DNA of 63,752 bases, filler included, from Hausera hauseri (Eukaryota): assembly GCA_046269625.1 (NCBI GenBank). It is 11 parts of 11 records of this genome, joined end to end, with 100 filler letters (N's around TTAATTAATTAA, not from the genome) between each part and the next. Parts side by side here need not be neighbours in the genome. Positions count along the whole stretch, not along the records: positions 4,919 to 11,008 come from JBJURY010142205.1; positions 11,109 to 16,344 come from JBJURY010302055.1; positions 16,445 to 26,030 come from JBJURY010337713.1; positions 26,131 to 34,343 come from JBJURY010726546.1; positions 34,444 to 39,154 come from JBJURY010465355.1; positions 39,255 to 44,305 come from JBJURY010350823.1; positions 44,406 to 49,249 come from JBJURY010416700.1; positions 49,350 to 54,956 come from JBJURY010221852.1; 3 more parts are not named here. One strand, 5' to 3'. The notes under the pieces were generated by a model. That model was not told the origin of the DNA. It saw only the letters and a program-made list of their open reading frames with translations, and did not search any database. Both the position numbers and the translations under genes were made by a program. Below, in pieces: positions 1-63,752 of this stretch (position 1 is its first letter; every line of letters begins with the position of its first letter).

Positions 1-554
1 TAAATAAATTATACCGATTTACGAAAACAAACATACATATTTCAAATGCACACAAATGTGATTAAATACTGTCAATCAACTTTTTAATTACAATACAAAG
101 CGAAGCCGAAAATACAAGTCAATGAAGAAATTAATCCGCTTTCGTTGTTGTTTTCGTCTCATTTCATCCTCGATACGTTTTGCAAAAAGAGATCTGACTA
201 GTAATTCAATACATTCTCGCCTGCTCATTATTCGGGTTTTGCGAGCTCACAAACTTGAACATCAAACACACGTCCTGTTATTATGTCATCGGTCAATTTC
301 TGAATCTCACTTTCAATATACTGTTTCATTTGATCTGTAGTAGTAGTATGGGAAATAAATGTGTATAACCGAGTAAGGCAATTTTTCATAGTTTATTTTA
401 TTTATAATTTTAATCCATTTCAAATGTTATTTAATTTATTTTGCATTTAGAAATGTTCGCAATATCCCATGTACTGCGTTTCTCGCATACATGAGTCGGA
501 TCACTTCCATTAACAGATGGCGAAATATTACAACGCTGGAGGAAAGACATGTAG

Positions 555-3500
555 TTGTGTCCGTACCCCGATTTTTATGAAATGCACAAGCATCATCTTG
601 GTCAGTTTACTAAATCTAAGATGATGAATGTGCATTGCCCCGTATACCCACTGAACTGTAATAGTAAAAGTGTATGATGTTGATGCCTGCCATAGTATAA
701 TGGAGTAATACTACGACGTCAAAACTATGCACGGTAAACGGGCCTGTTTATCCTGGTTGTTCTATAGTTGAAGCGCAAATCAACTACGAAAAATTTTATA
801 TCCAACACAAGGACCACTTGAACCAATTTCAGCGGTCCAAAAAGCAAGTAGTAATGGTCGCAACAAACAGGAACAGCAGCAGCAGCAGTATTCTCGCAAC
901 CAGCATCCACGAGTCTTGATGAATATATACAAAACAGAAAACAGCAGCAGCATCAGGAACAACAACAACAACCTACGAGCCTTTCATTACTGTCAAATAC
1001 GATATAAACAAATCGTATATGAACATAAAAGTTGACATGACACCACAAATGTCAGTACAATTAAAGCATGTACCGCCCAGTGTACACAACCCGTTGGAAT
1101 CAGAAGTGAAGAAATTCCAATACAACTGCAAAGTGCAGTATTATGCACTGACAGAATTTGAAAATTTGGAAGGTGACAGAAAACAATGGTACCTGTCACA
1201 TCGAGCCAAACCGCATTCCGACGATTTTATTGCCGACGTAGGCGAAAAGCTCGACGAAAGATTCGCCAACTATACGGAAAAGGGTAGTGGCTGGCGAATT
1301 GTAAAAATTGTCACTCTCGGCTTTATCATAACCAAGTCGAGTTATATAATTTACTTGCACCGGCGATCATTCATACCGACACCTGCAGTCTCTGCCGGTA
1401 GTGAATGTAAAAAATACTGAAGACGACTACTGCTTTATTTACATTATTCTGGCCGTATTAAAATATGACGAAGTGGACAGACAGTGAATCTCGTCCTAAT
1501 CAGTATCGGCAGTATTTTTCCAAATTAAACTTTGATGAAAGCTGGATGCCGATGAAACTAAAAACCATTCGAACGTTTGAACGACGTAACCGGTACAACA
1601 CAATCGTAGAAAAATCGACAGATGAAGAGATTTACAAGAACCCCAATGTGGACATAATCTATAGAAGTCGGAACCCAAATGGACGCCCAATAAATTTGTT
1701 GCTGTTAGAGCAAAAGAAAACATTTTATTATGCGGTCGTGACAAATTTGGATAGACTGTTGAACATGGAACATGACGAGTTCATCAAAAAGAGTATACGG
1801 TGTAAATGGTGTCCTCTATGCCTGCATGGATTCAGGTCGGAAACATGGGAGAAACATGTGGCTCTATGAAGACAAAATTCCTCGGGAACAATGTAAGTCA
1901 TGCCCGTCAAAAAGGAGCTGAGATTCAGTGACTGGTCAAAATCCGACAGTCCGTCATACGTTGTATATTCAGATATTGAAGCCATTTTACCACTGCACAA
2001 TGTATAAGATCAAAAACATTGCAATAGCTGTCAGTTTGTTGGTAGTCCCAATAAAAGCCACTGATCAACCACAGTATTATGTTTTCCACGGATAGAACTG
2101 AATCCGTGATTTCCTGCATCAGTTGGAAACAATAGTAGAAACGGAAGTCGCATCCTGGTACAATAATAATAACAATAAACCCTTGATGTGGACAGATGAA
2201 TATGAACCGTCGATGTTTGCAGCCATCGATAAATGTTACTTGTGCCACAAAATATTATCGTTTAATGAACTGGAACGGCTCGTACCGGATCACGATCATT
2301 TTAACGGTCGATATCTCGGAGCCGCATGCAATTCATGCAATTTGGCAAAGCGTGTGCGACCATTCCTACCAGTGATCTTTCATAACTTCAAGGTTTATAA
2401 TTGTCACAATATTTTGAAATGGGCAATAAGCGGATTTCCGCACTGGGAACTATCCGTAACTCCGACTACGATGGCAAAATACGTGTCACTGTTTGCTCGT
2501 ATAAACCGGTTCCAGATACGCTTCCTCCTTTCATTGAAATTTCTCAGTGAATCTCTGGCAAAGCTGGTAAATGCCTTGCCAGATGTGACACTAACATTGA
2601 CTCAGTTCCCTGTACATATTGCGCGTAACAAAGGCATATTTCCGTATGACTTTGCGATGTCGAACGAGCGGCTCCAGACGACATATGAATTACTACCGCA
2701 ATGGCCCGGTATCACAAAAGAATATCACAGAGTACAGTCGTTTTTGGCAGAGCTCGGCTGCAGAAACCTGTTGGAGTACATGCTTCACTATCTGAAATTA
2801 AATGCGTACTTATTAGCCGATGTGTTTCAGACATTTCAAGCTAAAGCGTTGGCAGAAGATAGACTGGAGTCACTCAACTTTTACAAAATACCCGGAATGA
2901 GTTGGGCATCAGCTGTGATGTCACTGGATCGGGATATCGAGCTATTGCAAGACCCGGAAATGTAGCGAATATTTGATGTTGCTATTCGTGTCGGCATGAC
3001 ATTTGTCAACAAATATCACGCAACCAGTGATGATACCACATCACTGTTGTATATTGACATTAATAACCTGTAGGGCTGGGTGCTTTTACAGCGCTTACCG
3101 TATGGTTCATTCGAATGGATAGTCGACAAACAGGACCTGGACGACATAATGGAAAATCTGCCGAGAGCAGATACAACAGAAAACAGCTCAGATACCTAAT
3201 GGAAGTTGATCTCGTGATACCAGATGAGCTACATGACTTTCTGGATGAACTATCGGTCGCACCAATTAGCCAATGTCCTCCGGGCTCGAAGGTAAAAAAG
3301 CTGCTTATGACACGTGAACCTAAACAAAATTACATAGTTTATTGGCATCTGTTGCAATTTTACATGCAGTTGGGTATACGCGTCACATAGCTGCATCGCG
3401 CAATCCGATTCGCACAGGCTCCAATATTCAAGACGTATATCAGTCGGAATTCGGGAAAACGAGTTGCAGCTTGTATGAAATTTGAAAAAAACTATTACAA

Positions 3501-4258
3501 ACCGAAAAACAATTCCATCTACGGAAAAACAGTAAAGAATCTGAAAAGGAGGCTCAATGTGCGTCTGTGCAATAGCAAAAAGTGGTTAGTCACATAGACC
3601 AGCAAGACGCAGTTCATGCGGTCAATGCACATTGTCGATAGATTGGTTGCCGTGCTTTTAAACAGGGAATAAGTCGAACTGGGCCGACAAAGTTATATAG
3701 GGCAAGTGGTATTAAATCTGAGCAAGTTGCGTGATTTGGCACGATACCGGCAAATGTTCAGCGGATGCAAGATCAATAATTGCCAGTGACACAGATAGCT
3801 TTTTCTTGGAACTGGAAAACGTCAATCGCGAACAGCTACTGCGGCAAATGACAGACGGATTACTGGACACGTACAATTACCCACAGAATCATCCATTGTA
3901 CGGCAACGCCATCACAAACAAAATCGGCTGCTTCAAGGATGAAAGTGAAGGTAGGCTTCAGTATCTGGAATGGAGATTTCTACGACAAAAATGTTATAGC
4001 TTTTAACTGAGTGTGGACCAAAAATGTGTGCAAAAGGGGTACAGTTGGCCTAGACGGAAATAAACCACGGTGATTATCGCAGTATCAATGAGGTAGGCGG
4101 AAGACAAAGGTTGTTGTGTCTCAAACGATTATCCGATCAATTGAGCACCAGTTGTATACATGACAAATACAAAAGTCGCTTTATCATGCAATGATGATAA
4201 GCGTAAGTGGGTGGGGCGAAATAAGAGTTTGGCGTACGGACATCGGCATTTGAAATAA
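555..4258 (+). pseudogene. polB: Polinton/Maverick (adintovirus-like) protein-primed family B DNA polymerase, broken by stops and frameshifts
   Basis: Motifs in canonical order across the ORF fragments: EKGSGWRI..SFIPTP; CYLC...DHDHFNGRYLGAACNSCNL (endonuclease VII-like); VIFHNF; KGIFPYD; YLKLNAYLLADVF; PGMSW; LYIDINNL*G (motif A); KPKNNSIYGKT (motif B); SDTDSF (motif C); IGCFKDE; C-terminal LAYGH. The 5' boundary is approximate. Confidence 0.93.
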
Positions 4259-4499
4259 AACACACATGAATTCGGTGCTGATGATACATAGAGATCAAAC
4301 TGACCCATTTACTGTGACAATTCATTGTGATCTGTGCTTTGTATAAATTCATGTATATTGTTCATTGTTTCCACCTTTTGTTTTATTATCATTTACTTTA
4401 TTTATATACATTTATATATTTAAGTTAATGTGATGAGAAGCAATATAAAAAACAAAATCAATAAAATTTATTAATTATAAGCTAAAATTAAAAACAAAG

Positions 4500-4818
4500 T
4501 CAAATCAGCCTAAACTTTCCCAGCTTCCATATTAGTGAAATAACGCCGTGCAGATGCTTGTATCCTTTCACCTTCAATGTCAGATGGCCTTTAGCACCTG
4601 GTGGCAAAACTACTGCTGCTGCAGTTTCTGTTTCTCCGCCATGTGAACTGACAATTGTTGCCATCTTTCTTTTGAGAAAAATCGTCGATGTATCTCGGAT
4701 ATTGTTACTCAACACCAAATCACTGTCAACTTTTCTAATTGTGTCTTCCATTGTATCCAAATCATCGTCGCTGATCTTTTTCACCAATAGACCATATTTC
4801 ACCGGTTTGATTTTGACC
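4500..4818 (-). CDS. Small Polinton-associated ORF convergent on polB, 5'-truncated by the contig end; function unknown
   Basis: Open frame of about 100 codons running off the contig edge. An AT-rich gap with AATAAA separates it from polB. Confidence 0.45.
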
Positions 4819-4918
4819 NNNNNNNNNNNNNNNNNNNNNNNNNNNNNNNNNNNNNNNNNNNNTTAATTAATTAANNNNNNNNNNNNNNNNNNNNNNNNNN
4901 NNNNNNNNNNNNNNNNNN
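4819..4918. other. Artificial contig-joining spacer (N44-TTAATTAATTAA-N44); identical spacers at 11009-11108, 16345-16444, 26031-26130, 34344-34443, 39155-39254, 44306-44405, 49250-49349, 54957-55056, 59269-59368
   Basis: Ten identical 100-nt N runs, each with a six-frame stop linker. Neighbouring segments are not biologically adjacent. Confidence 0.98.
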
Positions 4919-5029
4919 TTATTTTGATTCACTAAAATATTTATGTGATTTCTCATTTGATTAATAATTGGTTTATTGTCCACTGTCGGAATACAGAGTA
5001 TAAAATTTTTCCACTGCTAAACACATTGA

Positions 5030-5239
5030 CACAAGGTAGGCGAAACGATGTACGCCTCAGTGCAGGAAACAGTTCGGGTTCATACTTACATTCAGTGGCC
5101 ATTGCTAATGTACCTATCTGTGGCATCTACATTTATAAACAATGTTGAAGTGAATATCCGATATGACTCGGGCTACTTTATTGAATTTCCGTACGGTTCC
5201 ACAACCAGTCTAATTTTTCATTTTCGTCGAATCAAATAA
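5030..5239 (+). pseudogene. C-terminal fragment of Polinton minor capsid (penton) protein
   Basis: PLLMYLSVASTFINNVEVNIRYDSGYFIEFPYGSTTSLIFHFRR matches the Polinton penton C-terminus (P.Y..V....I..I.I.I.D..G..I.F..G.....LHFR). It lies directly upstream of the core and capsid genes. Confidence 0.72.
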
Positions 5240-5240
5240 C

Positions 5241-5558
5241 ATGATTGATTCTGAAATCGTTTTCATTTACAGTAAACCCCAGCAAGGCAACGAACTGCCA
5301 TATTTCGTTGGTAAACAATATGGCTTTGGATGATTGCGTACATTGGCACGTTTAGCATTTTCAGTGTTGAAACGTATTGGAGCCGTGACAGCAAAAACAG
5401 CACAGGATGCACTATATGAAAACAAATCGATTTTACCATCACTGAAGGAACACGCCCTGTCCAAAATAAAAAGCGCTTCACCGGGAGTCGTTGAATCAGT
5501 CACAAAACAATTCGCTCGTAGTGGTTTGAAAAAACGTCGTAGAGCATCATCCAGCTAA
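5241..5558 (+). pseudogene. Polinton/adintovirus basic core-like protein with one in-frame TGA
   Basis: ATG at 5241 gives MIDSEIVFIYSKPQQGNELPYFVGKQYGFG*LRTLARLAFSVLKRIG...GLKKRRR: QxG/GxG motifs, an amphipathic helix and a basic tail, located between penton and major capsid. Confidence 0.65.
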
Positions 5559-5589
5559 TCAACTATAAACAAACGTCGTCGTACGATTT

Positions 5590-7063
5590 TTGATTGGTAG
5601 AAAAATAGCACCTGCAAAATTTGAATTGTGTATATTTGACAAAGGCGCACCACAAGTTGTTACTGACAATGTGGCATTTGAAGAAATCTATCCCATTGAT
5701 TCTTTTTCAACGGATGATAATATTGACATTCAATTCAACATCATAGCATCGGACAATGAGTATCTCGATTTGAACGATATGCTACTCCATGTAAAATTCA
5801 TTGCTGAAAGGGATGCATCAATGGTTTTCGCTTTAACAGACACTGTCACACCGGCCAATTACCCTTGCTTCACTGTAAGTAGATCGCGTCTCTACCATTC
5901 CGATCTCAACATCACTTGATGATTGTAAGATTGAATTATCCATAAGATATTTATAATAAAAGTTTTATATAACAATTATCTTCTTCACTTATTAAATGAG
6001 TCTGTTTTTCCTTCTTTCCCGAATTTCCCGACTTTCTATTGACTATTTATTGAATTAACTTTGAATTGAATTTAAACATTAATATCCGTTTAAATTCCTG
6101 CTTACACCCACACTGTTCCAGAAGACTTCACTGACTCTAAAGAGCGTCAAAATCAAAGGCAACACCAGCACTCATTGAAACGACTCTGAATTACAGTACT
6201 GATACGAAAACGACTCATTTGACGAAAACCATCGGATAAGGTGCCACTGCAGCAAACCGTCAGGCATGGGTGTAAGAATCAAAAGCACTTGCAATGTGTA
6301 GACCGCAGTACTTTTACTTTTTCGATCAGCCGAAATACCTACTGCCCGGTGTTGAAGCCATGATTCGGTTCAAACGAAGCAGTAGTGTCTTTTGTTTGAA
6401 AACCGTAGTTGCAAATCTCAAACCCATACTGAAAATTACCGAGGCACAATTATATGTACGTCGTTTAAAGATAGAACCATCTGTACTCATGGAACATGGA
6501 TTGGGCTTGGAAACACAAAATGCCTGTTATACATTACAACGCAGAAAACTCGTCTTTTTCATCACACCCAAATGTTCAACTACGTTTTACAAAGATGCAC
6601 TGTTTGGCGACATGCAATTGCCGAAATTAATGCTTGTTACATTTCAAACGACTGCGCAACAAACGGGCAGTTATACCACCGGTTCGGGAACGTTTACCCA
6701 TAGCAATATGAATTACCTCAGTTTGGGTTGGAATGCGGATTTCGTTGAGACGTACAAACAAGACTTTGAGTCTAATGATTATGGTTGCACATAAATGCAA
6801 CCAATCGTGTGCAACGTGGGTTTGCTGAACAAAAACATTAACAGTGGCATATCGATGGATTTGTTCAAGTCCACCTACCCATTCTACACATTTGTCCTGG
6901 CTTTAGATTATGACGTTAAACAGATTCATACATACCTCAGCAGGGAAACCTACGACTGGAGGTTCACTTTGCCAAAGCGTTGGAACAGTCTACCGTAATG
7001 TATATTTATGGTGTATTTGATGCCGAGGTGGAAATAAAGAAAAATGGAACCGTCATTGTATAA
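5590..7063 (+). pseudogene. Polinton/adintovirus double jelly-roll major capsid protein, decayed and interrupted by a solo LTR
   Basis: ELCIF...PQ...EEIYPI...IQFNI....EYLDLNDMLLHVK; LHTLFQ after the insertion; FFDQPKYLLPGV..IRFKRS; LYVRRLK; LFG..LPKLMLVTF; C-terminal YGVFDAEVEI. All are typical of Maverick MCP. Confidence 0.85.
5874..6106. mobile_element. Solo LTR (about 233 bp) inserted in the capsid gene
   Basis: Inverted termini TGTAAGTAG...CTGCTTACA, with imperfect 5-bp flanks TTCAC/CCCAC. Capsid-like coding resumes immediately after it. Confidence 0.65.
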
Positions 7064-7182
7064 ATAAAATCTGTTGTGTCTCACCGTCATACTATGAAGT
7101 AATTTATTACTATTACTATTATACTTAAATCACATTTTTCACATTTAGCTCCACCGAGCTCAGTCACTACGGAAAACTGCTC

Positions 7183-7497
7183 TTGGGCGTGAAATTTCGT
7201 GGCGTGTTTCCACTGGACTGTGTGCTGTGTGATTTACAAACTGGTAGCTTTATTGTCAATACACAAACTTCATCGTTGCCGGCCGAACATCGAATTGCTG
7301 TGTACGTCCATCCGACCAACGTCGTGAGAGTATTCGATCCGCTCGGATTTTCCTATCCGTCATCGTTAGTTTATCAAATTGAACGGCAGTCATCATCATA
7401 CTGTGTTGAATATAATACAGTTCATTATCAACATCCAATTACTATACTGTGTGGACATTACTACTTATTGTGGCTAACATTGCAATCACTTTTGTGA
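7183..7497 (+). CDS. Adenain-like (C5/Ulp1-fold) maturation cysteine protease of Polinton/adintovirus
   Basis: FRGVFPLD, IVNT..S.LPAEH (catalytic His), FDPLG (Asp), YQ......CGHY (Gln/Cys), downstream of MCP. The start codon is uncertain. Confidence 0.88.
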   Translation: MGVKFRGVFPLDCVLCDLQTGSFIVNTQTSSLPAEHRIAVYVHPTNVVRVFDPLGFSYPSSLVYQIERQSSSYCVEYNTVHYQHPITILCGHYYLLWLTLQSLL

Positions 7498-9847
7498 AAT
7501 GTATGTATTATTTTATTGCTGTTATTTTGTGTACCAAAGAGCGAACAAATCATGAGAAATAATATGATGTCACAATCTTTCTCCTTGTGATTAGTAGTAC
7601 TCAATTATGAGTGTCATACAAAATAAAATTCACACGACTTTTTACAAAACGAACGAACGAACACATTTACAGCATTGATGATGGTAATGATTTTTAGCCT
7701 CATCCAGCTCTATCGATTTCCGCCGGTGACTTGTGGTTCCGGCTGGGGGGTCTACGATCGCAAAACATGAAATGCTCAGAATTGCGAGATAGGTGAGGAA
7801 AACGGGTTTCCAGCTCTATCTGAGCACTTTTTGAGAAGTGGTTAGGAGAGGATACTTCTAGATTATTTTGACTTTAACATTGCGCTTTGTTGGTTGGTTT
7901 GTTCGTTCGTTCGTTCATTTGATTTCATTTTTCACTCCAATCCATTGGTCTGATCGTGAGGCGGCTGGAATATGAAAATTTTCCCAGCTTATGGGCAGTG
8001 TAGTAGACCAATTTCTATCAGCGACAGACTTGAACATGAATAAATTTTACCTCCTTGAAATTTTACCATCGGTTTTTCCACATGTTCCCATGGTCTGACC
8101 GACTTGCAACAGTGTTCGTTGCAATCGCCAATATCGATTTACCCCTTGTACACATTTACTCAATGCTAACAACATGTTTCGCGTTACACGTGGAGCATTT
8201 CCTGTTTTGCTTTCTCTTCTAGCGCCTCTCCCGTACATTTCGGTCAGCCGAACCTCTGTTAACTTTTGCTCACCTCGTCACGCGCTATCAATATCACCTT
8301 GTCCGAACCTCTTTGCTAGACCTCATTTTCTGGGCGGGGTCGTGAGAAAATTTTAGTTAAATGTTAAGAATAGCCGCTCAGGTGGGGAAAACTGGTCGGC
8401 GGACTAATCAGAGAAGTGTGGTGGAGAGTTCACTTCTATTTACTTGTGTGACAACCAATCATAACGCGCCGCGACTCCAGTGGCGCGGAAAACAAAATTG
8501 AAATGTCACCAGATCCTGATTGGCCACAAACACAAATTAGTAAAACATGTATAAGGAGCGTAATTATAATTATTATATCTGCTTTTGCTGTCCAATATTC
8601 CAAGGTAATTAGTGTATTTATGTTATATTATTAAGTGCATTTAATTTTATTACTGTTGATAAGATATGCTTTCAATTTCAGAGAACAGTAGTAACCATTG
8701 TAGTTAAATTCTGTTCTAGTATAACTAATTTTCATATTATAAATCAATATCATGAAATTGAGCAATCAATTACCCCGTGAATACAAGGTAAGCACATCAT
8801 TGCTAAACTTGTTACCAACCATGTATACTTCAACTGATTTATTACACATTACTTTTAAAAGTCCGTCTAGCAGTAAGGTTCTGTTCCTTGTTAGTCGGAA
8901 CACAATCGAAATCGGTCACAATAACTGCACTCGTTCTTCGAGTGTTAACCAATTATTTATTTTTTATTTTATGCTACCCGTTTTTGCCTAAAATCCATAA
9001 TAATAATACGAACAACAAAAATATTTTAACATGTTTTCAATTAAATGTAACATTTTCAAATTGTAATATCAAAAAAATATTTTGTTGCCGATTATGGTGA
9101 TGTATCATGGATTGTGTAGCATAAACATCTAACTATCTTGTGTTCAACTGGTTAGTGTACAAGTCTAAAGTTGCAGCGCCAAATCTGTGCTGTCATTTAT
9201 TGTTATTTCGTTTTTATTCTTTGTGTAATTAGTTTTATTCGGTTATATCAAACTGTACACAACAAAGGAATTTTTATAAGTACACAATTTACTTTATGAT
9301 TTCATAAGATGTGTTAATAGTTATGATATATGAAAATCTAACTAAAAATGAGGACCACTGGTTATATTCCATTCGATTATGTGACGAAAGGATTTTTGAG
9401 ACCCGGAAAAAGGTTTAGATGTTCTAATTTTATTTACACTCAGGGTTATGAATATTGTTAAATTTGGGATTTTATTGAGTGATTAAACAGTTGGAAGGTC
9501 GGGCTAGTCTTAGCCTTATAGTGAGTTCAATATCAGAGTTGCTATTTCGTATATAAGAGTCAGCGAGATTATTATCGAGAATCGATTTATCTGTGTATCA
9601 CTAATGTCGAGACGGCAATACGGGTGCGAAACACAAATTCTATCTCTCGTTTCTATTATTCAATACGTTACTTGGGGTCAATGATTTTAGTGAGTCGTCA
9701 AGAATCGACTTGACAACCCGTCTTCAGGTAATATCACCAGGATAAGGCCTGAGATTCAGAGATTTTATTTACTCAAATTCTAAACGTAATCTGACAGTGG
9801 GGACTATTCAACTTTATGAACTAAAAACTAAATTGAGAATCAGAATT

Positions 9848-10000
9848 TGGCAGGTAGTGCTACCAGAGCAGAACCTTTATCGTGAAAGTTTATTTCAAAT
9901 TTTAGCAGGTAATGCCACTAGGACAAAACCTTTGTCAGGAAAGTTTATTTCGAATATTGGCAGGTAATGCCACTAGGACAAAACCTTTGTTGTGAAAGTC
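9848..10000 (+). repeat. Three tandem copies of a unit of about 55 bp
   Basis: GCAGGTAATGCCACTAGGACAAAACCTTTGT..GAAAGT recurs at about 9850, 9905 and 9960. Confidence 0.8.
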
Positions 10001-12902
10001 TACAGCCCCGATTGTCAAATCACGTCCTTTATTATTTCAACAACCAACGAAATAAAAAAAACAACAACGTTCAGAACAAAATAACTCACTCATTATATTT
10101 TTCAAGGTTTCAATATTCAATTAATAATTTCAACAAAATAATGTGTCTATTTTTTGTCAGAGTTTCATTTATTTATACTCTGTCCAATGTTTGGCGACTG
10201 TGCGGCGGCGCCACTGTCAAAACTTCCGCCGCACAGGCCTTGTCAATTTGTTAATTAATAACTTTATTGCTGGCTATGAACAACGGAAAATCGATGTTAT
10301 TGAGTTTTTTTATAGTTTTTTTGCTTTGAAAATAAATCAACCTCTGTTTGAGAAGTATTGTTCTTGTTGATCACTTTATGTTTTAACGATGGAATTTCGT
10401 GACATCCCGCAAATGAATATGAAACTACAGGAACAAAGATAAACTACATCTTCAAGTCAGAAAGATCGGACACTTTACACATAAAAGTTAGAGACGGAAG
10501 TGGTCAAAGATTTTGCTACTGCAGATTGATTAATTTTAATTTTAATATTTTAGCTTAATTTTTATATATATAGAGTTATTAATTCCATGGACCAATAAAT
10601 TCCATTTTTTCTAACTGAGATTTTAATTATTATGTTCAAATTTTACAAAAATCAAATTAACTAGTGACAATACTGGCTTATTTGCATGCAGTGCAGTAAA
10701 AATGCATGATTAACAACATACCTAAATTTTTCAAAATTCACCATTAAAATGGACCAAAGTTAATCACATGAGAGAAAAGTTTATTTTACCAACAATTTCT
10801 GAAAACTAATTGCATTAAAAGCTGGTGTTTCGAAATATTTATCCAATTTAGTCATGTCATTTTACCAAAAAAATTTAATAAAATACAAACAATATGAATA
10901 GTTAACTTTCTATTTCATTTAACTTCGTTAGTTCAACTGTGCTACAATTTACAAAGTAATTCAACGAAAAACGACTTAAAAATCACAATTGGAAAATTGA
11001 CTTTTTATNNNNNNNNNNNNNNNNNNNNNNNNNNNNNNNNNNNNNNNNNNNNTTAATTAATTAANNNNNNNNNNNNNNNNNNNNNNNNNNNNNNNNNNNN
11101 NNNNNNNNAGGGCAACAATGGGATCTCGACAGGTGAGACTGCAGGCAGTGCATTAGCCCCATTCCCGCCTGCTGTGGTCTGTACGTGTCTGTTGACCACA
11201 CATGACGCGGCTAATGAACATTGTTTTCTTTGCCCAAAGGAGAGAGATGGGCCTATCGATGTTTCGCTTTTGAAAAATGTTTTTTCTCCACCGCAGGGGT
11301 TGAACTTTGTATCCGTCTAGAGAGATCTTCATTGCTCAGGACTTATAAATTGCTGTAAGAATCTCTTGATCGTTAGTCTGCGTGCCGTTTGCGCCGACGT
11401 GCTCGGCGAACTCTCTCACATGCATGTTTGACTCGAGTTCTCCTGTAATATATTCTGAATCGTCATAAATTGGGTGACATGCTTCCTAGGCATGACTGGT
11501 TTTGTCATCTTTCGGAGAACAGCGGACTGAAAATGTGGCCGTGCTGCTGGGTTGAAAGAGGGAAGCTATTAAGTTTAATAGGCTCAGACTAATAACGCCG
11601 TGTGTTGCACGCTCCGAACAGGTTCTGTGTTTGCTGTGTCCACACATCTTTCAAAAGAACAAAATTGTTTAGTCCAAACACCAATTTATTAAATTCAGAG
11701 GTAGTTTCCTTACCATCTTTCTTCCATATAAAACGTAAATATTTTTTGTCTGCTGAATCTACTGCAATTTGGAGAAACATTTTATGTATGTCGCAAATTA
11801 AAACGTAATTATTGCGACGCATTCGGATCAAGATGTCGATTACGTCGAGTTTTAACTTTGGACCGATTTCTAAGAAGTCATTTAGACACTTTCCCTTAAT
11901 TTTTGTAACTGCATCAAACATTGCGACATTTTGTGCTGCCACGGTCAAACTTAACAACAGGAAAATGTGGTAGCAGCCATTTTGTTTCTCTTTCCTCTCC
12001 TTTCGATACTTCTCTTATGTATGATTTTTCTTCGTATTCTTTAAGGACTTTGTTATATTCGTCTTTTCCCCTAATATCTTTATCTTTACTAGCAGCTCTA
12101 ATCTTCTCCTTGCCATCCATGATGTGTCAAACCCACTAACATCTGGATACCTTTCTTCCTTTCAGGGTAGTTTAACACAAAATCTATCTTTTTCATATTT
12201 TATTCCTTTTGTTACTTTTCCCAACAATTCAATCTCCAGGTTATTTAGCTCCGTCTTTTCCTGTAACCCCTGTTCTGCTTCCAATAATCTGTTCCAGTCC
12301 TCTTGCAATTCATCGGTTCTTTTCCAAAATGTTTTAACGAAATTTGTCCTCACCTTTTTCCTTTCATCTCCGATCAAACCAACGCACGTTCATCCAAGTG
12401 GGGTTAATCTGGCTATAGGCTCGTTTATTTTCCCTGCTATTTCCTTTATGGACCTATGCAAATGCATATAGTTCGCACCGATTATTCCATCAACTGATTT
12501 TGGTGATTTTTTAGTGTCGAACTTTATTTCTCTCAAGTGTGGCCATTTGCTTTTTTCGACCTCCCAATTCACGGCCATCATTTTTCCAGTAGGACCAACG
12601 CCTCAAATGGAATGTCAACCTTCCCGTTCTTACTTCGTAACCTCATTTTACCCTTTTTATTTTTGATTTTGTTGTCTCCCCACCTACTACCATAACGGAT
12701 ACACTTTCCTGCTTATTAACTAATCTTAGCTGTTGTGCAACGAAACGTTTCACAAAACACTCCGTGCTTGCGTCGTCTAACAACATACACATTTTATTTT
12801 TCGCTTTCCATTTTCCAACCATACGTCCACCGTACGCAATGCTACTTTATTTCCTGTCGTTTTCTCTTCTGAACGTTGAATTACATATGTGTTAACCCGT
12901 GA

Positions 12903-13232
12903 TTACGTTTCATCTCCCACGCCTTCCTCTTTGTTTACTCTTTCTTCTGTATGGTATGTATAGAACGCTTTTTCTTGTTTTTTAGAATTATCCTTTTTTA
13001 GCGGTGATTCATGAACAAAATGACAATTTTCCCCGTATTTACAATTTCCGTTCAGATAATATTTGCATATTCGTGTTTCAATTTTCCTATCTTTCTTGTG
13101 TAAAAATCTACAATTATTCCCGAATTTACAAGTCCCCTCCTTTTCAAATTCCCAGCAAAGAATTTTCTCGGTCTTATCTGCTGTTTTAACGTTGTTACCC
13201 CCTCTGCATCTTATCTTGAACTCGGGTCTCAT
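12903..13232 (-). CDS. Gag C-terminal segment with two CCCH zinc fingers
   Basis: LCWEFEKEGTCKFGNNCRFLH and ICKYYLNGNCKYGENCHFVH (C-x7/8-C-x5-C-x3-H). The segment is in frame with the 13233-13433 ORF across a single stop and lies just upstream of the protease. Confidence 0.88.
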   Translation of the reverse strand: MRPEFKIRCRGGNNVKTADKTEKILCWEFEKEGTCKFGNNCRFLHKKDRKIETRICKYYLNGNCKYGENCHFVHESPLKKDNSKKQEKAFYTYHTEERVNKEEGVGDET

Positions 13233-13368
13233 CTATATAAAAACTCTTCCGTGTTTCTTTATCATGTCTCCTACTTCCGAACGTTTCATTGTTCTTTCCG
13301 GTAGAGGGGAAATGATTCTCAACTCTGGTACGATTGTTAGTTGTTGTTTTATCAACTTTGTGTTCATT

Positions 13369-14772
13369 TTAAAACCTTGGCGGCGATCTAGCCTCGAATG
13401 TATTAAAGACGTTGATACCTCTAATTCTTTCAATGGTGCTCCTTCGTATGCTCGCCTCCGACTCCACCCAAATTTTCAATTCTTCAACTGTCCGATTTAA
13501 CCTCTTTTCGGAGGCATATCGCTCCCATAACAGTACTATGGACTCTGGGAGCTTCTCTACAAGGCTTTGGTATAAGAACCCTCCGCCTAATTTTTCCTTC
13601 CTTTTCAAATTTTGCAATCGTACTGTTATGCCATCCAACAATGCAATGAATCGGTCTAGGCCTACAATGTCTTCTTGCCTTATTGGTTTAAAACGTATTA
13701 CCTCAGTCATAAAGGCGGCATAACACCGTTGCTCTCCTCCGTAGTAGGAGTGAAGCTTTCCCATCGCGGCTTTATAACCTTCTTCTGATAAATCAAAGTT
13801 CTCAATCAGCCTTTTCGGTTCTCCATATAGGCATCTTTCTAACTGCAGCTGTTTGCATATGGTAGACATTGACGTTTTGTTTACACACGTATCGCATGTT
13901 CTTTTCCATCGATCATATTCAACGACTGCTCCACCAAATTGTGGCAGTTCCAACCTTTGTAACTTTGGCAGATTTAATTTTTCTTTCATTTCGCTGTCTA
14001 TTGCCTTTTTTGTAGAGTTGGCGACCAATTTATTATCCCGTAGACTGCGTTCATAAATTATCGTGTTGATTGTTTCATTTTGTTGATCTAACTTTTCTAT
14101 CTCATTTTCCAGTAATGCTATATTCTCTTTCTTTTTCAGTTTTTTAGCTGAGGTAGTCAAAAAACACAACTTCTCTTGGACATTTGCGAAAACCCTTTCG
14201 TAACTTTCATAAAATACTTCGTAATCGTGTTCATTCAAATTTACATCCATTAATCTCCTTCTAATCGAAGCTAGTTCATTTATAGGCCTTCGCCGTTCTG
14301 CAATGCATTCTTTAAGTGCCTCTGCAGTCAACTCGCTACCTCCTTTCAGTCGGAACATCACTTGAATTGTTGAACCACGTTTTAAATTTTCCACTTCTTC
14401 GTTGGTCCGTAACGGCTTCCCGCAGTGTAACATCATGAACTCATTTTTGATCTTCAATTTTTCCTTTATAAGTTCGATCCGATTGAGATGTGACAGGGTG
14501 TCACTTACATCAGCTATGAAGTATCGGTCATCGTAGTGTATAATTATCTGTTTTTCCATTTTTTCGACTTGCACAGCTGGAATTTTGTATGTCTTCTCTC
14601 CCTTTATCCTTCCTATTTCGTACTGCTCTAATTTGACCTTTTTCTTCTGATTCCTTGACTCTCCTTTTCCTTTATTTTCTTCTAGCGACTGTCCTTTCAC
14701 ATCCTCCGAGTATGTCCGATCTCTTTTTTTCCCACTTTCTGATTTCTGTTTCCCAATACAAATTCTTTTCAA
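13369..14772 (-). CDS. gag: BEL/Pao Gag ORF: basic linker, ubiquitin-like domain (about 14338-14560), coiled coil, DUF1759-like capsid domain
   Basis: 467-aa open frame containing SDTL...HCGKPL...NLKRGSTIQVMFRLKGG, followed by BEL Gag motifs. Confidence 0.88.
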   Translation of the reverse strand: MKRICIGKQKSESGKKRDRTYSEDVKGQSLEENKGKGESRNQKKKVKLEQYEIGRIKGEKTYKIPAVQVEKMEKQIIIHYDDRYFIADVSDTLSHLNRIELIKEKLKIKNEFMMLHCGKPLRTNEEVENLKRGSTIQVMFRLKGGSELTAEALKECIAERRRPINELASIRRRLMDVNLNEHDYEVFYESYERVFANVQEKLCFLTTSAKKLKKKENIALLENEIEKLDQQNETINTIIYERSLRDNKLVANSTKKAIDSEMKEKLNLPKLQRLELPQFGGAVVEYDRWKRTCDTCVNKTSMSTICKQLQLERCLYGEPKRLIENFDLSEEGYKAAMGKLHSYYGGEQRCYAAFMTEVIRFKPIRQEDIVGLDRFIALLDGITVRLQNLKRKEKLGGGFLYQSLVEKLPESIVLLWERYASEKRLNRTVEELKIWVESEASIRRSTIERIRGINVFNTFEARSPPRF

Positions 14773-15839
14773 TACTTTTATTTCCTTCCTTTAAATTTAT
14801 ATTTTTACGTCTGTTGCTTTCTATGTCACAACTAGACGCTTTTTTCTCTTCAATGTTACCATAATTACCGATCAAGTCTTTAAATTCCTCCAAAGGCGTC
14901 ATCGGTACTTTGCCTTCAAAGTTGTACAATTTGTACTTTCCATTCTCTATTACAACTTTTACAGGCTTGGTACGGACTCCCGCCTCAAACACACTGTGAT
15001 GAAGGAAAAGATGGCCGAAATCAAGAAGAAGGACATACAGACCTTCGAAGACAATCGCATTACGCGGTTTGTGTCTACGGATCACGTTGCAGAGCACCAA
15101 CCGCACTCTGCTACCATAAAATGGAAATTTTAAATGTGTCTGGTATAACGAATTATGCATATTTTTTCTTAAATGGATAACTAGTTTGCATCTACCATTA
15201 CCCCTTAGCACACTTCTCATTATCTCCTTTCTGAGTCCATATGAAATTTCTCCTTGGACATATTTCCCTTCAATCTCGTTTAAATTATTCTTGATCATGA
15301 AGACTTTAGATTTCATAACTATTTCATATCGTGTTTCTTCCCTTATTATTAATTCAAACCCCTTTTTGTTGGTCCCATTACCACACGGAAGATTCATGCG
15401 CCTTTTATATACAGAATTTATGATGTTGTTATGTTTACTTTGAGTTATTGATTTCCATCTTTACAACGTCTAACTCGAGTATCACCCCCGATTCCCAAAT
15501 CCTTATATCTAATATATCCCCATATGAAAAAACATTGAGGTTAAATTTTCAATTATACTCGGCCTTTGTTCTCGCGGTGCCTTTCCGCGGGGGAGTACCT
15601 CCACCTTTGAGTATTAATATCCATACAATCACTCTGATTTTGTCATACAATCCGGTACCACAGCCCCGGCTGACCTCCGGCAAACCAAAAGAACGTAAAC
15701 AAAAACAAATACTATTATTAAAATTATTTCTAACCCTTTCAAGTTTTAATATACAGCGAAAATACTTCTCCCCTTCAATGTCCTCCTCGTCAGCACAGCA
15801 ATTGGTTATTATTCTATATGCGACTACGTTTGAGTCATC

Positions 15840-16344
15840 AGGATGTTCATCGTTTTCTTTGTACGTTTCAGCTTCAGCAATCATTCTCTCGCTTTCACCC
15901 TTTGGTAATCGCCTTCTCTCGTTCACTATCATTATTTCACTCTCCTTATTCCATCCAATTCTACCAAGCAGATCATTATCTTCTATCATGATGCGCTCTC
16001 CTTTGTAAACTTGTTTGTCAATGACATTTCGTCTGGTCAACGTAATTGTGGCCCAATCAATAGTTTCAATGACCAAGTTAAAAGGAGTTACATCAAGAGA
16101 TAGATGATCCCGAACGGCTTTTGATTCATCTCCTATTAAACTTATGATCTGTATTGTTGTACTATACGCAATAGATTCGTCATAATTGATCAGTTTGTTA
16201 AATTCTTTTCCATTAAGGAGATCCAAAACAACATCATAAATGATAGTCTTGTCTAGTTCTGTGTATCTGAGAGATTGTTCAATTAGTGCTAAAGTCGTCC
16301 GAAGATGATCAATGTAAAGTTTCCCTAAACGGACTTCTATGATT
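15840..16344 (-). pseudogene. HSP70: Hsp70-derived segment at the 5' end of the BEL/Pao ORF
   Basis: IIEVRLGKLYIDHLRTTLALIEQSLRYTELDKTIIYDVVL-DLLNGKEFNKLINYDESIAY...GDESKAVRDHLSLDVTPFNLVIET...QVYKGERIMIEDNDLLG...NERRRLPKGESERMIAEAETYKENDE aligns with cytosolic Hsp70 (ITRARFEEL..DLFRGTL.PVEKALRDAKLDK..IHDIVL; FNGKELNKSINPDEAVAY; LLDVTPLSLGIET; QVYEGER.MTKDNNLLG; NDKGRLSKEDIERMV.EAEKYK.EDE). Confidence 0.88.
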
Positions 16345-16849
16345 NNNNNNNNNNNNNNNNNNNNNNNNNNNNNNNNNNNNNNNNNNNNTTAATTAATTAA
16401 NNNNNNNNNNNNNNNNNNNNNNNNNNNNNNNNNNNNNNNNNNNNCAGCCTTAGAGGGCGGAGCTTACACGAAATAGAACTACAGCTGACAGAAAGCAAAC
16501 AGGAAGAACAGACGTGGGAGGGGAAAAACCATTAAAAAAACGTGAAACCATGTTTTATTTTTTTAGTTATTATATTTAAACACTATTAACACTAAAAGAA
16601 ACAAATATTTGTTTACCCCAGATTAAAGTATTGTTTCTTTGTTCCACTTTTTTAAAATTTGTTCTCAGCATCTGGGGCCAGTCTCGTAGATTTTGTATTA
16701 CCTAACAAAAGTACTCTGATTGTTTATATTTACATGAAAGTGCACAATTTTACATTTAGACAGAGTTGTTATGGAAATATTCATGATGTTTCTATGTAGC
16801 TTAAATTCTTGATTTTAACGGCTTATTTTCCTGTTTTTTACTAAAAAAG

Positions 16850-17640
16850 ATGTGAAATGGTATTGAGAAAGGCGTAATTAAGAAAGAGCTGATACAGACT
16901 GATCTGTCAGAGCATCAGGCTGAGTTGTACAATCAGATGGAGACCTTTGTCAGACACTAAGACAATGCTAAGCGTCAGCACAGTGAACTAACATATTTGA
17001 AAGAAAATCTAACAACTGGAAGACTTATTGTACAAGAGGATTTTGCTGAAAATTACACGCTCAGACACTGGGCTTCTGAACAAGTGACAGTTTTCACGGC
17101 TGTTGTTTACCACAAAAGTTATGAAAACAACAGATTGCAGAGTACGTCATATGCAATTATCTCTGATGAGCATGACCACAGCAAACACAGTGTCTACGCA
17201 TTCAATAAGCTCATTATTGAAGATATTTCAAATCAAACTGAACTAATTGAACACATCAGCTATTTGATTGACGGCTGCGTAGTTCAATTTAAGAACCAAT
17301 ACACTCTGTCGAACTTGTATTATTCTGAAGACTTTTGGTGCACTCCAGAATAGAATTTCTTTGAAAAAGCTCATGGAGAAGGTTGATGTAGCAGTAAAAG
17401 GATCGGTCTGGCTCTGTACCATGCAAGGAAAAGAAGCTCCAACAGACACCAAAAGCTTCTATCAAATAGCATATTCCATGTCAAATTCTATGACCATTCT
17501 GTACACAAACAAGGAAACCATTGCCAAGATCATGACAAACAGAATGTGGACTAGATGACAAAAATCCAAAACCATTCCAGGCACTCGGAAATTTCATCAA
17601 TTCAAGTCAAATGGCAAAGAAATGTCATGTACCATCAATT
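16850..17640 (+). pseudogene. Decayed DNA transposase of the DFAENY / DG..QFKN type (Sola-like; superfamily tentative)
   Basis: QEDFAENY..HW..EQVTVFTAVVY...ISD..DH....V...IDGCVVQFKN, and a later IPGTRKFHQF. Confidence 0.6.
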
Positions 17641-18044
17641 CGTCATACACAGAAAGATCTGTAAATGAACAACCTACACGCTCATCTGTTGATGAACATT
17701 CTATAAGATTGTCTGCAAATGATCTGTCTGAAAGCTCCTAGATGTTTCAGGCTGGGGATTACGTTCTGGTTGCACTTAAAGTGTTGGCAGCGTGCGCATC
17801 CACTACGCCACGTCATCGTCCAGCTTGGGTAGGGTTGGAAAATACCCGCCTTCTGGTATGTCTGCTGAATCAGAATTGGATCGTTTGAAATTACTCATTG
17901 AAAAGTAAACACTAGTTGTAGAAAATTTTTATTGTAATCGAAAATACTTATTTGGGAACAAAAATTCTAAATTTAAATTACACTTTTAATATTACACTTC
18001 TAAATTAAATTTAAAATTTAAAATTGTTTCTAATTTAATTTTAG

Positions 18045-18799
18045 AATTTCTGTTCTCGATTATATCCTCACAACCATTACATGTGAAACTTGGCCTAGTG
18101 AAGAAGTTTGTCAAAGAAATGAACAAGGAGAGCGGTGGCTTTAAGTGCTTGAAGTCAAAGTTTCCCAGAATTAGTGATGCCAAGATTAAAAAAGGGATTT
18201 TTGTGGGACTTCTGATCAAGGAATTAATAAAAGATGCGCAGTTTAATACCACCTTGAATCCTGCAGAGTTTGCTGCATGGGATGAGTTCAAAGTCCTTAC
18301 GAGAGATTTTCTGGGAAACCATTGCCCAGAAAACTATGTTCAACTTGTTGACAATCTTCTCCGTGCATATCGACAACTTGGCTGCAACATGTCCCTCAAA
18401 ATTCATATTCTTCACTCACATTTTGAATTCTTCCGTCCCAATCTTGGCGATGTCAGCGACGAACACAGGGAACATTTCCAGCTGCAAATAGCTACGATGG
18501 AATTATGCTATCAGGGTAAATGGATTCCCAACATGCTCGCAGACTTCTGTTGGACACTGAAGAGGGATAAAACAATTGCATGTTATAAGAGAAAGGCACA
18601 TGCAAAACATTTCTAGTGAGGCATTTGATTACTGTGATTATATGTAATTATATCTTGTAATTATATGTATACACATCAGTTGCCAATGATAATCTAAATT
18701 CTCACTTTTCTCGAAAGCGGTGCAAAAAAGACTAATGACAGTTTTGGACTTAGCAAGATCGATTTGACATGAAACACTTCTTAAAAGAATTGTCCGGTG
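18045..18799 (+). mobile_element. 3' part of a Chapaev-like (CMC/Transib-related) DNA transposon; transposase C-terminus 18045-18616
   Basis: PLHVKLGLVKKFVK; KFPRISDAKIKKGIFVG; FLGNH; MSLKIHILHSH; VSDEHREHF; YQGKW...MLADFCW. A putative right end TGTCCGGTG at 18791-18799 gives a CAC terminus. Confidence 0.78.
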
Positions 18800-19093
18800 T
18801 AATCAGCATGTTTGTTGTTTTGAATATTACTAATATTGACGTTGGGATTTCTATTTAATTTTTTAGTATCATTTTTTAAAATATTGGCTCCTTCTGAATA
18901 CGGCAATATCAAAAATAATTTAGTTTTAGTCTTTTGTTGGTAACAATCTGATTAAATTTAATAGTTTTTACATTGATTTTCACTTTTGTTATTTGTAGCT
19001 TCCGTATTATTTTCTGGATAAAATATTTCAATGTATTTTTCAAAAATTTCATAATGAAATCAGTGTTATATCCATTTAACTCTAATCATTTTA

Positions 19094-21450
19094 TTAACAC
19101 TAGATAGACGATGCCATCAATTTGACGGCATGAAAAGTATTTATGAGCTCTTTTAACACTTATGATTTTTTGCATTACAACAAATAAGTTTTAAGTGATT
19201 GTTGCCTGGATAATTAAAATAAATGATAAGTTGAGTAAAGTTAAATAAGGAATGATTTGTTGCTATGTTTACCTATAAAGGCGGTACCGTCAATATGACT
19301 GAAAGATTTAATTTTTATTATCAGCACTTCAAATCGTTGTTTAGTGATACGCAGGTGCATTACGAAAGCATAATAATTACGTAAAAAGCCATTATGATTA
19401 GACGAGCAGAAAAGCTTTAAATTCTGTTTGATTTATGTATCTTGTAATAATTCTTGTCATTATTGCAGTAAAATTTTACTTTCCATGCAACCTTGAATAA
19501 AATGAATCAACGTAAAAGATTGTTTTCTGGAATTGAAGCAGTTCGGATTTTTGAGGACTTACCGTCAGATGAATCAGGAAATAGTCAAAGCAGCGATAGT
19601 GATGATAGCTCCGATTCACTAAACGAAATCAAATACAGTAGGGACAGTCCAGACAGTGAATTAAGGTCAAATACCGATGAGAATTAAGCAATTGAAGCCA
19701 ATCGGAATGACCCTCCCGAATCTCAGGGTAACATTGGGGATTACAGTAATGCCTGTGTTGTGGCAGGTGAAGTGGTAGATGCAAATGGGATAGTAGCTAA
19801 GGATGGAAGTAGATGGCACCCAAAAGTAGCAGATGCGAATGTTCAAGGACGATTGCCTGTTCATAACGTTCTGCGTCAAGTTACTGGGCCACCTACGTAT
19901 TCATCAGTGCGTATTGTGAACGATAGCCCCTTATCTGCCTTCCGATTATTTGTTGACGAATCGATGTTTCGATGTATCCAAAGTATCACTGAAATTGAAG
20001 CACAAGTTAGATTGAACAAGAAGGAATGGACTATTAGTTTGAATGAGTTGGAACTTTTCTCAGGACTAATTATTGCACGTGGTGCTCTTGGAGGAAGAAG
20101 ACTTCATCTGTAAACCACTTGGGAAAATCAAAATTTTTGGAGCACTATGGCTCGAAATCGTTTTTGCGAAATCTTGCGATTTCTGCAATTCGATAAGAAG
20201 TCCGAGTGTCGTGACAGTTTGCGGGTTGATAAGTTTTGTCTAGCTTTGCAGGTGTGGAATCCTTTCACTGAAAATGCCAGCGTGCGTTTAGGTCAGATTG
20301 CTTTCTCGCGGTGGATGAAGAACTCCTACCTTGTAAAACCGTTGCAAGTTCATCCAATACATGTCCAACAAGCCGGATAAATTCGAATTGAAATTTTGGC
20401 TTCTTCTGAATTTAAAGAATAAATGTGTGTAACGGTTTTCCTTACTTGGGGAGAGATGAAGTACGAAACAAAAGTGACAGTGTACCCACATCAGTTGTCT
20501 TGAAACTTCCCCAGCCTTACTATCGTCTTGGCTACAATGTTACCTGCGATAGCTGTTTTACGTTATCGTAAAATTGGAAAAGCAATTATTGTCAAAAAAC
20601 ATATCACTGGTCAGAACCGTACGTTCCAATCCCCGAGAACAGCCAAACACCTGTAAAAATCGCTTATTGTTTCATTCATCTACATCCATGACACAGGAAG
20701 ACTCTGGTGCGCTTCTAACTACACACCAATGTAAAAGCAACAAGACCATCAACATTCTCAGCACCCTTTACAATGTAATGACAATTACTGAAGAGTTATA
20801 CCCAAAAAACATAACTCAGACACCATACTTTTTACAATCAAAGTAGTGTCGATGTAATGGATCAGATGAGTCGGCGGTGGCCTCTTCATGTTTTGTGCAA
20901 TGTTATAGACCTGTCTGTCATAAACGCCTGGGTCGTTTATAAATCCGTTCTCAATAGTTGAATTTCTAGAATCACGTTTAGTCGCAAATTAGCTGAGGAA
21001 TTCACAAACACTACACAGATTGTCCAGGTCCCAACTGCTACCAATGTTATTGCTGATACCATCATGAAACATCCCAACGAACGCCGGCGCCAATGCTCCG
21101 TAGGAAACTGCAACAAGAATAGGACCACCGAGGTATGTAATCAATGTCAGAAACCAGTTTGTGGTAAGTGCATTTCTAAAAAAGTATTGACTTGCATAAC
21201 GTGCACTGAATAATTATCTAAGATTATTGCAGTAAATTTGGTGACACTGTTTTGTGACTGCCGTGTGACTGCTAAAATTGAATACATATTTATCGTCATG
21301 TTGATTTCTTGTGATGTCTGCTCTCTAGCTGCGTTTGCAATTAATTACTTGTAACTTTTTAGTTGATGTTGTTAATTTTTCATTGCACCCGTCAATTTGA
21401 CGGGTCCCGTCCTTCGAGTTAAACTCCTATTACCGTCCTTGGACTGTTAA
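19094..21450 (+). mobile_element. Full-length but decayed piggyBac transposon (PGBD4-like transposase about 19493-21213) with TTAA target duplications
   Basis: Acidic N-terminus; KDGSRW; MARNRFCEILRFLQFD; VDEELLP; KPDKF..KFW; YNVTCDSCFT; VDVMDQM; RRWP; C-terminal Cys-rich C..C..PVC..C. Ends are TTAA-CACTAGATAGACG and CGTCCTTGGACTG-TTAA, with a subterminal CCRTCAATTTGACGG palindrome at both ends. Confidence 0.9.
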
Positions 21451-23199
21451 GGCACGTATTGGATTTTTTCATTGAAAGAAAGGTAAAAAACCTACGTCAA
21501 ATTATAAACTAATTGTTGAAAAACACGAAGTTGAAAACACAACTGCGAGTAATATTTACATTTTTGCATCACACATGTTACAATGAATGAAAATATCTTT
21601 CCGTTGCAAAGTAACACGCTCAACCTTCTCGTTATGCATCAAAATGGATTTCTGGATCAATGTATTACTTTCTTTAGTTGGCTGAATGGATGATTTGGTT
21701 AGAAATTATTGTTATTTTATTACAAGTCAGTGGTAAAATTCTTGATTCTATGTCAAAGATTCAACGGCGAAACGACTTCTTTGTCAGTGCCTACCCTGAT
21801 TCTTGTAAAGCTTTGCTTTACAAGAAAAAGCAAATAAAAATGTCAAAAACAAAAAATAATAATACTTCGCCATATTCAATAATGTTAAAAACAAGTAAAT
21901 TCACGTATTCGACCTAGTCAAAAAATATCAAAAAGAATAAATTAACAATCGCGAATTCATAAAATAAACGACAAATCACAAAAATCATAAAAAATCAGCA
22001 AAATCATTACAAGTGCCGAAAACCAAATTCACTACCGAAGTGGTCAGCGCTGTAATCAGTAATTATAATCAGTAACAAGGTTGTCGAAAAATCCCGTTAG
22101 TACTCTGACGAAGATCTTAATAAGGTCTGAATATCAGTTTCGAAAAAAGTTGCAACATTATTGTCCTCAAACAGATGTATCACTTTATATTATACAGTTT
22201 AAATCCACAGATGAATAAAATTAGTTAATATTTTAAAAAATCTTTCACTGTCGAAATAATCAATATAATAATACGAAGAATGTCCGAAAATATTCGAAGA
22301 AGTAGCTATCCAAGAAAACGTCAGCAGGAAAAACCGAAAGAATTCCGCTTATGTTAACTGCAAATAAGAGACAAGGTGAAACGTTCACCAACGAGAGGAC
22401 TTCGGCGAGCCGAACACAAACGACGATCAGACCTGGTGAATCGATCGCCAGGGTCAATGGCCACCTCATAATGGGGTATCGAATACCAAAAATTCCCCGA
22501 CACGCGCCCACTGAACCAGTCATACTGATTGATGGCAGTAGTTCACCTGGTGAACCTGCTACAAAAAACAGTTGACCTGCGAACTGAGCCGCGGAGACGA
22601 CAACACCGAACAGACCGACGGCCCAAACCGTACTGATCTTACTCGCAAGGTACGGGAGCTACTCCAGCGAAGCCGGTTTATACGGCATCTCACCAATCTC
22701 CTGGTGGGGATCACATCATCTGGCGAGAACTGGAGATGAAGACGAGCGCAGGCTGTTCCATTCCATCAGCTCCTTTTGTGGTACCACAAGTTTTCCTCGC
22801 AATACTCAGGTCGCAGTACCCCGCATTTAAAATGTTCTCCTGACCAGGCGGATTTGTATAGCAGCATCGAAAAACAAATAGGAAAATCAGCACCAGAACT
22901 TTTATTGAGATAGCGGCAACACCAATTGGAGAAGTTCGATCAACTCACAAAATAAATAACGTTTTCAACGACACAATTGTTCCTAAAATTTAAAAAATCT
23001 GTCAAAATCAAGCAGGTCAGATTCTGAAGCAATTCTCAAAAAATTCTATAACAGACTGTGGAGTTTCGAACTAATTTTATATTCATTATACAATTGATTG
23101 TGTAACGGAACAAATTTAGATAATGTTGCAATATAGTGTTTTAAAACTGTTGGGTAATTGAGCGAATCGAAAATTTTAAATTCGTTGGATCGAAGATTT

Positions 23200-23400
23200 C
23201 GGTAATTTATGCCTTTAGTGAATCAAAAATTTCGGAAATTCTGCAATGTTTTGGTGTATTGAAAATCTGGCCAATTCTGCAATAATTTTGGTAAGTCAAA
23301 AATCCCGGCAATTCTGCAAAATTTTCGGTGAATTGAAAATCAAGGTAATTCTGCAATAATTTTATAGATCAAAATAATTTTGGCGATTCCGTACTGTTTT
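23200..23400 (+). repeat. Degenerate minisatellite, unit about 36 bp, about 5 copies
   Basis: Recurrent TTTTGGTGAATYRAAAATYYNGNAATTCTGCAAT. Confidence 0.7.
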
Positions 23401-26130
23401 CGGTTAGAATAAGTCTCTACAATGTGATTGACTTTTAGAAAATTCTTTTCTGACAATAAAGCAGTCACCAATGGACTTTTGAATGAACTTTGTTGAAGTC
23501 AAACTGAGTCAAACTGTAACTGAGTAAGAGTAAAACGCTGGGCCTGGTTATTTTGCATTTTGTTCCGAAATTTTCTGAAAGTAAAAGGAACTGGTAATTC
23601 CGTCATATCGAATTCACGGCACTTGTTTATAATAGAAGGTAAAAGGAATTATTTACAATTAGGTGATATTCATGCTTACAATTACTCGTGCTTATTTACA
23701 AATAATATGAGGAAAATTTAGTATTTGAAAATTGTTTGAAAATGTGATATCTACAAATTGTTGAAAGACTGGAGTTTGGCTGGGAAATAAATGATAGTAT
23801 AACGGACTAGGTAACATTGGGCCGGTGTAAAGTGGACAAATTGAGATGGGTAGTTGTGGTGCCCACCGTCAATTGCGGTCCCTGGTCCATTTTGACCGGG
23901 CACAGCCGGGATGGTGTTTTCACCCAGGTTGTATCGTTGTTCGTGGCCGGTCACTTGTCTTCGTGGGGTCTTGCCGTTGGAAGGTCTTTGTGTAATTGTT
24001 GTTTCATAATCGCATGAACAGCTGGAAATAGACGTTTATTGAACACTTGGCCAAATACACAACTTTCACCGTTCTGTTGAAAAATGATTCAAATCTCACA
24101 ACAAAACGAAAATCAAACCGAAAAATTTAAATAAAAGAAAGTCCAAATTAGCAAACGTCCACACAGGTTCAACTTTAAAGTACAGCCTAAATCCTTCTGA
24201 ATAAAACTCAGGCCTTTTTCAAACACCTTGCTCAAGGTAAAACTCAAACACCTTCTCATTGTGTTAGGAGGGGAGGGGACTGGGAGGAACAGGTCTCCCC
24301 GTTCAACATGCTGCCCCCCGTGAACTCTCTCCACAACAACTGGAAGGTGAAAAAAAAAAAAGACTGCTAGACCCTTTTTAAAGCAAGTCCTGTGACTTTC
24401 CTGTGGCACCATCCCCCTGCTACCCTGAACAGGAACAAGCAGGCAAAGAGGATAAAGGAATGAATTATTTGACAGATATCAGCTTTCTAAGGGGGTAAAA
24501 CTCACATCTACTCAGCAAAACAATTACTGACACACTGTCCCATTTCTTCTAAAAAGGACGCTCCACAATACACTCATTAGACATGACACGATGATCAATA
24601 AGTCAAGTAGAAACACCTGATTGTTTTAAATGACATGTTGAAAACATGTGGATGTTAAACTGACACATACGAAACACCTGACTGTTAATACTGATGAATA
24701 AACACGGGTGTCCAACTCATTATCTATGACGTCACCTAACTATATGACACAGTGATGCACTCCCATATGCAGATAGTCTAATGTGAATCTGTTAATGATC
24801 TCTGAGATCAATTATAATTTCTCTATAAAAACTGATGTGTACATGCGTACCCGGTTATGTCCTCAGGTTTTTTGAGGGTACCTGAGACAGTCACGCTGGT
24901 CTTATGAGTGTGAAAGTAGGTTTAAAATAGTGTTTTTGAAGTTGTCAGAAAGATTCAGACATCTTCAAAAATCAGAGATATTCAAAAAAGTTCAAAAAGT
25001 ACATCTGTACCGGATCATGCCCGACAGAGATTAAGTTAAATCATTTCAAACACTAACAAAAGTAACAATCCGAAAATCCACCAGACGCACTCAAGCTTAA
25101 AATTTTTGTTCAGGTTTATTCGGTGAAAACATTCACCAACATTCACTAAACAAAGTAACCATAACCACACTCAGACTTTTAAGATATTAAAATTATAATG
25201 AGGTCTTCAACTAACTGCATATTGACTTGAATAAGCCACTGGCTCTCAAGACGTTTCAAAACCTGTGTTTATTTGACATCTCCATCGGAGCTCGATCTCG
25301 TTCCGAACCCAAACTCAGGTTTCGAATTGAATAGATCAGTTCAATTCGAACTTTTTATTTTGTCGGTAAAATCTGCATTCCATTCGGTAATATTTTGTAT
25401 TATTTTTCGGGCTTAATATTCAAGCATTGCTGTATTTTAATAAAATACATTTAGTTTATCCTGGAGTTTTGGAAATCATTTATAGCTAAAACTAGAGCTA
25501 TTTGTCAAGAAGAATATTTTCCTTTATCCAGAAGGAGGTACCTTTGCAAAAAAATTGCACAGGAATTGCAAGTGACAGATTTTAAAAATTTTGAAAGATT
25601 TGTTTTTAATCTTCTTAAATAATTTTAAATTAATCCTAGCTAAATAAAATCGCCTGCAGCCGAAGCACTAGTAAGCTACGCGACTCACACAAAAATATTC
25701 TTAAAATCAGACATTAAGAAACATATAATTCTTTCTCTTTTGCGATAAGTATTCTTGTATACATATACATCTAAACTGGAACATATAAAGGTTCTATCAA
25801 AAAGAATAGAAGCAATATTGCAAGAAGTTGTTGACATTAACGATGATCATTGATCAGACCTAATGTCAGTCTGGAAGTCTGAATCTGCTGCAAAAAAATT
25901 TTTATTAGAATCGATGTACTGATTTCATTGTTCATTGTTTTCGATGGTAACAAATTAAAAACATATTGCAATATTTGACAATGTAGTATTTCTGATTACT
26001 ATGTAAAGCAATAATTATAATCTGAAACTTNNNNNNNNNNNNNNNNNNNNNNNNNNNNNNNNNNNNNNNNNNNNTTAATTAATTAANNNNNNNNNNNNNN
26101 NNNNNNNNNNNNNNNNNNNNNNNNNNNNNN

Positions 26131-28652
26131 AATTCATCCTCAATTTGCTTCTTACTGTGCTTGACTGGTAAAGGTGCTCTATCACCTCGTAGAAATCTCG
26201 TTAGAAATTTTCTTTCGGCTTCACTTCCTATGAATAAAGGTTGGTAATCCTCATTGGATCCAATTACAAGTGTTTCACTCTCATTAAAGTTGTGCCTTAT
26301 GTTTACTAAGTCCACATATAGTATTTTCTCTATTAATTGTGGTATGGATAACAGTCTTAACTCATTCATAATTATCAACTTATGTATTTGACTCTTCATA
26401 CAGGTTGAATGTATACCACATCTATAATTCCAGGCCTTAGTTAATTCGTGCATAGGATTATACCATGGCAGAGTTAATCCGGATACGTTCATTATTTCAT
26501 CAAATATTCTTAGTCCGGAACTATAAATTCTCCTTTCGTTTTCATATCGTTCTTTAAAGGATTTACCTTCAATTAATGCTTCCTTAGCTAGCTGACATCG
26601 AAAGCTAGTAAATAGCAATAGATTATCTTTCATAGGATGAATATTGGGGTTATATTTTGATTTTTTTTGATATTGTTTAAAATATTTCTTATACATGTCA
26701 AGGTAAAATGATATGAGTTCTTTTCTTAAATGATCTGACGAACTCCATAAATAATTTGCATACTGAATACTTTGATGAATGTCCCAGTTGTTTCTTTGAC
26801 GGGATGTTATCTCATTTTGATACATTTCTGGCATACTTTCTCCGTTCATTTTAAGTCGTTTAATACGTTCTTTCCATTCCAACTGCATTATATGCGTTTG
26901 TCTAAGGTCATTAATCATTATTCTTTTGTCTGGGGCTTGATCAAGTGTAGTTACAGGGATTCTATTATTCAAAGGTAAGTGAGCTACTCGATTAGCGACG
27001 GTATATAATTCGTATTCCTCCGTTGATAATTCGTGTCGTTTTCTACGAAGCTTATTTATATGACGAAATATTGGAACGACTTCGTTAACAGTCAAATATG
27101 GGTGATCTGTTATTGATTCTACCCCTTGGGCGATTAATGCTATGATTATTTGTGTCTCTTCCGAGAGTACGTCAAAAGGAGAATAAATTTCCTCTTTTAT
27201 ATAGTTGATTATGTCTTCATTTTGAGTTATTAATTGTAAATAGTGTTGATTAAGTTTCGGATCTTTAGCATAAATAGCCAGGTTTAACTGAACTGAGGTA
27301 TTCAGATTTAACCATCCTTCATCTTGTTCAAATCCTCTAACGAAGACTTGTTGTTCTCCTTTATCTTCTTGTATTCTTTTACGTTCGTAACTCTCTATTT
27401 GCCGAGATAACGGTAGGTGTGGATCTATGGTAGAGCTTTGAGATTTGTTTACTTCTAATTGTTTAATACAGTAATTATCTACGTGATCAGTGTTTTCATG
27501 CTCAAGTGACAAGGATTTATTAATCGCTATCTCCTTTAATTGTGCTGTGGTTCGACGTTTTATTAATTTTGGTTTGATAGTTGGGACTTCTTCTATTACT
27601 GTATGTCCTTCGATCGGAGTAATGTCCTCATCACCACTTGATTGTTTGGTTGTTTTCATATGGAACATTAGATTAATAAAGATTAACAATACCAACCAAG
27701 TCAACGAACTTTCTGGTATATCTTTCGGTATCATTGGAGCGGCTTCTGCTGTTCCAAATAATATAAATGGAATAACGAGTAATATTAATATCGGGTAAGT
27801 TAATCCGATACCAATTGTATTGAACTGGTTACTGTTAACTGATATCTGTTCATTTATTTCTTTTTCTTCATTAGTATTCGAAATGCTTTCCTCAGTAGGT
27901 TCAAATTTATTCATGTCGGTGTTAATACTACTGGTTATCTGATTGTTAGGGTTATTACTTCTAACTGCTGCCCAGAAGGCATCGTTCTCTTCCTTGAAGC
28001 GTTCATCCGTGTATTCCTCCATTTTGGATAACTTTTTATTATAGTGTAACCCTAAGATTCGCTCGTCAAAAGCATTTGATCCTCGGAGACTCCTTGTCAT
28101 AACTGCTGCTGTTTCTTTATTATTACCTATCCTTTGTCTGCAAGTGTTTATTATTCTTTTTCTTTCTTCTTTAAATGGTCTAGCTATTTCGTCATTATCA
28201 GGTAGTTCAAAAAATATTATATGATACCGTATTGCATTTAACTTACCCGAAAATCCACTTGCGTTTACTGTATCAAATTTATCTATATCCATATAATCCT
28301 CCGGGGTTAAAATGGTGTTCACATTTCGTTCTAAGTAATCGTTCCATACTATCCGTGCTTCGTCTTCCTCAAAAAGTTTTATATCTTTTCGAATAAGATC
28401 ATCCTTTATGGCCATGAGTATCTAAGTCATCCAACATTTAATCGCATAAGCTTCAGACTGAGAATTAGCATTCAACTCTTCACCATAATGTTTAAACAAG
28501 TCCAGACATTGATTAGCTACCTTTGATATTCTTTTAGAAGTTCTACTTGCTATTAATTTCGTGGATAGTCTTTGAAGATAGTTAGTTACATTAGTTATAG
28601 CAAATGAGTCAGTCATATCAGTTACATTGAATGACGGTGGTCTTTTTTGCAA
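26131..28652 (-). CDS. Giant modular polyprotein, part 3 (76-aa and about 760-aa frames separated by one stop; runs off the contig edge)
   Basis: KCWMT*ILMAIKDDL...WNDYLER...GKLNAIRY is the third copy of the repeat domain. It also has a third signal/TM unit and a fourth PLFIGS motif. Confidence 0.82.
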
Positions 28653-30070
28653 AGTTGAGTGATTAGCATACGTTCTCTTCGACTTCCGATGAATAAGGGT
28701 TGATATTTATTTCTGTCTCCATATACTATACTTTCTTCATATGTTAGGTTATGCTTTTCTATTAGAAAATCGAATGATCGTAAGCAACGAGTTATTTGTA
28801 GTATTGAATGGGTTTCTAATCGGTCCTTTATTAACAATTCGTGTTTTGGATACATAGGTTCATTACCTAATATTCCCATCGTTTCGTTCCATGTTCCTAT
28901 CATAATTTTAACTGGTTGTAACCATATAGGTTGTAATTGTATTTCCCTTATAACTCGTTGTAGTAAACGAAATCCTTGGTAATACATCCTAGTTTGAAAA
29001 TCTACCCATGGGTTGAATTGCACATCGTCTATCGGAATCTTGTATGAGTTGTATAGAAGACTGGATATTAAAAGTAGTTGATAATCATAGGTTGATTTCC
29101 CAAGGTCTATTCCTGTTTCATGTCTTAATCGATTAAAATATGACTCATATAAGATCATGTACAGTTTCATGAAATTTTCTTTATCCTCGTAAGGTAGTTG
29201 ATCTATGCTACCTTGTAATAACAGACAGTTAACAATATCTCTACTCCGTTCTCTAGGTGTTTCCCCATATATGCGAAGTTTTGTATCAGGATAATCAGGA
29301 TTGAGTAGAGCGGCATATTCGGTTTTTGGTTCAATATCATCTAACCATTGTTCGTTTCTGTCGGCTATAATGCGTAGATTCTTTATAGTATTTGGAATAT
29401 TTTCCTCTTCTGAACATATTCTTGTTGAACTTACTGGAAAGTGTGGTGGTTGATATACTAATCTATATAGCACTTGGTTCATTTCTTCCCTCAGTGATGG
29501 AAGATTCGCTGGGTTTACTCTTAAACTATTTACTAATCTAAAATAGGGAATTATTTCATTAGCCATTGTATAATTATGTATTCCTTTAGGGTATAGCGTC
29601 TTCGCTATGATAGTTAGAATCGTCTTCGTCTCGTGTGTCGTTTCCTTGGGTGCCAAATTAATATCTTCTCGTATTGCTTTTATTAGCTCCGGTGCTATAC
29701 GTTTATTAGTTTTATATGGTTCCCATTCACACCCATTTTTATTTAATTCTTCCATAACTTCCTTTAGTGATTTTGGTAACTTTCTCCATTCTTCAGTGTC
29801 AACATAGTTTTTTCGTAATATTCCTTTAGGACAACTATATCTCCCTTTCTTCGAAGGAGGTTTATATGTAGAATTAATATCTTCCCAATCCTCTCTTTGA
29901 CCTGGATATGGTAATCTTTTTTCTAAGTGAAAAGAGCATTCGTGAAGTTTATTCTTTTTTCTATATTCTGTCATTATGTGTATTAGACTAGAATAGCCAT
30001 CGCCAAACTGTGTTTGTTCTTCGTGCTGTTCCTCCGGTAATCGTTGATCTAGAGAAAGGTTTAGTTGCAT
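28622..30070 (-). CDS. Giant modular polyprotein, part 2 (482 aa), probably joined to part 1 before a stop and frameshift
   Basis: Same strand and composition as part 1. It ends with YQPLFIGSRRERML, homologous to the motifs in part 1. Confidence 0.8.
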   Translation of the reverse strand: MQLNLSLDQRLPEEQHEEQTQFGDGYSSLIHIMTEYRKKNKLHECSFHLEKRLPYPGQREDWEDINSTYKPPSKKGRYSCPKGILRKNYVDTEEWRKLPKSLKEVMEELNKNGCEWEPYKTNKRIAPELIKAIREDINLAPKETTHETKTILTIIAKTLYPKGIHNYTMANEIIPYFRLVNSLRVNPANLPSLREEMNQVLYRLVYQPPHFPVSSTRICSEEENIPNTIKNLRIIADRNEQWLDDIEPKTEYAALLNPDYPDTKLRIYGETPRERSRDIVNCLLLQGSIDQLPYEDKENFMKLYMILYESYFNRLRHETGIDLGKSTYDYQLLLISSLLYNSYKIPIDDVQFNPWVDFQTRMYYQGFRLLQRVIREIQLQPIWLQPVKIMIGTWNETMGILGNEPMYPKHELLIKDRLETHSILQITRCLRSFDFLIEKHNLTYEESIVYGDRNKYQPLFIGSRRERMLITQLCKKDHRHSM

Positions 30071-30194
30071 TTCTACCGATGGTAATTTTGAAGGTACTTC
30101 CTGAGTATGGTCTTCTTTGTTCCTATCGACTTTATCTTTCGTTTCTTTGTCTTTTGCCCAAAAATTTATTGTCTGTTATTATGCGGAATGTTTT

Positions 30195-33100
30195 CTATGA
30201 CAACTCATCTTCCTGTATTTCTTGGTTACAAATATATTCTTCACGCTCCCTTTCAAAAGGTTCGGCTAATGCTTGATCGTCATTCAACATGCAAAACAAC
30301 ATCCTATATCGTAAGGCATTTAGATTGCCTGTCAATCCTTTTTCATTTATTCGTTCCAGCCGATTGATTTCAATACTATCTTCCTCTGTTAAGGGTGTAT
30401 CTTCATTTCTAAGTAGGTAACCATTCCATAATATTCGAGCTTCTTCTTTTTCCATTTCCTCTACCTTTTCTTTCGTTAATTCGTCTTTTATTGTCATTAA
30501 TACGTAAGTCAACCAACAATTAACCACGAATAGATCGGATGTTGTCTTATTTACCAATTCTGCTCCGAAATTTTTATACAGGCCAATACATTTCTTCCCT
30601 ATTTTCCTAGCTTTCTCTTGATTTATAAATTTTTCACACATTGGGGATGTTTGCCGTAGTAGCATAAACATGTCTATATTAGGTAGTTGTAGTTTTTTCT
30701 CATTTGTAGTATTAATGAAAAGAATTCGGTCTTGTGCACTACCAATAAACAGAGGTTCATACTTTCTTATATACTTATAATCGGAATGATTCGATGTAGA
30801 TGGAGTTTCTTTATACAATTCAAAATTATTATTATAGATTCGGTTTGTTTGTGGTCCACTATTTATCCTTAAAATTCTCACTAATTTGTCATAGTTCGTA
30901 CAATTTTTGAATGTTTGATGACCATAGGGAAATCGGAAAGAGGATTCCATTGCACTTACCTTAGGTTCGTCAATTATGAGAATTGTTTTATCCATATCAT
31001 CAGGTATTTCAAATCCTTGTTTACCACGGCGTCTATCCCGATTGAAATTTGGGGCGCACACTATCCTTTGTCCCCCAAAACATTTATCCCAATCGAATTT
31101 TAGAGCGCTAACGATCCTTAAGAATTCCATACTAGTCAAAATACACAATCCCTTGCTAGGTATTGGTCCGATATTTATGGGTTTTTTAGACTCCCCTTGT
31201 TCGGGTATCTTTACAAAATTATCCATCTCGATATTATTGTTTGGTTCCATTAAGTCATCATTTCCTTCAACTTCGCTATTGTCGCATAATGAGTCCTCAT
31301 TTTTCTCCATTTTTGAAGGTTCTTCACTGAGATAAGTACATGTATTTTGCTCTTCGAAAATGTCTAATTGTTGTATCTCTTTCGTCGTATCACTCAATTT
31401 CCTTTTCTTTTTATCTCGTTTTGATTGACAATTATTTATTACATCCTCTCGTTCCTTTCTATACATTTCAACCTTCTGATGGTTATCATCTAGTAGACAG
31501 AACAGTAACCGATAACGTAATGCATTTATTCTGCCTGACGTTCCTCTAGCGTTTACTTGTTCCACTTTGTCGATTTCTTCTCTATCTTCCTTAGTTAGTG
31601 ACGTATGTATATCTCTATATAGATAAATATTCCACAAAATTCGGATTTCATCTTCTTCCATTTCTTCTATTTCCTCCCTTTTTAATTCATCCTTTATTGT
31701 CATCAATGTATAGGTCAACCAACAGTTGATTATGAATGCATTAGACGTTTTTGTATTCACCAGTTCACCTCCAAAATTTTGGAATAGTCCAATACATCTT
31801 TCTCCTATTTCTTTAGCTTTTTCTTGATTTACATACTTACTGCATAATGGAGATGTTTGTTGTAACAAAGCAAGTGTATTATTAGTAGAAATTCGTGGGA
31901 TTTCTTTTCCGAAATAATAAATAAGGAATTTTCGTTCCTGCTTACTACCAATAAACAAAGGTTCGTATCTTGATAAATGGTTTAAGCATTTCGATATGAT
32001 CCACTGCTTCTCATTATCATTAGCATCATAATCAGCCGGTTCAGGTTTACTTAATTTCCAATTAATGGTATGAATATACTGGATCAGTTCTATCGGAGTA
32101 AATGTTTGGGCAGATAGCAACCTCATTTCGCATATTTCCCTTAGATCCTTTGCTAATTTATCGTAATTTATGCAGTTGTGTATTGATTGATACTCATAAG
32201 GGAACTCTAAGGGTGATTGTCTCAAACACTCCAATTGCTCTTGTATCGATGTATTAGTAGATGTACAACTAGATATTATTTCCGTATCTTCCGAAGGGAC
32301 TTGATTTGAAAATTTATCCGTTTCCTGGTTAGCAATATGGGTTCCTTCTTGTTTTTCATCATCGAGTGTACCATTCAAGGAATTTGTGACTTTTATTGGT
32401 TTTTTGCATTTGGAGAGACGTTCATAAGATTCGTCATCATTGTTACTAAAGAATTTACTCATCATCAACAACGAAAATACCCATAACAATACTGAAGTCC
32501 ATGAAGAATTAGAGCGATGGGATACAGTCTCGACTGCCTCTGTTGCACTAATCATGGAGAGCAAACATATTCCCATAAGGAATAACGTTCCCAGGGAGAA
32601 TGTGGAGTAACTCTTGATACCTGATGATTCTCGTTTTCTATTTTTTTCTTGGAGGTCTTGAATGTGCATTGCTCTTGTTTCGTTAGCTATCTCGTCCATA
32701 TATTTAATGCTATTACCCGCAAATTGTAATCGATCTATTTTCATCCACTGTTCAGGGGGAAGATTAATATCTAGAGGCTGTCCCATTCTTCTGTTCCAAA
32801 CTCGTTTAACTTCCTCTACCCCATTAATAAGTTCTCTGCCTCCTATATTTATGTTATGATGTTTAAAAATTTTTATTGCTTGACTAGCGGCTACATAATC
32901 ATGATACTGTAATTTTCCTGGGCTAGCCAGATCAGGAATCGTATAATACACTTCTTCGCAGCTTATTTTCAGGAAAAATGTGTCCAATGCGGTTGATGCA
33001 TTAAAGTCTAATTTTAGGTCTTCGCAAACTAATTTTATTATGGGTCTATATTGTTCATCTGTTATTCCGCACTTCTCGTGGTATCTGCTAAGGAAATCTC

Positions 33101-34343
33101 TTAATTCCACTACGCTATTTATAGGTCCTTTAAGTAATTGCTGTGCGTGATTTATGCGTTCTGGAGTAGCTAACAAGAAATTCTCCAGTCTGTGTCGGTT
33201 AGCTGCCTCTCTGGTCAATGGGAGTGGTGGCAAGTTTCCCCCTTTTTGTTGAGGTAATTCGAAATAATTCTGTTCAATTGGTTTGACCTCTTTACGTTGT
33301 ATCTGTTTAGTAGGGTCTATTTTCCTTAGCTTAATATCGTTATACTCAGGGAATTTTGGACTTTCTTCTGATTGATGTTTTTCAATTTCCTCTCTTAGTC
33401 GTTTAATATTTTCTTCAGCTTCTTCCAACTTCTTACTTAAGGCGATATAACTCACGGGTGGCTGCATATTGCTTGTAGTCTGCATTTCCATTAAATCGGG
33501 ATATATTGTCGTTGTTGATATAGGTCTTGGTACGTCTTGAAACGAATTTCGCGGTAGTTTCTGTGGTATACTCACCATACTATTTATCGGACTAGTGTCC
33601 ATATCAATTACCGAAGGCAAGGGTACTTGTTTTCTTGCTTGATCATTCAAGGAAGAATTATCTATTTCCTCATCATCCACTATTATACGGCTATTAAACA
33701 TATAATAAACTAATATCGACAATAACATGATTGTACTGCTCCACGCATTTGTAGCTGTTGTCATGTGCGTTGGTTGGGCGTCCGCACATCCAAATATTAT
33801 AAGCAATATTAGCGTTAACAGGGTTATTGTCGACAACTTAAAAGGACTTCCGAAAATTGTAGATGGGGTATTAATTGTAGGTATTTCCATTACTCGTGTT
33901 TGTGTTATTTTTCGTGCTAGTGTAGACTCTGTATTCTGTTCACTTAACTGCTTTAATGTAACATAATTTAATGAGGGTGGAACAGTCTCCTCTCCTGGCG
34001 CAAACCACCATTGATCATTAGGTTGAGGCTTGGTATCCTGGTAACCTTCGCAGTTGAATACAATTGATCTTCCAATAACTTTGAGTTCTGCTCCCGTTAG
34101 TTTGTATAGTACATCTAAACCAATAATAAGATCAGAATACGACTCTTGTGGGTTGGCATAACAGGTAACATCAATATAACCTATAGTTAGATCTAATTTT
34201 CCGCATGCTTCGGGTATATAATGTGTAATTCGTCTATATAATCGCAAATTTATACGAGTCAGCGGAGTAGTGGTATCAAGTTCCGCATTAACATACTTAC
34301 CGTATACTTTAACCAATATTGGTATCAACAAAGGGTAATCATT
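30195..34343 (-). CDS. Giant modular polyprotein, part 1 (>1378 aa, open from the contig edge): degenerate retropepsin, two signal/TM units, two copies of an unknown repeat domain
   Basis: An uninterrupted 4.1-kb frame in AT-rich DNA. N-terminal VKVYGKYVNAELDTTTPLTRI...DLIIGLDVL resembles a retroviral aspartyl protease fold, with DTG changed to DTT. Confidence 0.85.
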   Translation of the reverse strand, partial: NDYPLLIPILVKVYGKYVNAELDTTTPLTRINLRLYRRITHYIPEACGKLDLTIGYIDVTCYANPQESYSDLIIGLDVLYKLTGAELKVIGRSIVFNCEGYQDTKPQPNDQWWFAPGEETVPPSLNYVTLKQLSEQNTESTLARKITQTRVMEIPTINTPSTIFGSPFKLSTITLLTLILLIIFGCADAQPTHMTTATNAWSSTIMLLSILVYYMFNSRIIVDDEEIDNSSLNDQARKQVPLPSVIDMDTSPINSMVSIPQKLPRNSFQDVPRPISTTTIYPDLMEMQTTSNMQPPVSYIALSKKLEEAEENIKRLREEIEKHQSEESPKFPEYNDIKLRKIDPTKQIQRKEVKPIEQNYFELPQQKGGNLPPLPLTREAANRHRLENFLLATPERINHAQQLLKGPINSVVELRDFLSRYHEKCGITDEQYRPIIKLVCEDLKLDFNASTALDTFFLKISCEEVYYTIPDLASPGKLQYHDYVAASQAIKIFKHHNINIGGRELINGVEEVKRVWNRRMGQPLDINLPPEQWMKIDRLQFAGNSIKYMDEIANETRAMHIQDLQEKNRKRESSGIKSYSTFSLGTLFLMGICLLSMISATEAVETVSHRSNSSWTSVLLWVFSLLMMSKFFSNNDDESYERLSKCKKPIKVTNSLNGTLDDEKQEGTHIANQETDKFSNQVPSEDTEIISSCTSTNTSIQEQLECLRQSPLEFPYEYQSIHNCINYDKLAKDLREICEMRLLSAQTFTPIELIQYIHTINWKLSKPEPADYDANDNEKQWIISKCLNHLSRYEPLFIGSKQERKFLIYYFGKEIPRISTNNTLALLQQTSPLCSKYVNQEKAKEIGERCIGLFQNFGGELVNTKTSNAFIINCWLTYTLMTIKDELKREEIEEMEEDEIRILWNIYLYRDIHTSLTKEDREEIDKVEQVNARGTSGRINALRYRLLFCLLDDNHQKVEMYRKEREDVINNCQSKRDKKKRKLSDTTKEIQQLDIFEEQNTCTYLSEEPSKMEKNEDSLCDNSEVEGNDDLMEPNNNIEMDNFVKIPEQGESKKPINIGPIPSKGLCILTSMEFLRIVSALKFDWDKCFGGQRIVCAPNFNRDRRRGKQGFEIPDDMDKTILIIDEPKVSAMESSFRFPYGHQTFKNCTNYDKLVRILRINSGPQTNRIYNNNFELYKETPSTSNHSDYKYIRKYEPLFIGSAQDRILFINTTNEKKLQLPNIDMFMLLRQTSPMCEKFINQEKARKIGKKCIGLYKNFGAELVNKTTSDLFVVNCWLTYVLMTIKDELTKEKVEEMEKEEARILWNGYLLRNEDTPLTEEDSIEINRLERINEKGLTGNLNALRYRMLFCMLNDDQALAEPFEREREEYICNQEIQEDELS

Positions 34344-34443
34344 NNNNNNNNNNNNNNNNNNNNNNNNNNNNNNNNNNNNNNNNNNNNTTAATTAATTAAN
34401 NNNNNNNNNNNNNNNNNNNNNNNNNNNNNNNNNNNNNNNNNNN

Positions 34444-34519
34444 ATGTATGTATGTATGTATGTATGTATGTATGTATGTATGTATGTATGTATGTATGTA
34501 TGTATGTATGTATGTATGT
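34444..34519 (+). repeat. (ATGT)n microsatellite, about 19 units
   Basis: Seen directly at the contig start. Confidence 0.97.
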
Positions 34520-35289
34520 TTTATCTCTCCTCTGTGCAATATAAAAACTCAAAAGAGAGCCAATCAACAGGAAGATAACTGATCATCAGAAGAACCCCTT
34601 TGTTTCCGACCTCGCTTCTGGACACTCTATGGGGTCCTGACTCCCAGGTGTCGTCTTCCTGTTGATATTATTTGTCCTTCCACCTCATGTTAACCAGATG
34701 TCTATGTCATTTGGATTTGGTGATAGCTTGAGGACCACATTCCTCGGGCAAAATTCTAACAACGACTACCCAACGTGATAACTGCGAAAAATCTCCCGTA
34801 TCTCTCGAGACTAAAGAGTCAGACTCCGCAACCGACACTTTCCGTTTCGGTGCTCTCCGTGAAACTCAGGCAGTTTCTTTCTTAATCAGGAAATATTCGA
34901 TCTGTGGTTCGATTTGAGCCTTTTTTAACCGCCCTTTATGGTGTGTTTGAAATATCTGGTTGTTGCAGCTTCGCCCGTAAACGAAGTGTTAAAACAACTA
35001 CCTAGCATGAATCTGACATATTTGTTCACGCCTTGATAGCCACGAGAACCGGACTCAATAAAAGTGGCAAAATTGCCTGTTTTTGACGCCTGAATGAACA
35101 AGTATAGCTGATTGAATTCGACATCACCCTAATCAATGCCTTGTACCCTAACCCGCCGCACGTGGTTACTAAGTTCTTGCGGGTGTGAAAGGCCTTTGCT
35201 TGGGTGGTTAGACTGTATTTCGCTTTGCTGATCTTAACAGACAGTTTTTTTCCTCACATTCACACGTCAGTCCATGCCAAGCTGCATTT

Positions 35290-36360
35290 GCTCTATAGCC
35301 ACCCGGGAGCCTGTTCTGTTATGTCTCTTATTCTCTTGAGTGCCTTGGATATTGCCTGCCCCTTCGGCCCTAATTGCTTCATGATATCGTACATCGATAC
35401 TGTGACCAGACCGCGGGCCCCGACTTCCACGGCTAACGTTCTCGTTTAATAACCCTTCTGTCTTATTTCGCTGGTCAGGTCGTTATACTTTGACATTTTT
35501 AAAGTGTGCAGTTATTCGAAGGGTACTGTGAGCTCTATCATTATGAGATGCATTGCCGAGGACGAACTCACCACTATGTCTGGTCTCAACCGCGTCGGTC
35601 TGATGACATCGGGGTATGGCCCTCGATCCGTAAGATCTACCGTAGTCTCCCAGGCACTGGTACTGTCGAGAAGTGATGGCATATTAGACCTGGAAGGCTG
35701 GGGTCTCCATGTTGGCCAGCAGGCAGGAAGTATGAATAGCAGCTTGTCTTCGTGGGTTTAACTCTCCTGTTTGCTTTCTTTACTCCCATGTCTACTGTAT
35801 TGTGACTGCTAACTCACCAAGGACTGAGTTGTGCCCCCATGTGTTGCTAATGAAATCTTGCAGCTAGTCAATGCGTGCTCCAGCGTTGATCTCTCGCGGC
35901 ACAATGGGCACAAGGGGTCTTCTGACTTCCCCCACTTCACAAGGTTGGTGGCCTAAGGTAACAGGTCGTAAGTCGCCCTGACTATGAAGCTTAGTCGGAG
36001 TGCCATGGGCCAAATGTCGTTTACGGTTAGAGATCTCTTCAGTGCATCTTCCCATGTTGTCCTCTGCCCTTGCTGGCCTTGCTGCACGTACGGCCTTTTG
36101 CGCCCTTATTGCATCTTCGTCCTCGCAAATTTCCTGGACAACCATGTCTCTTCGTCTTCTTTTCGATGCTTTAGACCAGCACAGCCGAAGATTGTTCGTC
36201 TGTGTATACCCAATGACATCTTTCAGCTTAACGGCTGCATTTGCCTGCTCTACAGCTTTTCCCACTTTCCACTTTCTGCCAGTTTTAGTTTTCAAGGTTG
36301 GCTGGACGGCCCCGATGACCTCGTCCTGTGAATCCAATAACAAAATCGCCATTCTTGTTT
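35290..36360 (-). mobile_element. 3' part of a restriction-like-endonuclease non-LTR retrotransposon (HERO/NeSL-like), decayed
   Basis: KTGRKWKV..AVEQA; YDLLP...NL..WGK.EDP.CPLC...LEH.LTSC (CCHC knuckle); HNSVL; RPDIVV......IELTVPFE; KY.DL; AVEVGARG. Confidence 0.85.
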
Positions 36361-37974
36361 TCCCAACACTATATTATATTATCTATTTGAACGGCATGTC
36401 AAGGTGCCAAAGTACCTACCACATAAAGGCATTCAGTCAGTTGAATACTATTCTGTCATCTTGTATCTTGTGGGCGTTTTCTCCTCGACAGTGGTGGAAT
36501 TTGATTTTTTTTTTCGGTTTGTATTTTGATGTAAGGCTAAGTCTTTGGTAAACATTCTGAAACGAAAACCTCGTAGTCAACGGGTATTCACCTTTGCTAA
36601 GGAATTCATGCTTTAGATTGAGTTCACAGTTTTTAACAGGAATGTGAGCGTATAGACAATATGAAATACCTTGTGTTTATCATTTAATAATAACTGCTTT
36701 AAGTAGAATATAATAAACCTCTGGAATAAAATACACGCAAATGATAAACGCAAAGTAATTTTTTGTGCAATATTATTGACTCAAATCATGAATTTATTTA
36801 ACAGCGGCTGTTGGTATAAAGGACGCATGTAAGTTGTTATTAACTATTTTTTAATTGTTACTTATGTCTATTTTGTTATTATTGTTATTACTGTTACCGT
36901 CGTTGTTTTGTTGAAGTAAAAATTTCAGAGAGCAGTTAATCAGTACCCTCACTAATGTCAAAAAGGCAGAAATAGTAGGCTTTGCAAAGAAAAATATGTT
37001 ATGCTTGAAATCCGATAATTAGAGATATCCATTATAATTTATCTACAGTGAAGGTTATTACTGTTGTAAAACGATTTATTCGCTGACTGACAGTTTCTAG
37101 GTATGGCATTCAAAGCTACCATACGTTCACGGAGTCGTGGTGTCCGTTGGCCGTTCCTACGAACTGTCCCTGTTCTACAGTACAACTCGTTCAGACAAAC
37201 GTTTCAGTTGGTCAAAGAAAAGCCTGTGCCGAAGACGGATGCACGGTGCCCGGACGCCATATTGCGACATCCATTACTTGATCCCATGTTCAAGCGCACA
37301 TAAACCGCTGTGCACCGCTTGAGCATGATTTATGTAATAGTTTTAAAATAAGAAAATGTCATGCCTTAGGTCACGTACAAGGTGGTTTTACAAGACTACA
37401 CCGAAAAATGCTATCTTCCTAAGCGACGGCACGTCAGGAATGAAAAGGTTGCCATTTAACTAACTGGCGGAAGCGCAGAAACGAAGTAGTACAAGGTAAA
37501 CAATTGTAGAGCTTTGTGGATATTTCTAGACGGATTGGAAGTTAATATGTCCATCCATGTTGATTGATTCACGCTGGTCAATATGAAAAAAAGTAATATA
37601 AATGTTCCCGAGTCATTACATTTTCCAGTTTTCTTTACACAAATCAGTAGAAAAGAAAATAACACTTCATGAAACTTCAATAGAAAACTCCAAAACAGAG
37701 AAAAATTAAATGCCATTGAAAATTCTCCGCATTTAGCAACAAAATAACGAATTATTTCGGGAATTAGAAGCTGCTTCTTGTTCTTTTTCGTTTGCTGTCC
37801 TCGGCCATGGATACAACTCCTCTTGAGACAGAATTAAGGGTGTCTTTCCTTCTCAAGTGTCTGAAGCTTCCATAGCACGGGAAACGAGTGCCCTGACGGT
37901 TCAAGTCTTTGGAAAAATATTTTGGGATTAAACGTTCGTATTTATCAGGCATCCACAAAAGTGCTTCGGAATTC

Positions 37975-38515
37975 ATGCTTCTCGTGTGGTATCTGCCATC
38001 TGATGTTATAAAAATTCCAAGGTATTTGAATTTCTGCACTTGTTTTTCTTTTGTCGAGTTTATCATTGCACAATGGTGGCTCTTTCTTCTTAGAGATTAT
38101 CACTGTTACTTTTTTGTGTTTAATTCTTTTCACTTTCAGTTATTTCCGTGTTAGCATCTCTTGTGAATCCTTTTAGTTCGTTACCATTAGCACAGTATCA
38201 TCTGCAAAGTGTAAGTTATTTAAACTATACCCACCAACTTTTAATCCGGGAATATCTGCCATTGATCTCATTATGTTTTCACTATAGATGGAGAACAGGT
38301 CTGTGGATAGAACACAACCCTGTCGTACACCCTGTTTTATCTCTTGGTATGGTCCTCTTGGTTTTCTATCTGTACAGCTGCCTTTTGTTGCCAGTACAAG
38401 TTCTTTATCGGTCTTAGATCTTTACCATCCACGTTTATGTCCTCTAGCATCTTAATAATTTCTTGATGTTTAACTTTTTCGAAAGCCTTGGTGTAGTCAA
38501 TAAAACACAAATATG
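37975..38515 (-). mobile_element. RTE-clade LINE reverse transcriptase fragment
   Basis: CFIDYTKAFEKVKH; NLYWQQKAAV; GVRQGCVLS..LF..YSE; NNLHFADDTVL; QVQKFKYLG.FITSDG. Confidence 0.88.
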
Positions 38516-41020
38516 ATAGGGCAGGTTTGGTGACTTCCAGAAACTACCGAGGCAACCCTGTCCGCCCCTTTCATAATTAGAGCATCATTGTTTGATATGA
38601 ATCTGTATGGCCTATGTTGGTTTTTACGTAGCTAGACTTGAGTTCCGGAATTTATTGAGACCACCCCATTCTTTTCACCTGGACATGCTGCATCTGGACA
38701 CACGCTTGCCAAGAACAGCAGTAGAACTAACGATCAGTTTCAGAAACTCATTCGAAAATATTTTATCCTGATTGTTGATGGGACATTCCCATAAATGCCC
38801 CGCATTTTCTCCGCATCTTCGCTCCAACCGCCACGGAGAGGAAACACACTTAAAGTGTGGTACCCTGATATGCATTTACTCTAAGCAGAACGTTTTGCTT
38901 TTTACAATATTACATGCTCATCGGCATTTGTAAAATGATCCTTGTACGATACTGATAGGATGCAGTGGCAACTCGTCAAAGTGAAAAAAAAAATAGTTGT
39001 TCACAAACTTTAATACTTCTACTACTCTCCCATTACAAAAACTACCACCGATAATAATAAACAATTTACATTTTTTTAATAGCATGATAGCGTTACTCAT
39101 TAAACAGCGTGGACTGTTGTAATTCTCTCGTCCTCCTGTGACAGAGTGAGATTTNNNNNNNNNNNNNNNNNNNNNNNNNNNNNNNNNNNNNNNNNNNNTT
39201 AATTAATTAANNNNNNNNNNNNNNNNNNNNNNNNNNNNNNNNNNNNNNNNNNNNCATGCGCTCGAGATTTATTAAATAAAAAAAAATAGTACAAGAAGTT
39301 GCCGATAGGTGGCGCTGTAGTTCAACAAGGCATTTTACAGATGTTCAATATGTTTGCCGTAAGTAGTCCAATACATCACGAAGCGGGGCGGTCGTGTTTT
39401 TCGCCGCTCCGCTTCAATCGTCATCATGCCCTTATTTTTGATACTACAATATTGTCTTTATATCACTGGATGCGTCTCGAAGTCATCTACATCGTGTACT
39501 ATTTCTTGTTTATGTAACTTAACAAAAAACCGTTAATTAGTTAATTAATCATTTTCAACCCATATCTTTTACATTGGAATTGTTCTAAAGCGTCATGGAA
39601 TGATAAAAAGCTTGCCAGATTCGTCTTGTAGTGAAACTTCAAAACATCGTAGCTCCACGACTATTCAAGATTTTTTCGAGCGACCAACACCAACATCTTC
39701 AGAAAAATCGCCGGAACAGGGTGACGTTGACTAATTAGCTGTGAGTTATTAATTTCCTCATAATTAAGTTTCTTTTAAACTATCACGTGACCTATACTGT
39801 TTAATCATCATAACTCTTCAAAAAATGAACTGTTTACCTTTGGATTTTTACCACATTGCCTTAACATCAAGACCTAGCCACTATTTAAATTTCGAAGGAA
39901 TATATTCATTATTTCTTTACTAATTAAGATTATTAATTTTTGCCGCCTTTTCTCTCAATCAGAATACGAAAAATTCGTCACATCTTTCGCATGCAAAGGT
40001 CTAATACAGAGTCTATGCTATATGTTAATAGCTCGCTTTTTGCACCTTTAAAGTCTAATAACTTCTGCATTTCTGCTTCAATATTATTAAGATTTACATC
40101 GTTGGATGCAGAAAATTCCTCTCTACAAGACTGTAAATTATCAAAAATCTTCTTTAATTACTCTCTGAATAATTAACATTCAAATGTTATCACGTGACCA
40201 TCAACAATCTTTAAATATCTTCTTTGGATGTCTACACTTCTATAATTTATTCAACGTACTCCTTTACAAGAATTCCAGCTATTGACCACAATTTGGTGCC
40301 ACAAATTTATTAATTACTCAAGAACTATTTATGTCAGAAGCTTATTTTTTCATCAGCACAGAAGTAAAAATCGCCTCCATCTATCTACGAATTTTCGAAC
40401 TGTTCTGATTTTTTTTAATAAAGGAGAAATTTGACAATCAAACTTATCACGTGACTTTTTAACCTCAAGAGTTCAGAACCAAAATGGAGTCTAGACATGT
40501 TAAACGTCAATCTTCTCTCAAGGTAACCGTATTGTTTGATAAACATTTCATTTATCGTCAATGTTTTCAAATATCCCTTATAATATGTTATTAACAACGA
40601 AGTAACCACTATATTGACGACCCTTTCTATGATTATGTAACCTTTTTGTACCCAGAACAGTTGTAAACAACTTCATTACATCATTACTAATCATACTATC
40701 TTTTTTACAACTGTCAAACCCTTGACTAGAAACAATCAACATTTTTGTCTCAATGGAATGACATAGCCCTCTTGCCTCTCTGAGGCCATTTTGTGTCTCT
40801 TTCGGACCTTGCTGCTAAACCTCTAAGAACTAACTTGCATTAAAGGAGTCATTAATATTATTATAATCTGTATATAAATACATTTATTCTACTTGTTTTC
40901 CCTATAATGGTACCCACCATAACTAAGTGTATCTTTCTACCTTTTATTGTATACTTGATTAATGTACCTCGCTTAACTATTTTCTTATCACCCCGCATGT
41001 TTCTCTTATACCTTACTTTT

Positions 41021-43675
41021 GGGAACGCCATTTTGTTTCCCCCTGCCTTACTTATACTTTTGGGACAGACATTTTGTTCCCTAAACCTTGAAAATCTTTT
41101 CTAAAGCCTTTGTTATTGAGCCTAGTTTCTCATTTTGGGGTAATAATTAGTTTTTTTTATGTGTTATTTACCATGTATTTATATCTAAACCTTTAATAGG
41201 GAAACGCCATTTTGTTTCCCCTTCCCTTGTTATTATGTGTTTGCCTAGTTTATCACTGTTTCTCTACTGTGTTATTATACCTTTTATTGTACATATTAAC
41301 TTTGTTACATCATTAATCTGGCTTCGCCATTTTGTTTCCCCTCCCTTGTTTATTTAATGTATGCCTGGCAGGATTTTATCTTTTCGGGAAAGACATTTTG
41401 TTTCCCACGCCTTGAAAACCTTTTCTAGAGTCATCGCTACTCTATTTTTAAGCCTTTGCTATTGAGCCTTGTTTCTCATTTTGGGGTAATATTTAGTTTT
41501 ATACGTGTTTAATTACCATGTACTTATATATAAACCTTCAATTGGGAAACGCCATTTTGTTTCCCCTTCCCTTGTTATTATTGTGTTTCTATACCTTTTA
41601 TTGTACATATTAACTCTGCTGCATCATCAATTTGGCAACGCCATTTTGTTTCCCTCCCCTGTTCATTTTATGTAGGCCTGGCAGCATTTTTCTTTTCGGG
41701 AAAGACATTTTGTTTCCCATGCTTTGAAAACCTTTTCTTGAGTCATAGCTACTCTAATTTCGGGAACGCCATTTTTGTTTCCCCCTCCCTCGATCACTAC
41801 GTGCATGCCTTGCTGCATAATTGACCTTTTTGGAGACACCGTTACTAAAAACTCTTTATAAGATTTAATTTATGTAATTATATAAACCATTGTTGTTTGT
41901 AATTATTGTTATTTTCAAGTGCTGTGTATCTTTCTAGTGTATTTTTAAAACATTTCATTGTGCATACTACTTTATTCCCCACTACCTTTACTAGGGAAAC
42001 CCTTTAATTTTGTTTTGACTTTACTTATATATCTGTACCTTGAACTTGACAATTTTAATCGGGAACATCATTTTGTTCCCACCCCCCTTTTTTCTAACTC
42101 TTTAGCCTCTTTATTCGGGAATAACACCTTGTTCCCCATTACCTTTACTAGGTAAAACCTATACTCGGGAAAATCACTTTGTCCCCTATTATCTTTATTT
42201 TGTGGATGACATTTTACAACGTATCTCTATAAGTATTTCATCTAGCAAAACCAAAACTATTTTGACAACCATTTAAATTAGTTTTTGTGAATGACATCTT
42301 ATAACGTATCTCTATAAGTATTTCATCCAGCAAAACCAAAACTATTTTGACAATCATTTAAATTCGGAAACACCATTTAGTTCCCCACCACCTTTACAAG
42401 GGTCAACCCTTTATTAGGGAATGCTATTTTTAATTTCGGGAACACCATTTAGTTCCCCACTACCTTTACAAGGGTCAACCCTTTATTCGGGATTGCTACT
42501 TTGTTCCCCACTACTTTTTTGACTTTACTTATATATCTGTACCTTAAACTTGACAATTTTAATTGGGAACACCATTTTGTTTCCCACCCCCCTTTTTTCT
42601 CACTCGTTTGCCTCTTTATTCGGGAATAACACCTTGTTCCCCATTACCTTTACTAGGAAAAACCTATACTCGGGAAATTCACTCTGTCCCCTATTTCTTT
42701 ATTTTGTGATTGACATTTTACAACGTATCTCTATAAGTATTTCATCTAGCAAAACCAAAACTATTTTGACAACCATTTAATTTAGTTTTTGTGAATGACA
42801 TCTTATAACGTATCTCTATAAGTATTTCATCCAGTAAAACCAAAACTATTTTGACAATCATTTAAATTCGGGAACACCATTTTGTTCCCCACCACCTTTA
42901 CAAGGGTCAACCCTTTATTCGGGAATGATATTTTTAAATTCGGGAACACCATTTAGTTCCCCACTACCTTTACAAGGGTTAATCATTTTTTCGGGAATGC
43001 TACTTTATTCCCCACTTCATTTTTATTTTATTTATTTATTTTTTTCTTAACTTTGCTTTGTTCACATGTTTTTAATATATTTTATTTTACATTCTAAGTT
43101 ATTGCTATACTATCTTAGCTACGGATTTGACTCCTTAACTCGGGAACGTCACTTTATTTCCCACCCCCTTTCATCAATCTTGACAACCTTTTCATTCGGG
43201 AATAACACTTTGTTCCCCACTACCTTTACCAGGGGATAACCCTTTGATCGGAAATGTTACTTTGTTCCCCTCTACATTTATTAAGACAATGTTACTAACT
43301 TATTTACAATTTTAGTCATGACATTTAATAAGCAAGTCTCATAAGCTACTTTGACCAAAACATGAATCCACTACTTGGGAATGCCATTTTGTTGCCCACT
43401 TCCTTTCCTTTATCAATGATACAAAAACTCATTTTTTAAACTCTGTCTTGATATCATGTTTTATCTTTACCCGGTTCGATTCACTCTCTCTTTGGACACG
43501 ACTCCTTAACTAGAGAATGCCATTTAATTTCCCACATACATTTATTTAGTAAACAATTTCTTGTAATTAGCAAAACCATAACTACTATGTCAACCTTTCA
43601 ATTCGGGAACACCATTTTGTTCCCCACTACCTTTACTAGGGACAACCCTATAATCGGGAATGCTACTTAGTTCCC
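41021..43675 (+). repeat. Complex array of about 30 GGGAAY-N8-RTTCCC hairpin motifs with higher-order duplications (units of about 340 bp and 504 bp)
   Basis: Copies at e.g. 41021, 41199, 41386, 41544, 41698, 41762, 42061, 42117, 42438, 42565, 42622, 42870, 42942, 42993, 43142, 43198, 43605, 43656. Segment 42010-42510 is nearly identical to 42515-43015. Confidence 0.9.
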
Positions 43676-43765
43676 TATTTCCTTTTCACATAAATTTTTA
43701 TTAATGTATGTCATCATTTGTCTAATGTATTTTATGTATCCTTTAACTGCCTTTATGGCAAAGAA

Positions 43766-44285
43766 TGTCACCTTGTTCTGCAGCACTTGTTATCATTCCT
43801 GTCGTCACCTTGTCTAATTCCAACTGTTCTGGAATTCACTGTACATTTTTGTTAATCTTTGACTCTCTTGTGATATAAATGTAACTCTTAGTTTCCAAAT
43901 AAAGGCCAGCCGGCGCCTGCACAAAATGCTCTAAGCTGAGCTTTGCTCGGCGAGTAGCAGGAGTTGGAATACAATATTTAATTCTCAACTAAGATCTTAC
44001 TGAGTCCTGCGTGACTCGATTAGCAAATGACTTGAGTCCTGCGAGACATAATTCTATCAAATGTAACCTTTCAGTTCTCCGATGAGTCCTGCGAGACTCA
44101 TTTCTGCCTTTGCTTTTATGGTCAACAACCTTCTTTGTAACTCATGTAACCTCTGTATTCTATTTGTAATTTTTGATACTAAATAAAATCCCCGGCGCCT
44201 GCACGAAATGCTCTAAGCTGAGCTCAGCTCGGCGAGTAGCAGGCGTTGGAATTCAATGACTGTAAGTAATCAGTATTTTGTGACA
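43766..44285 (+). mobile_element. Putative LTR (about 520 bp)
   Basis: TGTCAC...GTGACA inverted termini, internal TATAAA and two AATAAA, and a weak purine tract upstream. No PBS follows, consistent with a 3' LTR. Confidence 0.5.
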
Positions 44286-44405
44286 GCAAGATTTCGGTGA
44301 GATCGNNNNNNNNNNNNNNNNNNNNNNNNNNNNNNNNNNNNNNNNNNNNTTAATTAATTAANNNNNNNNNNNNNNNNNNNNNNNNNNNNNNNNNNNNNNN
44401 NNNNN

Positions 44406-44800
44406 TCAAAAGGGAAGATATGGGTAGATATCGTTCCAGCTATTGAATTTAGTTTAAACGCCGCCCATCAGCGCTCAGTTGCATGTAGCCTCAATGAAGT
44501 CATTTTTTGGGTGTAAAATGCATCTTTTTGGCAACAATTCAAAAGACGGATAACAAGTTATCAATTTCAGAAGCCAGACATGAGCAAGGAAATCATATGG
44601 AATAATGATAAGAGAATTAATAGGAGTTTTACAGTTGGGGATCTCGTCTTGGTAAAGAATGAAAGTAGATGTAAGGGCACGGATCGATATGAAGGGCAGT
44701 TCGAAATAACTCGTAAATTTCATGATACAAGCTACGAACTCGTTCGCATCGTAAAATGGTTGAAATCGTTTAAGCAAGGGGATGTGAGGAACAAATATAC
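44406..44800 (+). mobile_element. 3' end of a Gypsy integrase, followed by a polypurine tract and an LTR start (TGTGAG at 44783)
   Basis: W.DIVPAIEFSLN; FTVGDLVLVK....RYEGQFEI; then AAGCAAGGGGA directly before TG. Confidence 0.7.
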
Positions 44801-45328
44801 AATTTTAATAAATGTACAGTATATATAAATATGAAATAAAATAAAATGTAAGGAATCCGGAATATTCTTTTTGTTAAAGAACAGCTGTGATTGATATTAT
44901 TTAATGTCGACGAACAATATTTTTAATATTGCTGACATTATTTCCTGTTCATGACACTTCACCTTGCGGTAGAATAATTCTGAATTATTACTAGCAGCCG
45001 CCAAACAATAGTTTTAATATCGGTGACGTTGTTTCGTGCTTATAATAAATCTATTGACATTACCTTGTGTATATAATTTTTTAATTATATTTTTCACCAT
45101 ATGTTATGGTTACAAGATGAGTATATATATTTGTCATTGACTGTAAAATATAGAGCGATTGAAATGATTTGAGTCTAATATGTATTATTTAGATAACTGT
45201 AAGTACGCTTTTGTGATTTCATTTTATCTCATTTTATTCTTTTCTTTAATAACTGAGTATCATTAAAGCTTTGTTTTATTTCTGTATACGTAGTCATATT
45301 AAAGTACGTAATAAGGGATATAATTAAG

Positions 45329-48300
45329 TGTTATAAAATTTCTATCCCGTTTCGGTATTCCGGTGTTAATATACCGGTTGTCTTATATAAAGATAAGTAA
45401 AGGTATCGACACCAGTGTTCCTCCTGGTGAACGAACTACAATAAGGCAAATTAAACTAACAAGCAGACCCCACAGGCTCCTTTTAAAATTTAATAATAAT
45501 CTAGGTCTAAGGAGAGAATACCTTAGACTTTATCAGAAATTGATTAAGAGTATAAGTTTGGGGTGGTAAAGTAAGCTCAATCAACCTTTAAACTTATCAA
45601 TGGTGCCTCGAGTGAGGAGGCATACTGGCATCGTATTCTTTACAAAATAAACGTAAAGTACATGCTACTATCACAACTTCACGTACTGATTCGGCAAAGT
45701 GTAGTTCCGAATCAGACGAAAATCCACAAATAAACTTAAACGAGAACCCAGAGATGTCGAATTCCGGAGTAGGCGCAAACATAGGCAGCAACCTACCAGG
45801 AACGATGGTGTTACCGATGGATAAATATGAGGCCAAACCAGATCAAGAATATGCAGAATTTATTATGCAATATGAAATGCACTCCGAAAGCTTTAACTGG
45901 ACAGATGAGCTTAGGATGAAGTGGCTCCCTTTGCACCTTAAAGGCATAGCACTAAATGCTTATACACAAATAAAAGATAATGAAGATAAAGCTGATTGGG
46001 CTAGCCTTGCTGGAGTAAATAGCTGAAATGAGGAAATACTATATAATCAGACCCAGTAACTCTTCATGGGCAGTTCCAATTGTAGTGGTACAAAAGAAAG
46101 ATAGTTCTATCAGAATGTGTGTAAATTATCGTGCTCTCAATAAAATGACAATAGATATCACCTATCCGTTACCTAGAATCGACGAGCTACTAGATAATTT
46201 AAAAGATAAAATGTTATTTACTACGCTAGATCTACCTGAAAGATTTTGACAAGTAGAAATCCAGGAAGATAAACAAAAAACAGCTTTTGTAACTGCAGAT
46301 GGACATTATGAGTTCAACTAAATGCCATTAGAAATGAAAAATTCCCCGGCAACGTTTCAAACAGCTATGGATATAATAATAATGGACGCTCCACACATAA
46401 TGTGTTATGTGGATGATGTCATAATTGCTTCAACTGGTTATAAACAGCACAAAGAACAGCTCAAAGACAAATGTTGCTTTGCTAGAACCAAAGTAGACTT
46501 TTGAGGTCATACTGTGAGTAGGGAAGGCATTATTCCTAAGATTGGAAAAACAAATAAAATACAATATTTTCCAGTCCCGAAAACAGTTAGAGCAGTCCGT
46601 AAATTTCTTGGTCTTACAGGATATTATAGAAAATGCGTTAAGGACTACCAGCAAATAACGTCTTCATCACGTTCGCTACTGCAAGAAAACTCCAAACTTG
46701 TTTGGACTCAAGAATGCCAAAAAGCATATCAACAGCTAAATGATAGCTTATTGGCTCCACCAATATTAACTTTTTCAAATATATCAAAATCATATTTCCT
46801 GGCCACAGATGCGAGTAAAATTAGAATTAAGGCTGTTTTGTCCCAAAAAGGATGTTCAAGAACAAGAACATCCAATATCGTTAGAAGGCAGGAAGTTGCG
46901 AAAACATGAAAGAAACTACTCTACAATCGAGAGAAAACTACTTACGATTGTATATGCATTGGAACAGTATGGACAGTATATGTCGGAAACCAAACCCATC
47001 ATTATTTATACCGACCATAAACCACTACAGTCGTTTAAGAACCATAAGAATCCAAGTAGTCGTGTAATGAAATGGGCAATGTTGCTACAGCCCTATAGTT
47101 TAATGTTTGAGTATAAAATAGGCAAAGCCAGTGCTAATGCCGACTACATGTCGAGAATACCTAAAGACATGGTCCAAAAAGAAGAAGAATTGGTAGATAA
47201 TCCGGGCGTTATAGCAGCCATTTGGAGTATCACGGAACAAGAAAAATCTATATTATAAAACAGCAGAACGATGAGTTTCAACGAAAAAAACAATACCAAA
47301 AGATACTAACCTCCATGCTCATCTAATAAAATTCGCAGAAAATGACGAAGTAAAAGACGGTATTATGTACTATAATTATAATGGAAAATTTGTTGTCGTG
47401 GTTCCGCAAGATGTAAAATTACTATTGACCAGCCCTTATGGAATTTTCAGCGATGGATATTCTGGGACCACTGCCAGTGACAAAAAATGGAAATAAGTAT
47501 ATGTTAGTATTTGTTGACTTATTTTCCAGATGGCCGGTCGTAGTTCCAATATCGGATCAAAAGGCCCAAACTATTGCCCAAGCGTTGTTGAAGAAATTGT
47601 GTTTAATTATAGAGCACCTACCAAATTATTAACAAATCAGGCCCCAAACTTCACAGGAAACGTAATTGCGGAAATATCGAAAATATTTCGAATATTACAG
47701 CTGAAAACTACTCCGTATCATCCACAGACTAATGGAACGGTAGAGCGGTTTAATAGAACTTTAACTAATATGCTGGCGACAATGGTTAACGAACGGCAGG
47801 ATGATTTGGATGAATATATAAAGCCCTGCTTGTTCGCCATCAGGAACACAATTCATCCGACAACAAAAGAAACACCATTTAATTTGATGTATTTTAGAGA
47901 TGCTCATATGCCGGTCGATTTAGATTTTAAGGTGCCTGTTTCCCATCTGAAAGATGTGGAATATAAAGAACTTCTAGAAAAGAAATTGGGATATGTATGG
48001 AATTTGGCTTCACGACGTATAAAATTATGCCAGAGTATAAAAATAGATACAATGAAAAAGCTAAGTCACACCGCTTTAAAGCTGGAGATAAAGTCATGTT
48101 ACATACAACTTTGAGTAAGAAAGGAAAGACTCCAAAATTGGACAGACCATATAAGGGCACATGATTCAAAAGGTGGATGAAACTAACGTTTGCCTAAATA
48201 AGAATGAACGCAATAAAACGGATCCGATAAAAGTTCACGTGAACCGATGCAAACAGGCACCGGCAGAATGAAAACTACGGAGTGAAAATCTTAATTTATC

Positions 48301-49249
48301 AACAATAACATTGATAATGTTAAGCCTAATGGCATGCATATCGGTTGAACCCTTAGATGTGAATGATAAAGCCGTTCAAATTGGAAAATATCCGTGCATA
48401 AAAATTACAGCTAATCGAAAGCCAACTAAGGAGGAACCTCTCCTATTTAATAACCGCCAATCGTTCAGAAGCTATTCTCATGGAGATAACTATAATGGAC
48501 TTAAATAAAAAATTATCTTGGATCCGCTCATTACCTAACTAGAGCAGATAGATAATTATAACAGCCTATTAACCAGAGTAAAAAGGCTGATTTAATCGGT
48601 CAAACCGATCAATATCAAATCTAGCCTATTATCCGGCAACATATTACAGGAAAAATGATTGTGGGAATGGATGTATTCACCACAAATTCCCAAATCGCCC
48701 CCGTCAACATGGATCAGGTAATAGGTATGAGAGATCTTTATCACAATGAACAAATCCACCCGAAGAACTGACCCATAAACAAATCTTATTGAAATATAAT
48801 AATACCAAATACCCAACAAAAACAAAAGATAAAGCGCCGGTTATACTTAATATGTATAATACCTTCAAGGAATATCAAGCGGAACTACAGGATCAATATC
48901 AGAACCAATAATGCATGAGCTCTCAAATAAACAGCTTATATCCCTCGCTTTATCGGATGATGAGACTACTGTGTCAGTCAGTTAGTCAATGGATATCGAT
49001 GATTTCTCAAAGTCAACAGTCACTAAATCAGGGCCATCATTCGAATCATCGATCGATATCGATGAACTTCCATGACCCTCAATAATCGTCAAACCAGAAT
49101 CATTATCGGTCGTTGTGCCCAGCGAACCAATATCCACTGACCTAACGAAAAGAGAAGAAAACTCCCAAAGGAAGAAACGATCACACTAAAACTCAAATTC
49201 AAAAAGAAGGGTCAATGGCGGCAATACGAATCTTCCAGATACCGTTTGG
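45329..49249 (+). mobile_element. Gypsy LTR retrotransposon, decayed: 5' LTR about 45329-45599, PBS 45601-45617, truncated gag, RT, RNase H, integrase, downstream ORF
   Basis: Gag WLPLHLKGIALNAY; RT IRPSNSSWAVPIVVVQKKD.SIRMCVNYRALN, YPLPRIDELL, YVDDVII; RNase H TDAS, RNYSTIERKLL, TDHKPL, NADYMSR; integrase MDILGPLP, TTPYHPQTNGTVERFNRTL. Confidence 0.92.
45601..45617 (+). promoter_or_regulatory. Primer-binding site TGGTGCCTCGAGTGAGG, complementary to the elongator tRNA-Met 3' end
   Basis: Starts 1 nt after a ..TATCA LTR end. It differs at two positions from TGGTGCCCCGTGTGAGG, the complement of the animal elongator tRNA-Met 3' end as I recall it. Confidence 0.65.
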
Positions 49250-49806
49250 NNNNNNNNNNNNNNNNNNNNNNNNNNNNNNNNNNNNNNNNNNNNTTAATTA
49301 ATTAANNNNNNNNNNNNNNNNNNNNNNNNNNNNNNNNNNNNNNNNNNNNAACCGACATATTAGAATGTTAAATAAAGAATTTTAAACAAATTTTGTAGCA
49401 TTATTGTCCTCAAAAAGACATTTATATATAGTTTATTACAATATGTTGCTGTAAAAGAATCATATTGTTATTTTATATTGACTATAAAGTCATCAACTTG
49501 GACACGGCCTTGCCAAATAACAACATTTAATAGAAATTGATTAAACAAATTATTTTATCAAAAACGCCCTCATTTATGAGATTACCTTTATACTGATAAT
49601 TGGATATCTACATATACTTATAGTACAACAAATTGTATGTGCGAGATTCAAAAATATATCTGCCCAACCGATGTTCTCTAACGAAGATCTCAATAAGATC
49701 GACATATTAGAATGTTGTGACAGAGACTGGTTGAATTTTTTCAATAACAATATTCAGAGGTAATGTAGTAGTAACTAATGGTTTCTTGCATCACATGACA
49801 CGACAA

Positions 49807-50782
49807 TTACCATTCATGAATAGAATTATTGTACATTCTTGATGAAGAGTTTATATAACTATTACACGATAAACTCATCTCAGCAATGCATAACTCGTAC
49901 TTGAAATAAAAGTTTTTGTCTATAAATATGTTGTTTATATTAATATGCGAACTAACTTTCTTCCATTCTACATCAAGCCCCAATATTTCTACATTCAGTC
50001 CTCTACCTTCAATCAATTCCCTTTTCACCTTCATTTTTTTAAGTGTGAAATTAACTTGTTTCAATGATGATACATTTTCAATCGGGAGGAATATCTACCT
50101 TTAATACCATCTCCCAACACAGTCTCTTTAACCCCATCAAGCATAGTACTACTCATCACATTAGTATTTTATGAGTTATACGATGTACAATTATTATTAT
50201 ATTCAGTAACAGACCAATTAAATGATCGATTCGAATCGTCATCTGATAAGATGAAATTCTCCAACAATTTCCACAAATTCAATATTTGAGCTTCCCCACA
50301 ATTCCATAAATTACTGATAACCAACAAAAAAACTTGGCCAGATACGTCAAATCCCAACCACATACCACCCTCCTGTTTACAAATTCGTTTATTTTCAACT
50401 GAATTATCTGTAATGTATTAATTTCAAAGTAACACATTCCAGTTTCACCTTCAATAAAATAAAAGACACCAGTACATAAATACCACACTATTGTACGAAC
50501 AACCAATCTCAACTTATTACAAAAAGTTTGCCCAACATTCTCAACCATGTAAACACCGCTTGTTGTTCCGATAAAGCAAAATAACACAGAAAATATCCAA
50601 TCCCACGCCCCTTTTACCCCCACAACGCAACCCGAACCGACATTCGTGGGATTGAAATAAGAATAATAACCAACGATATTATTAAAATCAATTTTGATTT
50701 TGTCAAAATACGCAGCAGGTCGACAAGTGAATAGAAAGTTCCACCATGACCGATTAGTAAGGTTACCTTTTAAGTTGCTCAT
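49807..50782 (-). pseudogene. Frameshifted ORF of unknown function downstream of the 202-aa ORF
   Basis: Three consecutive same-strand fragments (167, 64 and 85 aa) with protein-like composition. Confidence 0.45.
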
Positions 50783-51387
50783 AGGATTGAAATTAGACCT
50801 CGATAGATTTTCTTGCTCGATGTAATTTTTTTCCCATTGACTTGTTGATGTATTTCAACTGATCTTGACGCAAAACGAGAAAATATCGATGATAATTCAT
50901 CTATTTCTTTGTCGGAGAGACGATGATCGATTATCAAGTCAGTGACGATAAGCTGTCGTGCAATAAAACGTTTCCAATATTTGATAAACGATTTCACATT
51001 ATTTTCATCTGCAGACATCAACGACAGTTGACCTTTAGTATCTTGCACCATAACATCAGATATTGTATCATCCGAAACCCACGATGAATAACAAGGTAGA
51101 ATATTCGATTTCGGCAGAAGTTTCACAATTATTGTGTTTAAGATTAAATCTCTAGTGATCGGTTTCATTTTACTCGGTCTTGGATATTGTACATTTAATG
51201 TCACGTCCCCAATTTTGATTCCAGCGGGTATATTAAAGTCCATAGATTCATTTTGTATTTCTCTGCGTACCAACGCAACTTCCTCTTGATTTAATTCGTC
51301 CCCGTTCATTTGTATTAAACGATTAAAAAGTTCATCTTCTCGATTGATCAATCTCGTAATCTTCTTCATTTTCCTTAACAATGTCAT
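50779..51387 (-). CDS. Intact 202-aa ORF of unknown function, with a possible C-terminal winged-helix
   Basis: Open ATG-to-TGA frame whose stop overlaps the ATG of the next ORF (ATGA). The C-terminus has an RFX-like pattern (IKYWKRF...LSSIF...SKKIYRGL). Confidence 0.55.
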   Translation of the reverse strand: MTLLRKMKKITRLINREDELFNRLIQMNGDELNQEEVALVRREIQNESMDFNIPAGIKIGDVTLNVQYPRPSKMKPITRDLILNTIIVKLLPKSNILPCYSSWVSDDTISDVMVQDTKGQLSLMSADENNVKSFIKYWKRFIARQLIVTDLIIDHRLSDKEIDELSSIFSRFASRSVEIHQQVNGKKITSSKKIYRGLISIL

Positions 51388-51629
51388 TTTGCAATATAAA
51401 CCAAACTCAATTGTTTCTTTGCAATTTCAAATTTTTAAACCTTATTTAATTAATTCTTTTCATCGATTTATCTTTCAGATTGCTGTATATACAACATCTT
51501 TATATTTATTTTATCACATTGTGTTCATACTCAAATTAATTCATTTATTTAAAATGTACAAAACCCACGCATTGTTATTTCTCATCTTTCGTAGACAACT
51601 GCACATACGAACAAATATACTTTTTATTG

Positions 51630-52960
51630 TTATCTAATTCGACTTGTTCTATTTGTTCGTCGTTCGTCAAAAAACCATTTCTTTTCAAATTTTCTGTACG
51701 CAATGTAGTCCTCCGAATACCGATCCCATGTGACAACTATTGCTTTTAATTTATACCTAGCTTCCTTAGTATCGCTGGTTTGGTGTTCATTAAATATTAA
51801 TGGAAATTTTAACTTAAACGATTTATTGTATTGAATATGATATACAGGTTTTATCATTTGTCCCTTATCGGATCCAATTTATTGGCCTGAATGTAACAAA
51901 GGATTTTCGGTAGCTACAGAAAGAAGCACATCTGCATTACATTATTAAGATCGTCATCTATCATCGATGGTGAAAAATATAATCTGTGACCAAATCAGTA
52001 ATGTCAAGACCAGATGGCTCTCCATAATTCCTTGTTAAACTGATTGATAAGCTCAGATGATACTGAATTTTATTCTTGTAATAACTGTTACTATACATAG
52101 GAATAATTTTGAATTTCAGAGGAACTTTATTTGTCCCAACATGATTTGTATATTCTTTTTTTCCATGCAGCACGTTTCCTCTCTGATTTTGAATCTAACC
52201 GGTATGCTTTCTTTTGATTTATAATTTAAGGCTTCATATGCAATTATGCCAACAAGAAATGCTAAAATTAGCACTATTGCAAGTACTATCAGAATCCAAG
52301 GAATATAATGATCTATGAATGATGATGTTAACGTTGTTGTGTTTATTTTATGAGCAATTTGAATGGAGAAGGCTTCATTTAAGATTGTAAGTATTATGAG
52401 CATAAACAGTAGTCTTGATTAATTGGCAATTCGCCTAAACAAATAAATATACAGTATGATTTTACTATTCTTTTCGTTGTTCGGTTTCATGAGTCTTCTC
52501 TTTATTCACATTAACTCTTGTATAATTATCGGTGAATCCTAAACACGCAGCATCCTTTCGTTCGGCTTCTTTTAAACTAATTGGTATAATTCGACAGTAA
52601 ACTCAAATAGCACCTCGCATGTCTTCAATTTGATTGTAACCTATTTTCCGTATGAATGTTTCTTTGTAATTTCTCGGCCCAGTTCTTCGTTTTGATTCAC
52701 CGCTTGAAGTTTATCGAGAAGCTTACTAGCCGCTTCTGAGGTCTCAGATTTATTCTGATTCCCGTCATTTCAACTTGAACCTTTACGATTTATTTTTCTC
52801 TCTGTCTTGGTAATTTCAAACTTCATTCGCTGATTCTTTCTCGTCTATTTCTTTATTACTGCACCAATTCCAGTGACTCTTGTTTTCGGTAACCTTTCAC
52901 TTCTCTCCAACTCACAAGTCTAATTTTTTCCTGTATAACGTTTGTTGCTTAGATGAATGA
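51630..52960 (-). pseudogene. Decayed chimeric ORF: charged coil, kinesin-14 neck fragment, signal/TM segments, inactive USP-like domain
   Basis: 52680-52500 reads RNYKETFIRKIGYNQIEDMRGAI*VYCRIIPISLKEAE (compare kinesin-14/KCBP RKRYYNTIEDMKGKIRVYCRIRPL..KE). TM: IPWILIVLAIVLILAFLVGIIAY. C-terminal YKLKAIVVTWDRYSEDYIAYRKFEKKWFFDE (compare USP YxLxAVVxHxG...GHYxAY.K....W..FDD). Confidence 0.7.
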
Positions 52961-53299
52961 AACAAAGATTAGCACGGAATAACCGACTACGATCGTCTTT
53001 ACTTTTGGTCCTCTGAATGTCGACTCGGGCTATTTATTTATGACAGTCACTACATACTTTTTGTATTTCCATACCTATTTTACATCTTCAAACACGCAGG
53101 TTTTCTACAACAATCTCAATTCCACACAAAATTCATATGATAAACATAAAATATATATGTACAATATGCCTATATACAGCATCCCCATTCACTCACTCCG
53201 TTCTGTACATAAACACACGCATACTCACACACATACCTATATATACTATATACACCTTTCTTCTTTATTTCTCATGTCCTCCGGATTATCCAACTAGTC

Positions 53300-54350
53300 A
53301 GTCGGGTTTCAACAGAGCTGAATATATGAACCGCCCCGCATTGGAGAGTACTTGTGAACATACACAGTCAATCTTTTGACGGTTTCCAGAGTCCATCCGC
53401 TCTTCTTGTCTTGGCTCTCCCCGGTTTCACGGATCAGCTTCTTGTGCGCCTCTTGAATCCATTCTGCTATACTGGTGTCTTTCAACATGGGTCTATTTTT
53501 GATCTTGAAGGCCCTATTGGATTCTTTGCCATCAACCTTGATGTATGTGGCCTCCAGTTTCATATTCACCTTAGGGCTTTGAGCTCAGCCATGTTGTCCT
53601 GAAGAATCCTCTCTGTCTCGTCCTTTGTGTATAAGAGGAGATCTTGGAGGGTCGTTTGACCAGTTGCCTCAATAACATATCTGCGTCATTTTCTCTTTAA
53701 TGCTGCCTCAACAACTGGCCGCTGTCTTTGGCTTTTTGATAGAGCCGGTGCGTCTGATGTGGCTGCGCCTGATGCTGCTGCGCATGATGCGGCTGCGCGT
53801 TTCAATTCTCTAATATGCTTCGCAACTGTTACACCAGATCCAACAGAATAATGAGAGGCAGAATACTGCGAAGCAGATGCATCAACATTGTGTTGCTCAT
53901 TAAAGATGGCCTTCTTTGACTTTGATGCGAGGTGACTCAAATGATGTTTGTGATCATAATAGAACTGTATGTAATCTGTGCCGCATACAGTCTCACATCC
54001 TGGGCATATATAAGATGAGGATCCTATTGAATTTGTATCCATAATAGCTCCTCATAGTATTATGACAGTTCTGAGAGTTGTGTATTGTACATGTGCAATA
54101 CAAGTATGAACTGCATCTTTGATTTTGCTTAGGCGTTGAAGTAATTATTGGCATAGTGGTATTGAATATTTGTTTTTTCGACTTGGTGAAGGGAATCAGG
54201 TGTTATTTATGGGCATTGTAAAAGTCTTCATATTTGGTCTGGCACACTACCTCATACGTAGGGCATATATAATACTCAGCCCTGTTGTATAGATGGCTGA
54301 AGTATTTCTGCATAATATTGTGGCAATTTTCAGGCTCGTGGATTTGAGCC
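53300..54350 (-). pseudogene. polB: N-terminal fragment of a second Polinton pPolB
   Basis: AALKRK*RRYVI; KKSGWTLETVKRLTVYVHKYSPMRGGSYIQL, the GSGW...GGSYI.LP motif preceding the Polinton polB core; upstream Cys/His motifs are shared with the contig-1 copy. Confidence 0.8.
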
Positions 54351-55056
54351 TAGCACTGTTTGTATAGATTGCACATCTAAAAATCAACCAAATATTTGAG
54401 GAGCACAAATAAAAATCTCACCATTCGTGGAAGTGATTTTGGAAATAATGAAACATATAGCTATATCAATGCATACTGCATACTTTATTGGATTTTTTCG
54501 AACATTCTAGAACACTTTGTTTTAATGCATCAAATAAATTATATGCGTGTCGTCGCCAAATAGGTTTTCATACATGGGCATTCGAATGGAGTGATCATAT
54601 TGTTCCAATAATACATGCTGGACCGAATATTATCGAATTTTTCAATGTTTTATTCATTTCGAGACTTCCAAACACTGCACACCCTATTTTTGGTTTACGA
54701 AGGTTTTCGGACATAGGGAATCCGATGGTGCTATTCGAATATTCGAATTCGATCGAAAAATCGGCTTTTTTATTTAAGCTTCTTTTCGAATATCTGACGT
54801 CATATTCGGATTCTCCATATATGGGGTTCTATCGCTCTACGCTTTTAAATTTTTCGATTTTTGCTTCTATTCGAATAGGAAATCAATTATTCGAAAAGTT
54901 CGACTTGTATTCGAGTTTTCGAATATCTGATGTCATAATCGGATACAGCACATGTTNNNNNNNNNNNNNNNNNNNNNNNNNNNNNNNNNNNNNNNNNNNN
55001 TTAATTAATTAANNNNNNNNNNNNNNNNNNNNNNNNNNNNNNNNNNNNNNNNNNNN

Positions 55057-56307
55057 AAATGTGTCAGTTGCAACAGTTTGTCGTATCCAATTAAATTTCC
55101 CACACATTGGATAGATAAGATTAAACAAGCCCTGGAGACAAGATTTACAACTGAACCAGACGGACGAACTACTTTAGACTTATCGAATTTTCATTCTGAT
55201 AAAATATTCAAAGATTGTGGTCTAGAATTAAGATTGAATCGTCAAGAAGTGATTGAGAACATAACCGAAATTCTGAAAGGAACTTTGAAAGAATTGACGG
55301 AACTCAATGTGTCCCATAATTCCATTCAACGTCCATCGACATTGAAACGATTTCTTAGCGAAATTAACGTCCTGAAATTGAATCTCAGCAATAACAAGAT
55401 TTCAGATGCAAACGGTTTGATTTTCTTATCGACAACATCAGTCCAGGAACTTAATATAGAACAAAACGAAATCATGACGAGGTACAACTCGAAAAATGGG
55501 TTACGTGATAAAATCGTATCGATCATTCCAAAATTGCAAGTATTGAACGGATCAAATCTGGAAAGCAGTGTGGTAATAGCAGCTGATAGGATTGAGTTGA
55601 ACAAAAAAATACCTCAAACAATAAGTTCGAACAGAAATGATGACGTTTTCAAATTCGTTCAGGATTTTCTAACGAAATTCGATTCAAGAAATCGAGATGC
55701 GTTTTGTTCTTCATACGGATCAGAATCCGTTTTTACGTTAAACACATGTGGTGCTGTCCCAAAATATTTCAAACCATTCACGCGAATGGCGCAATGTGTG
55801 AAGACGGGCATGGTAGAAATCAGCCGATTCTTCTCGCGATTTCCATCGACTTATCATGTATTCGATCAGATGAATGTGGATGTTGTCGGTAATGGAATGT
55901 CAGAAATGGGCAAACAATACGCCATTTGCAACATTACAGGGATTTTTATTGAATGCCCCAGTAAACTGGGACAAACCCATTATAAAGCTCGACAATTCAG
56001 CAGATTTTTGATCATCATCGAGGGTGGCTTAATTCTACAGGATAATCTTACGATCAATTTTTACAATGAGAAAAATTATCAGATTCAATACGATTCATTC
56101 GTCAAACACGTCAGCAACTTGGTCGATTTCGCCAAGACTTGTTCGGCTTTGGAAAAATTATCTTACCGGGACGCAGAAGTAGTTCTGAAATTCAGTGAAA
56201 TGAGTGGCATGAATGCAAATAATAGTATGCAGTTTTTGTCGAATTGTTCCAGTTTTGATGATGCAGTTGCCAGATTACAGAATCAACAGTGTTCTTGTTT
56301 GAAATAA
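55057..56307 (+). CDS. NXF1: Nuclear RNA export factor (NXF1/TAP family), 5'-truncated by the contig edge: LRR, NTF2-like and UBA/TAP-C domains
   Basis: TLDLSNFHSD; LRRs LTELNVSHNSI, LNLSNNKI, ELNIEQNEI; LRRcap IPKLQVLNG; NTF2-like FVQDFL..FD..NR, ITGIFIE, RQFSRFLII; TAP-C FSEMSGMN..NSMQFL. Which paralog this is cannot be determined here. Confidence 0.88.
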   Translation, partial: KCVSCNSLSYPIKFPTHWIDKIKQALETRFTTEPDGRTTLDLSNFHSDKIFKDCGLELRLNRQEVIENITEILKGTLKELTELNVSHNSIQRPSTLKRFLSEINVLKLNLSNNKISDANGLIFLSTTSVQELNIEQNEIMTRYNSKNGLRDKIVSIIPKLQVLNGSNLESSVVIAADRIELNKKIPQTISSNRNDDVFKFVQDFLTKFDSRNRDAFCSSYGSESVFTLNTCGAVPKYFKPFTRMAQCVKTGMVEISRFFSRFPSTYHVFDQMNVDVVGNGMSEMGKQYAICNITGIFIECPSKLGQTHYKARQFSRFLIIIEGGLILQDNLTINFYNEKNYQIQYDSFVKHVSNLVDFAKTCSALEKLSYRDAEVVLKFSEMSGMNANNSMQFLSNCSSFDDAVARLQNQQCSCLK

Positions 56308-57195
56308 ATTATTTTTATTATACTGTCTATTGTTATAAGTAGACTGGAAATATAGTCGTGCAGTTATTTGAAACGAATCAATTTCGTTGATAAATAAGTT
56401 CAAGTGTAAAATTGTATCAAATTCAAATGAGTGTATTTCGATCACATTACCGTCGATAATTCGTAATATATTTTATTTCAATTTATTCGTATGTAAATGG
56501 AACAATTAAATTTTTATTGTTTTGTACATTTTGACTTTACTGGAGTTTTCATTTTGTAGATTGAGATGCTAAATATCTCGTGTACAGTATCATTCCACCT
56601 GCAAAGTGAATGGCACTTATTCATTTGATTTGCGATCCAAATATTTTGACAGTTGGTATAGGTTACATTGTTATTATAAACTTATCAAACTGTTGACCTA
56701 TGATGTTCATACGGGGTGGGGGTAAAGTGAATAAGTACCATAAGTTTTTGAGTGATACTGTATTTACACGTACAATATATCCATGTTCATCTCATCAATG
56801 GCGGATTGAAGGAAAAGAGACTAAATTTTATAATGTATTAACCATATCAAAAGTTTTTATCTTGTTTGATTCTCCTCCGAAAGAATTTCGAGCTTCGATA
56901 AAAATTTCATCCGTTGTCGCAATGGTCGGTAAGATCAAAGGGTATCCGTATAATCGAACCTTTAATCAAAGCTCAAAATATTTATGAATATGGGGAAGGA
57001 AAATAAACATGTGCCCATTAATCGATTGGGATAAAATATCGAATTCAAGTCATAGTGAAATATATTATAAAAATATTCGAATCAAAAATAACTCTAAGAT
57101 AATTGATATTACTCACGGCAAAGAGTAAATAACGTATAAAACAATGATATCTCTAAGTAGAAAACATCACAGACAATACAGAAAAGTCAGAAGGT

Positions 57196-59268
57196 TCACT
57201 TTAATGAGTAACCGGTATTTTCATATCCATATACCTTTTCAACATGATGCAAATCTCCATCCACCGAAACTGCTTTAACGGACGAATGTTTAGCAAACGA
57301 AACAAAGACCTCATCGAGACTAGTCTGGGATATTGAGTAATCCAAAATATCACCAACACTTTTCAAACTTTCGAATAGATCGAATAGCACGAATAATTTC
57401 ACTGCAGTTTCCTTCAATCGGTAAACAATCGTCACAAAATTCTCATCTTGAATGTACGCATCATTGTCGAATTCTTTGGTCATTATTTGTTTGATTTTAT
57501 CTCTGTTGAAATTACTCGACATATCCGGCGGTAGTCGAATTTTAATTTGATAATCACTACCGAATTTCGACTTGAGTCGCTGCACACTACCGATGCATTT
57601 CATTTGCCCATTGACCATGATACACAGTCGATGACACAGAACTTCACATTCCTCCATATTGTGTGATGTGAGCACAACTGAGTGTTTGTTATTGCTTGTC
57701 AGAGACTGAATTCTATTCCACAGAAATCGTCGAGCACCGGCGTCCATTCCCGCTGTTGGTTCGTCAAGAAAAATAACTTTCGGACTGCCGATTAATGAAA
57801 TAGCCGTTGATAATTTCCGTTTGTTACCACCGGAAAGATTCTTCGTAATTTTTGAACCGTGTGACATGAGATTCAGACTTTTCATGCAACTGTTAACGGT
57901 TTCTTTCAGTTTCGATTTGGGAATGCCTCGTATTCGGCAATACAGATACAGTTCTTCTTCACAAGTCAGCAAACTGTGCAGTGCGTCGAATTGTGGACAA
58001 TAGCCCATATTTTGATGGGCCTTTATCATGTCCCTAATGATGGATTTCCCATTGATAAATGACTCCCCGGATGAAATGGCTTCTTCACCGATTAGCATTT
58101 TGAATGTCGTCGTTTTCCCAGCCCCATTAACTCCCAGCAAACCAAAACATTCCCCTTTATGAACACCGAATGTTATATTATTAACGGCAAGTTTTCTACT
58201 TTCGGACGAAACCGAATCTCGAACCGATTTACAACAATTGCACAAAACTTTAATCGATGGATTATAAATTTTTGTCAATTTTACAACTTTCAACGAAAAA
58301 TTTTCACTCGGTTCAGACAACACAAACGCTCGTTCTGCACAAACATCAACGTCTTCATCAATTATCTGTTCCGTTTTCTTCAGTTTCAAATTGCGAATTC
58401 TTCCGAGAATTGTCACTTGAACTAGACCACTTTCTATGAGAAACAAAACCAAAGTCCAACCAACGAACAGAACACATAACGAACAAATTTTTTCCCCGGC
58501 ATTATCCCAAGACAAAGCATCGTACTGATAGAAACCCCCTGTGATATTGTACGTCAGATAGTTGTACGACATTTCGACTATTCCTCGACCGAGATCATAC
58601 TGGGGGAAAAGGAGAAAGAATTTCTGGAGACCGGAGTTTATTGGCATCAGTGTTATGTCTTCCTTTTCCAGTAAATCCATAATAAAAGTCGAAATGGTAG
58701 TAATACAACCAATCAAAACATTATAGCTGTAGAGGACGACAAAAGCGGTACTGGGAACTTTGAAGAAAAACGTAAAGAAGTACATATTCGGGAGAATAGC
58801 AAGACCGTATAGAAATAGAATCAAAACAAAAGCAACAACATTTTTCTGACTGATGTACGACTGGTAATTAAATGAGTAGAAAATGATGATAATTATCGCA
58901 ACAGGGATAGCGTATTTCACAAAATCCCACAGAAATGTCGATATCCAATAAATGTACGAATTTATACCGGAAACCATTTGCTGGCGTTTTGACCCGGTGA
59001 CATTTTCTTCAACAAGAAACAACACAAAACTAGCCGGAATCAAGGACAATGCAAAGATGAGAAAGATGGACAGGGAGAGTTCGAGTGACATTTGGCTATT
59101 GATCTGCTGCAGCAGATCTTCTTGAGAATATCGAAACGGATAATTCGACACGACTATTCCGTATTTCGATCGTTCTGATGATGGATTTATTCTCGATCTG
59201 AGCAGCATGTTATCGAATATATTTGCATAGGCCGGCATTGATACGTACCCCTTTGAGTTGACCCAGAT
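57196..59268 (-). CDS. ABC transporter subfamily A, C-terminal half (TMD2 and NBD2), 5'-truncated by the contig edge
   Basis: IWVNSKGY; PASFVLFLVEE..TGSK.QQMVSG; GECFGLLGVNGAGKTTTFKML (Walker A); GYCPQFDAL; LSGGNKRKLSTA; FLDEPTAGMD; LTSHNMEECEVLC; YSISQTSLDEVF. Confidence 0.96.
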   Translation of the reverse strand: MWVNSKGYVSMPAYANIFDNMLLRSRINPSSERSKYGIVVSNYPFRYSQEDLLQQINSQMSLELSLSIFLIFALSLIPASFVLFLVEENVTGSKRQQMVSGINSYIYWISTFLWDFVKYAIPVAIIIIIFYSFNYQSYISQKNVVAFVLILFLYGLAILPNMYFFTFFFKVPSTAFVVLYSYNVLIGCITTISTFIMDLLEKEDITLMPINSGLQKFFLLFPQYDLGRGIVEMSYNYLTYNITGGFYQYDALSWDNAGEKICSLCVLFVGWTLVLFLIESGLVQVTILGRIRNLKLKKTEQIIDEDVDVCAERAFVLSEPSENFSLKVVKLTKIYNPSIKVLCNCCKSVRDSVSSESRKLAVNNITFGVHKGECFGLLGVNGAGKTTTFKMLIGEEAISSGESFINGKSIIRDMIKAHQNMGYCPQFDALHSLLTCEEELYLYCRIRGIPKSKLKETVNSCMKSLNLMSHGSKITKNLSGGNKRKLSTAISLIGSPKVIFLDEPTAGMDAGARRFLWNRIQSLTSNNKHSVVLTSHNMEECEVLCHRLCIMVNGQMKCIGSVQRLKSKFGSDYQIKIRLPPDMSSNFNRDKIKQIMTKEFDNDAYIQDENFVTIVYRLKETAVKLFVLFDLFESLKSVGDILDYSISQTSLDEVFVSFAKHSSVKAVSVDGDLHHVEKVYGYENTGYSLK

Positions 59269-59368
59269 NNNNNNNNNNNNNNNNNNNNNNNNNNNNNNNN
59301 NNNNNNNNNNNNTTAATTAATTAANNNNNNNNNNNNNNNNNNNNNNNNNNNNNNNNNNNNNNNNNNNN

Positions 59369-62300
59369 ACTCAATCCATAGACTTCCTTATCGACACAGG
59401 CGCTGCGGTTTCTTTGCTACCACTCACTTTCCCTGTACAAAATTCACCATTCAAAGTTAAATCGTTAATTACGGCTTTAGAACAACCTCTTGACATTTCA
59501 GGTACATCTAAATTGTTGTTCACCTTACCAAAATTTCATTTCACGTTTCATTGGACGTTTACCATAGCTAACTACGCACAGCAATCCTAGGTTCGGATTT
59601 CTTATCGCACTATAATCTTTTAGTTGTTTGCAAACAACAATATCTGAAACGTAACACTACTGGATATCTTACCGAGCGAATAAATAGTATATCCGCTAAG
59701 ACGCAAACGATCTTCCCGCAGAAACCTATACTCAAAAATCCTGTAAGTAATCCAAACGGCTTCAACAAGCATTTTTCATTTCGTAAATTTTTTAATGATA
59801 ATATCGATATTCAGTCGAGATTTGGTTTTCACAGCTACCATTATGTTGGTTCGGTACATTCACTAGACAAAATTACCTCTTCAAACACTATTTTAATACT
59901 ACTAACCTACACCAAATTCTCCTTGACTTCAATAACTCACAAACGTCACTCGTAACTGCACATATTGACTCAACACAATCACCATCACCCAATCTCTCGT
60001 ATTTGCTTGCAAGTCTACGGCAATACATACACACTTAATGCCCCTGCTTAATCCAGAAGGACCGAATCTTCACACCTACAAACAGCACTTTTCATCACAT
60101 CATAACGCAACATCAAAGACTTTTTCATCAAAAGGTACGCCTATTATCACCTCATCGTAGGCACGCTGTCGAAGCGGAATTTCTAAACCTTGAACGCTGG
60201 TGCACTGTACGCAGATCTAAATCGCCGTGGTCTTCGCCTTTACACGTTGTCCAATAACAGATGGATCCTTCCGACCATGCGGTGATTACCGTCAGCTAAA
60301 CACTCTAACTGTTATGGATGCATATCCTTTACCATTAATTAAGGATATCCTGCACAGGCTCAGTTCCACTACAGTAGATTCAACCATAGACTTAGCCAAG
60401 GCATATCATATAATTCCTGTAGCACCCGAGGACATCGAGAAAACTGCCGTTACGACACATCTTGGCCTGTACGAAAACATTTATATGACTTTTGGTTTAC
60501 GCAATGCTGCGCAGACTTTCCAACGTCATATCGATTCCATCCTCTCGGATTTCAGTTTCGAGAATCCATATATCGACTATATCTTGATTCCTTCGTCTCC
60601 AATCAAACAGCATGAAGAACACCTTCCTTCTATTTTCCAACGACTTAACCACCATAATTTACAAATTAATTTTACGAAATGTAACTTCTTTCAAAAGCGT
60701 ATTAACTTTCTCGGACACATCATTTTGGCAAATGGTCATTCTCTTCAGCCAGAACGTGTTGAAGCCCTCAAAAATATAGAACTACCTCGAACAACAACAG
60801 AAATGAAGAGCTTTTTGGGAACTTTACATTTCATTCACAAGTATGTGCAGTACTGCTCTAAACTTACAGCACCATTTGCTCACTTAAGCGGCAGCAAAAA
60901 CATATGCCAATCCAGTGTACACCTGACCTTGTTGATAAGTTTGATAAGCTACGCGAAAAATTTAAGACCGTCGATATTCTCGCTTTCCCTAAGCCTAATG
61001 CGGAACTCATTTTTAGTACAGACGCTTCATCCGCTGCGGTAAGTGCTGTGCTTCACCAAATACACAAAGGAGAAAATCGACCACCAGAGTTTTTCTTTGG
61101 TAAGCTAACATCCCCTAAAATTCGATATTCAACGTTCTAATGGGAATTATTGGCCATCATACTTGCTTTAGAACGTCTCTCCCACCTACTTGTCGATCGA
61201 CGTTTTATCATACAGACCGATCACAAGCATTTGCTAAACATCATGGCTGTGAAACATTCTTCCTCACGCCAAGAACGACAGATATCATATCTGTCGACAT
61301 TTAACTTTGACATTAAACATATTAACGGGGTTAATAATTTGGTTGCCGATTTCCTATCTAGGATGGTTGGTTCATAACCAACCACCTCAGGACATGCTTA
61401 ATTCTTTTAAGTCTTACACAACATTTAACAGTGTATATTCACTGCACCATCCTGGTGCTAAGTCAACTTTTCGCTTACTCCGCTGGCAAGTAATATGGCC
61501 GACTATGCGTTTTTATGTGCAAGCATAGGTTACGGAGTGCATGGCTTGCCAGAAATTTAAAATCACCAAACATTTAAAGCCACCACTATATCACTTCCCT
61601 TGCACATCACGTTTCGAGTCTGTTCATGTTGATCTCGTTAGCCCTCTTCCTCCTAACAACGGTCATCAGTTCATCTTGACCGTGATGGATCGTTCCTCGC
61701 GTTGGCCAGAAGCTGTCTTACTAAGGAACTCTAACACGGACACAATAGCCGACTTTTTCATACGCACTTGGATCAGCAGATTTGGATACCCTAGATTCAT
61801 TATTACGGACCAAGGTACTCAGTTTGAGTCCAATTTGTTTAAATCTCTCGTTAACCGATTAGGAATCAGCCATATATGCACATCACCGTATCACCCCCAA
61901 TCGAATGGTCTTCAAGAGAGATTCCACATAACACTAAAAACGTCACTAAGAATCCTCGCAGAATCCAATAGCAGTTGGACTACTCTTCTTCCTCTAGTTC
62001 TTCTGGGTTGGCACAACACCCTTCTAAGTCTACTGGTTATTCACCTACGGAAGCCCTTTTTGGAACACTTGTACGTTCATTATTTGCGTTAACTACCTTG
62101 GAAGACAGACCTACGGACGAAGCTATCTGAACGGCACAGGACCATTTTGTCTCAGTCAGTAAAGATTCATTCTGCTGGATAATAAATAACAATAAAACGT
62201 ACCTACCGGGGGATATATACTCGGCAAAGTTTGTCTGGTTAAAGACCAGACTCCGTGTGGTTTTCAACCACGGTATTTTGGGCCTTACAAACTCGTTAAA

Positions 62301-62823
62301 TTGCATTGCTATTATTTTTGATAACGGCATGAAACTAGCGGTGCATACCAACAACGTAAAGCCTGCTATTTTCATTGATGATTCCCCTCAAATAGAACCT
62401 TCTACGCCTTTTCTGACCCCACCGCCTTTTCCCCTTTCCGTTCCTCCAACTCCTACGCCCTTCCCCATCCCAAACCCAACACCCACCCTTTACTAGACCC
62501 TACTCCAAAAACACGTTCTACTAACCTCCCCACTTTTCTTCCCTTTTCTCCTTCATTTTCCTCTCCAACCCATTCTTCGTCTCTGAACAATATGTCATCT
62601 CCAACGACGACATCCGACATTGTTTTATTTCAATCAACTCGTCAACCTGATGCAGTTACACTAAAAAGCGCAAATTCGTATCATTCTGTACCTACAGTAA
62701 GGAGATTAAACTTACAGGGATACAAAGTCTTATTCATATAAAAATCTCCTAGACGGCCTGCACTATTCAACGACATTTTTCCTTTTCTTACCCTCTAGTC
62801 TCTTCTTTGCCACGGGAGGGTGA
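59369..62823 (+). mobile_element. Gypsy LTR retrotransposon pol (protease, RT, RNase H, integrase), decayed, with a Pro-rich tail and polypurine tract
   Basis: FLIDTGAAVSLLP; FRPCGDYRQLN..T..DAYPLP; FGLRNAAQTFQR; TDAS; TDHK; NLVADFLSR; HPG; VHVDLVSPLP; ITDQGTQFES; YHPQSNGLQERFH; GGGAGGGTGA before TG. Confidence 0.93.
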
Positions 62824-63553
62824 TGTTGTGTCCAACAGGATTTTGTAAATACACTATTGTTGTTTCCTCATTTGTTGTTCTTTGTTTTACAATTGCCGAC
62901 GAATTGGTGCACTTTTGCTGTTTTATTTCGTCGTGTCGGAGTGTCTCATCAAGATCACAAAAAATTGGATTTGTGGATCCCTGTTTGAGATTGAGAGATC
63001 TTCTGACAATATAACGACAAGCGATAGTTGAAACAAAGTTCAATGACAGGTTAATCACTACGTCAACAAAAGTCTTGATCAAGTGTTTTCTTGTTGTTTT
63101 GCCAAAATAAAAGTATTCACTGAATATTCAGCCTATAGTCCTGAACTGATACCTCACGACTAACTACCATTTTTTTCAACAAAATACTGCGGCTACTCTA
63201 TGAAGCTTTGAATTTATGTGAATTTGAATAAAAACTGTGTATATATGGATTTCAGTGAGCAGAAACTTGGTGATTGGTTCAGTGTTAACTCGTCAAGGAC
63301 AACAATTGAACATAAGCAACGCCAATAGTGTGATTGTACCACGTCTATATATATGTGTATATTTATTTATGTTTATATTTGTAGGTATATATGAACTGTA
63401 TATAAATATAGTGGATCGATATAATTATTGATATTGAAATTTTAAAAAGCTTAAAAAAATAAACGACATTGTTCTTAAGAAGTTTCTTTTCGTTTATCTA
63501 CAATTTGCCGTAATGGAAAATTATTCAATTTCCTCATTAATATCGGACTCACA
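62824..63553 (+). mobile_element. Putative LTR (about 730 bp) followed by a tRNA-Leu-type PBS (63555-63572)
   Basis: TGTTGTGTCC...GGACTCACA termini, then TGGTGTCTGAAGTGGGAT, one mismatch from the common Leu PBS TGGTGTCAGAAGTGGGAT. Confidence 0.65.
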
Positions 63554-63752
63554 ATGGTGTCTGAAGTGGGATTTGCACCATATGATCATTCTATCGTTGA
63601 ATTCCGACCATGAAGTTGAATTTGAATCGGGCATCGAAGCCAGCAAACGTTATGCCTCTGTGTCAAAAGAATTTTCCAGTGGATTGTGTCCGAAATTGTG
63701 TAACAAATTGCAGTCTTTGAGTACGGATTTACGGCTGAAGTTGCAGCTCATT

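Follow-up and report, generated by a model that had tools for sequence, protein, structure and literature searches.

Two unlike repeat loci with candidate host-cleaved linkers, and a decayed third locus, in Hausera hauseri

Three loci of Hausera hauseri are best explained, at a probability of roughly 0.58, as unlinked and dissimilar: a retrotransposon whose Gag would be freed by a host deubiquitinase (11109-16344), an orphan reading frame that would be split by signal peptidase (26131-34343), and a relic (51630-52960). On this explanation, the likeness between the first two is convergence on linkers known to be cut by host proteases, not the mark of one system. The window (the whole stretch of DNA analysed, 63,752 nucleotides) joins 11 contigs with N-spacers between them; the first two loci are the entire contigs 3 and 5, and the third is part of contig 9.

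The three loci have no significant mutual similarity, the single match (E=0.048) falling in a coiled-coil stretch. An A-rich sense strand, which an earlier sequence-only reading had ascribed to all of them, was confirmed (37%, 39%, and 39% A, contig 10 having two host genes, at 34% and 29%). The long open reading frames (ORFs) that it also described are present in contig 5, whereas contig 3 is fragmented and the third locus has no long frame. Their intronless state is not diagnostic in this genome, because host NXF1-like and ABCA genes run uninterrupted for 416 and 690 codons. Polinton-like sequence was identified elsewhere in the window (Pfam).

Gag type and gene order mark contig 3 as a BEL/Pao-type retrotransposon in a broken state, with all its features on the minus strand. 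It consists of pieces rather than a single long ORF (longest frame 473 codons), arranged as a degenerate Hsp70 piece, a frame with no database match, a ubiquitin-like domain in frame with Gag, two CCCH fingers, a decayed protease, and the start of a reverse transcriptase (RT). Gag (13372..14337) comprises a coiled coil followed by DUF1759 (13938-13513; Pfam E=1.5e-11, above the cut-off); the two CCCH zinc fingers (12906..13232; Pfam zf-CCCH E=9.5e-15) are common to a related copy, P0002. The element's own aspartic protease region (12228..12825), recognized by a three-frame alignment to the P0002 protease region (itself Asp_protease_2, E=0.004), has stops and frameshifts inside it, and the predicted RT start (11592..12014) matches RVT_1 at E=0.0043, under the curated cut-off. 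No RNase H or integrase was found downstream of the RT start on this 5.2-kb contig, and LTR-like repeats were absent from contigs 3, 5, and 9. The DUF1759 Gag and the order Gag, protease, RT are as in BEL/Pao LTR retrotransposons; the two CCCH fingers, the ubiquitin-like-GG spacer, and the host fragments upstream of Gag set contig 3 apart from the elements described in the main text of PMC3118150, where the word "ubiquitin" does not occur.

Degenerate host domains, expected from the sequence-only reading, were found in contig 3 and in neither contig 5 nor contig 9. An Hsp70/Hsc70 fragment (15834..16334; Pfam HSP70 E=2.3e-8; Hsc70 residues 300-534, E=2.4e-23) lies within an open frame of 264 codons extending past the contig start. 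Roughly half of its residues match Hsc70, and it has three in-frame internal deletions and zero stops; under simulated neutral decay to 30-40% divergence, the frame was still open in 4-10% of 1000 runs. Between this piece and the ubiquitin-like domain lies a 262-codon frame (14675..15460), broken on both sides, that has no match in Pfam, PDB, or PHROG. Stops and frameshifts intervene between the Hsp70 piece and the ubiquitin-like domain, so that a single polyprotein and a position of the Hsp70 piece inside the element are both putative.

P0002 carries a host fragment of its own, a 300-residue CFAP58 piece (E=3e-39) with no GG at the border. Since host exons are long in this genome, P0002 may instead have inserted next to or within a host CFAP58 exon. 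Both fragments resemble the products of LTR-mediated retroposition, in which host gene pieces come to lie within LTR elements, often in frame (PMC5131818); the abstract of that paper mentions no cleavable linker, unlike the spacer of contig 3. Extra domains have likewise accreted in the long polyprotein of the giant Gypsy-like planarian elements Burro/GYPSM1 (ORF of 4,900-5,100 aa with RT and integrase; >30 kb with LTRs), one of them SUMO-like (PMC6431247). There, however, a Gypsy-type Gag is N-terminal and the cargo lies between Gag and protease, whereas contig 3 has a BEL-type Gag with cargo before it.

The divergent ubiquitin-like domain (14338..14580), about one-quarter identical to ubiquitin, ends in FRLKGG (GG codons 14343-14338) and continues in frame into Gag. 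Nineteen of its 20 PDB matches are ubiquitins with the GG in register; the match to a single ubiquitin is weak (E=0.3), as is a Urm1-like match (E=0.028). A single-sequence model has a strand and helix order that fits a beta-grasp, but at an unreliable pLDDT of 37, and fold searches with it returned no fold match, the matches landing on Gag helices. P0002, 56% identical to the contig 3 element over 384 aa, retains FKLKGG-SE before Gag, and F-[RK]-L-K-G-G-S-E is thus preserved right at the Gag start despite this divergence; P0002 begins two residues before the tail, so the conservation covers the tail alone, in two copies. The strict tail pattern, picked after sight of the tail, occurs once in contig 3 and was reached in 8 of 300 shuffles. 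No relatives of the ubiquitin-like/Gag junction were found among viral or metagenome contigs.

Of three GG motifs considered as diglycine tails, the one at this junction alone stands. A GGG after LILK (15597..15605) has no ubiquitin-like domain detected upstream, which rules out the GG at 15605 as a second ubiquitin-like copy and leaves it unsupported as a cleavage site; the GG at 13202, considered as a linker, is missing from P0002.

We propose that host mRNA pieces would enter the element through template switching during reverse transcription, and that a host deubiquitinase would cut after the GG of the ubiquitin-like spacer, separating Gag from the captured sequence upstream. Such a cut would leave Gag with a fixed N-terminus, Ser-Glu, independent of the upstream sequence, and N-terminal extension of Gag would be tolerated because of this constant end. 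Template switching and tolerated extension are both reasonably probable. The outsourced processing suggested by the sequence-only reading would then concern at most one junction in contig 3, as the BEL/Pao element carries its own protease. A precedent exists in cytopathic pestiviruses (BVDV CP Rit, Osloss), whose polyproteins contain a host mRNA fragment and ubiquitin; ubiquitin C-terminal hydrolases of the host cleave them and so generate an authentic N-terminus (PMC8310069). In those RNA viruses the ubiquitin is near-intact and cleavage has been shown, whereas contig 3 is a retrotransposon, its domain is highly diverged, and its cleavage is predicted.

The reading frame of contig 5 is real, present in high copy, and constrained at the protein level. 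On the minus strand it runs for 1382+517+73+763 codons with three breaks and is open at both contig ends; in 200 shuffles of the contig the longest frame averaged 86 codons and reached 136 at most. All four runs searched contain it, with 19,827, 2,952, 364, and 292 contigs aligned at ≥85% identity (the first figure being a sign of abundance, not a copy number) and 30, 30, 30, and 28 of 30 bins covered. These copies are divergent, with transition-rich differences along the whole length and broken frames. Among the 40 best-supported of 1,711 variant sites, which are not a random sample, 21 are synonymous versus an expected fraction of 0.30 (p=0.002). No RNA data set was listed as containing contig 5, which has no bearing on whether it is expressed.

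The modules of contig 5 are orphans, and the protein grew by their internal duplication, in keeping with the duplicated domains noted earlier. Domain X (32634..33206) has P0001 as the sole relative found (61% over 93 aa) and was rejected as a Gag in tests. Repeat R, a Y-[EQ]-P-L-F-I-G-S motif with a helical domain, occurs three times: copy 1 at 31293..32201, copy 2 at 30216..30926 (47% identical to copy 1, with codon-position identities of 0.67/0.77/0.56 and a frame break just downstream), and copy 3 at 28005..28720, interrupted by a frameshift and a stop. Domain Y occurs twice, at 28640..29689 with a YQPLFIGS motif at its end, and at 26133..27215, running past the contig end with a fourth YQPLFIGS motif; the two copies are 27% identical (BLASTP E=1e-25). 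A model of repeat R (pLDDT 50) gave no Foldseek match at E≤0.001, and its best VIA match (Z 7.0, rmsd 5.2, 110 residues), to dynein motor domains, is under that tool's trust level. At the N-terminus, a stretch (34044..34343) with D-T-T-T where D-T-G is expected was likened by eye to the motif pattern of an aspartic protease; neither Pfam, PDB, and NCBIfam searches nor pairwise tests backed this candidate.

Contig 5 is likely a mobile repeat separate from contig 3, and its being a retroelement is slightly favoured, on indirect grounds. No host domain, RT, RNase H, integrase, Gag, or LTR was found on its 8.2 kb, and no relatives were found among shorter proteins, viral contigs, or JGI metagenome contigs; of 1.84 billion representatives, only one 95-aa piece (P0001) is related, and the matches to P0001 in an Atlas search scored no higher than 0.86. 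High copy number is a feature in common with Burro (PMC6431247); unlike Burro, contig 5 grew by self-duplication, and no protease, RT, RNase H, or integrase was detected on this contig, which is open at both ends. The missing retroelement parts, the failed protease-like and Gag-like assignments, and the presence of Polinton-like sequence in the same window would suit a gene of an endogenous DNA virus or a host gene family that has been amplified, with contig 3 as the sole retroelement polyprotein. This alternative is very unlikely: a transposable element accounts well for the thousands of divergent contigs, their transition-rich differences, and their broken frames, and the searches gave no relative among viral contigs, and among the 1.84 billion representatives none but the one 95-aa piece.

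Three of the five module borders of contig 5 carry a signal-peptide-like cassette, and two do not. Cassette 1 (33684..33842) consists of a hydrophobic helix, an A-D-A site, a short loop, and a second hydrophobic helix. Cassette 2 (32442..32603; T-E-A site) is homologous to it (score 60, equalled or exceeded in 1 of 1000 local shuffles), and cassette 3 (27666..27818; A-E-A site) scores 48 against cassette 1 (24 of 1000 shuffles) with no significant similarity to cassette 2. All three have paired hydrophobic helices, the second ones short, and a small-X-Ala site after the first helix, at 25-28% identity. A crude -3/-1 rule, applied to cassettes that are not independent of each other, placed a site after two of the three first helices, the third being seen by eye just beyond the scanned range; the same rule gave none of three second helices, none of six ABCA segments, and a background of 6.8%.

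Internal signal peptides of flavivirus, hepacivirus, and pestivirus polyproteins have a hydrophobic helix and a small-X-Ala site followed by a second membrane helix. The contig 5 cassettes follow the same plan, but they are a duplicated unit in a genomic repeat, lack an ectodomain, and have a predicted lumenal loop of only some 10-15 residues. Each would enter the ER membrane and return, to be cut on the lumenal side by signal peptidase, leaving cleaved modules that face the cytosol, each anchored in the membrane; the chances of this sequence of steps are about even.

Alternatively, neither linker is cut: the ubiquitin-like domain would be a module that Gag carries as a captured passenger or for binding, and the cassettes would be uncleaved membrane hairpins anchoring one long protein. 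The low identity of the domain to ubiquitin and the short second helices are compatible with this, as is the SUMO-like domain of Burro, for which section 7 of PMC6431247 states no processing role. It is nevertheless unlikely: the GG is kept, along with the preceding four residues, exactly at the Gag start at 56% overall identity, and small-X-Ala is retained after the first helix in three cassettes that have diverged to 25-28%.

The third locus, 51630-52960, is a decayed relic. Its longest frame, of 100 codons, was reached in 10 of 500 shuffles, and its three frames contain 37, 34, and 16 stops; it has no long ORF of the kind that a mobile-element polyprotein would need. That isolated frame (52119..52418, minus strand) encodes a signal-like helix and a membrane helix, a segment similar in plan to the contig 5 cassettes and not homologous to them (323, 873, and 781 of 1000 shuffles scored at least as high). 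An 82-codon frame (51633..51878, minus strand) was taken by eye for what might be the C-terminal box of a ubiquitin-specific protease lacking the catalytic His; as a deubiquitinase it found no support in Pfam, PDB, or NCBIfam.

The sequence-only reading had joined the three ORFs in one genome-wide strategy, by which giant retroelements accrete host fragments and leave processing to host proteases. Two distinct repeat families in one window, each with a host-protease-type linker at module borders, and the A-richness of all three loci speak for it. A common system is nonetheless quite unlikely, since the loci share no sequence, the third lacks a long ORF, contig 5 has duplications with no detected host piece or retroelement enzyme, one GG motif of three holds, and the CFAP58 capture has no linker. 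The two kinds of linker occur together on no contig, and nothing in the data supports a giant size. What was borne out is that contig 3 is a retroelement carrying host fragments, in which a conserved ubiquitin-like GG immediately precedes Gag, and that contig 5 is a high-copy repeat with cassettes between its modules. The general expansion strategy is not supported; resting on two unrelated fragments and one relic, it should not be carried forward as stated.

A literature search covering open-access papers found no matching report, a weak negative. It is a speculative and rather doubtful suggestion that retroelements of this lineage use plug-in host-cut linkers (ubiquitin-like-GG, duplicated hairpins), so that polyproteins could grow by capture or duplication without new sites for their own protease, with contig 5 belonging to an undescribed family of very large elements that consist of orphan membrane-anchored modules. 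The contig 5 protein is in any case an abundant orphan of >2,700 codons, with protein-level constraint and a predicted simple membrane architecture. If true, a cleavable ubiquitin-like spacer before Gag would let an LTR element carry changing host fragments in frame with particle assembly unspoiled, and would extend the pestivirus trick to retrotransposons.

The three loci discussed here lie on separate members of the set of 11 contigs, which are 4–10 kb each with N-spacers between them. A sequence-only reading had joined them as mobile-element polyproteins that accrete host fragments and leave processing to host proteases, a general strategy of giant retroelements. That generalization is unsupported; contigs 3 (11109–16344) and 5 (26131–34343) are two real, separate cases, and the region 51630–52960 is a relic. 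Translated comparison of the minus-strand frames of the three loci gave a single match (E = 0.048), within a coiled-coil stretch. Giant retroelements that accrete domains are already known, as passages of the Burro account describe (PMC6431247); neither contig 3 nor contig 5 is assigned there.

The long ORF proposed for 51630–52960 is absent (longest frame, 100 codons; 16–37 stops per frame). The region contains one signal-like plus membrane helix lacking homology to the contig-5 cassettes, and a pattern scan saw no ubiquitin-like GG tail in it. A piece likened by eye alone to a deubiquitinase box has no support from Pfam, PDB, or NCBIfam. Downstream of this decayed region, two adjoining open frames (50282–51426, minus; 215 and 191 codons) have no family match.

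Profile matches in the window comprise NXF1-like and ABCA genes together with Gypsy, BEL/Pao, and Polinton-like pieces. With the CFAP58 sequence of a related record, they suggest that the DNA comes from a ciliated eukaryote, probably an animal. The two host genes (NXF1-like, 55057–56304, plus; ABCA, 57199–59268, minus) lie tail to tail, with exons unusually long for an animal-like genome; they remain open for 416 and 690 uninterrupted codons, so that a lack of introns is no sign of retro-origin here. A decayed Polinton/adintovirus-like protein-primed DNA polymerase region (2102–2962, plus) matches Endonuclease_7 and DNA_pol_B_2, and pieces resembling it by eye occur at 53312–54051 (minus). On visual inspection, broken frames at 5334–7494 (plus) resemble Polinton/adintovirus capsid-region genes, with no notable Pfam match. 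Ordinary decayed Gypsy-type elements are located at 45616–48111 (plus; integrase match) and 59369–62089 (plus; recognized by eye). Nested non-coding direct repeats occupy 41000–44260 and include a 536-base duplication (42013–42547 versus 42517–43050, 93% identity).

Contig 5 carries on its minus strand one reading frame of 1382 + 517 + 73 + 763 codons, broken by two frameshifts and one stop and open at both contig ends; the longest frame in shuffled sequence is 136 codons at most. The protein has no meaningful-level match in Pfam, PDB, NCBIfam, or PHROG, and a search of 1.84 billion representatives with residues 1–1200 returned a single relative, of 95 residues. Reverse transcriptase (RT), integrase, and LTRs were not detected in the contig, and the likeness by eye of the first 100 residues to a retroviral-type protease was unconfirmed in tests. 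Of the duplicated or host domains proposed here, internal duplication stands and host capture was not detected: a repeat, R, occurs three times and a fourth copy begins, all four carrying Y-[EQ]-P-L-F-I-G-S; a domain, Y, occurs twice. Identity between R copies 1 and 2 is 0.67/0.77/0.56 by codon position, the third differing most.

Contig 5 is a member of a large repeat family. In four sequencing runs, one of which may be the window's source, 19,827, 2,952, 364, and 292 contigs align at ≥85% identity, read depth not being a copy count; they span 28–30 of 30 bins of contig 5 and differ mostly by transitions. Synonymous changes account for 21 of the 40 variant sites listed (out of 1,711), against an expected fraction of 0.30 (p = 0.002). 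In each of the four runs, depth summed over 32433–34343 (the protease-like stretch and a domain, X) exceeds that of the Y and R repeats several-fold; the former modules may be common to more subfamilies.

Three cassettes in this protein share a layout: a hydrophobic helix, then A-D-A, T-E-A, or A-E-A, a 10–15-residue loop, another hydrophobic helix, and a charged linker. Homology holds between cassettes 1 and 2 (score reached by 1 of 1000 shuffles), is weak between 1 and 3 (24 of 1000), and is undetectable between 2 and 3 (389 of 1000). A crude −3/−1 rule places sites after two of three first helices, the third cassette's site falling just past the range scanned, and after none of three second helices or six ABCA segments (background 6.8%). 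By our own reading of the repeat layout, three of five module borders bear a cassette. The paired helices would leave every globular module facing the cytosol, and a lumenal cut, predicted from likeness to viral internal signal peptides, would release separate anchored proteins.

Contig 3 represents a BEL/Pao-type element whose 5′ extension is unusual. Rather than the single long ORF proposed, its minus strand holds a series of frames (longest, 473 codons): an Hsp70 fragment, a 262-codon frame with no family or structure match, a ubiquitin-like domain, Gag (DUF1759), two CCCH fingers, a broken protease, and the start of RT. The Hsp70 piece aligns to Hsc70 residues 300–534, about half of them identical (counted by hand on the alignment), and its three internal deletions all keep the frame. 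Simulated neutral decay to 30–40% divergence left 170 codons open in 9.5% and 4.1% of 1000 runs, a modest sign that the piece was translated during its decay.

The ubiquitin-like domain (14580–14338) terminates in FRLKGG. Its PDB matches are ubiquitins in 19 of 20, with the GG in register; the single-domain E-value is 0.3, lower values being polyubiquitin sums. NCBIfam gives a Urm1-like match (E = 0.028). In a single-sequence structure model the order of strands and helices fits, but the pLDDT is 37, and a fold search with the model gave no match. The sole relative found among 831 candidates, P0002, is 56% identical over 384 residues and opens MAFKLKGG-SE where the window has FRLKGG-SE; it begins at the tail, any earlier ubiquitin-like part being unseen. 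This kept tail is the best evidence for a putative ubiquitin-like GG before Gag. A loose GG pattern, picked post hoc, occurs three times in contig 3 against 0.68 expected (equalled in 9 of 300 shuffles). The GG at 15605 has no detected ubiquitin-like domain ahead of it, and P0002 lacks the one at 13202. Our literature searches, which were weak, found no report of a ubiquitin-like spacer ahead of BEL/Pao Gag.

The tandem CCCH fingers (12906–13232, minus) are common to P0002 and are therefore a family trait; this position in Gag usually holds CCHC knuckles. At residues 691–993, P0002 runs in frame from its protease into a 300-residue CFAP58 fragment (E = 3e-39) in place of RT, and the joint has no GG. 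Host pieces probably reach the contig-3 element via template switching, the route that one study describes for LTR elements across animals (PMC5131818). In pestiviruses, according to parts of another account, ubiquitin insertions cut by host hydrolases fix the NS3 N-terminus (PMC8310069); by analogy, host hydrolases would cleave the ubiquitin-like-GG spacer to leave Gag with a fixed N-terminus. The element's own protease would be retained for the remaining cuts, so that just one junction would be handed to the host.

What the first reader, a model, noticed from the sequence alone, without database searches (positions are those of the whole stretch)
11589..16344. BEL/Pao retrotransposon with a greatly extended Gag built from captured host domains (Hsp70, ubiquitin-like, DUF1759, CCCH)
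Seen: about 2.3 kb of same-strand, nearly open coding sequence precedes the DUF1759 capsid domain. It contains an Hsp70-derived block and a ubiquitin-like domain, and Gag ends in CCCH fingers. Established: canonical BEL/Pao Gag is (PHD)-DUF1759-CCHC knuckles; ubiquitin capture is known from cytopathic pestiviruses and Hsp70 homologues from closteroviruses. Inference: one polyprotein, now broken by a few lesions, of a BEL lineage that accretes fragments of abundant stress mRNAs. I do not know of this architecture being described.
Basis: partly seen in the sequence, partly recalled or inferred. Interest (0 to 1): 0.87.

Follow-up and report, generated by a model that had tools for sequence, protein, structure and literature searches.

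The report
Retrotransposon Gag carrying a captured ubiquitin
This is a decayed, cut-off copy of an animal BEL/Pao retrotransposon whose capsid protein carries a domain copied long ago from host ubiquitin and RNA-binding fingers of a host type, with a broken-down Hsp70 copy just upstream that may or may not belong to the element.

Summary
On the minus strand of 11592-16343 lie, in order:
- an Hsc70-derived open frame
- an orphan 262-codon ORF
- an intact 473-codon Gag ORF (ubiquitin-like domain, coiled coil, DUF1759)
- two CCCH fingers
- broken protease and RT pieces, with RT cut off near 11620

**Supported:**
- The ubiquitin-like domain is real. It has a beta-grasp fold (TM 0.70-0.76 to ubiquitin) and keeps an RLKGG tail.
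- It sits in register with bona fide ubiquitin (Pfam E 4e-28) in related Gags.
- These Gags form one well-supported clade of BEL/Pao Gags, which fits a single old capture.
- The CCCH pair takes the nucleocapsid position and is also present in a relative with an intact ORF. Its closest solved relative is CPSF30 fingers 1-2.

**Not supported:**
- DUF1759 is the family's own Gag domain, not a capture.
- A single Hsp70-to-Gag polyprotein is not shown. The Hsp70 frame ends in a stop, two frame changes follow, and no second copy could be found.

**Suggestive:** clade relatives carry HSP90, CFAP58 and CCDC149 pieces in frame.

Verdict: a new variant of a known kind, of moderate interest.

The parts
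15552..16343 (-). Hsc70/Hsp70-derived open frame. It is 264 codons, cut by the piece edge at its 5' side, with its stop at 15551-15549. Tool-supported homology covers 16334-15834 (Hsc70 residues 300-534) with three in-frame deletions. The last 94 codons have no detectable homology.
   Evidence: The tail has no support.
15461..15551 (-). The only stretch between the Hsp70 frame and ORF2 that no long ORF covers. It holds the stop of the Hsp70 frame. The same frame then stays open 37 codons further (15548-15438), overlapping the start of ORF2.
   Evidence: sequence read.
14675..15460 (-). ORF2: 262 codons, first ATG at 15397. Codon-position composition is coding-like and the C-terminal third is K/E/N-rich. 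It has no known relative. It is probably the N-terminal extension of Gag, cut from ORF3 by one frame change.
   Evidence: No hits. The AlphaFold2 model is poor.
14675..14790 (-). Overlap of ORF2 and ORF3 in which the frame change lies. It contains a run of seven A at 14730-14724.
14560..14790 (-). K/E-rich lead of ORF3. It is open for 77 codons without an ATG, about 0.003 by chance.
14338..14559 (-). Ubiquitin-derived domain (ORF3 residues 78-151). It starts at the ORF's first ATG, ends in RLKGG, and is followed by Ser.
14014..14325 (-). Long helical hairpin or coiled coil between the Ubl and DUF1759. It is conserved across the ubiquitin-bearing clade.
13396..13956 (-). DUF1759 Gag (capsid-like, all-helical) domain. 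The Pfam core is 13956-13531. The ORF3 stop is at 13371-13369.
12906..13232 (-). Tandem CCCH zinc fingers in the nucleocapsid position (fingers at 13160-13011). The frame differs from that of ORF3. The closest solved relative is CPSF4/CPSF30 fingers 1-2.
   Evidence: Contiguous with Gag in P0002.
12249..12902 (-). Aspartic protease region in four or five pieces (site reads LLDDAS). It has stops at 12905-12903, 12645-12643 and 12392-12390, and at least three frame changes.
11620..12248 (-). Start of the reverse transcriptase, with a stop at 12164-12162 and two frame changes. Homology ends in mid-RT near 11620-11630.
11109..11619 (.). Unrelated flank with a different base composition (C 0.26 against 0.14). 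It has no hit.

Best explanation
The piece holds the 5' two-thirds of a dead BEL/Pao LTR retrotransposon (Belpaoviridae-type) on the minus strand, cut off in mid-RT.

Gag architecture:
- It belongs to a sublineage whose Gag is: variable N-terminal extension, ubiquitin-derived domain, coiled coil, DUF1759.
- In this family, two CCCH fingers of CPSF30 type take the place of the usual CCHC knuckles.

Origin of the ubiquitin domain (inferred):
- Ubiquitin was taken from a host ubiquitin mRNA once, in the ancestor of the clade.
- In this family it has diverged beyond Pfam's reach. It keeps the fold and the R-L-K-G-G tail.

Likely mechanism (inferred, not shown):
- Host deubiquitinating enzymes cut after GG, as they do in ubiquitin-ribosomal protein fusions and in cytopathic pestiviruses.
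- That cut would free the Gag core from whatever lies upstream.
- This would explain why homology among relatives begins exactly at ubiquitin, and why the upstream part is free to vary and to take in foreign pieces.

ORF2 and ORF3: they are most likely one Gag ORF split by one frame change (about 0.7).

The Hsp70-like frame:
- It is a long-translated, function-dead derivative of a cytosolic Hsp70.
- I put about 0.4-0.5 on its being a host fragment carried inside the element, as HSP90, CFAP58 and CCDC149 pieces are in relatives.
- I put about 0.2-0.25 on its ever having been in one reading frame with Gag.
For: BEL/Pao identity:
- DUF1759 at E 1.5e-11.
- tblastn of nine full-length BEL/Pao polyproteins covers 12590-11620 at E 1e-34 to 1e-41.

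Ubiquitin origin:
- Relatives P0004, P0007, P0009, P0010 and P0026 have PF00240 at E 4e-28 to 7e-7, at the position where the window has its Ubl.
- L148 and G151 of the RLKGG tail are invariant in 8 of 8 sequences.
- The model has mean pLDDT 88 and a beta-grasp. Ubiquitin chains match at TM 0.70-0.76.

One clade:
- On a tree of the DUF1759 part alone, all 10 Ub/Ubl/close-family rows fall in one 15-row group with SH-aLRT 99.
- Four of the other five rows are fragments or truncated gene calls that lack the N-terminus. The fifth (P0128) has a full N-terminus without ubiquitin, on a long branch of unsure placement.
- No ubiquitin is found outside the clade.

CCCH fingers: also in P0002, in one ORF with DUF1759 and protease. 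CPSF4 matches at E 8.6e-11.

Variable N-terminus: homology to P0001 starts at the Ubl.

Host pieces in the clade:
- 3 of 14 clade proteins carry them, against 0 of 137 outside. My own hypergeometric arithmetic on those counts gives about 6.5e-4.

Hsp70 frame as a translated sequence:
- 264 codons are open, all three deletions are in frame, and there are no small frameshifts.
- Its base composition equals the element's and differs from the 3' flank.
- All but 91 nt between the Hsp70 homology and the Ubl lie in long ORFs, which leaves little room for a non-coding LTR.
Against: - Only one copy is available, and it is dead.
- No relative of the Hsp70 block or of ORF2 was found.
- No related DNA locus was found in the metagenome, viral or prokaryote collections.
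- The Hsp70 frame has its own stop. It lies 94 residues after the residue aligned to Hsc70 534, close to where a 640-641 aa Hsp70 would end. The block may therefore be the 3' part of a separate gene.
- P0001's called ORF has no Hsp70.
- No LTR, PBS or tRNA-like site could be located anywhere, so the element's 5' border is unknown.
- The window's Ubl itself fails Pfam PF00240, and cleavage after GG is untested.
- The database proteins come from metagenome gene calls. In-frame host pieces there could partly reflect insertions into exons.
Confidence: 0.6

Rival explanations
1. The Hsp70-like frame is a neighbour, not part of the element. On this reading it is the 3' part of a decaying or divergent intronless Hsp70 paralogue with its own stop codon. 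The BEL/Pao copy landed next to it, or was joined to it by a deletion. The element's 5' LTR is either very short and hidden in 15834-15460, or lost.
For: - There is a stop at 15551-15549, at about the position expected for the native Hsp70 stop.
- The frame differs from ORF2 and ORF3.
- No other copy has Hsp70.
- P0001's ORF lacks it.
- The copy is otherwise rearranged: it is cut in mid-RT with a foreign flank.
Against: - The strand and base composition match the element's.
- The frame stays open 94 codons past the homology and 37 more after the stop. Only 91 nt are left for non-coding sequence, so an LTR would have to be hidden inside open frames.
- A neutral pseudogene this diverged should carry stops and frameshifts, and its three deletions are all in frame.
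- A relative has an HSP90 piece fused in frame 8 residues before ubiquitin. That makes a chance neighbourhood with a heat-shock gene less likely.
Confidence: 0.4
2. The Ubl-coiled coil-DUF1759 ORF is no longer a transposon gene. It is either a host-domesticated gag gene, or the gag of a gag-only non-autonomous element kept by selection while pol decayed.
For: - ORF3 (1419 nt) has no lesion, while the 1780 nt downstream have about ten. My own arithmetic gives about 0.003 for all ten missing ORF3 (counts).
- ORF2 and the Hsp70 frame are also intact.
- ORF3's first ATG sits right at the Ubl.
Against: - Relatives at 62-64% identity keep Gag joined to CCCH and protease in one ORF (P0002). This shows a transposon context.
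- Only three close relatives exist among 1.8 billion representatives, and each is a singleton cluster.
- No orthologue series is available to show purifying selection.
- The 77 open codons before the ATG point to a longer former ORF.
Confidence: 0.15
3. The arrangement is an assembly chimera that joins unrelated reads (Hsp70 pseudogene, orphan ORF, BEL/Pao).
For: It is a single copy, and there is an abrupt composition change at about 11600.
Against: - There is no composition break at the Hsp70/ORF2 or ORF2/ORF3 joins.
- Reading frames overlap across both joins.
- The Ubl-DUF1759-CCCH-protease order is reproduced in independent contigs.
Confidence: 0.05

Closest known systems
BEL/Pao LTR retrotransposons (Belpaoviridae: Pao, BEL, Tas, Suzu and Sinbad lineages)
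   Same: DUF1759 Gag, aspartic protease and then RT, in that order on one strand. Gag falls inside the BEL/Pao Gag tree.
   Different: There is a ubiquitin-derived domain plus a coiled coil before DUF1759. Tandem CCCH fingers (C-x8-C-x5-C-x3-H and C-x7-C-x5-C-x3-H) stand where relatives outside this family, such as P0007 and P0009, have CCHC-type knuckles. The copy lacks RNase H, integrase and LTRs because it is cut off.
Ubiquitin insertions in cytopathic pestiviruses (BVDV); established knowledge, not tested here
   Same: Host ubiquitin coding sequence is taken into a replicating RNA-based element by recombination. Its C-terminal GG gives a site that host ubiquitin hydrolases cut, freeing the downstream protein.
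   Different: Those are recent, strain-level events in an RNA virus, upstream of NS3. Here the capture is old, fixed in a clade of retrotransposons, lies upstream of the capsid domain, and is strongly diverged in this family.
Natural ubiquitin-fusion genes (UBA52, RPS27A; FAU with its ubiquitin-like FUBI); established knowledge
   Same: An N-terminal ubiquitin or ubiquitin-like domain ends in GG and is followed directly by the functional protein.
   Different: Those are host genes. Here an extra, variable N-terminal extension precedes the ubiquitin.
Gene transduction by retroviruses and LTR retrotransposons (acutely transforming retroviruses; captured genes in rice and sorghum LTR elements, PMC3726574)
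   Same: Host mRNA fragments are carried inside the element, often at the cost of pol. P0002 has a CFAP58 piece in place of RT.
   Different: Here the fragments are in frame with Gag or protease. They are concentrated in one ubiquitin-bearing clade.
Closterovirus Hsp70 homologue
   Same: An Hsp70-derived sequence is linked to a mobile genetic entity.
   Different: The closterovirus protein is a complete, working ATPase. This block has lost about 72 core residues in three deletions, and its tie to the element is unproven.
CPSF4/CPSF30 zinc fingers 1-2
   Same: Two CCCH fingers match with the same spacing to within two residues, at E 8.6e-11.
   Different: There are only two of the five fingers. 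They are placed as a retroelement nucleocapsid.

Membership tests
BEL/Pao retrotransposon | Gag with DUF1759 (PF03564) | tested here: met
   E 1.5e-11, 45 bits against a cutoff of 25.4. The search returned 1126 relatives.
BEL/Pao retrotransposon | Pol order of protease then RT, with BEL/Pao-type sequence | tested here: met
   tblastn of P0087, P0098, P0118, P0054, P0027, P0030, P0034, P0038 and P0070 covers 12590-11620 at E 1e-34 to 1e-41. P0087 itself carries Peptidase_A17, RVT_1 and integrase. The region here is broken by about ten lesions.
BEL/Pao retrotransposon | RNase H/Peptidase_A17 region and integrase | tested here: inconclusive
   Homology to full-length polyproteins stops in mid-RT near 11620, and an unrelated flank follows. 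The region is absent because the copy is cut off, not because the family lacks it.
BEL/Pao retrotransposon | Long terminal repeats, primer binding site, target-site duplication | tested here: inconclusive
   The piece has no long direct repeat, no tRNA and no Rfam hit. The 3' half is missing, so an LTR pair cannot be seen.
Ubiquitin family (PF00240) | Beta-grasp fold | tested here: met
   The model has the strand-strand-helix-strand-helix-strand order at pLDDT 73-86. Ubiquitin chains match at TM 0.70-0.76 and rmsd 2.5-2.8 A.
Ubiquitin family (PF00240) | Sequence match above the family threshold | tested here: not met
   The window's Ubl has no Pfam hit at E<=1. Against single ubiquitin chains phmmer gives only E 0.24. 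Relatives in the same alignment columns pass, at E 4e-28 to 7e-7. It is therefore ubiquitin-derived, not a ubiquitin.
Ubiquitin family (PF00240) | C-terminal Leu-x-Gly-Gly tail | tested here: met
   The tail reads RLKGG followed by S. L148 and G151 are invariant in 8 of 8 clade members.
Ubiquitin-fusion precursor cut by host deubiquitinases | Cleavage after GG in cells | not testable with these tools
   This needs an expression or cleavage assay.
Hsp70 (PF00012) | Sequence match above the family threshold | tested here: met
   33 bits against a cutoff of 20.6. Hsc70 matches at E 2.4e-23.
Hsp70 (PF00012) | Complete nucleotide-binding and substrate-binding domains | tested here: not met
   Deletions of about 15, 21 and 36 residues lie in the NBD and the beta-sandwich. 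No homology is detectable after residue 534. Residues 1-299 lie beyond the piece edge.
CCCH zinc finger (PF00642) | C-x7-8-C-x5-C-x3-H, above threshold | tested here: met
   Two fingers, E 9.5e-15, 54.5 bits against a cutoff of 20.5.

The most novel reading that the evidence does not exclude
A clade of BEL/Pao retrotransposons uses a captured ubiquitin as a linker that the host cuts. The cut insulates the Gag core from anything fused upstream. This makes the 5' end of the element a tolerant landing zone where fragments of abundant host mRNAs (Hsp70 here, Hsp90 in P0026, others elsewhere) are picked up by template switching and carried along. It would be an invertebrate counterpart of retroviral gene transduction.
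Probability: 0.25. Interest if true: 0.8.

Novelty: new variant of a known kind. Interest (0 to 1): 0.55.

Why it matters
Gag architectures of BEL/Pao elements are thought to be simple and stable: DUF1759 plus CCHC knuckles.

A clade with a fixed, ubiquitin-derived domain that keeps its cleavage tail would be a new example of a retroelement relying on a host protease to process its structural protein. The same clade has a nucleocapsid swapped for host-type CCCH fingers.

The excess of in-frame host fragments in this clade (HSP90, CFAP58, CCDC149, perhaps Hsp70) offers a natural system for studying how LTR retrotransposons transduce host coding sequence.

It also matters for annotation. Such copies are easily miscalled as ubiquitin, Hsp70 or zinc-finger genes.

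Tried and rejected
Searches that found nothing:
The contigs of P0001, P0002 and P0026 could not be read, so their upstream DNA is unknown.
- Close relatives of the Hsp70 block and of ORF2: none.
- Related loci: none in metagenome contigs, viral contigs or genome contigs.
- A scan with P0004 returned only plain ubiquitin genes on giant-virus contigs, which is of no use here.
- LTR or PBS search: no long direct repeat, tandem array, tRNA or Rfam match. PBS candidates read by eye could not be tested without the host's tRNAs.

ORF2:
- Pfam on both strands, PDB and the gag set gave nothing.
- The single-sequence AlphaFold2 model was useless, with pLDDT 35.
- By eye, parts of 15140-14960 recalled histone or ribosomal proteins. 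No tool supported this, and I dropped it.

Hsp70 tail:
- I tested whether the frame runs to the native Hsp70 C-terminus.
- PDB gave no hit.
- Alignment to an Hsp70 found on locus L057 scored below the shuffled mean.
- Only the length argument remains.

Other:
- The otubain hit in the census is noise, summed over three RT repeats of P0128.
- The AU test of a single clade did not finish in time. I rely on the SH-aLRT 99 branch.
- I built no consensus.

Full report
**What is there**

The coding strand is the minus strand. Read 5' to 3', the piece holds:
- A frame open from the piece edge at 16343 to a stop at 15551-15549 (264 codons).
- A 262-codon ORF at 15460-14675, with its first ATG at 15397.
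- A 473-codon ORF at 14790-13372.
- A 109-codon ORF at 13232-12906.
- About eight short open pieces down to 11592.

Pfam places HSP70 in the first frame, DUF1759 in the third, two CCCH fingers in the fourth, and weak protease and RT signals in the short pieces.

GC skew and A-richness are uniform from about 16300 to 11700. They change at about 11600, where C rises from 0.14 to 0.26.

**It is a BEL/Pao element, dead and cut off**

- Nine full-length BEL/Pao polyproteins from the representative search align to 13965-13400 (Gag) and to 12590-11620 (end of protease to mid-RT) at E 1e-34 to 1e-41.
- One of them, P0087, carries Peptidase_A17, RVT_1 and integrase.
- Homology stops in the middle of RVT_1, and unrelated sequence follows.
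- Against the closest relatives, P0002 and P0007, the stretch 13372-11592 carries about ten lesions.
  - Stops lie at 13371-13369, 12905-12903, 12645-12643, 12392-12390 and 12164-12162. The last two replace a conserved Trp.
  - There are five or more frame changes.
- No LTR, tRNA or Rfam feature is present. This is expected for a copy that lacks its 3' half.

**The ubiquitin-like domain is real and is a lineage trait**

- The one close hit among 5.8 billion proteins is P0001 (62% identity). It aligns from exactly the start of the Ubl to the end of DUF1759, and nowhere upstream.
- The exhaustive search found 1126 relatives.
- The best hits after the close family (P0004, P0007, P0009, P0010, P0026) carry bona fide ubiquitin (PF00240, E 4e-28 to 7e-7) followed by a coiled coil and DUF1759.
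- In the joint alignment the window's residues 80-151 lie in register with these ubiquitins. The tail L-x-G-G is invariant: RLKGG-S here, RLRGG-S in P0004 and P0009.
- The window's domain no longer passes Pfam. Even so, all but one of its 20 listed PDB sequence hits are ubiquitin, and those matches are weak.
- An AlphaFold2 model built on 48 sequences has mean pLDDT 88. It shows a beta-grasp at residues 1-72, then a long helical hairpin, then an all-helical DUF1759 domain.
- Foldseek returns dozens of ubiquitin chains at TM 0.70-0.76 and rmsd 2.5-2.8 A.
- On a tree made from the DUF1759 part alone, all ten Ub, Ubl or close-family rows fall in one 15-row group (SH-aLRT 99).
- Four of the five other rows are fragments or truncated calls without an N-terminus. 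P0128 has a full N-terminus without ubiquitin, on a long branch.
- No ubiquitin occurs in the 137 representatives outside that group.

This fits one old capture of host ubiquitin followed by divergence.

**The CCCH fingers**

- The pair has the spacing C-x8-C-x5-C-x3-H, ten residues, then C-x7-C-x5-C-x3-H. It scores E 9.5e-15.
- It stands where other clade members (P0007, P0009) have CCHC-type knuckles.
- In P0002 the same pair lies in one intact ORF between DUF1759 and the protease. It is therefore the nucleocapsid of this family.
- In the window a stop and a frame change separate it from DUF1759.
- Its closest solved relative is CPSF4/CPSF30 fingers 1-2, with nearly the same spacing (E 8.6e-11). 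A host origin is likely but not proven.

**The upstream 2.2 kb**

*Hsp70 block*
- It matches cytosolic Hsc70 residues 300-534 (E 2.4e-23), with no intron.
- It has three deletions of about 15, 21 and 36 residues, all in frame, that remove core parts of both domains. It cannot be a working chaperone.
- It has no stop or small frameshift over 170 aligned codons at roughly half identity. It stays open for 94 further codons that match nothing.
- This pattern fits a sequence kept translatable for a long time, not a neutral pseudogene.

*ORF2*
- It is equally open and has coding-like codon-position composition.
- It has no relative anywhere.

*ORF3 lead*
- It has 77 open codons before its first ATG, which sits right at the Ubl.
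- It overlaps ORF2 by 115 nt, and the overlap contains a run of seven A.
- I take ORF2 and ORF3 as one former Gag ORF split by one frame change. This is inference. P0001's 162-residue K/E/N-rich extension is similar in character but cannot be aligned.

**Does Hsp70 belong to the element?**

For:
- It is on the same strand and has the same base composition.
- Only 91 nt between the Hsp70 homology and the Ubl lie outside long open frames. A non-coding LTR hardly fits there.
- P0026 carries an HSP90 fragment in frame, 8 residues before its ubiquitin.
- Within the ubiquitin clade, 3 of 14 database proteins carry host-type domains (HSP90, CFAP58 coiled coil, CCDC149), against 0 of 137 outside. My own hypergeometric arithmetic on those counts gives about 6.5e-4.

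Against:
- The Hsp70 frame has its own stop. It lies roughly where a 640-aa Hsp70 would end.
- It is in another frame than ORF2.
- No other copy with Hsp70 was found.
- P0001's ORF has none.
- No DNA of any relative could be fetched.

I put about even odds on 'carried inside the element'. I put about one in four or five on 'once one polyprotein with Gag'.

**How it most likely works**

Shown:
- The architecture.
- The fold.
- The conserved tail.
- The clade.

Inferred:
- Host deubiquitinases cut after GG and release the coiled coil-DUF1759-CCCH Gag from the N-terminal extension. Host ubiquitin-fusion genes and cytopathic pestiviruses work this way (established knowledge).
- This would explain two things. 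The tail is the best-conserved part of a strongly diverged Ubl. Sequence upstream of ubiquitin is unrelated among clade members and tolerates foreign pieces.

An alternative role, if the ubiquitin is not cut off, is in particle trafficking or budding. It cannot be excluded.

**A further pattern**

- ORF3 has no lesion in 1419 nt, while the next 1780 nt have about ten. All ten missing ORF3 by chance is about 0.003.
- This may mean that gag was kept after pol died, either as a gag-only non-autonomous element or through domestication. I list that as a rival at 0.15.

**Novelty**

- Six full-text searches found no description of ubiquitin-bearing or CCCH-bearing BEL/Pao Gags, or of Hsp70 in such elements.
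- The library lacks most subscription journals and Repbase reports, so this is not proof of novelty.
- I rate the finding a new variant of a known kind.

**Limits**

- There is only one dead copy, and the organism is unknown.
- The relatives are known only as metagenome gene calls, each a singleton cluster without a name.
- The breaks are described by position only.

Noticed in passing
window 15416-15433 and 16224-16241: An 18-nt inverted repeat with one mismatch brackets the Hsp70 block and its tail. One arm ends at the junction of the first in-frame deletion. The other lies 20 nt before ORF2's first ATG. Only 2% of 200 Markov resamples contain any such pair. It may be a recombination scar or an RNA stem.
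   Followed up: partly
window 13160-13011: The CCCH pair is closest to CPSF4/CPSF30 zinc fingers 1-2 (E 8.6e-11). CPSF30 is a poly(A)-signal-binding protein. This suggests a second host capture, replacing the usual CCHC nucleocapsid.
   Followed up: partly
proteins P0002, P0005, P0026 (relatives, not in the window): These clade members carry host-type domains in the same ORF. P0002 has a CFAP58 coiled coil in place of RT. P0005 has CCDC149 after DUF1759. P0026 has an HSP90 fragment just before ubiquitin. The seven residues before P0026's ubiquitin (CMRVKCG) look like the tail of a preceding ubiquitin repeat, which hints at a polyubiquitin source. I read this by eye only.
   Followed up: partly
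model of window 14559-13372 (minus strand): The top Foldseek hit of the whole Gag model is Arabidopsis BAG1, a protein with a ubiquitin-like domain plus a helical BAG domain that binds Hsp70 (4hwi_B, E 2.8e-3). The fit is poor, with TM 0.34 and rmsd 15 A. It is curious next to an Hsp70 fragment, but weak.
   Followed up: no
window 12392-12390 and 12164-12162: Two of the five stops in the Gag-pol stretch downstream of ORF3 (13372-11592) stand where relatives have a conserved Trp, in TPLGW and LPW.
   Followed up: no
window 14960-15140: A G+C-richer patch lies inside ORF2, with an open frame on the opposite strand as well (112 codons, 14795-15130). It has no Pfam hit on either strand.
   Followed up: partly
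window 11109-11619: The 3' flank has a different base composition (GC 0.47). It has no long ORF and no RNA family hit. Its nature is unknown.
   Followed up: partly
window 14790-13372 against 13372-11592: The Gag ORF is free of lesions, while the adjacent pol region has about ten. All ten missing ORF3 by chance is about 0.003. This may reflect selection on gag after the loss of pol.
   Followed up: partly

Follow-up and report, generated by a model that had tools for sequence, protein, structure and literature searches.

What kind of coding sequence can fill a whole contig of the Hausera hauseri assembly (GCA_046269625.1) and yield almost no recognisable domain? The contig in question, JBJURY010726546.1, is 8,213 nt long and is present in its entirety at positions 26131-34343 of the window, the 63,752-nt stretch of DNA analysed here, in which short contigs are joined by spacers. 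A sequence-only reading had proposed that it is the accessory region of a giant retroelement or virus which grows by internal duplication of novel domains, and had compared it with the Burro elements of planarians. Burro/GYPSM1 are giant gypsy-like LTR retrotransposons of dugesiid planarians, and giant gypsy-like elements encode polyproteins of more than 4,800 aa loaded with cargo (PMC6431247).

Coding capacity and interruptions

Coding sequence on the minus strand spans 8186 of the 8213 nt, about 2,740 codons; it consists of four open pieces with three break zones between them and runs off the contig on either side. All four pieces lie on the minus strand: P0001 (34343-30198, 1382 aa), P0002 (30175-28625, 517 aa), P0004 (28706-28425, 94 aa) and P0003 (28421-26133, 763 aa). 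In 200 base shuffles no frame exceeded 198 codons, whereas the longest one here has 1382. The three zones, also given for the minus strand, amount to about four events (stops and frame changes): a stop and then a frame change at 30176..30197 (break 1), a frame change near 28650 within module A3 (break 2) and, likewise in A3, a stop at 28424-28422 (break 3). The contig is a decayed copy with stops and frameshifts, and the earlier description of a contig coding throughout on one strand, with about 2700 codons, some four lesions and open edges, is borne out.

Whether this is a single polyprotein is a separate matter. Coding on the minus strand is near-continuous, but one polyprotein running across break 1 is at most putative. 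This zone could be either a lesion or a true ORF boundary; it falls in a variable, poorly conserved linker and in a bin with low coverage by other copies. GT-AG pairs able to bridge break 1 are present, which would suit a host gene, but the candidate acceptors are purine-rich and unlike those of introns.

Duplicated helical modules

In the coding direction the contig carries a protease-like domain, a signal/transmembrane cassette (T1), a coil and domain C, T2, modules A1, A2, B1 and A3, T3, B2 and the start of A4, the order that had been read from the sequence. All of these features are on the minus strand. The A modules, with coordinates that take in the motif ahead of each, are A1 (31419..31967; helical in an AF2 model), A2 (30216..30761, recognised by identity to A1), A3 (28128..28705, broken near 28650 and at 28424-28422) and the start of A4 (26131..26246, truncated by the contig end). 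Ahead of every A module is an 8-residue motif, Y[EQ]PLFIGS, which reads YEPLFIGS for A1 and A2 and YQPLFIGS for A3 and A4, and a short 27-aa element in the region 32231-31974, ahead of A1, is repeated ahead of A2. A1 and A2 share 54% amino acid identity over 175 codons and 68.8% DNA identity over 475 nt with a dN/dS of about 0.13; the duplicated modules were under purifying selection in the past. Conservation between the two is uneven, with 9/10 identical positions in the motif block and 2/10 and 0/10 in the two blocks after it. A3 is 40-44% identical to A1 and A2, while B1 (28712..29689) and B2 (26253..27215), recognised by their mutual similarity, align over 353 aa at 23.5% identity (E 1e-25). 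The motif probably serves as a linear signal: it may be a target site of the protease that the element itself encodes, or a motif bound by the host; the former can be put forward tentatively.

What had been called a coiled region contains a coiled-coil-like segment of about 30 aa (33363..33455), identified by sequence and composition and located after a Ser/Thr/Pro-rich linker, for which all coiled-coil Pfam matches are sub-threshold. That part of the description stands, but the remainder is a disordered S/T/P stretch and a helical domain of about 190 aa, C (32634..33212), which AF2 models as entirely helical. C resembles A3 (z 6.6) and B2 (z 5.1) in common segments and so appears to be distantly related to A and B, and a single helical ancestor, copied about seven times, is likely to have given rise to all three. 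Growth by internal duplication, as previously proposed for the element, is confirmed for A and B and extends beyond that claim to C and to the cassettes.

Membrane cassettes

Three cassettes, recognised on the minus strand by hydropathy and by homology to one another, are located at 33675..33857 (T1, with an A-D-A site), 32445..32609 (T2, T-E-A) and 27657..27827 (T3, A-E-A). T1 is homologous to T2 (z 6.8) and to T3 (z 5.3) and consists of a hydrophobic segment, the A-D-A site, a loop of about 15 aa, a second hydrophobic segment and an acidic tail. A signal-peptidase-like site, [AT]-[DE]-A, is common to all three units. Cleavage sites of signal peptidase are read by the -3/-1 rule and, by this rule together with hydropathy, each cassette resembles an internal signal sequence followed by a signal-peptidase site, a luminal loop of about 15 residues and a stop-transfer helix. 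The structural regions of flaviviruses and alphaviruses also repeat an internal signal sequence, a small-X-small site and a stop-transfer helix in one chain; the likeness is a functional analogy only, as the luminal parts of the contig are about 15 aa long with no glycoprotein ectodomain, and no homology was found.

An element built in this way would copy itself through RNA with enzymes encoded elsewhere in the element, and the three cassettes would be the places where its long protein is threaded into the ER membrane. Given the retroelement class, there is perhaps an even chance that host signal peptidase cuts the chain into membrane-tethered, cytosol-facing units with C, A and B. If the cassettes do work as read, the modules would be released by a host enzyme.

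A retropepsin fold with an atypical triad

The first 100 residues of P0001 (34044..34343, minus strand), truncated by the contig end, form the only domain that can be identified, and it is of the LTR-element/retrovirus type. Its ESM Atlas features match the RVP/RVP_2/gag-asp_proteas clusters with a best value of 0.94, on a scale where 4-10 of every 100 shuffled proteins also come to 0.9, and all ten of the best family-bearing matches fall in one family or clan. Counted against this is that 157 of the 256 features are common, fewer than the 170 typical within a family. A homodimer model scores 0.57 against 0.00 for the best control, with pLDDT of at least 84 and with runs agreeing in at least 95% of contacts; the mark is reached by 21/30 solved pairs and by 0/23 single chains, and by 17/29 in eukaryotes. 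The modelled dimer is two-fold, and its interface takes in the triad loops, with residues 21-25 and a T24-T24 contact; the score may reflect likeness to solved retropepsin dimers. Neither Pfam nor PDB sequence searches gave a retropepsin match for the domain, the PDB search with the protease piece returning one non-significant row.

The triad position is D-T-T (34280-34272) in place of the canonical D-T/S-G, and in a motif scan of this decayed copy none of the four pieces had a D[TS]G. The domain is likely to be inactive in this copy; the retropepsin fold of the earlier description is upheld by two methods. Like the retropepsins of Ty3/Gypsy elements (Metaviridae), it has the fold, the two-fold dimer and the triad loops at the interface; unlike them, this copy is without the triad glycine and without a Pfam match.

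Searches for relatives

The sole homologue among 1.84 billion proteins is P0005 (95 aa), which is 61% identical to residues 446-538, in domain C. Pfam gave sub-threshold matches only for the four whole pieces and 16 sub-pieces, including no match to BIR, BCL2-like, MATH, ankyrin or SUMO-like cargo, and PHROGs likewise gave sub-threshold matches only. Nothing was matched by P0001 in a PDB sequence search (0 matches) or by tblastn against phages, by P0003 among longer proteins (0/4458 candidates), or by an alignment of module A used as query (0/1583 candidates), and the ESM Atlas was blank for module A. No match to viral contigs or viral structures was obtained.

AF2 models of A (pLDDT 57) and C (pLDDT 60) had no Foldseek match at E<=0.001, and their best VIA Z scores (6.0 for A, 5.2 for C) are within background for helical models. 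Taken as a Gag candidate, the folded domain C reached a best Z of 5.2 (rmsd 3.3, 74 aligned), with no capsid among the matches listed. The models are low-confidence, and scores of this kind establish neither a new fold nor the absence of a known one. Likenesses noted by eye, of A to Bcl-2 or SAP, of C to a Gag capsid and of residues 1055-1130 to an SGNH hydrolase, received no support from Pfam or fold searches. The absence of recognisable cargo noted earlier agrees with the Pfam and PDB sequence searches and with the fold searches of A and C, none of which gave an identification. A literature search outside subscription journals and Repbase listed no account of this architecture.

An abundant and diverged repeat family

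In run X1, which may be the source sample and in which contig depth is not equivalent to copy number, 21,564 of 15,501,002 contigs align at >=80% identity (80-100%): 2652 at 99% or above, 5170 at 95-99%, 7937 at 90-95% and 5805 below 90%. All 30 bins of the contig are covered in all four runs. Such numbers and divergence over all 30 bins are not those of a single-copy gene, and the contig belongs to an abundant, diverged repeat family; a single-copy spliced host gene, the alternative raised by the sequence-only reading, is ruled against on the matter of copy number. Coverage by other copies peaks over the protease, C and T2 and drops to its minimum in the linkers, and domain C is well represented among them. 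Transitions outnumber transversions by about 4:1; 17 of the 40 variant sites listed are third codon positions, which was counted against the reading. Sequence of the family occurs under four organism labels which, because their depth profiles are near-proportional (log correlation 0.86-0.96, ratio about 1:40:530:605), are not counted as four host species. Among the data sets listed with the sequence none is of RNA, a result that carries no information on expression. The family is apparently a major repeat of its host genome, yet almost absent from protein databases (1 of 1.84 billion).

Probable affiliation

We favour the view, with a probability of about 0.6, that the contig comes from the interior of a giant LTR retroelement of Gypsy type and codes for its cargo; the RT, integrase and LTRs of such an element would be situated past the ends of the contig. 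The earlier proposal of a giant-element accessory region is supported as regards the high-copy repeat, the retropepsin fold and the internal duplication; as regards class it stays a proposal, the RT, integrase and LTRs being off the contig. Pfam and motif scans of the contig found no RT, RNase H, integrase, Gag or CCHC motif, in agreement with the previous statement that the class was unproven, and no LTRs, the whole contig being internal coding sequence. Scans of viral and metagenome contigs gave no related loci or extension, and tblastn of the four pieces against the other ten contigs in the window gave no match. In Gypsy elements the protease is usually followed by RT, and the more than 2,600 codons without RT or dUTPase after the protease fold were counted against our reading. 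So was the occurrence of retropepsin folds in host genes such as DDI1.

The alternative that survives best, although improbable, places the contig in the Burro family itself as a diverged member; it would then be an accessory ORF, or an unannotated half of ORF1 with a degenerate second protease. Burro exists in thousands of copies, some of them decaying through stops and frameshifts; it has accessory ORFs, and about half of its polyproteins of 4,873-5,140 aa is unannotated (PMC6431247). Common to the contig and Burro/GYPSM1 are a modular polyprotein of great length without introns, a retropepsin domain, high copy number and decayed copies. The Burro layout, Gag...BCL2-Env-PR-dUTPase-RT (PMC6431247), is however absent from the contig, where neither dUTPase nor RT comes after the protease fold, though a second protease may lie elsewhere in the element; BIR, BCL2, MATH, ankyrin, dUTPase and Env have no Pfam score, the triad is D-T-T, and a planarian host is an assumption. 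The proposed link to Burro was therefore not upheld, on a comparison with its published description. By that same description, the two also differ in cargo: in Burro it is largely captured host-like domains (PMC6431247), and on the contig it is internally duplicated orphan helical modules between signal/transmembrane cassettes.

Slightly less probable again is cargo of another mobile element or endogenous virus, such as a large DNA transposon or an integrated virus whose polyprotein is processed by signalase, that has captured a retropepsin. High copy number and decay suit any transposon, the contig carries no retroelement enzyme, and repeated signal/transmembrane cassettes resemble RNA-virus polyproteins; the single identifiable domain is nevertheless of the LTR-element type, and viral contigs, viral structures, PHROGs and phages gave no match. 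Least probable is that the contig is a pseudogene from a host family that has no introns, has expanded enormously and encodes membrane-tethered repeat proteins with a retropepsin-like domain. This view draws on the known retropepsin-like host genes and on long intronless host frames in this genome (ABCA-like, 690 aa; NXF-like, 416 aa), but fits poorly with tens of thousands of variant contigs of 80-99% identity over the whole length and with no conserved orthologue among 1.84 billion proteins.

A more far-reaching reading is conceivable though rather unlikely as a whole: a new lineage of giant LTR retroelements or endogenous viruses that combines serial duplication of one orphan helical module, signal-peptidase cutting into ER-tethered units at the repeated cassettes, and a retropepsin, atypical throughout the family, that either lies more than 2,600 codons from RT or serves as a non-catalytic dimerisation domain. 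Most of what is documented on polyproteins of giant retroelements comes from Burro (PMC6431247), and the present family would be another route to gigantism, in which orphan modules are multiplied within the element. The Ogre LTR elements of plants and the Terminon retroelements are likewise large and carry additional ORFs of unknown function, and the accessory ORFs of Terminon have coiled-coil and transmembrane segments (PMC6431247). These extras differ from the contig in being separate ORFs, in other hosts or in another class of element.

Two further observations concern the other contigs of the window. Fragments of Gypsy RT and integrase are found on some of them and are not linkable to this contig, and the ABCA frame, also on another contig, has three best matches at 56-59% followed by a mollusc at 41%.

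Coding content and breaks

The contig at positions 26131-34343, exactly one of the 11 short spacer-joined contigs of the window, is part of one decayed copy of a repeat family. The family is real, abundant and orphan, and its polyprotein is unusual. Its class is a candidate assignment; with a probability of roughly 0.6, we consider the contig to represent a giant Gypsy-type element's cargo region. Minus-strand coding spans 8186 of the contig's 8213 nt in four open pieces (P0001, P0002, P0004 and P0003, with 1382, 517, 94 and 763 codons in that order), and the longest frame after base shuffling (n = 200) was 198 codons compared with 1382 in the contig. One-strand coding with few lesions, proposed in the sequence-only reading, is thus confirmed, with three interruptions, all on the minus strand. 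The first, a stop and frame change at 30197-30176 in a variable linker, may be either a lesion or a genuine end of the ORF. The GT-AG pairs around it have purine-rich acceptors, so an intron there appears unlikely. The second (a frame change near 28650) and the third (a stop at 28424-28422) are lesions, because both interrupt the third A module. Contigs of other copies show length differences at the second (four in sequencing run X1, three in X2).

Module order and internal duplication

In reading order, the contig carries a protease fold, T1 (the first of three hydrophobic signal/TM cassettes), a Ser/Thr/Pro-rich linker, a short coil, the helical domain C and T2. These are followed by the helical modules A1 and A2, the first break, B1, A3, T3, B2 and the start of A4, the order originally proposed. 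Growth by internal duplication, also part of that proposal, is borne out by the A1/A2 and B1/B2 pairs and by the related cassettes. A1 and A2 share 54% identity over 175 codons (pS 0.72, pN 0.26, dN/dS about 0.13), from which we infer that the duplicates evolved as protein; for B1 and B2 the identity is 23.5% across 353 aa. Among 105 pairs of contig segments compared with 300 shuffles per pair, 10 reached z >= 3. These tests related the cassettes to each other (T1-T2 z 6.8, T1-T3 z 5.3, T2-T3 z 3.0) and domain C to A3 (z 6.6) and B2 (z 5.1, borderline once 105 tests are allowed for). Searching four sequences with a B profile recovers that stretch of C as well (E 9e-4). Together, these similarities are suggestive of a common ancestral helical module for A, B and C.

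In each cassette a strong hydrophobic segment is followed by a tripeptide (A-D-A, T-E-A or A-E-A across the three), then by some 15 loop residues, another hydrophobic segment and an acidic tail. Under the -3/-1 rule the tripeptide would qualify as a signal-peptidase site, between an internal signal sequence and a stop-transfer helix. Host signal peptidase would then cut the polyprotein at the cassettes into units tethered to the membrane, their C, A and B parts facing the cytosol. The alternative would be an uncleaved hairpin. The motif Y[EQ]PLFIGS occurs four times, always ahead of an A module, and apart from PLFIG and LFIGS no 5-mer occurs at least three times across the four open pieces. 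The motif blocks of A1 and A2 agree at 9/10 positions and the two blocks after them at 2/10 and 0/10; in the A model the motif part has a pLDDT below 50. It appears to behave like a linear signal.

A degenerate retropepsin fold

The protease domain was missed by Pfam and by a PDB sequence search. In the ESM Atlas it matches retropepsin clusters (best 0.94, 157 of 256 features in common), and its ten best matches having a family belong to one family or clan. This score carries two caveats: same-family matches typically have 170 features in common, and 4-10 of 100 shuffled proteins also reach 0.9. Folded as two copies it scored 0.57 (best control 0.00; pLDDT 84), with at least 95% of contacts agreeing between runs. 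Among solved pairs, 21 of 30 reach the pass mark (eukaryotic pairs, 17 of 29), as do none of 23 single chains. The modelled interface includes residues 21-25, with a T24-T24 contact, and contact through the triad loop is the arrangement of retropepsin dimers. Since the pass may reflect likeness to solved retropepsins, we take the model as support for the fold and for neither binding nor activity. The catalytic triad position reads D-T-T; the third residue is usually glycine, and the domain is therefore probably inactive in this copy. The degenerate retropepsin suspected initially is consistent with these data.

Homologues

A phmmer search with residues 1-1200 against 1,835,955,588 proteins returned a single match, P0005, a 95-aa ENA protein from a 608-nt contig, 61% identical to domain C. 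Searches with P0003 and with an A alignment found homologues among none of 4458 and 1583 candidates, respectively; scans of viral and metagenome contigs gave no related loci, and phage tblastn with P0001 no match. The structural models obtained for A and C, both helical and of low confidence, gave nothing above background when compared with known folds, in agreement with the earlier statement that no cargo is recognisable.

Abundance and origin

The sequence is present in four runs (word shares 0.55, 0.33, 0.07 and 0.05). At an 80% identity cut-off, 21,564 of 15,501,002 contigs align in X1, 3,186 of 9,551,390 in X2, 443 of 5,351,561 in X3 and 342 of 4,960,697 in X4, covering 30/30 bins in each. 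The majority of those in X1, possibly the source sample, are less than 95% identical to the contig. About a fifth of positions vary, with transitions and transversions at about 4:1. Summed contig depth in X1, which is not copy number, has a median of about 11,000. It reaches 64,000 at the protease and 25,000-31,000 across C and T2 but only 2,500-4,300 in linkers. The depth profiles of the four runs are nearly proportional, so the four labels are no evidence for four host species. Near 34063, some contigs of X2 and X3 match the protease end and then diverge, which suggests subfamilies with a common protease and different downstream parts. Third codon positions account for 17 of 40 listed variant sites, which counts against strong selection on present copies; many of these sites may vary in this decayed copy alone.

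Burro (GYPSM1), a giant gypsy-like LTR retrotransposon of dugesiid planarians, is the closest comparison. As described in PMC6431247, it exceeds 30 kb, is present in thousands of copies and has an ORF1 of 4,873-5,140 aa with an N-terminal Gag and BIR, BCL2-like, MATH, ankyrin and SUMO-like cargo; Env lies ahead of PR, and a dUTPase between PR and RT. The contig is like this published element in being large, multicopy and modular. It lacks the PR-dUTPase-RT order, and none of these cargo types was detected by Pfam, so we do not file it as Burro; the link drawn in the sequence-only reading is not supported, and membership of Burro proper is unlikely. Passages of PMC8532177, PMC11410931 and PMC6338049 added no further structural detail. 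No description of this architecture was found in the literature covered; one may exist in Repbase, subscription journals or supplements. Origin from another mobile element or an endogenous virus is a little more doubtful still. A host gene is the least probable source: a single-copy gene is excluded by the many distinct variants among the 21,564 aligned X1 contigs, and an expanded gene family has only a slim chance.

Other contigs of the window

On the remaining contigs lie animal-type genes as well as fragments of ordinary transposons, with no physical link to the polyprotein contig. Two separate contigs hold decayed pol remnants of LTR elements, with RT, RNase H and integrase (46505-48111, +; 60221-62089, +), and tblastn within the window linked neither to the polyprotein. 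A BEL/Pao-type Gag frame (13372-14790, -; DUF1759, E 1.5e-11) is preceded in frame by a segment at about 14326-14568 that is ubiquitin-like by eye, with an L-K-G-G end, for which Pfam gives only DUF7325 (E 0.024). The same contig also holds a degenerate Hsp70 fragment (15552-16343, -; E 2e-8) directly upstream of the BEL/Pao-like frames. A decayed frame at 2102-2962 (+) combines matches to endonuclease VII and to protein-primed DNA polymerase B, each with an E of about 1e-5, a pairing typical of Polinton-like elements. Frames of 190-215 codons at 50282-51426 (-) and 17990-18613 (+), with no Pfam family at cut-off, are possibly transposon-derived. An (ATGT)n microsatellite (34444-34520) opens the contig that follows the polyprotein contig. 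The gene fragments include the C-terminal half of an ABCA transporter, intronless over 690 codons and open at the contig edge (57199-59268, -), whose three best matches are 56-59% identical and the next, a mollusc, 41%. This pattern suggests that the host is a fast-evolving invertebrate with few named proteins in the databases; a planarian is possible. Another fragment is a highly diverged intronless frame resembling the nuclear export factor NXF1, with LRR and NTF2 domains (55057-56304, +).

What the first reader, a model, noticed from the sequence alone, without database searches (positions are those of the whole stretch)
27655..33845. Three internal signal-peptide plus transmembrane cassettes punctuate the polyprotein
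Seen: TLLTLILLIIFGCADA-QP..SSTIMLLSILVYYMF (about 33690-33845); LFLMGICLLSMISATEA-VE..SSWTSVLLWVFSLLMM (about 32445-32610); ILILLVIPFILFGTAEA-AP..SSLTWLVLLIFINLMF (about 27655-27820). Each is a hydrophobic helix, an AxA-type site, a loop of about 10 aa, an SS-led second helix and an acidic patch. Established: RNA-virus polyproteins use host signal peptidase at such sites. Inference: a reusable cut-and-anchor cassette that yields separate membrane-tethered cytosolic proteins, while the nearby protease has lost its DTG.
Basis: partly seen in the sequence, partly recalled or inferred. Interest (0 to 1): 0.75.

Follow-up and report, generated by a model that had tools for sequence, protein, structure and literature searches.

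The report
Cut-and-anchor cassettes in a retroelement polyprotein
A decayed copy of a very common jumping gene, probably from a flatworm, carries three short membrane cassettes that look built to let the host's signal peptidase cut its long protein into membrane-anchored pieces, right next to a dead copy of the protease such elements normally use.

Summary
The three cassettes are real, on the minus strand of one 8.2-kb contig (26131-34343). Each is a 12-residue hydrophobic core, (A/T)-(D/E)-A, a 10-13-residue loop, an SS-led second helix, a K/R and an acidic patch. They hold all 6 hydrophobic segments of the contig's ORFs; a rule-based scan finds 3, against a mean of 0.003 in 300 shuffles. The source is probably not an RNA virus. 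The contig is a broken copy (two stops, two frame changes) of a repeat laid by 21,564 contigs in one run. It starts with a retropepsin-like domain lacking the catalytic glycine (D-T-T here, D-P-T in other copies), and no RT follows. A host gene in the window groups with a fluke. Between the cassettes lie unknown helical domains that are tandem duplicates. Best reading: an LTR-retroelement-derived polyprotein that host signal peptidase cuts in the ER lumen into membrane-tethered cytosolic proteins, as in bunyavirus NSm. Cleavage is inferred from rules only (no SignalP, no experiment); uncleaved hairpin anchors remain a serious rival. I found no description of this arrangement in a retroelement. 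New variant of a known kind; interest 0.5.

The parts
26131..34343 (-). One contig of the concatenated window: internal fragment of a high-copy repeat, open at both ends, broken by two stops and two frame changes
   Evidence: Spacers and contigs; 21,564 / 3,186 / 443 / 342 contigs laid from four runs at 80-100% likeness, all 30 bins covered in each
34044..34343 (-). Retropepsin-like domain, probably inactive: D-T-T at 34277; only 52 residues from the Asp to the IIG glycine, suggesting a shortened flap (normal spacing recalled as about 60-75)
   Evidence: ESM Atlas feature search: top hit RVP, 0.95, 10 of 10 best named hits in one clan; no Pfam or PDB sequence match; spacing; D-P-T in other copies
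33690..33830 (-). Cassette C1: helix 1, ADA|QP, 13-residue loop, helix 2
33216..33689 (-). Low-complexity Pro/Ser/Thr linker with a predicted coiled-coil stretch
   Evidence: Read from the sequence; only sub-threshold coiled-coil-type Pfam hits
32619..33215 (-). Domain M (about 190 aa, unknown); weakly related to the N-terminal part of domain H
   Evidence: Only relative found: P0001, 95 aa, 61%; hhalign to H E 0.006; 5 and 1 of 1000 shuffles reach the score against H_A and H_B
32460..32594 (-). Cassette C2: helix 1, TEA|VE, 10-residue loop, helix 2
   Evidence: a variant seen in 4 contigs of run X1 keeps T-E-A|V-E while neighbouring residues differ
31434..31976 (-). Repeat R_A (about 180 aa, helical, begins with YEPLFIGS); a short FPY..NC.NYDKL motif precedes it at 32261-32139
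   Evidence: phmmer self-matches; AlphaFold model pLDDT 55, all helical; no fold match
30231..30776 (-). Repeat R_B, 54% identical to R_A over 173 codons; same short motif at 30986-30867
30175..30197 (-). Break 1: stop and frame change between ORF1 and ORF2 (decay or a true gene boundary: not resolved)
28640..29689 (-). Repeat H_A (about 350 aa, unknown)
   Evidence: 24% identical to H_B over 352 columns, E 3e-18; no Pfam or PDB sequence hit
28146..28714 (-). Repeat R_C, split by a frame change near 28650 and a stop at 28424-28422; shows that ORF2 and ORF3 were once one frame
   Evidence: phmmer matches of R_A to all three pieces; some copies in runs X1 and X2 do not match this copy at the break (table 4)
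27660..27815 (-). Cassette C3: helix 1, AEA|AP, 10-residue loop, helix 2
26181..27215 (-). Repeat H_B, running into the start of a fourth R repeat (26255-26131) that the contig end cuts off

Best explanation
The contig is a decayed internal piece of a high-copy, large LTR-retroelement-type repeat, probably of a flatworm. In the active ancestor the region was translated as part of one long polyprotein. At each cassette, helix 1 acts as an internal signal with its N-side in the cytosol. Host signal peptidase cuts after (A/T)-(D/E)-A in the ER lumen. Helix 2 stops transfer and returns the chain to the cytosol. The products are separate accessory proteins, each held by a 10-13-residue lumenal stub plus helix 2 at the N-terminus and by the next helix 1 at the C-terminus (which signal peptide peptidase might remove). 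The unit 'cassette + linker + helical domain' was multiplied by tandem duplication. The dead retropepsin domain does not do this cutting. Shown: cassettes, repeats, high copy number, loss of the catalytic motif. Inferred: element class, one polyprotein across break 1, topology, cleavage. Unknown: what M, R and H do.
For: Cassette pattern 3 against a mean of 0.003, all 6 hydrophobic segments inside cassettes, 0 in a polytopic control. Ala at -1, Ala or Thr at -3, Gly or Ser shortly upstream and no Pro at +1 in 3 of 3, though the cassettes are weakly alike; chance of [AT]xA near one helix end is 0.022, of small-x-small 0.22. C1-C2 and C1-C3 alignments are reached by 12 and 10 of 2000 class-preserving shuffles. 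C1 and C3 are each followed by related domains, M and H_B. A variant copy keeps T-E-A|V-E. K/R just after helix 2 in 3 of 3; glycosylation sequons in the soluble parts are at background, 21 against 19.8 +/- 4.1, which fits a cytosolic location. Retropepsin features. High copy number with transition-dominated differences; 20 of the 40 listed differences are synonymous against 33% expected, p 0.02. The host ABCA fragment groups with three unnamed proteins (100) and Paragonimus (97) in a quick tree. Precedent: signal peptidase leaves Bunyamwera NSm as a cytoplasmic loop anchored at both ends (PMC7926653, passages); retroelement polyproteins with in-frame membrane parts exist in planarians (PMC6431247, section 7) and hookworm (PMC9094657, passages).
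Against: No signal-peptide predictor or experiment was available; the rule was written post hoc. Leave-one-out HMMs did not recover the third cassette significantly (best E 0.53 and 0.65; C2 not in the top six), and C2-C3 similarity is not significant (276 of 2000). If the cassettes are duplicates they are not three independent tests. C3 has no basic residue and two acidic ones in the 15 residues before helix 1. The helices are short (about 12-17 residues), which also fits uncleaved hairpins. No RT, RNase H, integrase, Gag knuckle or LTR is on the contig, so the element class rests on one degenerate domain that Pfam does not detect. Conservation of the cut site in other copies was seen for one variant of C2 only; one search listed 40 of 2,370 differences. 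The host tree is a quick tree with long branches, and the ABCA contig need not come from the same organism.
Confidence: 0.5

Rival explanations
1. Same element, but the cassettes are uncleaved helical hairpins that pin one long cytosolic protein (or pieces cut by an element protease encoded elsewhere) to the ER or another membrane; the small residues are helix caps inherited from one ancestor.
For: Short helices and loops; cassettes probably descend from one copy, so the motif arose once; a small-x-small pair near a helix end has a 0.22 chance.
Against: Ala at -1 and an acidic -2 are kept in 3 of 3 cassettes that otherwise share little, and in a variant copy; the ABCA hairpins do not meet the rule.
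Confidence: 0.27
2. The cassettes are ordinary N-terminal signal peptides of separately made proteins (spliced or subgenomic messages, or internal starts); the open frame upstream is a by-product of gene fusion or duplication.
For: A Met lies 20, 25 and 33 residues before each helix 1; break 1 could be a true gene boundary; retroelements carry stand-alone small membrane ORFs (PMC11952523, passages).
Against: The frame is open for 171, 365 and 202 codons upstream of C1, C2 and C3 in a sequence of about 33% GC, and those stretches encode conserved domains; such Met distances are unremarkable.
Confidence: 0.1
3. The contig is part of a large integrated virus or other non-LTR giant element (RNA-virus relic or DNA virus) that happens to carry a dead retropepsin; the cassette mechanism could still hold.
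For: No RT, integrase or Gag motif in 7.9 kb after the protease-like domain; domains match nothing known.
Against: Very many diverged copies in four organisms' runs; no relative in IMG/VR by three scans; the retropepsin fold is typical of reverse-transcribing elements (recalled).
Confidence: 0.13

Closest known systems
Burro / GYPSM1 giant Ty3/gypsy elements of planarians (PMC6431247, section 7 read in full; Grohme et al. 2018 not seen)
   Same: Thousands of copies in a flatworm; huge polyprotein stuffed with accessory domains; membrane-crossing part in frame; decayed copies with stops and frameshifts.
   Different: Burro has PR followed by dUTPase, RT, RNase H and integrase, an Env before PR, and BCL2, BIR, MATH, SUMO and ankyrin motifs. 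Here a dead PR-like domain is followed by about 2,600 codons of unknown repeats and ectodomain-less cassettes. No Burro sequence could be compared.
Orthobunyavirus NSm processing (Bunyamwera Gn/NSm/Gc; PMC7926653, passages)
   Same: Internal signal peptide cut by signal peptidase; upstream product keeps the signal as a C-terminal anchor until SPP acts; the released protein is a cytoplasmic loop anchored at both ends.
   Different: There it is one spacer inside a glycoprotein precursor with large lumenal domains. Here it is repeated three times, with only 10-13 lumenal residues, and separates large soluble domains in a genomic repeat.
Atlas virus and other nematode belpaoviruses with a single Gag-Pol-Env frame (PMC9094657, passages)
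   Same: LTR element polyprotein with internal transmembrane helices and predicted host-protease sites.
   Different: The sites release lumenal Gn/Gc glycoproteins; no ectodomain exists here.
MDG1-group sORF2 and reovirus FAST proteins (PMC11952523, passages)
   Same: Retroelement membrane protein with a tiny ectodomain, one helix and a cytosolic tail.
   Different: Those are stand-alone ORFs of 63-107 aa with an ectodomain of about 30 residues, often myristoylated, with a polybasic patch; the products here would be 380-2,000 aa with a 10-13-residue stub and an acidic patch.

Membership tests
Ty3/gypsy LTR retrotransposons (Metaviridae) | Retropepsin-type protease domain | tested here: met
   ESM Atlas features 0.95 to RVP, 10 of 10 named hits concordant; not detected by Pfam HMMs or PDB phmmer; single-sequence fold failed, pLDDT 36
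Ty3/gypsy LTR retrotransposons (Metaviridae) | Catalytic D-[ST]-G in that protease | tested here: not met
   D-T-T in this copy, D-P-T in loose ends of run X2
Ty3/gypsy LTR retrotransposons (Metaviridae) | RT, RNase H and integrase directly after the protease | tested here: not met
   No such Pfam hit and no YxDD or HHCC in the coding frames over 7.9 kb; this domain may be a second, dead protease copy away from pol
Ty3/gypsy LTR retrotransposons (Metaviridae) | Gag upstream; LTRs and target-site duplication | not testable with these tools
   Contig ends on both sides; no genome held. Domain M did not match a Gag fragment of the window
Ty3/gypsy LTR retrotransposons (Metaviridae) | Many dispersed, diverged genomic copies | tested here: met
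   21,564 contigs laid in run X1, 13,742 of them under 95% alike; dispersal itself not seen, run kind not on record
Burro elements | Host in the planarian family Dugesiidae | tested here: inconclusive
   ABCA fragment groups with a fluke protein at 97 in a quick tree; no named planarian row was in the tree
Burro elements | BCL2, BIR, MATH, SUMO, ankyrin, dUTPase or Env domains in the polyprotein | tested here: inconclusive
   None found by Pfam in the three ORFs or their pieces, but the contig is 8.2 kb of an element type that exceeds 30 kb
Burro elements | Sequence likeness to Burro1-4 / GYPSM1 | not testable with these tools
   No Burro sequence was at hand; phmmer of ORF1 residues 1-1199 found only P0001
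RNA-virus polyprotein | RdRp, helicase or viral glycoprotein domains; intact single frame | tested here: not met
   No such Pfam hit; stops and frame changes; fragment only
Signal-peptidase-cleaved internal signal | Hydrophobic core of about 7-15 residues, small -3 and -1, no Pro at +1 (rules recalled) | tested here: met
   3 of 3 cassettes
Signal-peptidase-cleaved internal signal | Cut site conserved in homologous copies | tested here: inconclusive
   One C2 variant keeps it; no data for C1 or C3 sites
Signal-peptidase-cleaved internal signal | Predictor call (SignalP, DeepTMHMM) and cleavage in microsomes | not testable with these tools
   Neither program nor experiment available
sORF2 / FAST fusogens | Stand-alone short ORF, ectodomain of about 30 aa, myristoylation motif, polybasic patch | tested here: not met
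   Cassettes are in frame with long domains; stubs 10-13 aa starting Q, V, A; 1-2 K/R then acidic residues (features)

The most novel reading that the evidence does not exclude
A flatworm giant LTR-element lineage has turned a signal peptide plus stop-transfer helix (possibly an Env shrunk to a 10-residue ectodomain) into a portable separator. It duplicates this together with accessory domains and lets host signal peptidase, not its own protease, release a set of ER-anchored cytosolic proteins from one polyprotein; the dead retropepsin is kept as a non-catalytic module. This would be signal-peptidase processing of non-envelope proteins in a retroelement, used in a modular way.
Probability: 0.3. 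Interest if true: 0.72.

Novelty: new variant of a known kind. Interest (0 to 1): 0.5.

Why it matters
Retroelement polyproteins are normally cut by their own protease, and host proteases are known for their envelope parts. A repeated, ectodomain-free cut-and-anchor cassette would explain how giant elements can add accessory genes in frame and still deliver them as separate, membrane-placed proteins. It would also give a minimal natural module (about 45 residues) for testing how short a loop signal peptidase accepts. The family-wide dead protease and three unknown helical domain types (M/H, R) with almost no database relatives add interest. The score is held down because this is a broken fragment, the mechanism has a close precedent in bunyaviruses, and cleavage is untested.

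Tried and rejected
No whole genome was held. No RNA holder listed; the kind of the four runs is not on record. Relatives: phmmer of ORF1 1-1199 against 1.84 billion representatives gave 1 hit; word search of ORF1 among shorter proteins gave 0 of 8,000 candidates; IMG/VR scans 0; GTDB scan 0; JGI scans 0 and 2 chance matches, best tblastn E 0.058. Domains H were not sent to the large protein searches. Pfam, PHROGs and PDB sequence searches gave nothing credible for M, R, H or the cassettes. ESM Atlas for R: recognition 1383, best 0.90 to DUF6707, rejected as weak. R model (pLDDT 55): no Foldseek match at E <= 0.001 in PDB or BFVD, best VIA Z 6.8 to dynein, rejected; this excludes no fold. The idea that M is a capsid domain got no support. 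Rfam: 0 matches. Earlier scan notes: none by sequence or place. Depth per bin was not used to rank parts. Loose ends near 33976 and 34063 were considered as a different downstream architecture; read by eye they look like diverged homologous sequence, so this was dropped. Literature: 'giant + LTR retrotransposon + signal peptidase + polyprotein' 0 papers; 'retrotransposon + internal signal peptide + polyprotein' 1 paper on ERV env, listing only; searches listed nothing describing this cassette in a retroelement (listings only, except the papers read). PMC11410931, PMC13238120 and PMC13524379 (passages) added nothing on it. Supplements were not read; those of Grohme et al. 2018 and Repbase entries may describe Burro membrane segments. 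No complex prediction was run.
Full report
Setting. The window is 11 contigs joined by spacers; no genome is held. The finding lies on contig 26131-34343, minus strand, in three ORFs: ORF1 34343-30195 (1,382 aa, open at the contig end), ORF2 30175-28622 in another frame, ORF3 28421-26131 back in the frame of ORF1. The other contigs hold decayed Bel/Pao, gypsy and Polinton-like pieces and two host genes, the look of a repeat-rich animal genome.

Observation. The six peptides are there. Each cassette has a 12-residue hydrophobic core, a short polar stretch ending (A/T)-(D/E)-A, a loop of 13, 10 or 10 residues, an SS-led helix of 15-17 residues, a K/R within two residues and an acidic patch. A rule-based scan found 3 cassettes against a mean of 0.003 in 300 shuffles; all 6 hydrophobic segments of the ORFs sit in them, and the polytopic ABCA control gave none. 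The rule was written after seeing the cassettes. Common descent is moderately supported: 12, 10 and 276 of 2000 class-preserving shuffles reach the C1-C2, C1-C3 and C2-C3 scores, while leave-one-out HMMs were not significant.

What carries them. The first 100 residues are retropepsin-like by language-model features (0.95, 10 of 10 named hits), though Pfam and PDB sequence searches miss them and the single-sequence fold failed. The motif is D-T-T, and loose ends from other copies read D-P-T, so the loss of D-T/S-G is not private to this copy. The Asp-to-IIG distance is 52 residues, shorter than I recall for active retropepsins. No RT, integrase or knuckle motif follows. Four runs from four coded organisms hold the stretch; 21,564, 3,186, 443 and 342 contigs were laid, most under 95% alike, differences mostly transitions, all 30 bins covered. 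The run kind is not on record. Of the 40 differences listed (of 2,370), 20 are synonymous against 33% expected (p 0.02). This fits a decayed copy of a once-coding, high-copy element rather than a replicating RNA virus. The ABCA fragment is 57-62% identical to three unnamed proteins and at most 45% to named ones among the 120 listed; in a quick tree of 34 picked rows plus the query it joins them and then Paragonimus at 97. A flatworm host is likely but not firm.

Architecture. Order: dead protease - C1 - linker, coiled coil, M - C2 - R_A - R_B - break 1 - H_A - R_C (broken) - C3 - H_B - start of R_D. R copies are about 50% identical, H copies 24%, and M resembles the start of H (E 0.006; 5 and 1 of 1000 shuffles). 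R_C is split over ORF2, the gap and ORF3, so these were one frame; break 1 is unresolved. C1 and C3 are thus each followed by a related domain, which suggests that cassette and domain were duplicated together. M, R and H match nothing: one 95-aa relative among 1.84 billion representatives, none in viral, prokaryote or JGI collections, no fold match for a pLDDT-55 helical model of R.

Mechanism. With two helices per cassette all large domains lie on one side; a K/R right after helix 2 and background sequon counts (21 against 19.8) point to the cytosol. Helix 1 then enters as an internal signal, the (A/T)-(D/E)-A site faces the lumen, signal peptidase cuts, and helix 2 anchors the next protein. 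One variant of C2 keeps T-E-A|V-E while its neighbours change. The same logic is established for Bunyamwera NSm, which ends as a cytoplasmic loop anchored at both ends, with SPP trimming the upstream signal (PMC7926653, passages). Cleavage here is inferred from recalled rules only. Against it: short helices, non-independent cassettes, no basic flank before helix 1 of C3. Uncleaved hairpins (0.27) and separate genes (0.10) remain open. That the cassettes stand in for the dead protease is the weakest step, because an active protease may lie beyond the contig.

Comparison. It resembles planarian Burro elements in host type, copy number and a domain-stuffed polyprotein with an in-frame membrane part (PMC6431247, section 7), but fails the pol order and could not be compared by sequence, so I do not file it as Burro, nor firmly as Ty3/gypsy. 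Atlas virus shows host-type sites in a single Gag-Pol-Env frame, but for lumenal glycoproteins (PMC9094657, passages). sORF2/FAST proteins differ in size, ectodomain and charge (PMC11952523, passages). An earlier, unchecked note of this scan reports a membrane-helix module in diatom copia Gag-Pol (e1-7561898); I did not test it. Searches listed no paper on such repeated cassettes in a retroelement; the library lacks most subscription journals, including the original Burro paper and its supplement.

Verdict. Observation confirmed; interpretation partly supported, with the setting changed from RNA virus to a retroelement-type genomic repeat. New variant of a known kind. Confidence in the cut-and-anchor reading 0.5; interest 0.5; most novel reading probability 0.3, interest 0.72.

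Noticed in passing
window 1-63752: The window is 11 separate contigs of 4.2-9.6 kb joined by N44-TTAATTAATTAA-N44 spacers, so neighbours across spacers are not linked.
   Followed up: yes
window 13369-14790 (-): Bel/Pao-type Gag (DUF1759, E 1.5e-11) preceded in frame by a stretch ending RLKGG that looks ubiquitin-like by eye; Pfam did not call ubiquitin. If real, a second case of host-protease processing in an element of this genome. A degenerate Hsp70 piece lies at 15552-16343.
   Followed up: partly
window 48272-48508 (+): Signal-peptide-like ORF start after the integrase of a decayed gypsy element (44406-49249), probably env; it shares LSTITL with helix 1 of C1, but the HMM match is weak (E 0.11).
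   Followed up: partly
window 52116-52418 (-): Small stand-alone ORF with signal-like helix, about 20-residue loop, second helix and short tail: same layout as the cassettes, no sequence likeness seen.
   Followed up: partly
window 40985-43700: Complex nested repeats built on GCCATTTTGTTTCCC-like and CCCCACTACCTTTAC-like motifs, with 72-, 85- and about 504-base periods; possibly an LTR or satellite-like region.
   Followed up: no
window 30457-31690: Single contigs in run X1 join R_B to R_A (skips of 1,226-1,228 with 20-22 other letters, net 1,206, a whole number of codons): either copies with one repeat fewer or further R paralogues.
   Followed up: no
window 55057-56307 (+) and 57196-59268 (-): NXF1 and ABCA host gene pieces run 1.25 and 2.07 kb without an intron: an intron-poor host or retrocopies.
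   Followed up: partly
window 2102-2965 (+); 60221-61042 (+): Polinton-like DNA polymerase B fragment with an endonuclease VII motif, and a gypsy RT whose contig starts with an intact IDTG protease motif.
   Followed up: no

Follow-up and report, generated by a model that had tools for sequence, protein, structure and literature searches.

A spaced hairpin array within a 4.6-kb ORF-less element of Hausera hauseri that ends in the 3' tail of R1-like LINEs

The window, by which we mean the whole stretch of 63,752 nucleotides from Hausera hauseri that was analysed, consists of unrelated short contigs strung together via N-TTAATTAATTAA-N spacers, and it derives from a fragmented assembly of 869 Mb. 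One contig, JBJURY010350823.1 (G000:C350823; 5051 bp, window positions 39255-44305), carries an array of short hairpins inside a non-coding element that we call element A. The features of this contig, in window positions, are the following:

39255 to 39360, minus strand: flank, terminal part of a Tc3-like (Tc1/mariner) transposon present in high copy, with a 98% match to the empty-site contig L090 and a depth of about 2600
39350 to 39360, minus strand: 11-bp stretch that three family tails have directly behind their 3' junctions, a likely target-site duplication
39361 to 43975, plus strand: element A, a 4.6-kb ORF-less retroposon (head, array, tail)
39361 to 40550, plus strand: non-coding head, common to L031, L093, L094 and L095
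39379 to 39415, plus strand: predicted 14-bp hairpin near the 5' end of element A (z -4.27, 0 of 200 shuffles)
41021 to 41782, plus strand: left sub-array, 9 units with loops (C)GCCATTTT or GACATTTT and a block period of about 320-350 nt
41960 to 43675, plus strand: right sub-array, 20 units and 9 interleaved secondary hairpins
43898 to 43975, plus strand: AATAAA and then the tail of element A, a 3' stem-loop with two bulges and a TTCAAT-like end (stem-loop tail proper 43908-43975), making up the first half of what had been taken for an LTR
43984 to 44257, plus strand: 3' piece of a 5'-truncated second family member, of L031/L032 type

An iterated weight matrix called 29 units of the form GGGAAY-N8-RTTCCC between 41021 and 43675, with scores from 17.9 to 37.4, and above the same cut-off the rest of the window gave two matches on the plus strand and one on the minus strand, all scoring 11.5 or less. 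The count agrees well with the initial annotation of this DNA, where about 30 short hairpins had been seen, and all three of the stem variants listed there (GGGAAC/GTTCCC, GGGAAT/ATTCCC and GGGAAT/GTTCCC) are present, the full GGGAAT/ATTCCC stem only once, at 42993. The matrix-called loop is 8 nt long in 28 of 29 units (in two left-hand units it is 8 or 9 nt, depending on the register). When the register is fixed at least one mismatch is found in 15 of the 29 stems, while eight have six Watson-Crick pairs and six further ones are completed by G.U pairs. Units follow each other at start-to-start distances of 41-199 nt. Secondary hairpins are present as well; nine AAGGG..CCCTT copies could be aligned, and they fold into 5 bp with a 4-nt loop, not with the 2-nt loop first proposed. 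The array has grown via block duplications of 72, 85, about 330, 504 and 577 bp, and the right sub-array holds the 504-bp duplication, the 72-bp and 85-bp tandem pairs and the older 577-bp repeat.

DNA and pattern searches of the genome revealed no further array copy beyond this contig. Of the 20 places matched by a degenerate unit pattern, 18 lie on this contig and the other two are solitary, compared with nine matches to a control pattern. The array is known from a single contig and has no independent copy. Rfam searches of the array contig returned nothing near the gathering score (two weak snoRNA matches, no ribozyme called), and the same search of five related loci returned one weak match, again with nothing near the gathering score. 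Element A is spanned by overlapping unitigs, and single unitigs bridge the head to the first units (39363-41228) and the last units to the tail (42950-43939). The contig may combine parts of different copies, since the 3' side of element A itself enters a second family member and then unique DNA. The depth climbs from 12 to 32 in the 5' to 3' direction along the contig, a weak hint of additional 5'-truncated copies.

Element A contains no frame of 120 amino acids, the longest having 96, and no LINE remnant was found in it with 175 protein queries (best E=0.009, positive control E=0). In relative L094 the corresponding position holds a hairpin of 11 bp that differs in sequence from the opening hairpin of element A (z -1.93), and L031 is without the 5' arm of the latter. 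The 1.2-kb head contains three TCACGTGAC boxes (39783, 40190 and 40447) with conserved spacing, and CAAAATGG at 40480. It aligns end to end with the head of L031 (global score 515 vs 327±18 in 30 shuffles) and partially with those of L093, L094 and L095, at identities ranging from 47 to 76%, and the relatives keep the three TCACGTGAC boxes together with an AATGG(C/A)G module. We rejected a coding origin of the head, which shows no codon periodicity and has many non-triplet gaps, and we infer that it is promoter-like. The pair of a box and an AATGGCG module occurs 15 times in the genome compared with 0 times for a control pattern; by our reading by eye, at least one occurrence is in an apparent host promoter. 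Two pattern searches for more heads returned mostly unrelated loci. The head is present on five contigs and the array on one, and only two contigs have a head and a tail together. The second of these, L031, is a second complete case with the same head, a tail, a different central repeat and no match to LINE proteins; family members in general differ in their central repeat. A head profile found no head upstream of any of the 17 ORF1-type loci inspected, most of which have little upstream DNA; for L030 and L033, the closest partners, the 5' end is missing from the assembly. Internal deletion of a partner LINE is a possible origin of element A.

The 3' end ties the element to a family of LINEs. 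The region 43700-44305 has matches on eight other contigs, and on L033 the related end comes after a 1021-aa frame with reverse transcriptase (RT) and RNase H, in the same orientation as the plus strand of the array. The plus strand is thus the sense strand, as the initial annotation had assumed, in agreement with the orientation of both the LINE ORF and the tail in L033. The same tail fold is found after RT/RNase H ORFs on L033, L030, L069, L058, L060, L072, L077 and L053, of which L077 is a full-length member with ORF1, an endonuclease-RT-RNase H ORF2 and long T/C-rich UTRs. A search with the LINE protein gave 136 matches, and the DNA following the ORF was read for 27 of the 30 loci given among these; in many of the loci AATAAA is succeeded by a stem interrupted by two A-rich bulges, and the last bases are a short repeat that is (TT)CAAT-like or of another kind. 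R1/R1DM is the database label carried by the protein's best named relatives, at 31-33% identity, and we call the partner R1-like from these labels and from its domain content. Beyond its own tail, element A is followed by the truncated second member, which over about 120 nt matches L032 at 99% and L031 at 93% and has three GAGTC-CTGCGN-GAC(TC) hairpins, AATAAA at 44182 and a second tail at 44190-44257; the 48 bases after that are unique in the assembly.

In an alignment of twelve tails, two of them from the window, 15 of 23 pairs were changed on both sides, 93.8% of the cells were paired and 0 of 500 shuffles reached the score; as the structure was drawn from the same sequences, the slid controls are biased in its favour. 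A model of the tail found 15 tails in 52 sources, 12 of these being its own training set, and 12 further tails in 23 new loci, as compared with 0 matches in 80 distant metagenome LINE loci (best segments nearly all of 23-36% identity). A SINE-like element on L238 has the same tail at its end; ARAGORN called no tRNA in the head of that element, and a tRNA origin of this head is our reading by eye. Element A itself is not a SINE, given its 4.6 kb, its long T runs throughout and the lack of a meaningful Rfam match. What had previously been taken for a putative LTR is the LINE tail shared by these elements: no direct repeat joins the ends of the contig, the 3' piece lies behind ORFs of non-LTR type in relatives, and there is no gag-pol on the contig. 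The proposed linkage to LTR elements is not supported. Membership in a retroelement, with the array in the non-coding part of a likely transcript, is supported.

The insertion sites point in the same direction. Element A begins at 39361, exactly where the high-copy repeat stops, and this repeat is a Tc3-like transposon, judged by the class of its transposase. The tails on L030, L069 and L238 meet the Tc3-like repeat at CAAT/ATGTTTGCCGT (the junction on L238 was found via a search for the target, those on L030 and L069 independently), and element A starts right behind the 11 bases after CAAT, i.e. 11 bp downstream of the three tail junctions. The head on L094 is preceded by an 11-bp stretch that also comes after the tails on L094 and L096; copies of it lie behind CAAT around tails and also ahead of a head, a duplication around a short tail. 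From the sequences, the offset fits a target-primed insertion with an 11-bp duplication. The Tc3-like site accounts for three of the 26 tail junctions seen by the model, and most junctions are elsewhere. At element A itself the 3' flank differs from the transposon in the 5' flank, and a duplication around the element is not seen. We also considered a telomeric HeT-A-like chain, because element A and L033 each precede a truncated family member, but most tails enter unrelated DNA.

Both element A and L031 have a LINE 3' end and neither ORF1 nor ORF2, two features expected of a non-autonomous retroposon mobilised by LINEs. We consider it highly probable that element A is an ORF-less passenger of a LINE, and as it ends in the folded tail of an R1-like LINE it was likely copied in trans by the reverse transcriptase of such an element.

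As to the array, the stems had been reported to show covariation, and this claim failed. The covariation score of the main stem is at chance level (0.157 vs 0.145±0.021 in shuffles, 142 of 500 reaching the score), as is the number of cells changed on both sides (5 vs 3.3±1.4, with 93 of 500 shuffles reaching 5), and the RNAalifold covariation term is 0. Covariation of the secondary hairpins, for which the register is uncertain and the pair count is out of register, is not significant either (72 of 500 shuffles). On a tree of the units built from non-stem columns we counted 10 changes between Watson-Crick and G.U pairs and only five between Watson-Crick and A.C (one-sided p ~0.15, calculated by hand), and 10 changes lead to other mismatches. 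A change from U.G to U-A occurred three times, though any transition off a wobble yields a pair.

It is clear from the older duplicated blocks, on the other hand, that the stems change more slowly than the spacers. When three block comparisons are pooled, differences are seen at 6 of 84 stem sites, 13 of 56 loop sites and 39 of 101 spacer sites; the stem-spacer difference has p 3e-7, in comparisons that are not independent because the block ancestries overlap, and that between loops and stems p 0.01. The 577-bp block alone gives 3 of 36 stem sites vs 25 of 57 spacer sites (p 2e-4). The corresponding numbers in the left sub-array are 0 of 40 for loops, 4 of 59 for stems and 21 of 203 for spacers (stem vs spacer p 0.61). 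Alignment was anchored on the stems, which could somewhat inflate the difference between stems and spacers. The loops, originally described as varying, do so in the right sub-array, but in their CA.TT core changes are as rare as in the stems, with loop positions 3-7 changing 2, 0, 3, 1 and 1 times on the unit tree, and two units of the left sub-array that have lost the 5' arm retain CGCCATTTTG. The region 42850-43700 folds with z -3.99 on the plus strand and z -1.85 on the minus strand (20 shuffles each), and in local folding a mean pairing of at least 0.5 was reached by 14 of 29 hairpins on the plus strand and 8 of 29 on the minus strand. We take the block comparisons as evidence that the array units are under constraint, despite covariation at chance level.

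Hairpins and related motifs were also found in the relatives of element A. The sense strands of the family are G-poor and T-rich, and small hairpins therefore stand out from a weakly folded RNA. Hairpins with a CTGCGN loop and a stem of at least 3 bp were seen at 13 of 17 sites in UTRs from the protein search compared with 4 of 45 background sites, at 1 of 15 sense sites in distant LINEs, and not at all in element A; since the CTGCGN alignment was selected for stems its covariation would be circular, and we used the background counts instead. Stems of the TGGC-N6-GCCA type are present at 8 of 15 GCTGCCA-type motif sites in relatives vs 0 of 17 in the background, such motifs occurring in L031, L032, L099 and L252. 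The motif (A/G)CCATNTT recurs without a GGGAA arm in several relatives. Its observed and expected numbers on the sense strand are 10 vs 1.5 in element A, 3 vs 0.5 in L032, 2 vs 0.2 in L025, 2 vs 0.1 in L093 and, as a weak enrichment, 3 vs 0.9 in L031 (p 0.08), the enrichments not being independent as the members counted are partly homologous; none was found in L099, L108, L077 or L033.

The array, then, may be read in several ways. We favour, at about even confidence, the reading in which it forms the central domain of an ORF-less 4.6-kb LINE passenger and its units are docking hairpins in the RNA; once element A is accepted as such a passenger, an RNA-level role of the array becomes slightly better than an even call. 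The multivalent RNA signal of the initial annotation thus survives as the leading guess on different and weaker grounds, because of the constraint on the stems, the better folding of the plus strand and the hairpin arrays in family members. Possible, though we doubt it, is that the array of the same passenger acts as DNA. The wider YY1-like consensus is CCATNTT, and each unit would then present a YY1/Pho-like core of this kind between two inverted GGGAA arms that a dimeric factor could bind. By analogy to mouse L1 monomers, which contain the GCCATCTT YY1 core that the array core resembles (PMC10620060), such sites might serve as an internal enhancer, an antisense promoter or a silencing element, roles to which the same doubt applies. 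The slow change of loop positions 3-7, the left sub-array loops (unchanged at 40 of 40 sites), the retention of CGCCATTTTG without a 5' arm, the RCCATNTT enrichment in element A, L032, L025, L093 and weakly in L031, and the box-plus-AATGGCG modules of the head all speak for DNA sites. This has to be held against right sub-array loops such as AACACTTT, GCTACTTT and GTTACTTT, which are devoid of CCAT in intact stems, against the faster change of loops than stems in the old blocks, and against the fact that GCCA(TT) in relatives is often the 3' arm of a hairpin; the enrichments moreover come from partly homologous members. Paired GGGAA sites as put forward in the initial annotation are unlikely. 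Paired CSL sites are spaced 15-17 nt apart, and we rejected them on the spacing of 10 nt in the array.

A chance inverted repeat multiplied by slippage and template switching, with the similarity between units reflecting recent duplication only, would make the array a neutral hypervariable repeat. The recent 504-, 85- and 72-bp duplications are obvious, covariation is at chance level, the central repeat differs in each family member, and 3' UTR repeats of Ogre/Tat elements are described as hypervariable (PMC7004042). Within the same old blocks, however, the stems differ five times less than the spacers, and short motif islands persist though their spacing spans 41-199 nt, and we regard the neutral reading as improbable. 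Least credible by far, with hardly any probability left to it, is that the array belongs to the 3' UTR of a large LTR retrotransposon, ahead of the 3' LTR, or is a set of 6-8-6 recombination sites. The window does contain LTR-element fragments and a contig with long polyprotein-like frames, and tandem arrays are documented in Ogre 3' UTRs (PMC7004042), but these fragments and frames sit on other contigs, beyond assembly spacers and unlinked to the array; the 3' region comes after non-LTR ORFs in relatives, the junction offset is 11 bp, and no repeat of more than 21 nt is shared between 39255-41000 and 43700-44305. An Ogre/Tat context is unsupported for an array whose element has neither LTR nor ORF. 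The site arms of tyrosine recombinases measure 11-13 bp; the 6-bp arms of the array are short, and no recombinase is encoded on the contig.

Under our preferred reading, of docking hairpins in a passenger RNA, Pol II transcription would start from the motif-rich head, the ORF2p of the LINE would recognise the 3' stem-loop tail, and the CAAT end would prime target-primed reverse transcription at the nicked target. Slippage and template switching would have multiplied the array, and selection would have pruned it. The hairpins might be bound by many copies of one protein, either the ORF1p of the LINE or a host export or localisation factor, and such binding might help an RNA without cis-preference to enter the LINE particle or reach the appropriate compartment of the cell. 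A wider proposal, which we put forward tentatively and think rather less probable than its negation, is that there is an old class of promoter-bearing, ORF-less passengers of R1-like LINEs, 4-5 kb in size and the invertebrate counterpart of SVA/LAVA, whose lineages each evolved an array of small RNA hairpins of their own as a multivalent handle on the LINE particle, and that the class rides on a LINE group homing into the transposase genes of Tc3-like elements.

SINEs, SIDEs and bipartite RTE/Vingi elements, the ORF-less passengers known for stringent LINEs, are described as short. A passenger of several kb that brings a motif-rich head of its own, and whose layout persists at a divergence of about 50% between lineages, suggests long-term selection on purely non-coding parts. 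Element A offers a natural test of what an RNA needs besides a 3' tail in order to be copied in trans. A small cis-element for an R1-like enzyme is delimited by the compact tail, with its strong covariation, and by the 11-bp junction rule. Should the array turn out to be neutral or to act as DNA, the finding reduces to a new repeat family of modest interest. In a literature search made without most subscription journals and Repbase, we found no multi-kb ORF-less R1 passenger.

Several known systems can be compared with element A. R1-clade LINEs recognise their own 3' UTR (PMC3414825; PMC3747384), and the partner LINE resembles SART1 and R1Bm in having an endonuclease, RT, RNase H and a structured 3' end (PMC7265360, PMC3747384) and in preferring a repeated sequence as target. 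It differs from them in a tail that ends in (TT)CAAT instead of poly(A), and in a hot spot at the end of a Tc3-like transposase gene instead of rDNA or telomere repeats. This hot spot is not new in kind, since transposons are already named among the targets of site-specific LINEs (PMC4640811). The hypervariable, lineage-specific repeats in a non-coding part of the retroelement are shared with Ogre/Tat (PMC7004042); those, however, are plant LTR elements with gag-pol, whereas element A has no LTR or ORF and its units are spaced inverted repeats. In Kojima 2018 (PMC5786205) the sources listed for ORF-less bipartite LINEs are limited to RTE, Ingi, Vingi and R2. Such elements and the R2/R1 SIDEs are like element A in having no ORF, a LINE-type 3' end (PMC5786205; PMC3414825) and an insertion at the site of the partner with a duplication-like offset, and the hybrid R2/R1 SIDEs use R1 3' ends. 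In contrast to these 'short' elements the family described here measures 4.3-4.6 kb and has a large central array of motifs, and the head of element A matched none of the 17 ORF1-type loci, most with little upstream DNA. In its way of working, with no kinship claimed, element A may be like SVA/LAVA, VNTR composite retrotransposons of apes, which are non-coding and mobilised by a LINE in trans, and in which the efficiency of mobilisation is set by the central VNTR of LAVA (PMC4432496). The organised, lineage-specific central repeat of element A may likewise set its mobilisation, with the differences that element A has a structured LINE tail instead of poly(A), an R1-like partner instead of L1, and repeats that are AT-rich spaced hairpins.

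The double-bulged 3' stem-loop with which R1-like LINEs of this genome and their relatives end shows strong covariation across the family, and it had no match in Rfam. In several family members a further G+C-rich extension lies between AATAAA and the double-bulged stem. Many family members also carry, at 1-5 per copy in their 3' UTRs, hairpins whose CUGCGN hexaloop is fixed and whose stems vary freely. As candidates for a genuine RNA motif, these hairpins are stronger than the array of GGGAAY-N8-RTTCCC units reported inside element A, the ORF-less retroposon.

Positions of both structures in the window and in compared loci (L-numbers)
Window 43908-43975 and 44190-44257; L025, L035, L069, L099, L102, L105, L107, L252: double-bulged 3' stem-loop
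Window 44002-44099; L072:1053-1279; L069:424-526; L051:2100-2142: CUGCGN-hexaloop hairpins

The sister element (L031:2391-3643; L032:487-879) carries a central repeat unlike that of element A, with GCCA(A/T/G)CC..GG(T/A)TGGC stems that, judged by eye only, appear to covary. At L229:1-1189 we observed a satellite made up almost entirely of CCAATCACGTGAC-type boxes.

The family has an insertion hot spot at the end of a Tc3-like transposase gene: three different family tails abut its last codons at the identical base, and element A begins 11 bp beyond this shared junction.

Tc3-like hot spot
Window 39344-39360; L030:53-79; L069:114-140; L238:1495-1521; L090:1095-1121: last codons of the transposase gene

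Another site has been hit repeatedly (L094:798-870 and L096:120-273), the same 11 bases following each inserted piece, one of which is merely ~30 nt of tail. The family tail also forms the 3' end of a SINE-like element, found at L238:1215-1500 and behind the tail of L053, whose head looks tRNA-like by eye and in which ARAGORN called no tRNA. By eye, some contigs (L252:1030-1400, L101 and L106) resemble introns and exons of vertebrate (fish-type) DNA, and in one case the stretch lies directly 3' of a family tail. The assembly may be a mix of organisms or contain chimeras.

On a single 4.2-kb contig of the window, two intronless frames face each other, the NXF1-like one having no database relatives at 1e-20.

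Facing frames
Window 55057-56304: NXF1-like frame
Window 57196-59268: ABCA-like frame

A separate contig (window 26131-34343) holds three long frames on the - strand, which had no Pfam match. They open with a motif resembling that of retropepsins, together with hydrophobic stretches. Contigs other than that of the array also carry a Polinton-like DNA polymerase B/endonuclease VII fragment (window 2102-2965) and a Bel/Pao-type DUF1759 frame (window 13369-14790).
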